55,448 nt of DNA from Octopus sinensis (taxonomy: Eukaryota): contig NW_021833686.1 in NCBI RefSeq assembly GCF_006345805.1, forward strand, positions 1 through 55,448, read 5' to 3'. This document shows, one piece after another, positions 1 to 55,448 of the stretch. Both the position numbers and the translations under genes were made by a program. Each line of letters begins with the position of its first letter. Within the stretch, counting starts at the first letter, position 1. Below the pieces are notes generated by a model, which worked only from the letters and a program-made list of their open reading frames with translations, searched no databases and had not been told where the DNA came from.

Positions 1-1092
1 ACTGGTACTTAATTTAGCGACCCCCGAAAGGATGTCTTCTACTATAGCCTCAGGGAGATCAAACCCTTGAGTGGATTTGGGAGACAGAAACTAAACGAAG
101 CCCATTGTATATATGTTTGTTGTTTCTTTACTGCCCACAAGGGGCTAGAAACGGAGGGGAGAAACAAGGACAGACAAACGGATTAAGTTGATTAACTGGT
201 ACTTAATTTATCGACCCCGAAAGGATGAAAGGCAAAGTCGACCTTGGTGGAATTTGAACTCAGAACGTAACGGCAGACGAAATACCTATTTCTTTACTAC
301 CCACAAGAGGCTACACACAGAGGGGACAAACAAGGACAGACAAACGGATTAAGTTGATTATAATGACCCCAGTGTGTAACTGGTACTTATTTAATCGACC
401 CCAAAAGGATGAAAGGCAAAGTTGACCTCGGCGGAATTTGAACTCAAAATTTAACGGCAGACGAAATACTGCTAAGCATTTCACTCAGCGTGCTAACGAT
501 TTTGCCAGCACGCCGCCTTCAATATATTATATGTATGTTTGTGTATATGTACATGTATGTGTGTGTCCGTGTGTCCATCCTCATTTTGACGTTGTGCGAT
601 AGTTGTAAGTGAGTATCCCTGTCATACAAGCAGTGATATTCAGTTCCAATCATCATCATTATCATCATCGTTTAATGTCCGCTTTCCATGCTAGCATGGG
701 TTGGACGGTTCAACTGGGGTCTGGGAAGACCGAAGGCTGCACCAGGCCCAGTCATCATCTGGCGGTGTTTCTACAGCTGGATGCCCTTCCTAACGCCAAC
801 CACTCCGTGAGTGTAGTGAGTGCTTTTTATGAAAAACATGTCGGGCCATGGGAAAACATTACGTTACCTGGAGGGTGAGGAACCGGATGGGAACCCAACT
901 GCTAAACAGTACAGCTACCTTGTCGAACACCCTAAAAGTTGTATGGCATAACAACTCAGCAGAAATATGCATGGAAGGTACATAGAGCTGATTGCATTCA
1001 TATATTGAGGAATGAATCATCCCCTGCCCTTTATAGAGCAACAAGGGTACCTCAGGTTCTTAAAACCCATATATTTCCCTGGTTGCATTTTC

Positions 1093-1665
1093 GCACCAGC
1101 ACCACCAGCACCACCAGCACTACCACCAGCACTACCACCACCACCACCACCACCACCAGCACCACCACCACCACCACCATCACCACCACCACCACCACCA
1201 GCACCACTACCACCACCACCACCACCACCACCACCACCATCACCACCACCACCACCACCACCAGCACCATCACCACCACCATCACCACCACCACCACTAC
1301 CACCACCACCACCACCATCAGCACCACCACCAGCACTACCATCACCACTACCATCCACCACCACCACCACCACCCCACCACCACCACCACCACCACCACC
1401 ACCCCACCACCACCACCATCACCACCACCACCACCACCACCAGCACTACCACCACCACCACCACCACCACCACCACTACCACCACCACTACCACTACCAC
1501 CACCATCACCACCACCACCACCACCAGCACCACCACCAGCACTACCATCACCACCACCATCACTACCACCACCACCAGCACCACTACCACCAGCACCACC
1601 ACTACCACCAGCACCTCCAGCACCACCACCACCACCACCACCACCACCACCACCACCACCACCAC
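1093..1665. repeat. About 570-bp (CCA)n microsatellite with CCAGCA/CCATCA/CCACTA variants
   Basis: Directly visible. Confidence 0.98.
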
Positions 1666-1863
1666 TGAGCATACGACATGTTCAGTAGGGGGTCAACACC
1701 CATAGCGAACAGTCGCATAGGGTCCTTCTGTTCCAGACCGTGAAAGATTACCATAAAAGTTTAATCTAAAATCAGTGAAATTTTTTAAAGACTTTGTTTT
1801 TTTTTTGGGGCATGAAGGGACAAGGGATGGCAAAGGGTCAAAGAAAAGAAATTTCTGACTCAC

Positions 1864-1928
1864 CTATGGCCAAAAATGGATTTCTTTTCTGGTAAGACTG
1901 GGAAGTTGGATTCTATCAATTTTGGCAG
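1864..1928 (-). CDS. ESD: ESD-B coding exon 5, LPKLIESNFPVLPEKKSIFGH(S); later exons lie left of the window
   Basis: 65 nt with AG/GT intact. One difference from ESD-A (TCT>TTT). Confidence 0.92.
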
Positions 1929-1967
1929 CTGAAATACATCAAAATCACGGTTTGTTACACATGAATC

Positions 1968-1996
<29 letters not shown>

Positions 1997-1998
<2 letters not shown>

Positions 1999-2301
1999 TA
2001 GCAGTATCGCCCGGCGTTGCTCGGGTTTGTAAGGGAAATAACTATATAAGCATTTTAGAGAGTTACTTCCCTTATATAAACAGAGCAAAAAATGCATTAA
2101 AAAAACGAAAAAATGATGGTAAATTTTTTTTTAATCGTAGACTCATCGTAGACGCGCGCTAATACCCAGAAGGGCTCGAAATGAATCACGACTATAAGAT
2201 ACCCGATTTTGGTTAAACTGCACCGCAAAATGTGGGAGTAGTTAGGAATCTAAATTGGAGTAGACAGACACACACACAACTTCAGTTTTATATATAAAGA
2301 T
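1997..2301 (+). mobile_element. Helentron/HINE (DINE-1-like) non-autonomous element (copies 4250-4630, 30447-30749, 44885-45286)
   Basis: Starts ACTAGCAGTATCGCCCGGCGTTGCTCGGG and ends TTTATATATAAAGAT. Class assigned from terminal resemblance. Confidence 0.55.
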
Positions 2302-2368
2302 GACATGAAATAAAGGTGGTGGTGGTGGTGATGGTGGCGGTAAAATGTTGTAAAATGGTAGAATTTAC

Positions 2369-2490
2369 CTCTTTGACAATGTAAGAATACATTCGGTAGT
2401 TGGTGCTCCATTTTGGTTGAGTTGCATCCACATAGGAAGCAACATCCTTTTGAAGGTCATAGCCATCATCTTTGCGCTCATAAAATGCCC
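2369..2490 (-). CDS. ESD: ESD-B coding exon 4, [41 protein letters not shown]
   Basis: ttttacAG/GTAAAT boundaries, 122 nt, in frame. The 3' half matches ESD-A apart from the last codons; the 5' half is strongly diverged. Confidence 0.9.
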
Positions 2491-2628
2491 CTGTAAAATG
2501 TGAAGGACAACAGTAATACAAACAACTATATTCCCTTCTTTCCTGAGCATCAATAATACTTTAATTGTTCCACGTCCTGCGTTGCTGTGTTTTTTTCTCT
2601 TTTTTTCTGTGTTTTCTTGTTTGGATTA

Positions 2629-2671
<43 letters not shown>

Positions 2672-2779
2672 TGAGCTGAGACCCCCTTCGGTCATGACTG
2701 ACCATGGGATTGCACCTAGAAAGTTACCCTCCAAGGTACAAGTTCGGGTAAGGTTGTTTATGGAATACCAGCAGTCGCC

Positions 2780-3170
2780 CATCCTTTTGGAGAAGGGGTC
2801 CTATCTTGTAGTGCACTGAGACTGTTTCTTTCGCGAAATGAAAGAAGGCCTTTGGGTTTGATTTAATGTTTTTTTATAACCCAGGCTTCTTTGTCTGCTT
2901 TCTCCCTCACATAGGATTGTTGCAGCCTTTTTTCGATCTCCATCAGTGTTGTTTTTAGGCGGGACGTTTCGCTACTTTTGGGATGTTGGTTGAGACGATT
3001 TGCAACCTTCGTCCATCGTCTCATGAGGAGCTTCCTGTCTCTTGGAATCTTGCTCCTATTTGTTTTGGCCTTGTGCTCTGGGACATATTTCTGGCATACG
3101 GCCTCCCCGCTCCACGCCATCAGTGTTATCCAAGGGAAAGGCAAAGGGGCCGATACAGCTTGTTGATATA
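2780..3170 (-). mobile_element. CR1-like LINE ORF2 internal fragment (linker between APE and RT)
   Basis: Translation IPRDRKLLMRR...IEKRLQQS...IKSNPKAFFHF, with a frameshift. Confidence 0.7.
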
Positions 3171-3438
3171 TGTTTCGATGGATTAATTAAAATTAAAAAT
3201 CATTTATCATAATTAGTTACATCTGTGAAAATGGCTTATTAATGAACACTGTTATTTTTAATCTCCTCCTTGAAGAGATTCATACATTATCCCACAATAT
3301 TTTTACTCTTGTATTAATCTTAGTTTTAACGTATCCATCGAAACGTATGTCGGTGATATAAATGATTTAAATAACCTCTTATGTGTTTGTCTCCATATTC
3401 CATTCCTCTTATATATATATAATACATACATACATACA

Positions 3439-3512
<74 letters not shown>

Positions 3513-3711
3513 TCTTTTACTTGTTTCAGTCATTTGACTGCGGCCATGCTGGAACACTGCCCTTTTTTAGTCGAGCAAATCGACCCCGGGACTTATTCTT
3601 TGTAAGCCCTTATTCTATCGGTCTTTTTTGCCGAACCACTAAGTGACGGGGACGTAAACACACCAGCATCGGTTGTGAACCAATGCTAGGGGGACAAACA
3701 CAGACACACAA

Positions 3712-3760
<49 letters not shown>

Positions 3761-4857
3761 ACAGGCTTCTTTCAGTTTCCGTCTACCAAATCCACTCACA
3801 GGCATTGGCCAGCCCGGGGCTATAGCAGAAGACACTTGCCCAAGATGCCATGCAGTGGGACTGAACCCAGAACCATGTAGTTGATTAGCAAGCTACTTAC
3901 CACACAGCCACTCCTGCGCCTATATATATATCACCATCACCGTGACCAACCAGGCTATCAAATGTTGCTACACATCGCTGGTCACGTTGTTTTAGCCTTC
4001 CAATGAAGCCACTCTGCTGGCTAAGCGAGCAGGCCAACAGAAGAAAGAGTGAGAGAAAGTTGTGGTGAAAGAGTACAGCATGGATCGCCACCACCCCCTG
4101 CTGGAACCTCGTGGAGCTTTAGGAGTTTTCGCTCAATAAACACTCACAATGCCTGGTCTGGGAATCGAAACCACGATCCTATAACATGTATATATATATG
4201 TTATATATATATATATATATAATATATATATATATTATATATATATATATCGCTATATAAACGGCAGTTTGTCTGTGCGTTTTCTGTGTGTCTGTTTTCT
4301 CGTACCCTCACCCTGACCACGGCTTTCAACCGCTTCTGATGAAACTTGACACACCGCATAGCCCAATGTCATAATTCAAAACTAACGCAGCGAAAATTTT
4401 GAAAAGTTCCCCCAGTTCTGAAAAAAATCGATAAATTCGACATGGGGGTCGAGAATCAGAAACCCAAACCACAGACTGTCTAGGGACGCAACTCCACCTT
4501 TTTTAACTCTCAAAAAAATTTACCATCATTTTTTTTCCATTTTTTTGCTATTTTTTTCGCTATAACTCTCTAAAATGCTTTATAGTTATTTCCCTTACAA
4601 ACCTGAGCAACGCCGGGCGATACTGCTAGTATATATATATATGTATATAAAACAATTTAATAAATAAAACATATGCATAAATACATACATATATATACAT
4701 ACCTCCATCTATATGTATATATACATGCATTTATATATATGAGTACAGGACACCACAAATAAACGTAGAACACGAGAAGCGAAAACATAAAATCAAACAA
4801 GGAAACGGACTTTTTTAACAACGAAAAAACAGTACAAGACAAACAATACAAGGAATA

Positions 4858-4905
<48 letters not shown>

Positions 4906-4974
4906 ATTTTATTTTTTATTTTATCTAGTTTCAGCTCACGAGCTGCGGCCATGCTGGGGCAACCGCCATTTGGT

Positions 4975-5262
4975 GTTGCTACATGATTTTACTTCACGAA
5001 TGCTTTTTAGCAACTGCCATTTGGTGCATGAGAGAGTTTGATGCAGCTGCCCTCATCTGCACCTCCTGCCGTGAAGTTGGTTCATCTGGGACACCTGACA
5101 AGAAGAGATCCAGTCCTACTTTAAAGACATCCGCATCGACCCCATGCAGGTCCCTCAGGTTCTTCGGGAGGATATTGAAGAGCTGTGGGCCTCTGAAGCC
5201 CAGGCTATCACAGTATCTTGTCCTACATCTTGATGGCAAATTTAGAGTCCTTGGCACCAGAT
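4975..5262 (-). mobile_element. CR1-group LINE 3' end fragment
   Basis: SLGFRGPQLFNILPKNLR...FKVGLDLFLSGVPDEP...AAASNSL is typical of the RT C-terminal tail. Confidence 0.75.
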
Positions 5263-5342
5263 ATATATATATATGTATGTATGTATGTATTTGGTGAAGC
5301 AACAGACATGTTGTATAGAATTGGCTAAAACTGTACACTTAC

Positions 5343-5441
5343 TTGGACATGTATCAGGTGCAACAACGATGATGTTGTGTTCTGCTGCATATCTTTGGAA
5401 ACCAGATTTTGTTATGAAATTTTGCTCACTACATGTCGCAC
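5343..5441 (-). CDS. ESD: ESD-B coding exon 3, [33 protein letters not shown]
   Basis: ccaccAG/GTAAGT boundaries, 99 nt. 7 nt and 4 aa differences from ESD-A. Confidence 0.92.
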
Positions 5442-5880
5442 CTGGTGGGGGAAGAATTTAAAGAGAAAATGAATTTGAACTCAGAACATAAAGTGCCAGA
5501 ATGAAACTAAGAATTTTGTCAGGTGTGCTAATGGTTCTGACAGATTGTTTACCTTAATAACCCTTTCTACTACAGGCACAAGGCCTGAAATTATAGAAGC
5601 AGGTGGGGGAAGTTGATTAGATTAACCCCAATATACAACTGATACTTAATTTTTTGACTGGCCGTTGGCAGTCTCGTCTGGCACCTGTGCAGGTGGCACG
5701 TAAAAAGCACCCACTACACTCACGGAGTGGTTGGCGTTTGGAAGGGCATCCAGCTGTAGAAACACTGCCAGATCAGAATGGAGCCTGGTGCAGCCTCCTG
5801 GCTTCCCAGACCCCAGTCAAACCATCTAACCCATGCTAGCATGGAAAGCGGACGTTAAATGATGATGATAATGATGATGA

Positions 5881-5953
<73 letters not shown>

Positions 5954-5990
5954 GTCCAACCCATGCTAGCATGGAAAACGGACGCTAAAC

Positions 5991-6032
<42 letters not shown>

Positions 6033-6645
6033 ATATATATATATATATTTCTGTCGAAGAGCGTAGGCTTGAAACGTAAAAGACTTGTTTTATTTCTATT
6101 CCTGAGCGCCATACTAATACAATTGTTTGTTTGTATTCCACCTGCCTTCGTCTTTTGTTTATTTTCATAAAGCTTCCTGTTATATATATATATACATATA
6201 TATATGTGGTGGTTATGGCGATAAAAGTGATGATGACAGCAGTGGTGGTGGTGGTAATAACGATGTTTATAATGATGATGATTATGCTTTAGGTATTAGG
6301 AAGGGCATCCAGCTGTAGAAACACTGCCAGATCAGACTGGGCCTGGTGCAGCCATCTGGGTTCCCAGACCCCCGGTCGAACTGTCCAACCCATGCTAGCA
6401 TGGAAAGCGGACGTTAAACAATGATGATGATGATGATGATGATAATGATGAAAAGGATGAGAGACAAAGTTGACCTCGGCGGAATTTAAACTCAGAACGT
6501 AGCGACAGACAAGCTGTGGAAACTTTGCCAAATCCATGCCAGTATGGAAAGCGGACATTAAACAATGATGATGAGGATGATAATATATCATCCCAGAACC
6601 ATGTGGTTGCTATGCAAGTCACTTACCACACAGCTACACCTATGC

Positions 6646-6687
<42 letters not shown>

Positions 6688-6976
6688 CAGGCTTCTTTTA
6701 ACATTGACCGAGGCCTTGGCATTATGTCGTGCTTAAGAAGAAGCCCCATCAGGCTAAGTAAAATTGCAGTAGTGGCAGATACTGGTGTCACACAAATGGC
6801 ACCTGAGCCAGTGGCACATAAAAGCGCCCAAAACACTCTCAGAGTGGTTGACATTAGGAAGGGCATCCAGCCTTGTAGAAGCCATACCGGGCCAGTTCAG
6901 GGCCTGGTGCAGCCTTTTAGCTTGCCTACCCTCAGTCAAACCGTCTAAACCATGACAGTATGGAAAGCGGAATTAA

Positions 6977-7197
6977 CCCTTTCATTACCGTATTTATTTT
7001 GAGATGCTCTGTGTTTCCTTCAATTATTTTAAATATAACAAAGAATTTAGTAAAATAACTTATTTATCATTCAGCTAGTGTTAGGAATATAAATTGTGAC
7101 TAAGGTTTGGTGGAAGATTTTAATTCAAAACTTATGAAAACAAGACATTTGTACTACAGAACCAGAGCTGGTTTCAGCCGGGTTGGTAATGAAAGGG
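6977..7197. mobile_element. piggyBac-type MITE
   Basis: TTAA-CCCTTTCATTACC...GGTAATGAAAGGG-TTAA (13-bp TIR, TTAA TSD). Confidence 0.85.
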
Positions 7198-7393
7198 TTA
7201 AACAATGATGATGATGATGATAATATATCATCCCAGAACCATGTGGTTGCTATGCAAGTTACTTACCACACAGCCACTCCTATGGCTATACACACACACA
7301 CAAACACAACAGGCTTCTTTTAGCATTAGGCTACCAAATTCACTCAAAAGTCTTTAGTCAGCTGGAACTATAGTAGAAGACATTTGTCTAAGG

Positions 7394-7612
7394 CAGTGCT
7401 TTTCAAACTTTTTGCTAGAGTGGAACCCCAAGGAGAGATTCCACTGGCTCGAGGAACCCCTCTGCAATAATTTAATAGTCATATGCACACATATCTGCAC
7501 AGGAGAATTAAAAATTACTGCAGATTTTAGAACTTTTGTAACTTCTTGCGGAACCCCTGGACTGTACTGGCGGAACCCCAAGGTTCCGCAGAACCCTGGT
7601 TGAAGACCACTG
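7394..7612. mobile_element. hAT/Charlie-type MITE (other copies 10060-10143, 10621-10822, 22902-23102, 26378-26596)
   Basis: CAGTG(C/G)TT...AA(G/C)CACTG termini. Near-matching 8-bp TSDs GTCTAAGG/GCCTAAGG here and GTCTTGGT/GTCTAGGT at 22902. Confidence 0.8.
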
Positions 7613-7795
7613 GCCTAAGGTACCATGCATCGGAACTGATCCCAGGACCTTGTAGTGGGGAAGTAAATTTCTTCCTGCAGGGCCACAATTTAATGATGAT
7701 GATGAGGTTGTTGTATCAGAAAGGGTCTGTTGTTCTCCCCTGCCATCTAACCAAGTACCAGTAATTGAATCAGGGACTAAGGGAATTAAACTCAC

Positions 7796-7884
7796 CGGAA
7801 AGCCAATAGAGCACAGGAAGTTTGCCAAATTCAGATTTCGCAGGTAAATAAATACCGAATTTCATTTCACATTTCAATTCAGAA
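7796..7884 (-). CDS. ESD: ESD-B coding exon 2
   Basis: Identical to 26133-26221 with intact AG/GT. Visible at the end of ORF 7770..8444. Confidence 0.93.
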
Positions 7885-7904
7885 CTGAAAAGAGAATTTG
7901 ATTG

Positions 7905-8405
7905 ATAGATGGACAGACGGACAAATGAATAGATAGATGAATAGACAGATAGACAGACAGACAGGCAGACAGACACACAGACATGAATAGATAGATAGAC
8001 AGTCAGATAGATAGAAAGATAGCTAGCTAGATAGATAGGTAGACAGACAGACAAATGGATGGATGGATGGATGGACAGACAGATGGACGGACAGACAGAT
8101 AGATAAAAAAATAGATAGATAGATGGATGGATGGATAGACAGATAGATAGATAGACAGACAGACAGACATGAATAGATAGACAGTTAGATAGAAAGAGAG
8201 ATAGATAGACAGACAGACAGACAGATAGATAGACAGACAGATAGAAAGACAGACAGATAGAAAGACAGACAGACAGAAAGACAGATAGAAAGAAAGACAG
8301 ATCGATATAAAGACAGATAGATATAGACACACAGATAGACAGAGATAGACAGATAGATAAACAGATGGATAGACAGATAGACAGGTAGATGGATAGATTG
8401 ATGGA
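7905..8405. repeat. (GATA)/(GACA) compound microsatellite, mirrored at 25815-26110; others (GATA) 44385-44520, (CCTT) 51200-51345, (TTTCC) 55360-55440
   Basis: Directly visible. Confidence 0.95.
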
Positions 8406-8911
8406 GAGGAGAGAAACAGGTGTGTCTCCTTTTCTTGACTCCATGCGCTAGTCCTAAAATGGGTGCCCCTGTCATACAAGCAGTGTCCTTCACTCCCAAT
8501 ATACTGCAGAAACATGTCTGACCATGGGGAAATATTACCTTGTTTGGAAACAAGTGAGAGTTGGCGACAGGAAGGGCACCCCAGTCGCAGAAAATCTGCC
8601 TCCAATAAACCGCAAGGTGGACACTGAATGATAATGATGAATAAAGAATGAACCTGACTTTTATTAAAGTACTTCGCATAGATGTTTGTTACTGCTGGGG
8701 ATAATGGTGAACCAATTGCTATGCCTGCGAAGTGCTGATAAATTACGTTTCAATCTGGAAACAAAGAATTCTTCGGCTCGGTCTTAATATCTTGTTGAGT
8801 TTTTCAAATGGTATTTAGTGTGTACATGATTATTATCGTTGAAATAGGTAAGAAGAAAAACAGGTAAAAGAGAGAAGCAGGAAAAACAAAAGAAGGAAGG
8901 GTGTTGTTTAC

Positions 8912-8982
8912 CTGGAATGTTTGAAGACTTTCTGGAAGCCTCCAAAACATTTGTTCGATGATACCTGTTCAAGATTACTCAT
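8912..8982 (-). CDS. ESD: ESD-B (inverted paralog) coding exon 1
   Basis: Reverse complement is identical to 25235-25305. Acceptor at 9005-9006, donor intact. Confidence 0.93.
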
Positions 8983-10144
8983 TATTACTTTCAAACTAAG
9001 AAACCTGACAAAAGTAGAAAAGAAACAACAGAATGCATGAATATTCAAGGAATAATGAGAGCAGCCGAGTCATTTAACTATATATATACATACAGCATAT
9101 TGTGTGTGTATATCTGTACGCATACATACATATACATAAATACATACACACATACACACACACACACACATATATACATTCATGCATGCATACATACATA
9201 AATACATACATACATACATATGTATGTATATATACGTCCCCGTAACTTAGCGGTTCGGCAAAAGAGACCAATAGAATAAGTACTGGGCTTACAAAGAATA
9301 AGTCCCGGAGTCGATTTGCTCGACTAAAGGCGGTGCTCCAGCATGGCCGCAGTCAAATGACTGAAACAAGTAAAAGGGTAAAGAGTAAGAGTCTATTGAG
9401 GTAAAAAAACATTCTGTGCCGTATGAAAATGTCCCTCGTTTAAGAAACAGATTAGGTTTATTTACATTTGTGAAGAAAAAAGGATACCCTTCCCCCCACC
9501 CCTAACCCTAACCCTAACCCTAAAAGAGATTGAAATGCAATAGATCGATACTAGGGTCATAATTATGGGTGACAATTTCATATGACACCGCTAGAAAAAC
9601 TGCCGGTCAAACCGAAAAGATCCCTAACCCTAACCAACCCTAACCCTAAAACAGATTGAAATGCAATAGATCGATACTAGGGTCATAATTATGGGTGACA
9701 ATTTCATATGACACTGCTAGAAAAAACTGCCGTTCAAACGGAAAAGATCCCAGCTCGGAGCTAGAAAAACAAATCTTCTTTTGAATAGCGTTAAAGGGTT
9801 AAAGAAACCACGACCACCACCACTATACAGCGGGGAGGGTTGCTGATGTTAATCCTTAAGCATTCAGATTACTCAGTCAAATGCAATACTCATATAAATT
9901 ACATTGCTTTGAATTCATCATGCATTATTTTGGAGCTTAGATCTTTTGATGAGGTTACTGTTAATTTTCGTAATGATATGGTAGGGTTGGTATTTAATCA
10001 ACCATGCTAACAGGTTGATGGTGTTACCACAGCCCGTTTTCCCAGTGAGTAAACATCTAGAGCAGAGGTTTTCAACCAGGGTTCTGCGAGCCAGTGGAAT
10101 GTTTCCATGGGGTTCCGCTCCCGCAAAAAGGTTGAAAAGCACTA

Positions 10145-10212
<68 letters not shown>

Positions 10213-10214
10213 AT

Positions 10215-10580
10215 AAATATTAGGGAATAAATCCAAATTTACATGGAAAATCAGATTTAGGATTGAATCCAATTTTATAGTAAAATATTATATAATATTA
10301 ATAGAGACAAAACCACTATTTTGCAAATCAAACAAAGAAGACTTAATCCAATACATAAAAAAATTTTAATATAAATTAAATAAAATTATATTCGCCACTA
10401 CAATTGTTTCATGTCTCTTCTCAGGACATTCATCAGGTGGATTTCAGATGAATGTCCTGAGAAGAGACATGAAACAATTGTAGTGGCGAATATAATTTTA
10501 TTTAATTTATATTAAACTTTTTTATGTATTGGATTAAGTCTTTCTTTGTTTGATTTGCAAAATAGTGGTTTTGTCTCTAA

Positions 10581-10590
<10 letters not shown>
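10215..10590. mobile_element. Palindromic Penelope-derived terminal-repeat relic (arms about 10290-10436 / 10446-10590)
   Basis: Near-perfect inverted arms with a hammerhead at the centre. A related fragment lies at 45680-45985. Confidence 0.65.
10395..10440 (-). ncRNA. Minimal type-I hammerhead ribozyme (Penelope-like)
   Basis: Minus strand reads CCAC-CUGAUGA-AUGUC(9-nt loop)GACAU-GAAAC-AAUU-GUA-GUGG. Core is complete, stems I and II pair, and the helix III loop is palindromic. Confidence 0.8.
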
Positions 10591-10623
<33 letters not shown>

Positions 10624-11175
10624 TGGTTTTCAACCAGGGTTCCGCCAGTACAGTCCAGGGGTTCCGCAAGAAGTTACAAAACTGCTAAAATCGGCAGTAA
10701 TTTTAAAGTCTCCTGTGCAGATATGTGTGCATAAGACTATTAAATTATTGCAGAGGGGTTCCTCGAGCCAGTGGAATGTTTCCTTGGGGTTCCGCTCCAG
10801 CAAAAAGGTTGAAAAGCACTGATCTAGAGATTCATGGGGTATATGACACAATAAACAGCTTAGAAAGTACGGTGTTTTATCAACTTTAATTAGGTTACTA
10901 ATTATAATTTATGCCAGCTGATACAAAGACTGTCTGTCTTATCTGTGACAAAGTATTTACACAGAGTCAGTCTACCTGTCATATACAATAGATCTCCTTT
11001 AAGTCTGACATTTTCACAGCCTTTTTTTTACTTGGAGAGGAAGGTAAGAAAGAAGGGGATTTTTCACTGCCACCACCAGCACCACCACCAGTAAATTTAT
11101 TGAAAGGAGGAGGAGTAGAAGGAGCAGAGCAATGACAGACCAAGTGAAAAGGCTTATAGTACTAAGGGCGGAAGG

Positions 11176-12600
11176 CGGTGAGCTGGCAGAAGCGTTAGCA
11201 CGCCGGGCGAAATGCTTAGCGGTATTTCGTCTGTCGCTACGTTCTGAGTTCAAATTGTTTATCCTCTCTGTGTTTAGCCCCTTGTGGGTAGTAAAGAAAT
11301 AGGTATTTCGTCTGCCGTACGTTGTGAGTTCAAATTCCACTGAGGTCGACTTTGCCTTTCATCCTTTCGGGGTCGATAAATTAAGTACCAGTTACGCACT
11401 GGGGTCGATATAATCGACTTAATCCGTTTGTCTGTCCTTGTTTGTCCTCTCTGTGTTTAGCCCCTTGTGGGTAGTAAAGAAATAGGTATTTCGTCTGCCG
11501 TTACGTTGTGAGTTCAAATTCCACTGAGGTCGACTTTGCCTTTCATCCTTTTGGGGTCAATTAAATAAGTACCAGTTACACACTGGGGTCAATATAATTG
11601 ACTTAATCCGTTTGTCTGTCCTTGTTTGTCCTCTCTGTGTTTAGCCCCTTGTGGGTAGTAAAGAAATAGGTATTTCGTCTGCCGTTACGTTGTGAGTTCA
11701 AATTCCACTGAGGTCGACTTTGCCTTTCATCCTTTTGGGGTCAATTAAATAAGTACCAGTTACACACTGGGGTCGATATAATCGACTTAATCCGTTTGTC
11801 TGTCCTTGTTTGTCCTCTCTGTGTTTAGCCCCTTGTGGGTAGTAAAGAAATAGGTATTTCGTCTGCCGTTACGTTGTGAGTTCAAATTCCACTGAGGTCG
11901 ACTTTGCCTTTCATCCTTTCGGGGTCGATTAAATAAGTACCAGTTACGCACTGGGGTCGATATAATCGACTTAATCCGTTTGTCTGTCCTTGTTTGTCCT
12001 CTCTGTGTTTAGCACCTTGTGGGTAGTAAAGAAATAGGTATTTCGTCTGCCGTTACGTTGTGAGTTCAAATTCCACTGAGGTCGACTTTGCCTTTCATCC
12101 TTTCGGGGTCGATTAAATAAGTACCAGTTACGCACTGGGGTCAATATAATTGACTTAATCCGTTTGTCTGTCCTTGTTTGTCCTCTCTGTGTTTAGCCCC
12201 TTGTGGGTAGTAAAGAAATAGGTATTTCGTCTGCCGTTACGTTGTGAGTTCAAATTCCACTGAGGTCGACTTTGCCTTTCATCCTTTCGGGGTCGATTAA
12301 ATAAGTACCAGTTACGCACTGGGGTCAATATAATTGACTTAATCCGTTTGTCTGTCCTTGTTTGTCCTCTCTGTGTTTAGCCCCTTGTGGGTAGTAAAGA
12401 AATAGGTATTTCGTCTGCCGTTACGTTCTGAGTTCAAATTCCACTGAGGTCGACTTTGCCTTTCATCCTTTCGGGGTCGATAAATTAAGTACCAGTTACG
12501 CACTGGGGTCGATATAATCGACTTAATCCGTTTGTCTGTCCTTGTTTGTCCCCTCTGTGTTTGGCCCCTTGTGGGTAGTAAAGAAATAGGTATTTCGTCC
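11176..12600 (+). repeat. Tandem array (about 8 x 184 bp) of a tRNA-derived SINE
   Basis: One head GGCGGTGAGCTGGCAG, then repeated B-box GAGTTCAAATTCC and core GCCTTTCATCCTTTCGGGGTCGAT. Confidence 0.9.
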
Positions 12601-14164
12601 TCCTTTATGGTCTGATTTGAAATTTTACCGAATAAATTTTGTAAAGAAAAAAAAATAATTAACCAAAGTTATAAAGAAAATGCTGAACAGGAATATTAAA
12701 GCGAGTTTAGTATTCGATCAGTGGTTTATTTTATCGACATCGTATGGGCAAAATGGAAAGCTGACCTTGACAGAATATTTAAAAAAAAATATAGCTAGAG
12801 GTATTTATCTGGGGTTGATAAAATAGCGATTCTTCCAACGTCTGCGAGAATGTTTAATTGAATATTTAGAATCTCAGTTAAATACTGAGATTTGAGTTAT
12901 TTATTATACACATATGGTGCTCAAAACAAGTGAGAGGTGGGGGAAACGGTCGTTTCCGTTAGAAACAGAGAGAGAAACCCGATAAACCCTAAACTAAATA
13001 CTATAAGGGGTTTAAAGTCCAACTACTACGCTATAAATCAGTCTAGCTCATTCACTAAAAACTAACGGTTAACATTTTATAGGCCGCAAACCGACGAAGC
13101 CTGCTAAATATACCACCCCAAAATCATCGCAGGACGTGTTAGATAATATGATCTTGTTTGCTGTACATAAGAGAAAGATAATTAAGGGTCGGAACGTTTT
13201 TGGTTTATAGGCTGTACGTATAAAAGCGTGATGTAAGCCGGTTCACAGACGTATTTAACGGGGGTCGATTTGGGGCTTATTAATTTGTTACACCACGATA
13301 ATATTGATAATTAAACTGTGTAAATAATTAAATACTTAATATAGTTAGCGTTTTTTCTTCTACACGAGCAGAGGAAGTTAATATATAAAAAGATACAGAG
13401 AAATAAAGGAACTGTATGCCGGTTCATAGATGTATTTAACCGGGGTCGATTTGGGGCTTATAAATTATTTACACCAAGATAATATTGATAATTAAACTGT
13501 GTAAATAATTAAACACTTAATATAGTTAGCGTTTTTCTTCTACACGAGCAGAGGAAGTTAATATATAAAAAGATACAGAGAAATAAAGGAACTGTATGCT
13601 GGTTCATAGATGTATTTAACCGGGGTTGATTTGGGGCTTATAAATTTGTTACACCAAGATAATATTGATAATTAAACTCTGTAAATAACACAACGTAACA
13701 ATTTTCGGATCTTTTGGGTTTGAACGGCAGTTTTTAACATAATTTCTAGGTAACTAAAAAATGTTAAACTTTGTATACTGGTAGAATGTGTTTATAAAAC
13801 ATCTTTTTCTCTTGGCTTTATTGAGAAAATTCTATAGATTGTAAGATATTTGTTGGTGTGTTTATGTCCCCGTCACTTACAAAGAATAAGTGCTGGGGTC
13901 GAGTTGCTGGATTAAAGGTGGTGCTCCAGCATGGCTGCAGTCAAATGACTGAAACAAGTAAAAGAGAGAGAGTATGTGTTACATTGTGTAATTTGATCTT
14001 GTTTGCTGTACATAACAGAAAGATAATTAGGGTCGGAACGTTTTTGGTTTATAGGCTGTACATATAAAAGCGTGATGTAAGCCGGTTCATAGATGTATTT
14101 AACCGGGGTTGACTTGGGGCTTATAAATTTGTTACACCAAGATAATATTGACAATTAAACAGAG

Positions 14165-15308
14165 GAATCTTTTCATTTTGAACGGCAGACGTCAACACAA
14201 TTTCTAGTTAACTAAACACTTTTAAACTTCGTATAGTGGTAGAATGTGTTCATAAAACATCTTTTTCTCTTGGCTTTATTGAGAAAATTCTATAGTTTGT
14301 AAGATATTTTGTCTGAAAATCCGAGCATTTCGGCAATTTTAACCAATCGATTACCTCCATTCAACTAAAATTATTTGCTGCGTCTAAAACTGAGACAACA
14401 TCCTGTAACTAACCCTAAACCTAACCCTAACCCTAAATTTTTTTTCTTAATTGTTAAATTAATTTAATTCCATTGCTTTAGTTTTTTTTTACTCGCGTAA
14501 CAATTAAATTAATTTAACAAGTAAGAAAAAAAAATTTAGAGTTAGGGGGTAGGTTTAGGGTTAGTTACAGGATGTTGTCTCAGTTTTAGACGCAGCAAAT
14601 GATTTTAGCTCAAAAGAGAGCATAGGATTGGTTAAAATTCGAAAAATTAAACTACGTTAAACAAACAAATTACAGTTTTCTCAAGAAAACCAAGAGAAAA
14701 AAATGTTTTATTTTGACACATTCTACCAGTATATGAAGTTTTAAAGAGTTTAGTTAACTAGAAATTGTGTTGAAATCTGGCCTTCAAAAGGAAAAGATTT
14801 TAAAATGTTTTATTTTTACACATTCTACCAGTATACGAAGTTTTAAAGTGTTTAGTTAACTAGAAATTGTGTTGAAATCTGGCCTTGAAAAGGAAAAGAT
14901 CCAAAAAGGTTTTATTTTGACACATTCTACCAGTATACGAAGTTTTAAAGTGTTTAGCTAACTAGAAATTGTTGAAATCTGGCCTTGAAAAGGAAAGGAT
15001 CCAAAAATGTTTTATTTTGACACATTCTACCAGTATACGAAGTTTTAAAATGTTTAGTTAACTAGAAATTGTGTTGAAATCTGGCCTTGAAAAGGAAAAG
15101 ATCCAAAAAGGTTTTATTTTGACACATTCTACCAGTATACGAAGTTTTAAAGTGTTTAGCTAACTAGAAATTGTTGAAATCTGGCCTTGAAAAGGAAAGG
15201 ATCCAAAAATGTTTTATTTTGACACATTCTACCAGTATACGAAGTTTTAAAATGTTTAGTTAACTAGAAATTGTGTTGAAATCTGGCCTTGAAAAGGAAA
15301 AGATCCAA
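14165..15308. repeat. Long-TIR palindromic MITE (14165-14800) whose right arm is amplified as about 6 x 102-bp tandem units
   Basis: Central hairpin at 14337-14640. Units ...GACACATTCTACCAGTATACGAAG...GGAAAAGATCC recur about every 102 bp. Confidence 0.75.
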
Positions 15309-15684
15309 ATTGTGTAAATAATTAAACACTTAATATAGTTAGCGTTTTTCTTCTACACGGGCAGAGGAAGTTAATATATAAAAAGATACAGAGAAATAAA
15401 GGAACTGTATGCCGGTTCATAGATGTATTTAACCGGGGTTGATTGGGGTTTATAAATTTGTTACACCAAGATAATATTGATAATTAAACTGTGTAAATAA
15501 TTAAATACTTAATATAGTTAGCGTTTTTCTTCTACACGAGCAGAGGAAGTTAATATATAAAAAGATACAGAGAAATAAAGGAACTGTATGCCGGTTCACA
15601 GATGTATTTAACCGGGGTTGATTTGGGGCTTATAAATTTGTTACACCACGATAATATTCACAATTAAACTGTGTAAATAATTAA

Positions 15685-15903
15685 CCCTTTAGTGTTTAAA
15701 CTGGCCAAATCCGGCCCAATATATTCTACATATTTTATATTCAAACTGGCCATATCCAACCTCTCACACCTAACCTACATTGACAGTCTAAAAATAAACA
15801 ATCACATCATTGAAACCTCAAAGCTATGAGATAATGCATGATTAATTAAAAACAATTTAAATAAAAAAGCATTATATTTAACAGTAATCTGAACACTAAA
15901 GGG
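15685..15903. mobile_element. piggyBac-type MITE inserted in a 180-bp repeat unit
   Basis: TTAA-CCCTTTAGTGTT...AACACTAAAGGG-TTAA. Confidence 0.85.
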
Positions 15904-16189
15904 TTAAACACTTAATATAATTAGCGTTTTTCTTCTACACAAGCAGAGGAAGTTAATATATAGAAAGATACAGAGAAATAAAGGAACTGTATGCCGGTTC
16001 ATAGATGTATTTAACCGGGGTTGATTTGGGGCTTATAAATTTGTTACACCAAGATAATATTGATAATTAAACTGTGTAAATAATTAAACACTTAATATAG
16101 TTAGTGTTTTTCTTCTACACAGGCAGAGGAAGTTAATATATAAAAAGATACAGAGAAATAAAGGGTCAATTAAGAGCTTAATTACGTAC

Positions 16190-16330
16190 CTGCGTCCAAA
16201 GGAAAAAGTTTCGAACTTAGGAAAGCTAGGTGCGTTAGAAACAACAGGACCTTCCCATTTGTCTCTCTTGCCTTGTCACATGTCTTTTCTTTTGTGACCA
16301 ACCAATGAGATACCCTTGCTAGAAATAGCT
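16190..16330 (-). promoter_or_regulatory. Probable ESD-B promoter and non-coding first exon
   Basis: Inverted homolog of 20300-20441. CCAAT at 16302, donor GCAG|GTACGT at 16189. Confidence 0.55.
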
Positions 16331-16868
16331 CCTAAATTTCATTCAAATTAGAGTGCAAATAACCGCTCCACTAGTTTTCGCTTTGGTTGTTTGTAATTTA
16401 GAATAAAAATTACCATGGTTCAATTAGTAAATAGGTTAACATTGACATTCATGCAAGTGCAATGTGGGTCTATCGTGTACCTTGACTACGAACTGGTATT
16501 TATCTTCATTGTGTCTGAACATTCTTCTAGCGTCCTATTATAGACCTCTTTCTATACTCTGCATTTTATGCACACACATACACTTTGTATACATGACGGC
16601 CTATTCTTTTATTCTTTTATTCTTTTATTCTTTTATTCTTTTACTTGTTTCAGTCATTTGACTGCGGTCGTGCTGGAGCACCGCCTTTTTTTAGTCGAGC
16701 AAATCGACCCCGGGACTTATTCTTTGTAAGCCCAGTACTTATTCTATCGGTCTCTTTTGCCGAACTGCTAAGTGACGGGGACGTAAACACCGGTTGCATC
16801 GGTTGTCAAGCAATGCTAGGGGGACAAACACAGACATACACACACACATTCACACACACACACACACA

Positions 16869-16934
<66 letters not shown>

Positions 16935-17830
16935 GACAGGCTTCTTTCAGTTTCCGTCTACCAAATCCACTCACAAGGCATTGGTCGGCCTGAGGCTATA
17001 GTAGAAGACACTTGCCCAAGGTGCCACGCAGTGGGACTGAACCCGGAACCATGTGGTTGGTAAACAAGCTACTTACCACACGATGGGCTTCTTTCAGTTT
17101 CCGTCTACCAAATCCACTCAAAAGGCTTTGGTCGGCCCGGGGCTATAGCAGAAGACACTTGCCCAAGATGCCATGCAGTGGGACCGAACCCGGAACCATG
17201 TGGTTGGTAAACAAGCTACTTACCACACGATGGGCTTCTTTCAGTTTCTGTCTACCAAATCCACCCAAAAGGCTTTGGTCGGCCCGGGGCTATAGCAGAT
17301 GACACTTGCCCAAGATGCCACACAGTGGGACCGAACCCAGAACCATGTGGTTGGTAAAAAGCTACTTACCACACGATGGGCTTCTTTCAGTTTCTGTCTA
17401 CCAAATCCACCCAAAAGTCTTTGGTCGGCCCGAGGCTATAGCAGAAGACACTTGTCCAAGATGCCACGCAGTGGGACCGAACCCGGAACCATGTGGTTGG
17501 TAAACAAGCTACTTACCACACGATGGGCTTCTTTCAGTTTCTGTCTACCAAATCCACCCAAAAGTCTTTGGTCGGCCCGAGGCTATAGCAGAAGACACTT
17601 GTCCAAGATGCCACGCAGTGGGACCGAACCCAGAACCATGTGGTTGGTAAACAAGCTACTTACCACACGATGGGCTTCTTTCAGTTTCTGTCTACCAAAT
17701 CCACCCAAAAGTCTTTGGTCGGCCCAAGGCTATAGCAGAAGACACTTGTCCAAGATGCCACGCAGTGGGACCGAACCCAGAACCATGTGGTTGGTAAACA
17801 AGCTACTTACCACACAGCCACTCCTGCGCC
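16935..17830 (-). repeat. Tandem array (about 6 x 147 bp) of a CORE-like tRNA SINE
   Basis: Unit ATGTGGTTGGTAAACAAGC...GGGACCGAACCC(A/G)GAACC. Single copies at about 3760, 26700, 35150, 38685 and 49620. Confidence 0.88.
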
Positions 17831-18288
17831 TATTATTATGTCTATTATTATGTTAACATGTCTTATGTTAACATAAGTAGAATCCTTCTCTTATACATTC
17901 TACATTCTATATGTGACACACAGACACACATGTTAACATATAAATAAAATCTTCTCTTATACATTCTACCGGTTGTGTCTCTCTTTTCCTTCTGGCACTT
18001 TTACTCATTCATACTTTTCATATTTATTATAGTCGACCGTGTGGTGGTACTAAAGGAGCCATCCTCGTCACCTCTCCTTTGTACGGTCCTGTGTAACACA
18101 TCTGATATACAGGACGGACATATATCCTTGGCGTCCAAGCCTCATATACGATTCACATTCTCAAATTTTTTCAACTACCAGAGTAACTTGAGACTTATGA
18201 AAGCAAAGGTTTATATAACTCAGAACATTTGAAACAAGGGCTATCTAAAAAAGCTCCAGAACAGTGATGGAGGTTTAGGATAAATTTA

Positions 18289-18712
18289 GGATCTTTTCGG
18301 TTTGAAGGGCAGTTTTTAAAAATAATTTCCACGTAACTAAACACTTTTAAACTTCGTATACTGGTAGAATGTGTTTATAAAACATCTTTTTCTCTTGGCT
18401 TTATTGAGAAAATTCTATAGTTTGTAAAATATTTGTTGCTTTTTTCCTTCAATTTCTGCAATTTCAACCAATCAATGACGTCTATTGAGGTGAAAACATT
18501 CTGTGCCGTATGAATATGTCCCTCGTTTAAGAAACAGACTGGGTTTATTTACATTTGCGAAGAAAAAAAGATACCCTTTCCCCACCCCTAACCCTAACTA
18601 ACCCTAACCCTAAAACAGATTGAAATGCAATAGAGCGATACTAGGGTCATAATTATGGGTGACAATTTCATATGAAGCTAGAAAAAACTGCCGTTCAAAC
18701 AGAAAAGATCCC
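18289..18712. mobile_element. MITE with GGATCTTTTC(G/T)GTTTGAA TIRs and internal (TAACCC)n; fragments at 9400-9750, 13705-13850, 18805-18920
   Basis: GGATCTTTTCGGTTTGAAGGGCAGTTTT...AAAACTGCCGTTCAAACAGAAAAGATCC. Confidence 0.75.
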
Positions 18713-18974
18713 AAATTTCTGAAAATGCTTTGGACAGGCAAAGAGTTAATGTCACAGATAGCCTCACTGTGAAAATATACTTTGAGTAACATAATAAACT
18801 GAGGATCTATTCCCTTTGAACGGTAGATCGAGAAATTAATTTTTTGTAACTAAACACTTTCAAACTTCGTATAGTGGTAGAAAGTGTCATATAAAACATC
18901 TTTTACTCTTAGCGTTTTTGAGAACGTGGAAATAACTACAAATATAATGTATTGTGTCTGACCCACGTAACACT

Positions 18975-19940
18975 TATTTCTTTATTGCCCACAAGGGGCT
19001 AAATATGGAGGGGACAAACAAGGACAGACAAACGGATAAAGTCGATTACATCGACCCCAGTGCGTAACTGGTACTTAATTTATCGACCCCGAAAGGATGA
19101 AAGGCAAAGTCGACCTCGGCGGAATTTGAACTCAGAACGTAACGGCAGACAAAATACCTATTTCTTTATTGCCCACAAGGGGCTAAATATAGAGGGGACA
19201 ACAAGGACAGACAAAGGCATTAAGCCGATTACATCGACCCCAGTGCGTAACTGGTACTTAATTTATCGACCCCGAAAAGATGAAAAGCAAAGTCAGCCTC
19301 GGCGGAATTTGAACTCACAACGTAACAGCAGACAAAATACCTATTTCTTTATTACCCACGAGGGGCTAAACACACAAAGTACAAACGAGGACAGACAAAC
19401 GGATTAAGTCGATTATATCGACTCCAGTACGTAACTGGTACTTAATTTATCGACCCTGAAAGGATGAAAAGCAAAGTCGGCCTCGGCGGAATTTGAACTC
19501 AGAACGTAACGGCAGACAAAATACCTATTTCTTTACTACCCACAAGGGGCTAAATACAGAAAGTACAAACGAGGACAGACAAACGGATAAAGTCGATTAC
19601 ATCGACCCCAGTGCGTAACTGGTACTTAATTTATCGACCCTGAAAGGATGAAAGGCAAGTCGGCCTCGGCGGAATTTGAACTCACAACGTAACGGCAGAC
19701 GAAATACCTATTTCTTTATTACCAACAAGGGGCTAAACACACAAAGTACAAACAAGGACAGAAAAAGGGATTAAGTCGATTATATCGACTCCAGTACGTA
19801 ACTGGTACTTAATTTATCGACCCCGAAAGGATGAAAGGCAAAGTCGGCCTCGGCGGAATTTGAACTCAGAACGTAACGGCAGACGAAATACTGCTACGCA
19901 TTTCGCCCAGCGTGCTAACGTTTCTGCCAGCTCGCCTTAT
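18975..19940 (-). repeat. Tandem array (about 5 units) of the same SINE
   Basis: Repeated GACCCCGAAAGGATGAAAGGCAAAGTCG, ending CTGCCAGCTCGCC. Confidence 0.9.
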
Positions 19941-20299
19941 TATTGTTTTGTTTTTTTTTGTAAAGTCAGACGAAATGGTGCTAAACATTTTGCCCGGCGC
20001 GCTAACTATTCTGCCAGCTCACCCCCTCTAGACCCACGTAACACTTGCATGAATGTTAATATTAACCTATTTTCTGTATGAACGAGATAAGAAAGTAATT
20101 TTTATTCTAGATTACATCGAACACGAAAAAACTAAAGCAAAGCCGATCTCGGTTTTTGAATCAACTATCATAATACGAAAGTACTCTTCTATCGGAATCT
20201 GTAACACAAGCAACAAAAGCGAAAACTAGCGGGGCTCGTATTCTACACCTACGCTCCAATTTGAATGAAATTTAGGAGCTATTTCTAGCAAGGGCCTGT

Positions 20300-20441
20300 G
20301 ACCATATTGTGGCTTCTCATTGGCTGGTCACAAAAGAAAAGAAATGTGACAAGGCAAGAGAGACAAATGCGAATGTCCTGTTATGTTTCTAACGCAGTTA
20401 TCTTTCCTTAGTCAATTCAAAAGTTTTTCCTTTGGTCGCAG
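20300..20441 (+). promoter_or_regulatory. Probable ESD-A promoter and non-coding first exon ending CAG|GTACGT
   Basis: Non-repetitive block mirrored at 16190-16330. ATTGG (CCAAT box) at 20319 and a strong donor at 20442. Coding exon 1 begins with an acceptor, so an upstream exon is required. Inference, no transcript data. Confidence 0.55.
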
Positions 20442-21689
20442 GTACGTAATTAAGATCTTAATTGGCCGTTTATTTCTCTGTATCTTTTTATATATTAACT
20501 TCCTCTGCCTGTGTAGAAGAAAAACACTAACTATATTAAGTATTTAATTATTTACACAGTTTAATTATCAATATTATCGTGGTGTAACAAATTTATAAGC
20601 CCCAAATCAACCCCGGTTAAATACATCTATGAACCGGCATACAGTTCCTTTATTTCTCTGTATCTTTTTATATATTGACTTGCTCTGCTCGTGTAGAAGA
20701 AAAACCGCTAACTATATTAAGTATTTAATTATTTACACAGTTTAATTATCAATATTATCTCGGTGTAACAAATTTATAAGCCCCCAAATCGACCCCCGTT
20801 AAATACATCTGTGAACCGGCTTACATCACGCTTTTATACGTACAGCCTATAAACCAAAAACGTTCCGACCCTTAATTATCTTTCTCTTATGTACAGCAAA
20901 CAAGATCATATTATCTAACACGTCCTGCGATGATTTTGGGGTGGTATATTTAGCAGGCTTCGTCGGTTTGCGGCATATAAAATGTTAACCGTTTGTTTTT
21001 AGTGAATGAGCTAGACTGATTTATAGCGTAGTATTTGGACTTTAACCCCTTATAGTATTTAGTTTAGGGTTTATCGGGTTTCTCTCTGTTTCTAACAGAA
21101 ACGACCGTTTTCCCCACCTCTCACTTGTTTTGAGCACCATATGTGTATAATAAATAACTTAAATCTCAGTATTTAACTGAGATTCTAAATATTCAATTAA
21201 ACATTCTCGCAGACGTTGGAAGAATCGCTATTTTATCAACCCCAGATAAATACCTCTAGCTATATTTTTTTTTAAATATTCTGTCAAGGTCAGCTTTCCA
21301 TTTTGCCCATACGAGGTCGATAAAATAAACACTGATCGAATACTAAACTCGCTTTAATATTCCTGTTCAGCATTTTCTTTATAACTTTGGTTAATTATTT
21401 TTCTTTTACAAAATTTATTCGGTAAATTTTCGGCAAAATTTCAACTCAGAGCGGACGAAATACCGCTAAGCATTTTGTCCGGCGTGCTAAAGATTCTGGA
21501 CACTCCAATGACCAACTAGTACTTATTTTATCGAGCCTGAAAGGATGAAAAGCAAAGTTAGCCTCGGCGGAATTTGAACTCATAACGTAAAGACGGACGA
21601 AATACTGCTAAGCATTTCGTCTGGCGTGCTAACGTTTCTACCAGTTCGCCGTCTTTTAAAAATGTTATAATAATCCTTTGTGGAGGGGA

Positions 21690-22570
21690 ATAGTCGATTA
21701 CATCGACCCCACTGTTTCACAATTTATCAACCCTGTAAGGATGAAAGGTAAAGAATGCCTCGGCGGCATTTGAACTGGGAACGTAAAGATGGAGGTAATA
21801 CCTAATTCTTTACTACCCACAAGGGGCTAAACACAGAGGAGACAAACAAGGACAGACAAGGGGATTATGTGCATAACTGGTACTTATTTAATCGACCCCG
21901 AAAGGATGAAAGGCAAAGTCGACCTCAGTGGAATTTGAACTCACAACGTAACGGCAGAGACGAAATACCTATTTCTTTACTACCCACAAGGGGCTAAACA
22001 CAGAGGAGACAAACAAGGACAGGCAAACGGATTAAGTCAATTATATTGACCCCAGTGCGTAACTGGTACTTATTTAATCGACCCCGAAAGGATGAAAGGC
22101 AAAGTCGACCTCAGTGGAATTTGAACTCACAACGTAACGGCAGACGAAATACCTATTTCTTTACTACCCACAAGGGGCTAAACACAGAGGAGACAAACAA
22201 GGACAGGCAAACGGATTAAGTCGATTACATCGACCTCAGTGCGTAACTGGTACTTATTTAATCGACCCCGAAAGGATGAAAGGCAAAGTCGACCTCGACG
22301 GAATTTGAACTCAGAACGTAGCAGCAGACGAAATACCTATTTTTTTACTACCCACAAGGAGCTAAACACAGAGGGGGACAAGCAAGGGCAGACACACGGA
22401 TTAAGTCGTTTACATCGACCACAGTGCGTAACTGGTACTTATTTAATCGACCCTGAAAGGATGAAAATCAAAGTCGACCTCAGTGGAATTTGAACTCAGA
22501 ACGTAACGGTAGACGAAATACGGCTATGCATTTCGCCCGGCATGCTAACGGTTCTGCCAGCTCGCCACCT
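21690..22570 (-). repeat. Tandem array (4-5 units) of the same SINE, mirror of 11176-12600
   Basis: Same unit in the opposite orientation at the homologous position. Further copies at 1-520, 31170-32280 and 48640-49060. Confidence 0.9.
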
Positions 22571-23329
22571 TAATCTTCATAATCTTATCACTGCCTTTTC
22601 ACAAGAGCTTAGTGAGAACAGTACAAAGGGCAAGATAAGACACAGTTAAGGAAGGTGAGAAGAAAATTTATATAAAAAACGTATAAAAATAAGAATTTAG
22701 AAAAAATACCCTCAATGCCCTCATTATTGATGAGTAGCTCCCTAGAGACAATCAAGAAACCCTTAAAATCCTGGATAAGCTTAAGCACTAAGGGGCAGGT
22801 ACCTTTTCTCAGCTATCTTTCTCCTCCCCTGGTCTGCAGGCTATTTCTTGGGCAAGCTGTGGCCCTCGACATGTTGTGTGGCCCTCCTTGAGTGTCTTGG
22901 TCAGTGCTTTTCAAAACTTTTGCTGGGGTGGAACCCCAAGGAAACATTCCACTGGCTCGAGGAACCCCTGTGCAATAATTTAATAGTCTTATGCACACAT
23001 ATCTGCACAGGAGAATTAAAAATTACTGCCGATTTTAGCAGTTTTGTAACTTCTTGCAGAACTCCTGGACTGTACTGGCGGAACCCTGGTTGAAAACCAC
23101 TGGTCTAGGTTGATAATTTGCAGCATAACCTAAGAGCAGTGACATCTCAAATTCTTCTTAATACTGAAAATATAGTAAAGAATGTGAAAGGGCAAAAATC
23201 TCATTGATAGAGATAATGAAATTTGTTCTTTAATAAAATCTCAATGAATTTTCTTTCGTTTTCTTTTTGACCTCAATATTTTAATCTATTATTTATTTAC
23301 ACTAGTAATCATCATCATGATGGGTATAT

Positions 23330-23665
23330 TGGGCTTCATATATTTGTACCCGAGTGTCAGTTTGATGGCATGCACTGTTGAAAAGTCAAGAGATATGGTA
23401 AATAAAAAAGGTAGCAGTAGTACAAATAATTGTCGGAGCCCTGGGAACAGTGAGTAAAAATCTCGAGAAGTATGTGGAACAAATAGGGGCTGCAATAAGG
23501 GTGGAGTACTGGCAGAAAACAGCACTGCTTGGAACCGCTTGAATACTGTGGAAGGTGCTCAGAAAATAAGTGTTACTTTAGTTCACTGGTAGTGAACAGC
23601 CGACACCATAGTACATGTCCAGCGTTAGAAGCTGTGCAATGATAATAATAATGATAATAATAATT
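23330..23665 (+). mobile_element. R4/Dong-like non-LTR 3' end (RLE-domain C-terminus) ending in (TAA)n
   Basis: VVQIIVGALGTVSKNLEKYV...QKTALLGTA*IL.KVL with stops, followed by a TAA/TGA repeat tail. Confidence 0.7.
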
Positions 23666-23738
23666 TAATGTTAATAAAATGTGAAATGCTTGGGGCATGA
23701 CTTTTGGCCCATTCTCTGTGTCTGTCTGTCTATGTATG

Positions 23739-23786
<48 letters not shown>

Positions 23787-23851
23787 TACTAATATAAGAT
23801 TAAGTATTTTTACAGAAAAAAATTTCATCAAAATGTGGCAGCATATTAAAA

Positions 23852-24190
23852 GGTTAAAAGGTGATCTCATTCTTGCTCACAACATCATAAGCGGGAAGTG
23901 TAACCTCTCGAAAGAGCTGTTCTTCGCTCCTGCTCCAGAGCGTCGGCTGCGGGGTCACTCCGAAAAGCTCTATCTGCGACGATTTCATCTCAATTGAAGG
24001 AGAGGGGCTTTCTCCGTCCGGGTTGCAGATCCGTGGAATAAGCTGCCGGACGAGATAGTGAAGATGCCAACGATTGCTCGGTTCAAAGTCTCCCTTGACC
24101 AGAAATGGCCTGAACTCTTTGCATGAACACCCTCCCTGTACATAACTCCATGTCCCCCTACATGACCTTGCTTTTTGCTTTTTGAGCCAA
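23852..24190 (+). mobile_element. CR1 LINE 3' fragment
   Basis: RGHSEKLYLRRFHLN.RRGAFSVRVADPWNKLP; same family as 28690-29580. Confidence 0.85.
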
Positions 24191-24213
24191 AAAATTAACT
24201 TATATACATATAT

Positions 24214-24276
<63 letters not shown>

Positions 24277-24304
24277 TACACACACATATATATACATATA
24301 TATA

Positions 24305-24510
24305 TATAACTATAAATAAGGGCTAAAGAAAATTATTTCTATGCCAATATGCTGATAACAGACATTTAAATCGTCAATTTCCACATACTATTATATACCG
24401 TATTTCTGTGGTGGGTATATAATAATATGTGGAAAATGATTTAAAAGTCTGTTATCAGCATATTGGCACGGAAATAATTTTCTTTTGCCCTTGTTTATAA
24501 GTTATATATA
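24305..24510. repeat. About 200-bp foldback (MITE-like hairpin)
   Basis: TGCCAATATGCTGATAACAGAC pairs with GTCTGTTATCAGCATATTGGCA. Confidence 0.85.
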
Positions 24511-24611
24511 TATATATGTATATATATATGTGTGTGTGTATATATGTATATATATGTGTGTGTGTATATATGTATATATATGTATGTATGTATATAAGTT
24601 AAGTTAATTTT

Positions 24612-25100
24612 TTGGCTCAAAAACATAAAGCAAGGCCATGTAGAGGGACATGGAGTTATGTACAGGGAGGGTGTTCATGCAAAGAGTTGAGGCCATTTCT
24701 GGTCAAGAGAGACTTTGAACCGAGCGGTCGTTGGCATCTTCACTATCTCGTCCGGTAACTTATTCCACGGATCTGCAACCCGGACGGAGAAAGCCCCTCT
24801 CCTTCGATTGAGATGAAATCGTCGCAGATAGAGCTTTCCGGGGTGACCCCACAGCCGATACTCTGGAGCAGGAGTGAAGAACACCTCTTTCGAGAGGTTA
24901 CACTTTCCGCTTATGATGTTGTGAGCAAGAATGAGATCACCACGGCGTCGTCGTTTTTCTAGAGAATAAAGGTCAAGCGTCTTCAGCCTTTCTTCATAAG
25001 ACAAATGCTTGAGACCAAGAACCATGCGGGTAGCCAGCTTCTGGACTCTTTCGCGATGATGTATGTCTTTGAGGAGATAAGGAGAAGAGGCTTGCGTACA
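24612..25100 (-). mobile_element. CR1 LINE 3' fragment, absent from the ESD-B mirror position
   Basis: ORF 24675..25115 reads ERVQKLATRMV.GLKHLSYEERLKTLDLYSLEKRRRRGDLI. Homology with ESD-B stops at ...atctgtacg (9120/25096). Confidence 0.9.
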
Positions 25101-25234
25101 GATATACACACACAATATGCTGTATGTATATATATATAGTTAAATGACTCGGCTGCTCTCATTATTCCTTGAATTTTCATGCATTCTTTTATTTCTTTTC
25201 TACTTTTGTCAGATTCCTCAGTTTGAAAGTAATA

Positions 25235-25305
25235 ATGAGTAATCTTGAACAGGTATCATCGAACAAATGTTTTGGAGGCTTCCAGAAAGTCTTCAAACAT
25301 TCCAG
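25235..25305 (+). CDS. ESD: ESD-A coding exon 1 (S-formylglutathione hydrolase/esterase D), MSNLEQVSSNKCFGGFQKVFKHS
   Basis: Matches the ESD N-terminus (SSNKCFGG.QKVF.H.S). Acceptor ttttgtcAG at 25211-12 gives 22 nt of UTR. Donor CAG|GTAAAC, phase 2. Confidence 0.95.
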
Positions 25306-26132
25306 GTAAACAACACCCTTCCTTCTTTCCTTTCGTTTTTCCCTGCTTCCCTCTTTTACCTGTTTTTCTTCTTACCTATTTCAACGAAAATAATCGTATA
25401 CACACTAAATACCGTTTGAAAAACTCAACGAGATATTAAGACCGAGCTAAAGAATTCTTTGTTTCCAGATTGAAACGTAATTTATCATCACTTCGCAGGC
25501 ATAGCAATTGGTTCACCATTATCCCCAGCAGTAACAAACATCTATGCGAAGTACTTTAATAAAAGTCAGGTTCATTCTTTATTCATCATTATCATTCAGT
25601 GTCCACCTTGCGGTTTATTGGAGGCAGATTTTCTGCGACTGGGGTGCCCTTCCTGTCACCAACTCTCTGTTGTTTCCAAACAAGGTAATATTTCCCTATG
25701 ATCAGACATGTTTCTGTAGTAAATTGGGAGGGAATGACACTGCTTGTATGACAGGGGCATCCATTTTAGGACTAGCGCATGAAGTCAAGAAAAGGAGATA
25801 CCCTCACCTATCTCTCTCATCTCCATCCATCTATCTGTCTATCTACCTGTCTATCCATCTGTTTATCTATGTCTGTCTCTGTCTAACTGTGTGTCTATAT
25901 CTATCTGTCTTTCTTTATATATATCTGTCTTTCTATCTGTCTGTCTGTCTATCTATCTATCATCTATCTAGGTAGCTAGCTAGCTAGCTATTTTTCTATC
26001 TATCTGTCAGTCTATCTTTCTATCTATCTATTCATGTCTGTGTGTCTGTCTTCTGTCTGTCTGTCTATCTGTCTATTCATCTCTCTATTCATATGTCCAT
26101 CTGTCCATCTATCAATCAAATTCTCTTTTCAG

Positions 26133-26221
26133 TTCTGAATTGAAATGTGAAATGAAATTCGGTATTTATTTACCTGCGAAATCTGAATTTGGCAAACTTC
26201 CTGTGCTCTATTGGCTTTCCG
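26133..26221 (+). CDS. ESD: ESD-A coding exon 2, [29 protein letters not shown]
   Basis: ctcttttcAG acceptor, GTGAGT donor, 89 nt. Phases are compatible with both neighbours. MKF.IYLP...P.LYWLSG is the family motif. Confidence 0.95.
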
Positions 26222-27887
26222 GTGAGTTTAATTCCCTTAGTCCCTGATTCAATTACTGGTACTTGGTTAGATGGCAGGGGAGACAACTGACCATTTCTGG
26301 TACAAAAACCTCATCATCATCATTAAATTGTGGCCCTGCAGGAAGAAATTTACTTCCCCACTACAAGGTCCCAGGATCAGTGGTCTTCAACCAGGGTTCT
26401 GTGGAACCTTGGGGTTCTGCCAGTACAGTCCAGGGGTTCCACAAGAAGTTACAAAACTTCTAAAATCGGCAGTAATTTTTATTTCTCCTGTGCAGATATG
26501 TGTGCATAAGACTATTAAATTATTGCACAGGGGTTCCTCGAGCCAGTGGAATGTTTCCTTGGGGTTCCGCTCTAGCAAAAAGTTTGAAAAGCACTGCCTT
26601 AGGCAAATGTCTTCTACTATAGTTCCAGCTGACTAAAGACTTTTGAGTGAATTTGGTAGCCTAATGTTAAAAGAAGCCTGATGTGTTTGTGTGTGTGTGT
26701 ATAGGCATAGGAGTGGCTGTGTGGTAAGTAACTTGCATAGCAACCACATGGTTCTGGGTTCAGTCCCACTGAGTGGCATCTTGGGCAAATGTCTTCTGCT
26801 ATAGCCCCGGGCCGACCAATGCCTTGTGAGTGGATTTGGTAGATGGAAACTGAAAGAAGCCTGTCGTATATATGTATATATATATATATGTATGCGTGTG
26901 TGCTTGTGTGTCTGTGTTTGTCCCCCTAGCATTGTTTGACAACCGATGCTGGTGTGTTTATCATCCTCATTGTTTAATGTCCACTTTCCATACTGGCATA
27001 GATTTGGCAAAGTTTCCACGGCTCGTCTGTCGCTACGTTCTGAGTTTGAATTCCGCCGAGGTCAACTTTGTCTCTCATCCTTTTCATCATCATCATCATC
27101 ATCGTTTAACGTCCGTTTTCCATGCTAGCATGGGTTGGACGGCTCGACCAGGGTCTGGGAAGCCAGGAGGCTGCACCAGGCTTCAGTCTGATCTGCCCTT
27201 CCTAACGCCAACCACTCTGTGAGTGTAGTGGGTGCTTTTTACATGCTACCAGCACAGGTGCAAGGGGAATCTGGCAGTGGCCACGATCGGTCGGTGCTTT
27301 TAACGTGCCATCGGCACGGAAGCCAGTTAATGCGGCGCTGGCATCGGCCACGTTCGGATGGTGCTTATTTATGTGCCACCGGCACAGAAGCCAGTCAAGG
27401 CGGTGCTGGCATCGGCCATGTTCGGATGGTGCTTTTTATGTGCCACCGGCACAGAAGCCAGTCAAGGCGGTGCTGGCATCGGCAATGTTCGGATGGTGCT
27501 TTTTATGTGCCACCAGCACAGGTATCACAACTATTTCCATTTGATATTTATTTCGATGTTCATGTACTTGACTCAATAGGTCTCCTCAAGCACAGTGGGT
27601 TATTCTGAAATCCAAGGTACTTTGAATGGGCTGGGGCTATGCCGAGCTGGTGCAGGAAGCAGCCCGGGTCTTTGCAGTCACAGCATATCTCCAGGAGTTC
27701 AAATTCTATTTAGGTTAACTTTGCTTTTTCTTCTCTCAGAATCAATAAAATTTGTACCAGTCATATACTGTGAGCCAGTGTAATCGACTAGATTTTTTTC
27801 CTATTACAGTTGATTGCCTTATGGTCCCCCTGCCATCTCTGGTTCCTTTTGATTCTACCATTTCTCTTTAATTTCTTCCTCCTTTAG

Positions 27888-27986
27888 GTTTGACATGTAC
27901 TGAGCAGAATTTCGTAACAAAATCTGGTTTCCAAAGATATGCAGCAGAACACAACATCATCGTTGTTGCACCTGACACAAGTCCAA
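27888..27986 (+). CDS. ESD: ESD-A coding exon 3, [33 protein letters not shown]
   Basis: tttAG/GTAAGT boundaries, 99 nt. Contains the GLTC and APDTSP motifs. Confidence 0.95.
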
Positions 27987-28046
27987 GTAAGTATACAGTT
28001 TTGGCCATTTCTATACAACAATACCTCTGTTACTTCACCAAATACA

Positions 28047-28122
<76 letters not shown>

Positions 28123-28328
28123 TAAATAAATGGAGTTGAACGCAGATGCTATTCAAATTCTTTTACTTTCGACATATGTTTCGAAGACAAATAATCAAGC
28201 AAAATTCACGCAAGTAACATGGATGAAGCGACCTATTCAAAGATAGAAACTCCGGGTTAAGGTGCAGTAATTTGTATAGGAGAAATAAATAAATGAAGTT
28301 GAATGCAGATGTTATTAAAATTCTTTTA

Positions 28329-28411
28329 CTTTCGACATATGTTTCGAAGACAACATTGGTTTTATTCCAAAGGAATAAACGGTGTAAAATGCAATCTTCT
28401 CATCAGGAAAG
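28329..28411 (-). ncRNA. Second hammerhead, the inverted copy in the same palindrome
   Basis: Reverse complement has the same core and stems as 28467-28549. Confidence 0.78.
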
Positions 28412-28466
28412 AAAAAGAGCTTATCTCAACAACAAGACATTATAACAATTTTGATAGGCTCTCTTT

Positions 28467-28549
28467 CTTTCCTGATGAGAAGATTGCATTGTACACCGTT
28501 TATTCCTTTGGAATAAAACCAATGTTGTCTTCGAAACATATGTCGAAAG
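28467..28549 (+). ncRNA. Type-I hammerhead ribozyme with extended stem II
   Basis: CUUUC-CUGAUGA-GAAGAUUGCAUUG...CAAUGUUGUCUUC-GAAAC-AUAU-GUC-GAAAG. Confidence 0.8.
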
Positions 28550-28689
28550 TAAAAGAATTTGAATAACACCTGCGTTCAACTCCATTTATTTACTTATAAT
28601 ACACAAATTACTGCACATTAACCCGGAGTTTCTACCTTTGAAAAGGTCGCTACATCCTTGTTACTTGCGTGAATTTTGCTAACCTGGTA

Positions 28690-29580
28690 ACTGTTTATTG
28701 ATGATGTCAAACTGGTCGCTCCTCGCGGTGATATAGAGGATCTTCGTCGATGCCTCCACCAAATTTGGAGATGGTCTAACGAATGAGACCTGTGTCTGAA
28801 CGTGTCAAAGTGCTGTCATCTGCCTGTTGGCTCTCCTCCTGCAACTCAACTTGATTTTGAGCTGGGTCGTCTGCTGCTGGAGAGGACCGATCAGGTAAAG
28901 GACCTGGGTATCTTGGTGGATTCCTCCTTTTTGCCTTCGGCCCAGTGCGTCCATGCTGCCAACAAAGCACGTGGAATTCTGTTCTTGATTCGACGGTCAT
29001 TCGGAATGCTCACAGCAGCCATATTCCTACCGCTCTATGTCACACTGGTGAGACCCATATTGGAGTACAGGATTCAAGCCTCTTCTCCTTATCTCCTCAA
29101 AGACATACAGCATCTCGAAAGAGTCCAGAAGCTGGCTACCCGCATGGTTCTTGGTCTCAAGAATTTGTCTTCTGAAGAAAGGCTGAAGACGCTCGACCTT
29201 TATTCTCTAGAAAAACGCCGACGCTGTGGTGACCTCATTCTTGCCTACAACACCATAAGTGGAAAGTGTAACCTCTCGAAAGAGCTGTTCTTCACTCCTG
29301 CTCCAGAGCGTCGGCTGCGGGGTCATTCCGAAAAGCTCTATCTACGACGATTTCATCTCAATCAAAGAAGAGCTTTCTCCGTCCGGGTTGTGGATCCGTG
29401 GAATAAGCTGCCGGACGAGATAGTGAAGATGCCGACGACCGCTTTGTTCAAAGTCTCTCTTGACCATAAATGGCCTGAACTCTTTGCATGAACACCCTCC
29501 CTGTACATAACTCCATGTCCCCCTACATGGCCTTGCTTTTTGCTTTTTGAGCCAAAAAATTAACTAACTAACTAACTAAC
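28690..29580 (+). mobile_element. 5'-truncated CR1 LINE (RT C-terminus and 3' UTR, (TAAC)n tail)
   Basis: FIDDVKL, KDLGILVD, LVRPILEY and WNKLP motifs (ORF 28802..29491). Confidence 0.9.
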
Positions 29581-29631
29581 TATTGAATTTTCCATGTTAA
29601 CAGTAAACAAAGGATATTTCATTCATCCATT

Positions 29632-29673
<42 letters not shown>

Positions 29674-30254
29674 TGTATGTATTTATATATAAGAGGAATG
29701 GAAGATGGAGACAAACACACTGACAAATGAAGTGAGTTCATGGCTCGCAGGATGCCCTGCTGTGGTAACCTTGGATCGTAGAGTGACCTGCTGTGCTTGA
29801 AGAGACGTATTGAGTCAAGTATGTCAACATCAAAATAAAAGTCAAATGGAAATTGTAGTTGTGAGCCCTGTGCCGGTGGCATGTAAAAAGCACCATTAGA
29901 ACGTGGCAGATGCCAGCGCCACTTGATTGACATTCGTGTCGGCGACACGTAAAAAGCACCAGTCGATCGTGGCTGTTTGGCAGCCTCCTTTGGCCCCTGT
30001 GGCGGTGGCACGTAAAAAGCACGCTCTACACTCACGGAGTGGTTGGCGTTAGGAAGGGCATCCAGCTGTAGAAACACTGTCAGATCAGGCAGGAGCCTGG
30101 TGCAGCCTCCTGGCTTCCCAGATCCCGGTCGAACCGTCCAACCCATGCTAGCATGGAAAATGGACGTTAAACGATGATGATGTATATATATACATATATA
30201 CATATATATATATATATAGTTGTTTGTATTATTGTTGTCCTTCATGTTTTACAG

Positions 30255-30378
30255 GGGGCTGTAACATTGAGGGTGAAGATGATAGCTATGACTTTGGTTC
30301 CGGTGCTGGTTTCTATGTGGATGCAACTCAACCAAAATGGAGCACCAACTACCGAATGTATTCTTACATTGTAAAGAA
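30255..30378 (+). CDS. ESD: ESD-A coding exon 4, [40 protein letters not shown](KE); 1 nt short at 3' end
   Basis: ttttacAG acceptor; [13 protein letters not shown] and NYRMYSY motifs. It is 124 nt to GTAAGT, but 125 nt is needed for frame. Confidence 0.92.
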
Positions 30379-30819
30379 GTAAGTTCTACCATTTTACAAA
30401 CATTTACCGCCACCATCACCACCACCACCACCTTTATTTCATGTCACCTTTATATATAAAACTGAAGTTGTGTGTGTGTCTGTCTACTCCGATTTAGATT
30501 CCTAACTACTACCACATTTTGCGGTGCAGTTTAACCAAAAGCGGGTATCCTATAGTCGTGATTCATATCGAGCCCTTCTGGGTATTAGCGCGCGTCTACG
30601 ATGAGTCTACAATTTATAAAAATATTTACCATCATTTTTTCGTTTTTTTTAATGCATTTTTTGCTCTGTTTATATAAGGGAAGTAACTCTCTAAAATGCT
30701 TATAGTTATTTCCCTTACAAACCGAGCAACGCCGGGCGATACTGCTAGTTATTATTATTATTCTATTATTATTATTATTAGATTCATGCGTAACAAACCA
30801 TGATTTTGATGTATTTCAG

Positions 30820-30884
30820 CTGCCAAAATTGATAGAATCCAACTTCCCAGTCTTACCAGAAAAGAAATCCATTTCTGGCCATAG
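30820..30884 (+). CDS. ESD: ESD-A coding exon 5, LPKLIESNFPVLPEKKSISGH(S); catalytic Ser codon split AG|C
   Basis: atttcAG/GTGAGT boundaries, 65 nt. First half of the GHSMGG nucleophile elbow. Confidence 0.95.
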
Positions 30885-32461
30885 GTGAGTCAGAAATTTC
30901 TTTTCTTTGACCCTTTGCCAATCCTTGTCCCTTCATGCCCCTTAAAAAAAACAAAGCCTTTAAAAAATTTCACTGATTTTAGATTAAACTTTTATGGTAA
31001 GCTTTCACGGTCTGGAACAGAAGGACCCTATGCGACTGTTCGCTACGGGTGTCAACCCCCTACTGAACATGCCGTATGCTCAGTCCGATTCTTCCTGGCA
31101 AGATCATGTCCAAACAAGTAGGGGCAGGTTTGCGTTGCGAAAATGCAACCAAGGAAATATTTTAAGAATCTTATTTCTTTATTACCCAAAAGGGGCTAAT
31201 CATAGAGGGAAGAAACAAGGGCAGACAAACGGATTAAATCGATTACATCGATCCCCAGTGCGTCACTGGTACTTAATTTATCGACCCCGAAAGGATGAAA
31301 GGCAAAGTCGACCTCGGCAGAATTTGAACTCAGAACGTAACGGCAGACAAAATACCTATTTCTTTACTACCCAAAAGGGGCTAAACATAGAGGGAACAAA
31401 TTAAGTACCAGTGACGCACTAGGGTCGATATAATCAACTTAATCCGTCTGTCTGTCCTTTTGTCCTCTCTGTGGGCCTTGTGGGCAGTAAAGAAAAAGGT
31501 ATTTTGTCTGCCGTTAAATTTTGAGTTCAAATTCCGCCGAGGTCGACTTTGCCTTTCATCCTTTCAGGATCGATAAATTAAGTACCAGTTACGGACTGGG
31601 GTCGATATAATCGACTTAATCCCTTTGTCTGTCCTTGTTTGTACTTTGTGTGTTTAGCCCCTTGTGGGCAGAAAAAAAAACGTATTTTGTCTGCCGTTAA
31701 ATTTTTGAGTTCAAATTCTGCCGAGGTCGACTTTGCCTTTCATCCTTTCGGAGTCGATAAATAAAGTACCAGTTAATCAACTTAATCCATTTGTCTGTCC
31801 CTGATTGTCCCCTCCGTGTCTAGCCCCTTGTGGGCAGTAAAGAAACAACAAACATATATACAATGGGCTTCGTTTAGTTTCTGTCTCCCAAATCCACTCA
31901 AGGGTTTGATCTCCCTGAGGCTATAGTAGAAGACATTCACCCAATCTGCCAGGTAATGGGACTGAACCTGGAACCATGGGGTTGGGAAGCAAACTTCTTA
32001 CCACTCAACCACACCTGTACCTGTAATTACCTTCTTAATGGCGGTGAGCTGGCAGAAACGTTAGCGCGCCGGGCGAAATGCGTAGCTGTATTTTGTCTAC
32101 CGTTACGTTCTGAGTTCAAATTCCGCCGAGGTCGACTTTGCCTTTCATCCTTTCGGGGTCGATTAAATGAGTACCAGTTACGCACTGGGGGTCGATGTAA
32201 TCGACTTAATACCTATGTCTGTCCTTGTTTGTCCCCTCTATGTTTAGCCCCTTGTGGGTAGTAAAGAAATAGGTATCTTTCAGCTTCTCTGTGTTCCTTA
32301 CTCTCATGGATTTGGTTGGCCCAGGGCTGTTTTAGAAGTCAGTAGGATTGAACCTGGCCCCACATGTTTGGAACCATGGGGACTGGGAAGCAAACTTCTT
32401 ACCACTCAACCACACCTGTACCTGTAATTACCTTCTAATTATCCCCTTCTTTATGTTGCAG

Positions 32462-32614
32462 CATGGGCGGACATGGTGCCTTGGTGATAGCCTTAAAGAA
32501 TCCAACAGGGTACAAGTCTGTGAGTGCCTTTGCCCCAATCTGTAACCCAGTTAAATGTAACTGGGGTAAAAGGCCTTTACAGGGTATTTGGGTGAAAAGG
32601 AAGATGATTGGCAT
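32462..32614 (+). CDS. ESD: ESD-A coding exon 6, [36 protein letters not shown](K)[14 protein letters not shown]; 1-nt deletion in an A-run near 32568
   Basis: ttgcAG/GTAAGT boundaries. Motifs MGGHGAL and [21 protein letters not shown] is restored by adding one A. Confidence 0.92.
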
Positions 32615-32904
32615 GTAAGTATTAATAAATTTTATCAGCATCAGCAGCATATGTTTTTATGTGCTACTATTAGTTTCATGTGCTGAGAGCATGCCAAACA
32701 GCATTTTTGAACAAGTCTGGTGGTCCTATAGCACAATGCCTGATGGTTTTGCTAGGACACCAGACATGTTAAAAATATGCCTAGCATGTTCTCAGCATAT
32801 AAAATTAATAGTAGCACATAAAAACATATATTGTTTTTATCAAATGATATTTATCTCTCACCAGACGGAGTACATTTTTGTGTTGATCTGACCATGTGTG
32901 ATTC

Positions 32905-33445
32905 TTACTGAGCTGCAAACGATGATGTCACCGATTGTTGCTGAACTGCAAATGATGATGTCATTGATTGTTGCTGAACTGCAAATGATGATGTCACCGA
33001 TTGTTGCTGAACTGCAAATGATGATGTCACTGATTGTTGCTGAACTGCAAATGATGATGTCACTGATTGTTGCTGAACTACAAATGATGATGTCATTGAT
33101 TGTTGCTGAGCTGCAAACGATGATGTCACCGATTGTTGCTGAATGCAAATGATGATGTCATTGAATTGTTGCTGAGCTGCAAATGATGATGTCACTGATT
33201 GTTGCTGAACTGCAAATGATGATGTCATTGATTGTTGCTGAGCTGCAAACGATGATCACCGATTGTTGCTGAACTGCAAATGATGATGTCATTGATTGTT
33301 GCTGAGCTGCAAATGATGATGTCACTGATTGTTGCTGAACTGCAAATGATGATATCACCGATTGTTGCTGAACTGCAAATGATGATGTCATTGATTCTTG
33401 CTGAGCTGCAAACGATGACGTCACTGATTGTTGCTGAACTGCAAA
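32905..33445. repeat. 33-bp minisatellite, about 16 copies, in ESD-A intron
   Basis: Unit TGATGATGTCA(C/T)TGATTGTTGCTGAACTGCAAA. Confidence 0.95.
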
Positions 33446-33618
33446 TTGTGATCTCACATTCTTTAGAACATTGACACACACACACACACAATCCACAGAG
33501 GTGTACATAACTTGAGGAGAGCAACATGTCAGTAAACAACCAGGTTTAATCATGAAATATTTGAAGAACTGATAGTTTTAAAGTCTGTTTCTTAAATGTG
33601 TTTTTTTCATTTACCTAG

Positions 33619-33684
33619 GAATATGATACCTGTAGTTTGATCAAGAAGAACGGAAGTCCATTTGCTGACATCCTCATTGACCAG
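33619..33684 (+). CDS. ESD: ESD-A coding exon 7, EYDTCSLIKKNGSPFADILIDQ
   Basis: cctAG/GTAACT boundaries, 66 nt, phase 0-0. YD and ILIDQ family motifs. Confidence 0.9.
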
Positions 33685-34867
33685 GTAACTGTAGTTAATC
33701 ACTTTCTGACCCACTTTGCAAAACAGGTATTCTAATAAGACGCACAGACACACCCAGGCACATTGTCTCTTTTGCCGAACCGCTAAGTTACGGTGACGTA
33801 ACATACCAGCATCGGTTGTCAAATGATATTGGTGGGACAAACACGGACACACAAACACATACCTATATATACATATATACGACGGGCTTCTTTCAGTTTC
33901 CGCTGAGGTCAACTTTGCCTTTCATCTTTTCAGGGTCGATAAAATAAGTACCAGTTTCGTACTGAGGTCAATCTAATTGGCTGGCCCCCTCCCCCAATTA
34001 CATCGTCATCATCATCGTTTAATGTCCGTTTTCCATGCTAGCATGGGTTGGATGTTTTGACCAGGGTCTGGGAAGCCAGGAGGCTGCATCAAGCTCCAGT
34101 CTGATCTGGCAGTGTTTCTACAGCTGGATGCCCTTCCAAATGCCAACCACTCCGTGAGTGTAGTGGGTGCTTTTTAAGTGCCACCGGCATAGGTATCATA
34201 ACTACAATTTCCATTTGATTTTTATTTTGATGTTGGTGTTGATGTCCTTGACTCAATAGGTCTCCTCAAGCACAGTGGGGTCACTCTACGATCCAAGGTT
34301 AGCACAGCAGGCCGTCCTGCGTGCCATGAACTCACTTCATTTGTCGGGTTTGATTGAATTATGTGACTGCTAAAAGGTTGGTTTAGTATTGTAGAGTTGA
34401 GGCTATCATTAGGTGAGACAAGCTGACTGACAGGTGACGGTCGTTTAAAAAAAGCGCGGGCTAAAACTACGCGCCTTCACTAGTCAGTTAAGGTGAGACA
34501 GTGTCACGTGACAACTTGCTGGAGCCTATGCGGCAGGTATTTAAATGGAAAAATTTGACAAGACAGTCAGTCACCGGCTGACACTCGCTGACGATACATC
34601 GAAGAGGCCAGGGAACAGAAGAAAGAAGACATGCACCCAACACCAGAGCTGAAGACACCTCCAAAAGGGGAGCCCCGCCACGTCATAACGGTAGAGGAGT
34701 AGGGGCCAAAACCGGACGTGGTTCCTCCTGATGATGTCTTGAGCTAACTGGATCCTATAAAGGAGCTGTTGTGGTAGCAGACCACGAAACACGGTTGTAA
34801 TTCCTCCATTTTAGGATTGAAACCAGATTAGGTCTGGATTAATTGGGATTTTAATTTTGTATTTTAG

Positions 34868-34966
34868 GGTTTGGCTGATGACTTTCTAAAGGAGCAGTTA
34901 TTAACAGAGAATTTGGAGAAGGCTACTGCGGAGAAAAATGTTGTAGCCACAGTCCGGAAACAAGAG
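34868..34966 (+). CDS. ESD: ESD-A coding exon 8, GLADDFLKEQLLTENLEKATAEKNVVATVRKQE (catalytic Asp region)
   Basis: ttttAG/GTAAGA boundaries, 99 nt. G..D.FL..QL motif. Confidence 0.92.
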
Positions 34967-35083
34967 GTAAGAACTTGGAATATCATCATCTTTTGCCGAA
35001 CCGCTAAGTTACGGGGACATAAACACACCAGCATCGGTTATCAAGCGATGTTGGGGGGGACAAACACAGACACACAAACATAT

Positions 35084-35142
<59 letters not shown>

Positions 35143-35909
35143 TGATGGGCTTCTTTAAGTTTCCGTTCACCAAATCCACTCACAAGGCTTTGGTTGGCCC
35201 GAAGTTATTGTAGAAGACACTTGCCCAAGGTGCCACGCAGTGGGACCGAACCCGGAATCATGTGGTTGGTAAGCAAGCTACTTACCACACACCCACTCCT
35301 AGTGTGTACTTTCCATACATAACAGAAGGTGTGATTTGATGGAGATTTGGTTGCTATTTCTGGCAGGACAAGTTGCTACGTAGAGGCTCTCTCGCTTTTA
35401 CTAGGAGTCCTTCAAAAGGGTTCTACTTGTTTTGGGAGTAAAAGACTTAATCACTCACTGCTTTACACCACCACCACTGCCATTCTGATTCTTCTTGAGG
35501 GAATACATAAAGAATACATGTATGTCTGTGGAATACTCTACCACTTACCAGTTCAGTTACTCAAACAACTGAATCCTTATCATCCAAATCACTGAAGATC
35601 CATCATCATCACCATCGTCATCTTAATTGTCATCATCGTTAATTAACATCTGTTTTTACATGCTGGCATGGGTCGGATGGATTGACAGGATCCAGTGAGT
35701 CTCCAGGGATGCCTTATGCTCCAATGGTTTCTTTGCTTGGATACGGCCCTTCCAACTAATACCAGCTATTACAGTATGTACTTAGTGCTGTTCTCGTGCT
35801 ACAGGCACTAGTGAAGTTGCTGAGTAACTTGCTCAAGAGATAGAAGATCTAAGACTAAGTGTGTGTGTGTGTGTGTTTGTGCAGTATTTAAAAAATTTCA
35901 AAAAATTTT

Positions 35910-36985
35910 ACGTGCTGGTCCCCTTACATTTTTTTCGATGATTTGCCGTCCCCTGTAAAATGCAGGATTATCAATGGAATTTTACATGCTAGTCCCCTTA
36001 CAGTTTTTTTCGATGATTTGCCGTCCCCTGTAAAATGCAGGATTATCAACATGGAAATTTTACATGCTAGTCCCTTACAGTTTTTTTCGATGATTTGCCG
36101 TCCCCTGTAAAATGCAGGATTATCAACATGGAAATTTTAATGCTAGTCCCCTTACAGTTTTTTCGATGATTTGCCGTCCCCTGTAAAATGCAGGATATCA
36201 ACATGGAAATTTTACATGCTAAGTCCCCTTACAGTTTTTTCGATGATTTGCCGTCCCCTGTAAAATGCAAGATTATCAACATGGAAATTTTACATGCTAG
36301 TCCCCTTACAGTTTTTTTCGATGATTTGCCGTCCCCTGTAAAATGCAGGATTATCAACATGGAAATTTTACATGCTGGTCCCCTACATTTTTTTTCATGA
36401 TTTGCCGTCCCCTGTAAAATGCAGGATTATCAACATGGAAATTTTACATGCTAGTCCCCTTACAGTTTTTTTCGATGATTTGCCGTCCCCTGTAAAATGC
36501 AGGATTATCAACATGGAAATTTTACATGCTGGTCCCCCTTACAGTTTTTTTCGATGATTTGCCGTCCCCTGTAAAATGCAGGATTATCAACATGGAAATT
36601 TTACATGCTAGTCCCCTTACAGTTTTTTTCGATGATTTGTGCCGTCCCCTGTAAAATGCAGGATTATCAACATGGAAATTTTACATGCTAGTCCCCTTAC
36701 AGTTTTTTTCGATGATTTGCCGTCCCCTGTAAAACAAGATTATCAACATGGAAATTTTACATGCTGGTCCCCTTACAGTTTTTTTCGATGATTGCCGTCC
36801 CCTGTAAAATGCAGGATTATCAACATGGAAATTTTACATGCTAGTCCCCTTACAGTTTTTTTCGATGATTTGCCGTCCCCTGTAAAATGCAGGATTATCA
36901 ACATGGAAATTTTACATGCTGGTCCCCCTTACAGTTTTTTTCGATGATTTGCCGTCCCCTGTAAAATGCAGGATTATCAGCATGG
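35910..36985. repeat. About 78-bp minisatellite, about 14 copies, in the last ESD-A intron
   Basis: Unit TGCTAGTCCCCTTACAGTTTTTTTCGATGATTTGCCGTCCCCTGTAAAATGCAGGATTATCAACATGGAAATTTTACA. Confidence 0.95.
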
Positions 36986-37183
36986 AAAAAAATTACATAC
37001 ACTCGTGTACCGTAATTTCTGGACTATGAACCACAGTGCCCATAGATCTACAACCCCCGAAAACCATAAGTTAATCCAGGAAATGCCCTATTGGGATACA
37101 ATAAATGCACTTCAAAATATGGGGAATCGGTTGGTTATAAGACAACAATGTTCCTGCCTCAAATGTCCATCTTCTATTTTCAG

Positions 37184-37261
37184 GGCTACGACCACAGTTA
37201 CTACTTCATCGCATCTTTTATTGGTGACCACATTAAGCATCACGCTAAATATCTGAATTAA
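37184..37261 (+). CDS. ESD: ESD-A last coding exon, [25 protein letters not shown] (catalytic His)
   Basis: ttttcAG acceptor, GYDHSYYFI motif, TAA at 37259-61. Confidence 0.96.
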
Positions 37262-37311
37262 GGAAGCAGCTGCTGATATATAGACCGTTTTTTTCCTGCC
37301 GGTTGAAGTTT

Positions 37312-37995
37312 TCAGAAGAAATAACAGATTTATGTTTGGTATTTTTATAGCTAATTAAAATATGTGGTGCTAATCAATACCTCGTTATCAATTTTCTTTC
37401 CCTGCTTAATGCAGCATTTAAATAAAAAACGTAAACTTGTATTCCCAGAGTAGATCCATCACAAGCAAAAGCTTGTCCTAATTATTTTCATAAGTTTGTC
37501 CTAAATCCCCCAGACCTTTTAGTTGGCCGTTATTTTGCTTGTATTGAGTAATAGAAATATTTTCTTTGAGTAATATAAATATTTCCCTAACCCTAATTTC
37601 CTTTCAGAAGTCTTAAGTTACCCTGGTATTTCAGAAGAAATAACAGATTTATGTTTGGTATTTTTGTAGCTAATTAAAATATCCGGTGCTAATCAATACC
37701 TCGTTATCAATTTTCTTTTCCTGCTTAATGCAGCATTTAAATAAAAAACATAAACTTGTATTTGTATTCCAGAGTAGATCCTTCACAAGAAAAAAGCTTG
37801 TCCTAATCATTTTCATAAGTTTGTCCTAAATCCCCAGACCTTTTAGTTGGCCCTTGTTTTGTTTGTATTGAGTAATATAAATATTTCCCTAACCCTAAAT
37901 TCCTTTCAGAAGTCTTAAGTTACTCTGGTATTTCAGAAGAAATAACAGATTTAGTTTGGTATTTTTATAGCTAATTAAAATATCTGGTGCTAATC
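37312..37995 (+). repeat. About 310-bp tandem repeat (2 full + 1 partial) just after the ESD-A stop; full units contain AATAAA
   Basis: TTCAGAAGAAATAACAGATTTA recurs at about 37312, 37631 and 37933. AATAAA at about 37420 and 37740. Confidence 0.85.
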
Positions 37996-38439
37996 AATAA
38001 TGATTTCTATACTTCCAGAGGTCTACTGATGCTGGTGTGTTTACGTCCCCGTAACTTAGCACTTCAGCAAAAGAGACTGATAGAATAAGTACTAGGCTTA
38101 CAAAGAATGTCTTGGGGTCGATTTGCTCGACTAAAGGCAGTGCTCCAGCATGGCCACAGTCACATGGCTGAAACAAGTAAAAGAGTAAATAGAAGAAAGG
38201 GAATAATCATACAAAGATTCTGAATAATTTGATAATTAAAAGAAATTATTAATTAAATGTTTTATGTTGGTAAATGAAAGATTATAAAAAATAACAGAAA
38301 GATAAAAACATCTGAGTTCTGAAATAGAAATACATGATATATAATATATTATAATAATTTTAATACATTATAATAATTTTAATATGGGTGGACACTCAGC
38401 TTAGCAGTAGGTCTTAAAAGGACCTGTTTGGAAAAAAAT

Positions 38440-39620
38440 ACATGGTGTCAGAAGGATATAGCACAAGGCTGACAGAGGCGGGAAGTGATGAAATGGAGGA
38501 GTAAAAAGGGTTATGTCTATTTGGGGCACGCAGTGGAGATGGATTGAGATGTGGATGTTGAAATCTTAAAGATAATAAGGGTAGGATGGAAGGTGTTTAA
38601 CTTAATAAGGATGTACTCCAAACAAAGGTAGACAATGCCATAAGGGCCAGACTCTTTAATAGCATCATCGTACCTGTGCTCCTATAGGCGCGGAGTGGCT
38701 GTGTGGTAAGTAGCTTGCTAACCAACCACATGGTTCCAGGTTCAGTCCCACTGCATGGCATCTTGGGCTAGTGTCTTCTGCTATAGCCCCGGGCCGACCA
38801 ATGCCTTGTGAGTGGATTTGGTAGACGGAAACTGAAAGAAGCCCATCGTATATATTTGTATAAATATATATATATATATTTATATACCGACCACATGGTT
38901 CTGGGTTCAGTCCCACTGCGTGGCATCTTGGGCAAGTGTCTTCTACTATAGCCCCAGGCCGACCAAAGCCTTGTAAGTGGATTTGGTGGACGGAAACTGA
39001 AAGAAGCCTGTCGTATATATGTATGTATATGTGTGTGTGTGTATGTCTGTTTGTCCCCCTAGCATTGCTTGACAACCGATGCTGGTGTGTTTACGTCACC
39101 GTCACTTAGCGGTTCGGCAAAAGAGACCGATAGAATAAGTACTGGGCTTACAAAAAGAATAAGTCCCGGGGTCAATTTTCTCGACTAAAGGCAGTGCTCC
39201 AGCATGGCCGCAGTCAAATGACTGAAACTAGTAAAAGAAAAAAAGAAAAGAATATGTAGGTGAGACATGGGGCTACTACGAAGAGGAGAGGACATCGATT
39301 GTCTACGACGCAAAGGGCCATGGGAATATCCGTGCTAGGAATATCATTAAGGGAGCACATTCGGAAAGAGATCATTCGAGAACGGAGCAGAGTGAACGAT
39401 GTGATGGCAGAGTACCGAAGGAACAAGTTCCATTGAGCTGGATATGTCGCAAGGTTCACAGACAACAGGTGGAGCTGTGCAGTTGCTGTGTGGTAGCCAA
39501 GAGATTGGAAAAGCCGCTTGAAAAGCTTCCACGACGATGGGAAGACAATTTTGGTCCAGATGGAAAAGAATGGCCCTCAAGACAAAATTGGAAGCGTATT
39601 GTGACCAGAGGTATAGACCC
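38440..39620 (+). mobile_element. Degenerate RTE-clade LINE RT C-terminus, interrupted by SINEs at about 38683-39250
   Basis: YVYLG...EI...GW..F...LFNSIIVPVL, then GETW...TQRAM...LGISLREHIR...AGYVARFTDNRW...PRRWED. Confidence 0.8.
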
Positions 39621-40276
39621 TACCTTCACCTGCCCTTGCCCCATCACCAAAAAAAAAATATCAAAGTGTTGAGCTCAACAAGGTTTGAACCTGGAAATTA
39701 AGATATGTAAGTCAATACAGCAAATACATATTGTGCACGTGACTGTACTGATTCAGTGGACCGTGGCCATGCTGGGGCACCAGTCGGTGCTTAACATTAT
39801 TTACATCTTTTCAGATCTTGTTTAGGGAGTCTTTGAAGTTACATTTTGTCACCGAGGGACACAACTCAATACACATGAAAACATTAACATAGACACATAT
39901 ATATATATACACCTCCCAACACACACACACACACCACACACCACACACACACACAAATAATATTATATATATATATACGATCAGTAGCGACACCTGCAAG
40001 TCTGACTACGCTGCATTGATAAGGGGCAACAACCCTAAACGTCTGTAGCTGTCTGACTGGCAGGATGAAGCGGCTGACCTCCCTTGTTCGAAGGGTTGTA
40101 ATGGACGCAGGTTCGTGTGTCAAATAGCTAGCTTGAGGCGATGGCCTCTTGGAGCTAATCAGCGACAGCTTTAGTCTTATATTTATAAGACTGCCATATT
40201 AGTATGGCGATAACTATTAATTTCCAGTAACGCTGCCATAATCTCCTTTAGAGAGACTTTGTAATTTTAATATTTC

Positions 40277-40316
<40 letters not shown>

Positions 40317-40398
40317 CACACACACACACAGATACACACACATGCACATACACACGAATATATATATATTATGTGAACAAAATTATTAGAAATCATGG

Positions 40399-40664
40399 TT
40401 ACAGCGTAGTTTCAATGGATTGTTTTGGCACAGGTTCAGTTGGTTTTTTGCGGCACGAACAGCAGGCAGCCATACGTTTGACGAGCCTGGAAATGTAGGA
40501 ATTATAAGCTGGACAAAATGGTACGTAAACAGGCCAATTCCACCTGTCAACCAGTTTCTGTATTGGTCGTGGGAATGAGTACGTATCAAAGGATTCGGAA
40601 GTGTTTTCAGCTTTGCTGTCAACAATATTGTCCCATTTGATAATTCCACGTTCTTCAGGTGTTC
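40399..40664 (-). CDS. SLC23: SLC23 last coding exon, TPEERGIIKW...VPFCPAY...IETTL*
   Basis: tttcAG acceptor, GT.EERG..W motif, TAA at 40399-401. Confidence 0.93.
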
Positions 40665-41299
40665 CTGAAATTAAATGTTTAACAATAATTAGAATTATGC
40701 TATAATGTTTTAACAATCAGGTTCTTGCATTAACGAGGATAGAATATGTTCTAAGAATAATTCATCATCATCATCATCATCATCATCGTTTAACGTCCGT
40801 TCTCCATGCTAGCATGGGTTGGACGGTTCGACCGGGGATCTGGGAAGCTAGAAGGCTGCACCAGGCTCCGGTCTTATCTGGCAATGTTTCTACAACTTGA
40901 TGCCCTTCCTAACGCCAACCACTCCGCGAGTGTAGTCCACTCCGCGAGTGTAGTTATACATACATAATCGTGACACTCCGTCGGTTACGACGACGAGGGT
41001 CCCAGTTGATCCGATCAACGGAACAGCCTGCTCGTGAAATTAAAGTGAAAGTGGCTGAGCACTCCACAGACACGTGTACTCCTAACGTAGTTCTCGGGGA
41101 GATTCAGCGTGACACAGAGTGTGACAAGGCTGGCCCTTTGAAATACAGGTACAACAGAAACAGGAAGTAAGAGTGAGAGAAAGTTGTGGTGAAAGAGTAC
41201 AGCAGGGATCACCACCATCCCCTGCCAGAGCCTCGTGGAGCTTTAGGTTTTTTTGCTCAATAAACACTCACAACGCCTGTCTGAGAATCGAAACCGCGA

Positions 41300-41690
41300 C
41301 ACTCAAGTCCTCTTGGACTGAGGTAATCAGCTCAAACATTTCCCTGCTGTTACCAATGCCTCTCTCCCTCTGTTCGTTATTGAGCACTCTAGGAACAAAC
41401 TTTGCAGAAATTTTGCACATGCTCAGATCTTCTTGAATAATTCTGTGCACAGTTGTCACACAAACTCCAAACTGTATGCTTAAAGACATTGTAGAGACGT
41501 GATGGCCTTCATCCAGAGAATTGCGAATTTTCTCAACCAACTCTGATATTCTGGAACCCTTCTCCCTCCCACATCACTCATCATCTCTCATCTCCTCTCT
41601 ACATTGCTTGAACCTTTTGTGCCAGCAAAAAGCAGATGCTCGGCTCATACAGTGAATCCATAAGCAGCTTGGGGCACTTTATAGTGTAGC
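41300..41690 (-). mobile_element. Degenerate mariner transposase N-terminal HTH fragment
   Basis: MSRASAFCWHKRFK and TTVHRIIQEDLSMCKISAKFVPRVL (WVPREL-like), with stops and frameshifts. Confidence 0.85.
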
Positions 41691-41702
41691 AGACTCTCTC
41701 TC

Positions 41703-42646
41703 TGTTATATATACACGAATACGGACGTAGTAGATAACAGCTAGCCTTCGGTCGCCCTTTTGCACCCTATGTGTCCACTACTCTGATTGGTTGGTATTGG
41801 CGCACTTTTGTCTCTGCTCTATTACGCACCAATGTGAAACCCAACCAGTCACACACCTTCTGATAAGGTCACGAGAGACAGTCTCTTCCAATATCCGGTG
41901 AGCTGATAGAATGGTATAAAACGGTAGCTTCAACACCGTCTCGAAGTCAGTCGGTTCCAGGCCTTTTTAGGTCTAGCCACTGACCACACAGGACATAACC
42001 AGTTCCAGCGACAACACACCAGCAGCCACATTGAGACTCAACTTCATCCAGCAGTATTCAGGACCTCCATATCTGTCGCCAGCATTCGTCCTAACTTCAT
42101 CTGTCTACGTACACAGCAACCAGCAAACCTTGCACAGGTTCTATCTCAACACTGTTTGTGAATTACTTCACCATGGTTTAACAACAAACACAACCTGTGA
42201 GAACTTCCTGTATCAAGCGACCAGCAGCAGCATAGTAGCCACAACATCTTATATGACACGTGCCTCAACCGGTTCTGCATTGTAGCCTCAACTTCTTGTT
42301 ACAGCACTTCAACTATCGTGTACCTTTGACTACGAACTGGTATTTATCTTCCTTGTGTCTGAACATTCTTCCAACGTCCTATTATAGACTCTTTCTATAC
42401 TCTGTACTTAAAGCACACATTTACACTTTGTACACATGATGGCCTTTTTATTATTATGTATATGTGACACACAGACACACATGTTACATATAAATAAAAT
42501 CTTCTTTTAAACATTCTACCCGGTTGTGTCTCTCTTTTCCTTCTGGCACTTGTACTCATTCATATTTTTCGAATTATTGTAATCAGCCATGCGTGTAGTA
42601 AAAAGGGCCATCCTCGTACCTCTCTCCTTCGCACGGTCGTTTACAA
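41703..42646 (+). mobile_element. LTR-like element (possible solo LTR); related pieces at 16460-16610 and 17830-18110
   Basis: TG...CA ends, CCAAT, TATAAAA (about 41915) and AATAAA (about 42492). Sequence recurs in the ESD spacer. No TSD recognised. Confidence 0.4.
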
Positions 42647-43569
42647 TAGGTTTCTGTAGTGTTTTGGCCCACTTTAACACAAGATTTTATTGCGCAGTGA
42701 GCCCCTATTATCTGTTATCTGTGACTAGCAGTGTTTAGTAGAGTGTGTCAAAAGTGCTGTTTGAGCTGTCTCCTTCAATCTGGTATAAAAAAGCTCTTTA
42801 GTAGGTCAGCTTGTTAGATGTACCATAATGAGATACTAAAATTACAATAATCTAGAACTAGTACTGGATTAATCATTAAGTGAAATAAGCGCGTGCTTTC
42901 GGCATCAAGAGAAGGAGGGGGCATCACAGAATGGTAAATGGTTTATGGCACAAAAAATCACTTTTAATTGCTAAATAATATACGAGATGTCTTTATCTCT
43001 ACTAATATAGATGCAGATGTGTTACTTAAGATTGGAAGCACTCCGTCGGTTACGACGATGAGGGCTCCGTTGATCCGAATCAATGGAATCCTGCTCGTGA
43101 AATTAACGTGTAAGTGGCTGAGCACTCCACAGACACGTGTACCCTTAACGTAGTTTCAGGGCTATTCAGCGTGACACAGAGAGTGACAAGGCGGCCCTTT
43201 TGAAATACATGTACAACAGAAACAGGAAGTAAGAGTGAGAGAAAGTTGTGGTGAAAGAGTACAGCAGGGATCACCACAATCCCCTGCCGGAGCCTCGTGG
43301 AGCTTAGGTGTTTTCGCTCAATAAACACTCACAACGCCCGGTCTGGGAATTGAAACCGCGATCCTATGACCGCGAGTCCGCTGCCCTAACCACTGGGCCA
43401 TTGCGCCTCCACACTTAAGATTACTGTACAAACCAACAGCAACAGCACGGACAATGCTAAGATTACAAATGAAAAGGGGACACCAATTTGGAGACACGAA
43501 ACTAAATGAAAAGGGGACACCAGTTTGAAGGCACAAAACTAAATGAAGGAATTAAAAGAACATTCTTAC

Positions 43570-43665
43570 CTGGGATTGTGTTGTCTAAAACAAACCCAAT
43601 AAAACCTCCGACAAACATATTGGAACCCAGTAGAACTCCAAGAACTTGGTCCAGTTCAGCATTTC
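43570..43665 (-). CDS. SLC23: SLC23 exon, [32 protein letters not shown]
   Basis: DQVL..LL...MFVGG...F.LDNTIPG motif. 96 nt, AG/GTAAGA boundaries. Confidence 0.95.
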
Positions 43666-44434
43666 CTGAGAAAATAAGAATTTCAGAACTGAAATCTGTT
43701 AATCTTTGGATGATGGATTTTGGTAAAATTGATAATCTGAGGTTTAATATAATTAAGGGGCTGGAATATGTTAACTAGATATATATATGGAATATGAGAG
43801 AGTGAGTGAAAGAGAGAGAGAGAAAGAGAGAGAGGGAGCGAGGGGAGAGAGGGAGCGAGGGGAGAGAGGGAGAGAGAGACAGAGAGAGAGAGAGAGACTG
43901 ATAGGCAGACTGGTAAACAGTCAGACAGATACATAGGTATATAGATAGATAGATAGATAAGTTTCTTTATTGGCCACACAGGGCTGCACACAGATGGGAC
44001 AAATTACAAGGTAGAGCTTTTCTTTTGGGGGATGAAAAAAAAAGTGGCGTAGGTTTTCGATCAAAAGGGATCGTAAAAGGGAAAAAAGAACAAAAAGAAA
44101 GAAAAAAGAAAAAAGGAAAAAAAAAGAAAAAAGGGAAAAGGAACAAAAGAAAAGAAAAAAGAAAAAAGAGGAAAAAAGGGGGAAGAGGAAAAAAACGATC
44201 AATAGGGATCGTGTATCACAGTGTCATGATGTACGGTGTAAAGGGGGAAGCAGATAAGGTTTATCAGTGGGAAGAAAAGCCTACGAAAAAGACCACGGTA
44301 ACCTCGGTCAATATTGTTATATGTTACCACATTTGTTTGCAAGTGGGTAACCCTCTGTTTTCAATTTCTGGGTTCATAGGATTATTGATAGATAGGTAGG
44401 TAGATATATAGATAGATAGATAGATAGATAGATT

Positions 44435-44505
<71 letters not shown>

Positions 44506-44705
44506 TGATAGATGCATATATATACACACATACATACATACATATATGCATACATACATACATACATACATGGATAGATAGGTAAGTATGCATACATTGT
44601 TGACAGGTGTGTAAGATCTACCAGTATTTGGTGTCTCACCTGCATTAATGCAACATCTACCTGTATAAATGCATAATCACACCTGTTTTGATGCAATTTT
44701 CTCAC

Positions 44706-44849
44706 CTGTATTAATGTCAGCTTGATTTGCCTGAATCCATAAGGGCAGAGATAATCCAACAAACAAGGAGACTCCAAGAATCATCAAATTCCGGGAAGAT
44801 TCTAAATTAATGTGTTGTAAATTGGAAAGACCGACAGCAGCTACCATTC
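44706..44849 (-). CDS. SLC23: SLC23 exon, MVAAVGLSNLQHINLESSRNLMILGVSLFVGLSLPLWIQANQADINTG
   Basis: VGLSNLQ and SSRNL motifs. 144 nt, AG/GT boundaries. Confidence 0.95.
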
Positions 44850-45288
44850 CTGTGGAAGAAACACACATATATATATACATATATACTAGCAGTATCGCCC
44901 GGCGTTGCTCGAGTTTGTAAGGGAAATAACTATATAAGCATTTTTAGAGAGTTATAGCCAAAAAATAGCAAAAAATGCATTAAAAATGGAAAAAAAATGA
45001 TGGTTAATTATTTTTTAAATCGTTGACTCATCGTAGACATTTTTAGAGAGTTACTTCCCTTATATAAACAGAGCCAAAAATGCATTAAAATGGAAAAAAA
45101 ATGATGGTAAATTATTTTTAAAATCGTAGACTCATCATAGACGCGCGCTAATGCCCAGATGGGCTCGATATGAATCACGACTATAAGATACCCGGTTTTG
45201 GTTAAACTGCACCGCAAAATGTGGGAGTAGTTAGGAATCTAAATCGTAGGAGACAGACACACAACTTCACTTTTATATATAAAGATAT

Positions 45289-45511
45289 ATACAAATATGA
45301 GAGAGAATCCACTATGTGGACGCTCTTACGCTAGAGATAGATTCGCAAGGGTTTGAACCACTAAGAATTGTTCTCGAGAAAAATTTAGTACACTAAGAAC
45401 GTAAGCGTGCTAAATTTTTCTTGAGAACAATTCTTAGTGGTTGAGACCCTTGCGGATCTATCTCTAGCGTAAGAGCGTCCACCTTGTGGATTCTCTCTCA
45501 TATTTGTGTAT
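45289..45511. repeat. About 220-bp near-perfect foldback
   Basis: GGACGCTCTTACGCTAGAGATAGAT pairs with ATCTATCTCTAGCGTAAGAGCGTCC. Confidence 0.85.
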
Positions 45512-45995
45512 TGATAATATTTACTGAATCTCAGTTTTTTATGCGCTAGGCCACTGGTGTTTAAATTGATGTTATTGAATTAATATCCAATTTTTTCACC
45601 CTCATTTTGACTTTAATTATATATATATATAATTATATATAGTTCATTGCTAAACCTCGCTAAGATAAATATTTCAATTAACCTGAAGATTGACTGTAAC
45701 CATAACTCGAATTATTACGAATTGTACAGCCATGAAACGATTGTAGTGTTTTACTCTTTATCTTTTATTAAACTTTTAATACTTTTGATATATATTTAAA
45801 ATAAAATAGATTAATTAATTTTATGTATTGGCTTATGTTTTTCATTGTTTGATTTGCCTAATAGTGGTTTTATCTCTAATATAATATCATATAATATAAT
45901 ATAATATATTTTACTATAAAATTGGATTTAATCCTAAATCTGAATTTTCCCTGTAAGTTTGGATTTATTCCCTAATATTATTATATATATATATT

Positions 45996-46040
<45 letters not shown>

Positions 46041-47154
46041 ACTATATCGATTACCTTTTTATTTTTTTATTTGTTCCAGTCAGTAGACTGTGGCCGTGCT
46101 GGGGCACTGCTTTGTTTGTAGAATTTTAGTTAAACGAATTGACCAAGGTACTTATCATCGATTTTCTTTTCCTGTTAGTCACATATGCCGGACCATTAAT
46201 TTACGGCAGTGGAATACACACACCACACACAAATAATACATAAAAAAATACATATATATGCATATATACATACGTATATGTACATACATCAATACGTATA
46301 TATATATATAATAATTTAATAAATAAAATATATGCATACATACATACCTATATGTACGTACCTACATCTACATGTATATATACATGCATATATATATATA
46401 TAAATATATGAGTACAGGACACCACAAATAAACGTAGAACTCAATGAGAAACGAAAACATAAAACCAAACTAGGAAACGGACTTTTTTTAACAACGAAGA
46501 AACAGAGTACAAGACAAACAATACAAGGAATATTCCCCTTCATCAGCTGTCCCTGGTTCGACTCAATGCGTGTTTCGAAGGTAAGAACAGAACTGTTATA
46601 ACGATAAATGCTGGTCTATAATTTTTTCAAGGTGTTTTCATAAAGGCTGTTGAACTCAACTGAAATTAGTAGTGGCAGAATTAATTCATTAAGGCTCCAT
46701 ACATGGTGAGTTGTTGTTTGTTCATTCCCAAGCCATGCTCGGCTCATAAGGGCCGGTTTCCCGGTTTCTTGGCGTATAGGTTCCCCACCTGGACGGGACG
46801 TCGGTCCGTCGCAGGTGAACTGCAAGATGCAGGAGGAAAGAGTGAGAGAAAGTCGTGGCGAAAGAGTCAGCAGAAGTTCGGCATTACCCTCTGCCGGAGC
46901 CGCGTGGAGCTTAGGTGTTTCGCTCATAAACACACACACATCGTCCGGTCTGAGATTCGAACCCGCGATTCCTCGACCTCGAGTCCGCTGCTCTAACCAC
47001 TAGGCCATGTGCCTCCACCATACACGGTGAGGGAAGGAGATAAAGTAGAAGACAAAAGGAGGAAGGAGTGGAGAGAAATGTGGAGACTGTGATGACATGG
47101 TATGTCAAGAGTTATCACATCATAATATTGACCAGACATCAAATGCTGTTATGG

Positions 47155-48360
47155 ATGGAAGCACTCCGTCGGTTACTACGATGAGGGTTCCGGTTGATCC
47201 GAATCAACGGAACAGCCTGCTCGTGGAATTAACGTGTAAGTGGCTGAGCACTCCACAGACACGTGCACCCTTAACGTAGTTCTCGGGGATATTCAGCGTA
47301 ACACAGAGAGTGACAAGGCCGGCCCCTTGAAATACAGGTACAACAGAAACAGGAAGTAAGAGTGAGAGAAAGTTGTGGTGAAAGAGTACAGCAGGGATCA
47401 CCACCATCCCCTGTCGGAGCCTCGTGGAGCTTTTAGGTGTTTTCGCTCAATAAACACTCACAACGCCCGGTCTGGGAATCGAAACCGCGAGTCCGCTGCC
47501 CTAACCACTGGGCCATTGCGCTGTTATACACCACAGGTCATTGTGTTCCGAATTCTGTCTTGATTGCTCCATTCATTCTATCTTGACCCAAATCGTCAAG
47601 AGTTATAGATATATTCAAACCGCAACTGACCTCAGTGAACATAAAAAAATAATATACGTAAGTTTTATGTCATTTAAAGCAGGAGTGACAGATTTTAGGT
47701 CAGAACGATTAAATTGACTGACAGGTAATGTCAAGGACGATATAAAATAAATGGACAGAAATCAGACAAATTTTCAGGTTTTAATTAGAAAGGCTTCAAA
47801 AAGAAAATCAAATAGAACTGTTAATGAGTAACAAGATAAAACCTGCACTGATAAAATAATTTTTAAAATAATTGAATTTGATTAGACACTAGGAAAACCT
47901 GATGGAATTATGTGTAGCATAATTTCCTTAAATTGAGAGAGGCTTATGTAATCCTGTTTGAATATTCTCCAAATAGTGGAGGCGCAATGGCCCAGTGGTT
48001 AGGGCAGCGGACTCGCGGTCGTAGGAGCGCGGTTTCGATTCCTAGACCGGGCGTTGTGAGTGTTTATTGAGCGAAAACACCTAAAAGCTCCACGAGGCTC
48101 CGGCAGCGGATGGTGGTGATCCCTGCTGTACTCTTTCACCACAACTTTCTCTCACTCTTACTTCCTGTTTCTGTTGTACCTGTATTTCAAAGGGCCAGCC
48201 TTGTCACTCTCTGTGTCACGCTGAATATCCCCGAGAACTACGTTAAGGGTACATGTGTCTGTGGAGTGCTCAGCCACTTACACGTTAATTTCACGAGCAG
48301 GCTCTTCCGTTGATCGGATCAACCGGAACCCTCGTCGTCGTAACCGACGGAGTGCTTCCA
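47155..48360. mobile_element. Head-to-head inverted pair of about 370-bp tRNA(Arg)-like SINEs (47155-47520 minus, 47975-48360 plus); copies at 3925, 40975, 43035, 46700, 54090
   Basis: Head GGAGGCGCAATGGCCCAGTGGTTAGGGCAGCGGACTCGCGG...GGTTTCGATTCC followed by a shared body. Confidence 0.88.
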
Positions 48361-49093
48361 ATTCTCCAAATATTTTAAATAGGTTTACTAGATACCGTAA
48401 ATCCTCGAGTATAATCCGCATTTTTTTCGCAAAATTTAAAGGTCAAAATCCCTAGAGCGTACTATATACGAGGTTAAAAATGAAAAATATTTTCTAAGCA
48501 ATGTCCGAGTCTCTATTTGCTGTCCGGCAATGTTTATTCAGACGCATTTTGTGATGTCGGTGGCGAAAATACCTTAAGCTAAGCCTGAAAGCAATGAAGT
48601 CATAAAAGAATCATCCATAACTTGCAGTAAGCAACATTGCTATTTCTTATTTCTTCATTGCCCACAAGGGGCTAAAGACAGAGGGGACAAAGAAGGACAG
48701 ACAAAGGAATTAATTTGATTACATCGACCCCAGTGTGTAACTGGTACTTAATTTATCGACCCTGAAATGATGACAGGCAAAGTCGACCTCGGCGGAATTT
48801 GAACTGAGAACGTAGCGGTAGACGAAATACTTATTTCTTTACTGCCCACAAGGGGCTAAACATAGATGGGACAAACAAGGACAGACAAACGGATTAAGTC
48901 GATTACATCGACCCCATTCCGTAACTGGTACTTATTTAATCGACCCCGAAAGGATGAAAGGCAAAGTCGACCTCGGCGGAATTTGAACTCAGAATGTAAC
49001 GGCAGACGAAATACGGCTTCGCATTTCGCCCGGCGTGCTAAGGTTTCTGCCAGCTCGCCACCTTCATCATACTATTTTCCTCATCATTTATAA

Positions 49094-49127
<34 letters not shown>

Positions 49128-49215
49128 CACACACACACACAAACACACAGACACACACACAGACACACACACAAAGAGCAAAATAGAGAGAGAGAGCGCA
49201 AAAAAGAGGACTCAC

Positions 49216-49345
49216 CAAACATCATAAGGAACATTCCTCCAACAATTGGGTCTGGCATTGTGACCAATAAAATGCCAAACTTTCCAAAACATCCCAAAAC
49301 CATCATTATGATTCCGCTCGTGAGGATGACAATTCGGCTGGCGAT
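49216..49345 (-). CDS. SLC23: SLC23 exon, IASRIVILTSGIIMMVLGCFGKFGILLVTMPDPIVGGMFLMMFG
   Basis: ttacAG/GTGAGT boundaries, 130 nt. GKF and PDP..GG motifs. Confidence 0.95.
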
Positions 49346-49396
49346 CTGTAAGAAGACAGGGTATAATAGACCGGATGTGTGTGTGTGTGTGTGTTT

Positions 49397-49660
49397 CCAA
49401 AACCTCAGTTCAAGAGAAAATATTTAATATAGGCTCAGGAGTGGTTGTGTGGTAAGTAGCTTGCTAATCAACCACATGGTTCCGGGGTTCAAAACCTCAG
49501 TTCAAGAGAAAATATTTAATATAGGCTCAGGAGTGGTTGTGTGGTAAGTAGCTTGTTTACCAACCACATGGTTCCGGGTTCAAAACCTCAGTTCAAGAGA
49601 AAATATTTAATATAGGCTCAGGAGTGGCTGTGTGGTAAGTAGCTTGTTTACCAGCCACCT
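49397..49660. repeat. 3 x about 91-bp tandem repeat of a SINE head plus flank
   Basis: AAAACCTCAGTTCAAGAGAAAATATTTAATATAGGCTCAGGAGTGG occurs three times. Confidence 0.85.
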
Positions 49661-49876
49661 GGTTTCGGGTTCAGTCCCACTGCGTGGCCCCTCGGGCAAG
49701 TGTCTCCTGCTATAGCCTCGTGCCGACCAAAGCCTTGTGAGTGGATTTGGTCGACGGAAACTGAAAGAAGCCCGTTGTATATATGTATATATATATAATC
49801 ATATATAGTGGTTGATACCATAGCGGATCTATTTTTAGCGCAAGAGTCGACCATATAGTGGTCACTCTCTTATATT

Positions 49877-49957
<81 letters not shown>

Positions 49958-50226
49958 GTGTGTGTGTGTGTGTGTTTGTGTGTCTGTGTTTGTCTCCCCA
50001 ACATCGCTTGACAACCGATGCTGGTGTGTTTATGTCCCCGTCACATAGCGGTTCGGCAAAAGAAACCGATAGAATAAGTACTGGGCTTACAAAAGAATAA
50101 GTCCCGGCGGGGTCGAGTTGCTCGATTAAAGGCGGTGCTCCAGCATGGCCGCAGTCAAATGACTGAAACAATTAAAAGAGTAAAAGAGAGTAAAAGAATG
50201 TGTCAGAGAATTGATCCCGTACAAAC

Positions 50227-50330
50227 CTTTGTGATGCCAATTGTCCCAATATTTTCACTGTAAGATGTGACGCCGCTGCTCCCTCCGATGGCACCGGCCA
50301 ACAGACAGCCGATCCCTTCTACACCAATTC
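50227..50330 (-). CDS. SLC23: SLC23 exon with NAT signature, IGVEGIGCLLAGAIGGSSGVTSYSENIGTIGITK
   Basis: NAT motif ENIGxxxxTK. 104 nt, phases consistent. Confidence 0.96.
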
Positions 50331-50786
50331 CTTTGAATAAATACAATATCATAAATAACAGAAAGTGTGCAGAGAGAGTAATAATAACAAAGCAAATAAA
50401 GGATTTATCGATGTGGCAGATACCAGCGTCGCCTGACTGGCTTCTGTGCCAGTGGTATGTAAAAAGCACGAACCGATTGTGGCCGTTTGCCAGCCTGCTC
50501 TGGCTCCTGTGCCGGTGACATGTAAAAAGCACCGTCCGAACGTGGGCTTCTGTGCCAGTGGCATGTAAAAAAACCCAACCGATCGTGGCCGTTTGCCAGC
50601 CTGCTCTGGCTCCTGTGCCGGTGGCATGTAAAAAACATCCACTACACTCACTGAGTGGTTGTCATTAGGAAGGGCATCCAGCTGTAGAAACACTGCCAGA
50701 TCAGACTAGAGCCTGGTGCAGCCTTCTGGCTTCCCAGACCCCGGTCGAACCGTCCAACCCATGCTAGCATGGAGAACGGACGTTAA

Positions 50787-50824
<38 letters not shown>

Positions 50825-51697
50825 CACGGCTTTCTTTCGTTTTGATTCTTGGCTCTCCAAGACCAAATCCCTCTCAGGTCAACGTTTGTCCTTCATTTTT
50901 CAGGGTCGATAAAAAATCCCAATGCATGACACTGAATTGGTGGGACTATATATGAACGTAGAATCGGGTACCTTGTAGTGTTTGTTTGTCCCGGTTCTTT
51001 ATGAACTGAGTTCAAATCCCACAACATCCTACTTTGATGGTAGAGTCGATCCGGCTTGAGATTTAGCACCACAGTCTGGGGCCTTGGGTCCCTTTAGAGG
51101 AGCCTACATTTTTATAACTATTCAGGTCGGGTGTTCGGTTTGGTTTGAGGAAGCCATCCCCTTCAATCTCCCCCTCCCTTCCCTTTCACAACTCCCACCC
51201 TTCCTTTCTTCCTTCCTTCCTTCCTTCCTTCCTTCCTATCTTCCTCCCTTCCTTCCTTCCTTCCTTCCTTCCTTCCTTCCTTCCTTCCTTCCTTCCTTCC
51301 TTCCTTCCTTCCTTCCTTCCTTCCTTCCTCCCTCCCTTCCTTCCGCCGTTATCCGTGCACCTCATGAATTATTATCAGCTTGGCAGGCATCAGCACACAC
51401 CAGGATTTCTATAAACAAAAGGGCGTAGTTCTATACGACCAGGTACCACTGTCTAAGGAAATGCGTAAGGTTGGTTGTATAATGAATACATACTATCTAA
51501 TGGAAGATGTTCTCCGAATACGTAAAACAACAGCGATCAGCACATTTACGTCCGAACCTACCAGAATGTACAGTGAATGGATACGTTATTGTTTGGGGGT
51601 GTTGCTGTTGTCTTTGTACCTCATAAATTATCATCAGTTTGGCAGACATCACACATCAGGATTTCTATAAAGAAGAGCTCGTACTTTTATATGGTGA

Positions 51698-52035
51698 AGG
51701 CGCATGGCTCAGTGGTTAGAGTGTCAAGCTTACGATCGAGAGGTTGTGAGTTCAAATCCCGGACCGGGCTGCGTGTTTTGTTCTTGAGCAAGACACTTTA
51801 TTTCACATTGCTTCCAGTTCACTCAGCTGTAGAAATGGGTTGTGATGTCACTGGTGCCAAGCTGTATCGGCCCCTTTTGCTTTTCCATTGGATAACACTG
51901 GTAGCGTCGAGAGGGGAGGCTGGTATGCATGGGCGACTGCTGGTCTCCCATAAACAAACTTGCCTGGACTTGTGCCTCGGAGGGTAACTTTCTACGTGCT
52001 ATCCCGTGGTCAGTCATGACCGAAGGGGGTCTCAG
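51698..52035 (+). mobile_element. Full-length CORE-type tRNA SINE; its tail also occurs at 2671-2785 (-)
   Basis: A/B boxes, CTTGAGCAAGACACTT...CACTCAGCTGTAGAAATGGG core, tail GTCAGTCATGACCGAAGGGGGTCTC. Confidence 0.8.
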
Positions 52036-52518
52036 CTGAACTTTTATATGAGTCATCGGTACGACGTGGTAGCATTGACTGAGGACACGCATAATAAGGT
52101 CAACTGTATTATGAACACAAGCCGTCTAACGAGAGGAGATGTTCTCTGAAGACGTAAAACAACAACCATCAGCATATTCACTTCCGAACCTGCCATAACG
52201 TACAGCAAATGACTAGGTACGTAATTGCTACATAAATATTGTCACAAGTTTATAATTGTCCGTGTGTCTCTACGATGGCTGTGGTGATGTCTGAGTTGTG
52301 TTTCTTTGTGTCTGATCTTTCAATTTACTTAACAAACGGGTATCAATAAAATAAGGGTCAGTTTGAAATGGGTACTGGAATTAGTGATAAAAGATTGAAA
52401 AATCTTACCCAACACTTCTAGGTGGTGCTCCAGCATGGCCACAGCTCAATGGCCGAAGCAAGTAAAAGAACAAAAGAGTAATAAGAAATATGAGAAAAAT
52501 GAAATGTTTGATATTTAC

Positions 52519-52668
52519 CCCTGTTGATGGCGTGGGCTGGAGGTGGCGGGGCTCCAGATATGCGTGCGCATGCGTAGTAATCTCCAATGGATTCAATCAT
52601 TGACACCAAAACGCCAGACATCATACCAAGAACTCCTCCAAGACTCACCGTTGGTACCCCCCACTGAC
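52519..52668 (-). CDS. SLC23: SLC23/NAT transporter exon, [50 protein letters not shown]
   Basis: [22 protein letters not shown] is the SLC23 hallmark. AG/GT boundaries, 150 nt. Confidence 0.96.
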
Positions 52669-52684
52669 CTGAAATGGAATTTTC

Positions 52685-52715
<31 letters not shown>

Positions 52716-52813
52716 ATACATATATATAGCGGTGCATGTAGCCTTTTGTCTTATATATGAATATAATATATATATATATATATATATAGCGACGCACGTA
52801 CCCTTTTGTCTTA

Positions 52814-52869
<56 letters not shown>

Positions 52870-52872
<3 letters not shown>

Positions 52873-53150
52873 TCATCATCATCATCATCATCATCGTTTA
52901 ACGTCCGCTTTCCATGCTAGCATGGGTTGGACGGTTCAACTGGGGTCTGGCAAGCCCGAAGGCTGCACCAGGCCAGTCAGATCTGGCAGTGTTTCTACAG
53001 CTGGATGCCCTTCCTAACGCCAACCACTCCGAGAGTGTAGTGGGTGATTTTATGTGCCACCGACACAGGTGCCAGACGAGCTGGCAGACGGCCACGCTCG
53101 GATGGTGTTTTTTATGTGCCACCGGCACAGGTGCCAGACGAGGCTGGCTG

Positions 53151-53155
<5 letters not shown>
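52870..53155 (-). mobile_element. Example of a (CAT)n-tailed retroposon family, about 12 copies (e.g. 650-830, 5660-5880, 6290-6440, 27085-27600, 29730-30180, 34005-34330, 40760-40930, 50405-50820)
   Basis: Shared (CAT)n-CGTTTAACGTCCGCTTTCCATGCTAGCATGGG...CTGGATGCCCTTCCTAACGCCAACCAC. Confidence 0.85.
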
Positions 53156-53199
<44 letters not shown>

Positions 53200-53351
53200 G
53201 GTTCAGCAAAGATTTGCTTTATCACATACCGAAGTTTAGAAATAGCAGCCAAAAAACCTTACCTATTTCTTCTACTTTAAAAAGTGACTCCCAGAAAAAC
53301 CCAAATACTTGAATTAATTATTTTACCCATTGTTATTATATATATTATATA

Positions 53352-53393
<42 letters not shown>

Positions 53394-54610
53394 ATATATA
53401 TATATATATATATTATATATTATAATATATATATATATATATATGCTAGCTTCTGCACGCATTTTATTCTCTCCTTGTTTCTCTCCGTGTTTCTTTTTTG
53501 TGTATCTTTCTGTCGAAGAGCGTAGGCTCGAAACGTAAAAGACTTGTTTTATTTATATTCCTGAGCGCCATACTAATACAATTGTTTGTTTGTATTCCAC
53601 CTGCCTTCGTCTTTTGTTTATTTTCATAAAGCTTCCCGTTATATATTATGAATTAATAACTAAAATAATCTAATTATTTTTACTCCTGATCGGAATAGCA
53701 TTTACTGTTTGGCTATTCTTATAATATACACTTGGCTGCCGTGAGGGGATTTAAAATTGACGTATCTTGGATCTATGCGTGCAAATATTTGTATGTAGAC
53801 ATGTTAATCTGCTTTGGACGGTATGTACAATTATTTGTATTTATATTTCCTGTGTATTGTGTTGACGAAGGAAAAAAGCTTGCTTATGGTTTTAATCCAG
53901 AAATTGGAACCATTTCACAATTAACGTGAGATCTTTTTAATATTCTTTCACTAGCCCGCTTTCAGCCAAATGTATGTTTATCTGGAGTTTTTGGTAGATT
54001 TTTTTTTAAAGATATCGGCGCTTCAAGCAAAAAAGAAAAGGAAAGAAAAAAGGAAAAAAGAAGAAGAATATTTAATCGTTAGTTAGTTAGGAGCACTCCG
54101 TCGGTTACGACGATGAGGGTCCCAGCTGATACGATCAACGGAACAGCTTGTTCGTGAAATTAACGTGCAAGTGGGTGAGTACTCCATAGACACGTGTACC
54201 CTTAACGTAGTTCTCGAGGAGATTCAGCGTGACACAGAGTGTAACAAGGCTGGCCCTTTGAAATACAGGTACAACAGAAACAGGAAGAAAGAGTGAGAGA
54301 AAGTTGTGGTTAAAGAGTACAGCAGGGTTCACCACCACCCCGTGCAGGAGCCTCGTGAAGCTTTAGGTGTTTTCGCTCAATAAACACTCACAATGCCCGG
54401 TCTGGGAATCGAAACCGCGAGTCCGCTGCCCTAACCACTGGGCCATTGCGCCTCCACATTTAATCGTACACCACCGTACATATCTCTATGAGATATTTAG
54501 AAATTTAATATTTCTGATTTTGGTGATCAGTGAATATACTTCACTGAAAATTAGATATATATATTTACGAAGTCGAGACAGATATCTGCAGCTAGAAGGC
54601 TTCTGCTACT

Positions 54611-54655
54611 CTAGACCGATGATGGGCAAAGACCCTGAAACATGCGTGTCTCTAG
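54611..54655 (+). ncRNA. Variant hammerhead (CCGAUGA core) upstream of the GIY-YIG ORF
   Basis: CUAGA-CCGAUGA-UGGG..CCCU-GAAAC-AUGCGU-GUC-UCUAG. Has U4>C and a U-U mismatch at the base of stem II. Confidence 0.6.
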
Positions 54656-54935
54656 ATGCAGGCCTAGCTGTTGGGGGTGTTTGTCTCCCCTTCGTAAATA
54701 TATAAGGACACAGAAAATGTGTCGGAGCCGACAGGAAGCGTTCGATGCTTCCTAGGGCTAAACAGCGGTGATGTAATCCCCTACTGTCACGGTAAATTGA
54801 CAGTATACAACTATTATATCGCTCCACCACCGTACATATCTCTATGAGATATTTAGAAATTTAATATTTCTAATATTTAATCAGTTTTGAGTAAATTCGA
54901 TGAAATTCTGTCATTTTATTCATTCTTCGTGAGCG

Positions 54936-55355
54936 ATGTTAATAATGTTCTATTATGATTCCATCAGGAATCATAATAGAAATATGATTTATATAGAAGG
55001 TGGGACATGTGGAGATTCTCATTTGGTGTACGTGGCAGAATGCACGAAACACCACTTGATTTATGTTGGTTGTACAACAGAACAATTAAACAAAAGATTT
55101 AATAGGCATAGCTATGACGTCAGGAAAAATAACAGTAGTTCAGCAGAACTCACCGAACATTTTGCTTCAAACCGTAGCGGTTTTGAAAAATACTTGAACG
55201 TGCATATTCTTAGAAAATATTCTGAATCTATTACACTTTCAGTACTCAAAATGCATGAGGAGAAATATGTTTGCAGGTTATTAGCATCATGCCCTCGAGG
55301 AATGAATAAAATGACTAGAGAATTTCATCAAATTTACATAAAACTGTTTGATTAA
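54936..55355 (+). CDS. GIY-YIG endonuclease domain ORF of Penelope-like type (no RT in window)
   Basis: TC....LVY..EC.KH.LIYVG.T...L..RF..H and C-terminal P.GMN match the PLE GIY-YIG pattern. Open 139-aa frame. Confidence 0.8.
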   Translation: MLIMFYYDSIRNHNRNMIYIEGGTCGDSHLVYVAECTKHHLIYVGCTTEQLNKRFNRHSYDVRKNNSSSAELTEHFASNRSGFEKYLNVHILRKYSESITLSVLKMHEEKYVCRLLASCPRGMNKMTREFHQIYIKLFD

Positions 55356-55448
55356 ATATTCTTATTTTTCCTTTTCTTTTTCTTTCCTTTTCTTTTTTAT
55401 TTCCTTTTCTTTTTCTTTCCTTTTCTTTTTTTTCTTCTTTTTGCCAGT

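What the first reader, a model, noticed from the sequence alone, without database searches (positions are those of the whole stretch)
1864..37261. Head-to-head inverted duplication of the S-formylglutathione hydrolase (ESD) gene
Blocks of 30-16380 are the reverse complement of blocks of 20230-31935: exons, flanking introns, shared MITE/SINE insertions and the putative promoter. The two copies are transcribed divergently across a spacer of about 3.8 kb. All five visible ESD-B coding exons keep AG/GT sites and frame. ESD is, to my knowledge, usually single-copy in animals, so a maintained second copy is unusual. The arms have different private TE insertions and differ in exons 3-4, which argues against a simple assembly fold-back.
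Basis: partly seen in the sequence, partly recalled or inferred. Interest (0 to 1): 0.8.

Follow-up and report, generated by a model that had tools for sequence, protein, structure and literature searches.

The report
Octopus esterase D gene, inverted duplicate
Octopus sinensis, like its sister species O. vulgaris, really carries two copies of the housekeeping esterase D (S-formylglutathione hydrolase) gene placed head to head; one copy is the normal enzyme, and the other is intact but fast-changing, with key substrate-pocket residues rewritten, which makes this a tidy but not extraordinary case of a young gene duplicate.

Summary
Window 32-16394 is the collinear reverse complement of 31936-20206, with 87-97% identity per block. 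The window is a whole unplaced Octopus sinensis scaffold, about 98% identical to chromosome CM016886.1. The same head-to-head arrangement is present on that chromosome and in the independent O. vulgaris assembly. It is already annotated as neighbouring genes (XP_036370426/XP_036370427; CAI9741746/CAI9741747).

The duplicated unit is a whole gene: about 175 bp of promoter, a leader exon, nine coding exons and about 305 bp past the stop codon. ESD-B exons 6-9 lie left of the window and are intact.

- **ESD-A** is the canonical enzyme (omega 0.07 between the two species). Its two frameshifts in this window are private 1-nt deletions, at the general indel density of this long-read assembly, so they are most likely errors.
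- **ESD-B** keeps an open reading frame and the Ser/Asp/His triad, and passes the curated S-formylglutathione hydrolase (SFGH) model. It carries 37 lineage-specific replacements against 3 in ESD-A. These sit in exon islands that are more diverged than the flanking introns. They include the pocket Leu and the gatekeeper Trp.

The most likely reading is a lineage-specific paralog with an altered pocket. Early decay is the main rival. No expression or activity data were available. Interest is modest.

The parts
1..16394 (-). Arm B of the inverted duplication. It holds the 5' part of ESD-B and continues beyond the left edge of the window.
   Evidence: Collinear inverted HSPs 32-16394 vs 31936-20206. 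L001 extends it to exon 9.
1864..8982 (-). ESD-B coding exons 1-5: 8982-8912, 7884-7796, 5441-5343, 2490-2369, 1928-1864. Together they equal XP_036355510.1, the 148-aa partial model.
   Evidence: P0167 is identical to the translation and sits on a contig of 55448 bp.
2429..2490 (-). The rewritten 5' part of ESD-B exon 4. It has 20 fixed substitutions and a 3-nt deletion relative to ESD-A, and encodes RAFYERKDDGYDLQKDVASY in place of [21 protein letters not shown].
   Evidence: Flanking noncoding DNA in the same block has only 4 fixed differences in 649 sites.
16190..16243 (-). ESD-B homolog of the leader exon. The GT donor is kept and there is no upstream ATG. A CCAAT-like CTCATTGG lies just upstream, at about 16310.
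16395..20205 (.). Non-duplicated central spacer between the two promoters. It consists largely of a 147-bp array (16939-17815) and a 184-bp array (18975-19891).
20206..37567 (+). Arm A, the complete duplicated unit: about 175 bp of promoter, the leader exon, nine coding exons and about 305 bp of 3' flank with an AATAAA at 37421.
20383..20441 (+). ESD-A leader exon. In the NCBI and ENA gene models it is an in-frame upstream start. A CCAAT-like CTCATTGG lies at 20315.
25235..37261 (+). ESD-A coding exons 1-9: 25235-25305, 26133-26221, 27888-27986, 30255-30378, 30820-30884, 32462-32614, 33619-33684, 34868-34966, 37184-37261. This is the canonical S-formylglutathione hydrolase.
30372..30373 (+). 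A private 1-nt deletion in ESD-A exon 4 of this scaffold. The C is present in all six other copies.
   Evidence: The background density of 1-nt gaps is given.
32568..32571 (+). A private 1-nt deficit in an A-run of ESD-A exon 6. The run reads AAAA here and AAAAA on the chromosome.

Best explanation
This is a genuine inverted (head-to-head) duplication of the whole esterase D / S-formylglutathione hydrolase gene, fixed in evolution. It arose in the lineage leading to Octopus sinensis and O. vulgaris, before those two species split and probably after O. bimaculoides diverged.

**Shown.**
- The duplicated unit runs from about 175 bp upstream of a leader exon to about 305 bp past the stop codon. 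Each copy therefore has its own core promoter and poly(A) signal.
- The two copies are transcribed divergently across a 3.8-kb spacer rich in satellite repeats.
- ESD-A is the canonical enzyme under strong purifying selection.
- ESD-B keeps a full reading frame, all splice sites, the GHSMGG nucleophile motif and the Asp/His of the triad.
- ESD-B has taken almost all of the amino-acid change since the duplication. The change lies in exon islands (exon 3, the 5' half of exon 4, exons 6 and 8) that are more diverged than the surrounding introns.
- These islands replace the pocket/oxyanion Leu (to Ala or Val), the gatekeeper Trp (to Leu), the DFGxGAGFY loop and residues next to the catalytic Asp.
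- The two frameshifts of ESD-A in this window are at the indel-noise level of an unplaced haplotig in a long-read assembly.

**Inferred.**
- ESD-B is a still-functional serine esterase whose substrate pocket has been widened or reshaped by directional selection (neofunctionalisation).
- Past gene conversion between the inverted arms homogenised the introns, and selection kept the B-specific exon islands.
For: **The duplication is real.** The inverted collinear blocks are. The same arrangement is present in the O. sinensis chromosome and in O. vulgaris. Neighbouring accessions are annotated in both species. In noncoding DNA, 175 sites show the orthology-type pattern against 5 concerted-type sites.

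**The unit is a whole gene.**

**ESD-A is constrained.** dN 0.003 and dS 0.042 between the two species give omega 0.07. None of the 72 positions that are at least 98% conserved is changed. ESD-A scores 427 bits on TIGR02821.

**ESD-B is intact.** It is a nine-exon reading frame in both species once private indels are set aside. It scores 353-360 bits on TIGR02821 against a cutoff of 281.7. The catalytic Ser, Asp and His are aligned as invariant. The AF2 model has pLDDT 88.6, with confidence low only at residues 88-101.

**ESD-B has changed fast and unevenly.**
- The relative-rate test gives 3 A-specific against 37 B-specific replacements, p=8e-8.
- Fixed exon divergence is 8.8%, against 3.9% in noncoding DNA, p=4.5e-8.
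- In the exon 4-5 block, the exon patch has 20 fixed substitutions while noncoding DNA has 4 in 649 sites.
- Only 10 of 231 same-amino-acid codons differ, against 49 replaced codons. Exons 4 and 8 together have 33 replacement nucleotide changes and no synonymous ones, p=5e-4.

**Neutral decay is unlikely.** The probability of no stop codon is 0.046, and of no frameshift about 3e-4 to 4e-3.

**Pocket residues.** Leu55 and Trp182 are described as pocket and gatekeeper residues, and the W182A mutant accepts longer acyl chains (PMC6699074).

**The ESD-A frameshifts are probably errors.** Every coding indel is private to one assembled copy. Between this scaffold and the chromosome there are 3.2-4.7 one-nucleotide gaps per kb, 58-68% of them in homopolymers. 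That predicts about 4 such gaps in an 846-nt coding sequence. The O. vulgaris assembly is based on ONT R9.4.1 reads (PMC10700109).
Against: - No transcript, proteomic or enzymatic evidence for ESD-B was obtainable. The protein collection holds no transcript-derived B-type sequence. The one ESD peptide listed in the O. vulgaris ink proteome is A-type.
- Since the species split, ESD-B has omega of about 0.9 (7 replacement and 2 synonymous changes). That fits relaxed constraint as well as adaptation.
- When replaced codons are counted as single events, the excess of replacements over the whole coding sequence is not significant (p=0.31). It is borderline for exons 3, 4, 6 and 8 (p=0.053).
- One third of the replaced codons have multi-nucleotide changes, which can mimic positive selection.
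- The conserved exons 1, 5 and 7 lie in blocks where the introns are also nearly identical. Their conservation may therefore reflect past gene conversion rather than constraint on ESD-B.
- ESD-B has lost 11 positions that are at least 98% conserved in 160 homologs, as a decaying enzyme would.
- O. sinensis ESD-B additionally has D259G and S261G beside the catalytic His.
- The chromosomal ESD-B copy has a 2-nt insertion in exon 4.
Confidence: 0.6

Rival explanations
1. ESD-B is a redundant copy in early decay. It would be a nonfunctional or catalytically crippled pseudo-enzyme whose reading frame has survived by chance and through past gene conversion from ESD-A. Its exon islands would come from a few neutral multi-nucleotide mutation events.
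For: - Omega is about 0.9, both for ESD-A against ESD-B and between the two ESD-B orthologs.
- ESD-B has lost 11 of 72 near-universal residues, including the DFGxGAGFY block and the gatekeeper Trp.
- O. sinensis ESD-B has D259G and S261G next to the catalytic His.
- 16 of the 49 replaced codons are multi-hit.
- Tests that count codons as single events are not significant, or only borderline.
- No expression evidence was found.
Against: - A neutral copy should diverge in exons as in introns. Instead exons show 8.8% against 3.9% (p=4.5e-8), and the exon-4 patch is more than 30-fold above its flanking introns.
- Mutation clusters occur in four separate exons and in none of 4.4 kb of aligned introns.
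- There is no stop codon (P=0.046) and no shared frameshift (P<0.005) despite 79 substitutions.
- Every splice site is kept, as are the promoter element and the leader-exon donor.
- Gene-conversion rescue is unlikely recently: 5 concerted-type sites against 175 orthology-type sites.
Confidence: 0.27
2. The inverted repeat is an assembly artefact: a fold-back or chimeric long read, or two haplotypes joined head to head. On this view the species has a single ESD gene.
For: The window is an unplaced scaffold of a long-read assembly with many small indel errors. The O. vulgaris locus does contain one probable false duplication at a scaffold gap.
Against: - The same arrangement is seen in three assembled versions from two species and two sequencing technologies.
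- The arms differ by 3.9% fixed substitutions shared across species, by large private insertions, and by about 49 amino-acid replacements.
- The arms are separated by 3.8 kb of unique spacer.
- Haplotypes differ by only about 1-2% here.
Confidence: 0.02
3. The B-specific exon islands were copied in from a third, older ESD-like sequence. The route would be ectopic or cDNA-templated short-patch conversion, which would explain why exons are changed and introns are not.
For: The divergence is confined to exons and has sharp edges. Within the islands both synonymous and replacement positions are changed.
Against:
- No third ESD-like protein of O. sinensis or O. vulgaris turned up in three protein searches.
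- Codons that keep the same amino acid are only about 4% different even inside the diverged exons. This argues against wholesale import of an old sequence.
Confidence: 0.04
4. The two frameshifts in ESD-A of this scaffold are real, so this haplotype carries a null allele of the canonical gene.
For: Both deletions are present in the deposited sequence. NCBI produced no protein model for ESD-A on this scaffold, only the partial ESD-B model.
Against: - The density of 1-nt gaps between scaffold and chromosome is the same in noncoding DNA, and most are in homopolymers.
- Five of the seven assembled copies have their own private coding indels.
- Apart from these indels, the scaffold's coding sequence differs from the chromosomal allele only by point changes (Ser/Phe in exon 5, two third-position changes in exon 3) and by the chromosome's own garbled stretch in exon 8, with no sign of decay.
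Confidence: 0.07

Closest known systems
Esterase D / S-formylglutathione hydrolase (human ESD, PDB 3FCX; TIGR02821 fghA_ester_D; Pfam PF00756)
   Same: Both copies align end to end with human ESD. ESD-B gives E=4e-103 against 3FCX. Both exceed the curated equivalog cutoff and keep GHSMGG, the catalytic Asp and the catalytic His.
   Different: ESD-B replaces 11 of the 72 positions that are at least 98% conserved in 160 homologs. These include the Leu55 equivalent, the gatekeeper Trp and the DFGxGAGFY loop. ESD-B also ends 5 residues later, because its stop codon mutated. ESD-A has none of these changes.
Engineered W182A mutant of Shewanella frigidimarina SFGH, and the W197I mutant of yeast SFGH
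   Same: The same gatekeeper tryptophan is replaced by a small aliphatic residue. In SfSFGH this change shifts the preference to longer acyl chains (PMC6699074). ESD-B has Leu at this position.
   Different: Those are single laboratory mutations with measured kinetics. ESD-B is a natural paralog with about 49 replacements and no biochemical data.
Paralog pairs of SFGH in other organisms (E. coli FrmB and YeiG; from my own knowledge)
   Same: Two SFGH-family genes in one genome, with partly different substrate preferences.
   Different: The bacterial pair is old, unlinked and not an inverted repeat. The octopus pair is young, at roughly 8-10 My by a crude local clock. It is adjacent and head to head.
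Young inverted segmental duplications that undergo gene conversion, with selected 'islands' of paralog-specific sequence (general class, from my own knowledge)
   Same: The arms are inverted. Intron divergence is heterogeneous: about 1.3% in the 5' half against about 5.5% in the 3' half. Paralog-specific exon patches are sharply bounded.
   Different: Conversion here is inferred only from the heterogeneity of divergence. Since the species split there is almost no trace of it (5 concerted-type sites).

Membership tests
S-formylglutathione hydrolase / esterase D (TIGR02821, PF00756) | Whole-protein score above the curated equivalog cutoff (281.7 bits) | tested here: met
   ESD-A scores 427.1 bits. 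ESD-B scores 352.6 bits (O. sinensis) and 360.0 bits (O. vulgaris).
S-formylglutathione hydrolase / esterase D (TIGR02821, PF00756) | GHSMGG motif with the nucleophile Ser, plus the catalytic Asp and His | tested here: met
   All three are invariant in the alignments, including both copies. In ESD-B of O. sinensis the residues on either side of the His are changed (D259G, S261G).
S-formylglutathione hydrolase / esterase D (TIGR02821, PF00756) | Conserved substrate-pocket residues: oxyanion/pocket Leu55, Cys57, Asn61, His147, gatekeeper Trp182 and Phe226 (SfSFGH numbering, PMC6699074) | tested here: not met
   ESD-A has all of them. ESD-B keeps Cys, Asn, His and Phe, but has Leu changed to Ala (O. 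sinensis) or Val (O. vulgaris), and Trp changed to Leu. The feature is not met for ESD-B only.
S-formylglutathione hydrolase / esterase D (TIGR02821, PF00756) | Conserved block DFGxGAGFY | tested here: not met
   ESD-A has DFGSGAGFY and ESD-B has DLQKDVASY. The AF2 confidence is below 50 at residues 88-101, the N-terminal part of the rewritten segment. The feature is not met for ESD-B only.
S-formylglutathione hydrolase / esterase D (TIGR02821, PF00756) | Hydrolysis of S-formylglutathione | not testable with these tools
   This needs recombinant protein and an enzyme assay.
Genuine inverted segmental (whole-gene) duplication | Two collinear reverse-complement arms that each contain a complete transcription unit | tested here: met
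Genuine inverted segmental (whole-gene) duplication | Present in independent assemblies or species, with paralog-specific fixed differences | tested here: met
   Found in the O. sinensis chromosome, the O. sinensis scaffold and the O. vulgaris chromosome. There are 175 fixed noncoding differences and 68 fixed exonic differences.
Genuine inverted segmental (whole-gene) duplication | Support from read depth and from reads that span the junctions | not testable with these tools
Expressed, functional paralog | Paralog-specific transcripts or peptides | tested here: inconclusive
   There are no transcript-derived B-type proteins in the collection. The ink-proteome peptide is A-type. The gene models exist, but they are predictions.

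The most novel reading that the evidence does not exclude
ESD-B is a lineage-specific, newly specialised serine esterase of the Octopus vulgaris species complex. About 8-10 My ago an inverted duplication freed one copy of a universally conserved formaldehyde-detoxification enzyme. Directional selection then rewrote three active-site loops: the pocket Leu, the gatekeeper Trp, and the segment after the catalytic Asp. The result would be an enzyme that accepts larger or different (thio)esters. Gene conversion between the inverted arms would have erased intron divergence, and selection would have preserved the B-specific exon islands.
Probability: 0.4. Interest if true: 0.45.

Novelty: new member of a known kind. 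Interest (0 to 1): 0.3.

Why it matters
Esterase D / S-formylglutathione hydrolase is among the most conserved metabolic enzymes from bacteria to humans, and it is usually a single gene in animals.

This young paralog keeps the catalytic triad but has naturally replaced the residues that laboratory mutagenesis identifies as determinants of substrate size. It is a compact natural experiment in how a housekeeping hydrolase acquires a new specificity, and it is easy to test by expressing both copies.

The locus also gives a clean small example of exon 'islands' of divergence inside an inverted repeat.

There is a practical point as well. The locus shows three annotation hazards in current octopus assemblies:
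- a redundant haplotig scaffold;
- indel-induced pseudo-frameshifts, which produced 'LOW QUALITY' or truncated gene models;
- a fused two-copy gene model at a scaffold gap in O. vulgaris.

None of this overturns current understanding. Lineage-specific gene duplicates are common.

Tried and rejected
- **Fold-back or read-error origin.** Rejected. The differences are dominated by substitutions and are shared across species.
- **Pseudogenisation of the canonical copy.** I first suspected this because ESD-A is frameshifted twice in the window. I rejected it after aligning seven assembled copies: every indel is private to one copy, and the indel density equals the noncoding background.
- **A third ESD copy in O. 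vulgaris (A1/A2).** Probably a false haplotypic duplication, because homology of the second copy starts exactly at the end of a 100-N gap. This is not fully excluded.
- **A nearby donor for the exon-4 patch or exon 6 of ESD-B.** None was found in the window or in L001-L005.
- **O. bimaculoides genomic locus, to date the duplication.** Not on record. Dating therefore rests on a crude local clock and a few informative residues.
- **Transcript-derived or other-species B-type proteins.** Two searches found none.
- **Rfam and tRNA scans, to classify the 147-bp and 184-bp repeats as tRNA-derived SINEs.** No hits.
- **NG86 dS inside the diverged exons.** This was inflated by multi-hit codons. I replaced it with counts of same-amino-acid codons.
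- **Structural role of the rewritten exon-4 loop.** The role of this loop remains undetermined.

Full report
**What the window is.** The window has about 40% GC, with introns, satellites and fragments of transposable elements. A conceptual ESD-A protein finds Octopus bimaculoides S-formylglutathione hydrolase at 94% identity, Argonauta hians at 80%, and an O. sinensis 'LOW QUALITY PROTEIN: S-formylglutathione hydrolase-like' at 82%. The cluster look-up shows a partial O. sinensis model (XP_036355510.1, 148 aa) on a contig of exactly 55,448 bp. Its sequence equals the window's ESD-B exons 1-5. The window is therefore a complete unplaced scaffold of assembly GCA_006345805.1. It is collinear with chromosome CM016886.1 at about 10.13-10.20 Mb, with block identities of 96-99.98%. 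Window 1-19213 matches L001 and window 10144-45429 matches L002. The scaffold is most likely an unpurged alternate haplotype. The published heterozygosity of the sister species is 1.22% (PMC10700109).

**Check of the observation.** A self-comparison gives inverted collinear blocks from 32-469/31936-31499 to 15904-16394/20728-20206. Block identities are 87-97% and all E-values are 0. The non-homologous centre is 16395-20205 (3.8 kb) and consists largely of 147-bp and 184-bp tandem arrays. tBLASTn and splice-site inspection place nine ESD-A exons on the + strand (25235-37261) and five ESD-B exons on the - strand (8982-1864). All have AG/GT sites. Differences between the arms are mainly substitutions, with transitions about equal to transversions, plus large private insertions.

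**Extent of the duplication.**
- L001 carries ESD-B exons 6-9, with canonical splice sites.
- Homology between ESD-A in the window and ESD-B in L001 runs across the whole gene and ends about 305 bp after the stop codon. That is window about 37567 and L001 about 33698. It lies beyond an AATAAA at 37421.
- At the inner end, homology starts about 175 bp upstream of the annotated ESD-A leader exon (20383-20441).
- The inner homology includes a CCAAT-like CTCATTGG and the GT donor of the leader exon in both arms. The ESD-B leader homolog is at 16243-16190.

The unit is therefore a complete transcription unit with a minimal promoter, duplicated in inverted orientation.

**It is not an artefact.** On the O. 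sinensis chromosome the order is UPF0240(-), ESD-B(-), spacer, ESD-A(+), SLC23-type permease(-). In O. vulgaris (GCA_951406725.2, sequenced with ONT) ESD-B is again head to head with an A-type copy, followed by the permease gene. The ATG-to-ATG distance is 16.25 kb in the window, 16.0 kb on the O. sinensis chromosome and 16.6 kb in O. vulgaris. In 4,460 aligned noncoding sites, 175 separate all A copies from all B copies in both species. Only 5 sites show the concerted pattern and 5 the crossed pattern. The duplication therefore predates the O. sinensis / O. vulgaris split, dated to about 2.5 Mya in PMC10700109. There has been little gene conversion since. Argonauta hians has one ESD gene in a 26-kb locus, next to the same UPF0240 neighbour.

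**The frameshifts.** In the window, ESD-A exon 4 is 124 nt long instead of 125, and exon 6 is 153 nt instead of 154. The literal translation therefore terminates early. Aligning seven assembled copies exon by exon shows that every frame-breaking indel is private to one copy:
- A_window: exons 4 and 6.
- A_chromosome: exon 8.
- A_vulgaris-1: exon 9.
- A_vulgaris-2: the G-run at the exon 4 acceptor.
- B_chromosome: a 2-nt insertion in exon 4. This is why NCBI flags XP_036370427 as low quality.

Between scaffold and chromosome there are 3.2-4.7 one-nucleotide gaps per kb, and 58-68% of them are in homopolymers. There are only 5.6-8.1 mismatches per kb. That predicts about four such gaps in an 846-nt coding sequence, which is what is seen. 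These indels are most likely long-read consensus errors. At the consensus level, both ESD-A and ESD-B are intact in both species.

**How the two copies have evolved.**
- ESD-A orthologs differ by 7 synonymous and 2 replacement changes, giving omega 0.07.
- ESD-B orthologs differ by 2 synonymous and 7 replacement changes, giving omega 0.89.
- With O. bimaculoides or Argonauta as outgroup, 3 replacements are A-specific and 36-37 are B-specific, p about 1e-7.
- Of the 72 positions that are at least 98% conserved in 160 homologs, ESD-A has changed none and ESD-B has changed 11.
- At the 95% conservation level, the ESD-B changes are L55A, S85C, G93R, E94K, G101Q, G103D, A104V, G105A, F106S, I176V, W184L, G185S, K187E, Y192H, Q233V and P236T.
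- The changes are clustered. Exons 1 and 2 are identical, and exon 5 differs only by a Ser/Phe polymorphism.
- Exon 3, the first 62 nt of exon 4, exon 6 and exon 8 are heavily changed.

**Exons against introns.** Fixed A|B divergence is 8.8% in exons and 3.9% in aligned noncoding DNA, p=4.5e-8. The contrast is extreme around exon 4: 20 fixed substitutions and a 3-nt deletion in about 62 nt, against 4 fixed differences in 649 flanking noncoding sites. Noncoding divergence is itself uneven, at about 1.3% from the promoter to intron 5 and about 5.5% further 3'. This points to older gene conversion or a stepwise history.

Among 231 codons that encode the same residue, only 10 differ, which is intron-like. 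By contrast, 49 codons are replaced through 69 nucleotide changes, and 16 of them are multi-hit.

| Comparison | Replacement : synonymous | p |
|---|---|---|
| Exons 4+8, nucleotide changes | 33 : 0 | 5e-4 |
| Exons 3, 4, 6, 8, nucleotide changes | 63 : 5 | 0.003 |
| Exons 4+8, codons as single events | 22 : 0 | 0.006 |
| Exons 3, 4, 6, 8, codons as single events | 43 : 5 | 0.053 |
| Whole coding sequence, codons as single events | 49 : 10 | 0.31 |

Random placement of 79 substitutions leaves the frame free of stop codons in 4.6% of simulations. At the intron ratio of indels to substitutions, the chance of no frameshift is about 3e-4 to 4e-3.

**What ESD-B probably is.**
- It passes the curated SFGH equivalog model with 353-360 bits, against a cutoff of 281.7 and 427 bits for ESD-A.
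- It aligns over its full length with human ESD (3FCX, E=4e-103).
- It retains GHSMGG and the catalytic Asp and His.
- It is predicted to keep the fold (pLDDT 88.6, pTM 0.89). Confidence is below 50 only at residues 88-101, within the rewritten exon-4 loop.
- The structural paper on Shewanella SFGH names Leu55, Cys57, Asn61, His147, Trp182 and Phe226 as pocket residues. Trp182 is the gatekeeper, and the W182A mutant accepts longer acyl chains. Yeast W197I behaves similarly (PMC6699074).
- ESD-B changes exactly two of these: the Leu (to Ala in O. sinensis, to Val in O. vulgaris) and the Trp (to Leu).
- It also changes residues immediately after the catalytic Asp (D228I, E232D, Q233V).

My preferred reading (probability about 0.6) is a functional esterase with a remodelled, probably more open pocket, produced by directional selection after the duplication. 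The main rival (about 0.27) is a redundant copy in early decay whose exon clusters are neutral multi-nucleotide events. The post-speciation omega of about 0.9, the loss of near-universal residues and the absence of any expression evidence all keep that rival alive.

**Age.** I used the locus's own noncoding divergence between the two species (about 1.75%) and the published 2.5 My split. On that scale, A-B noncoding divergence (5.7-7.3%) and pure synonymous divergence (about 7%) give roughly 8-10 My. That is well after the 34-My split from O. bimaculoides cited in PMC10700109. This clock is crude, and past gene conversion would make the estimate too young. A few informative residues mostly group A with B to the exclusion of O. 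bimaculoides, and one residue does the opposite. The O. bimaculoides locus could not be retrieved.

**What is known already.** Both genes are already annotated as adjacent loci in NCBI and ENA. No paper in the searchable library discusses an ESD duplication in octopus. The single ESD peptide tabulated among candidate bioactive peptides in the O. vulgaris ink proteome is A-type. Scientifically this is a new member of a familiar kind, a lineage-specific tandem-inverted gene duplicate with asymmetric evolution. It has a clear, testable biochemical hypothesis. I score interest at 0.3.

Noticed in passing
window 1-55448 (vs L001/L002 = CM016886.1:10125149-10195363): The window is an entire unplaced O. 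sinensis scaffold. It is collinear with a chromosomal region and about 98% identical to it (blocks 96-99.98%). One-nucleotide gaps occur at 3.2-4.7 per kb, mostly in homopolymers. It is probably an unpurged haplotig with long-read indel noise.
   Followed up: partly
L003 15605-26928, gap 31432-31531, 32445-46390: The O. vulgaris assembly holds two complete A-type ESD copies in tandem. Homology of the second copy begins exactly at the end of a 100-N scaffold gap. The ENA gene model CAI9741746.1 (582 aa) fuses both copies. This looks like a false haplotypic duplication rather than a third gene.
   Followed up: partly
window 20383-20441 (and B homolog 16243-16190, - strand): The ESD-A leader exon carries an in-frame upstream ATG. 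In the public gene models this adds 27 residues (MFLTQLSFLSQFKSFSFGRRFLSLKVI). The ESD-B homolog has lost this ATG. Several other molluscs also have ESD isoforms extended at the N terminus. Whether this is a targeting peptide was not examined.
   Followed up: no
window 49094-52648, - strand: Exons of an SLC23 / xanthine-uracil permease family transporter (PF00860) lie to the right of ESD-A. The same neighbour is present on the O. sinensis chromosome and in O. vulgaris.
   Followed up: partly
window 11255-12599, 18975-19891, 21869-22521, 31398-31775, 48646-49014; 16939-17815, 38721-39029, 49398-49673: A 184-bp repeat family forms tandem arrays at five places, including collinear positions in both arms. 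A 147-bp family forms an array in the spacer, and possibly related arrays lie at 38721-39029 and 49398-49673. Neither family gives a tRNA or Rfam hit.
   Followed up: partly
window 32899-33457, 35903-36988, 1094-1665: There are large minisatellites inside ESD introns: 33 bp x 17 in ESD-A intron 6, and 78 bp x 14 in ESD-A intron 8. A 570-bp (CAC)n tract sits in ESD-B intron 5, and its length differs between scaffold and chromosome.
   Followed up: no
window 54936-55355 (+) and 41268-41540 (-): There are two transposon-like ORF fragments. One is a GIY-YIG nuclease-domain ORF just below the Pfam cutoff. The other is a weak HTH_Tnp_4 (transposase helix-turn-helix) match.
   Followed up: partly
L001 33390-33404; L004 about 26240-26260: In ESD-B the ancestral stop codon TAA has become GAA in both species. 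This extends the protein by five residues (EASKY).
   Followed up: yes
L001 33312-33404 and 26351-26416 vs L004 26166-26243 and 20604-20669: O. sinensis ESD-B has D259G and S261G on either side of the catalytic His, and I209M/K210R in exon 7. O. vulgaris ESD-B has the A-type sequence at these sites. This is either very recent change in O. sinensis or small A-to-B conversion tracts in O. vulgaris.
   Followed up: partly
L005 783-4785 and 10001-16335; L001 41029-43404: The UPF0240 (PF06784) neighbour lies upstream of the single ESD gene, on the same strand, in Argonauta. In Octopus it lies downstream of ESD-B. A local rearrangement therefore accompanied or followed the duplication.
   Followed up: no
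window 20206-31100 vs 31500-37567: Fixed A|B noncoding divergence is about 1.3% in the 5' two-thirds of the unit and about 5.5% in the 3' third. This suggests an old large conversion event or a two-step origin.
   Followed up: partly
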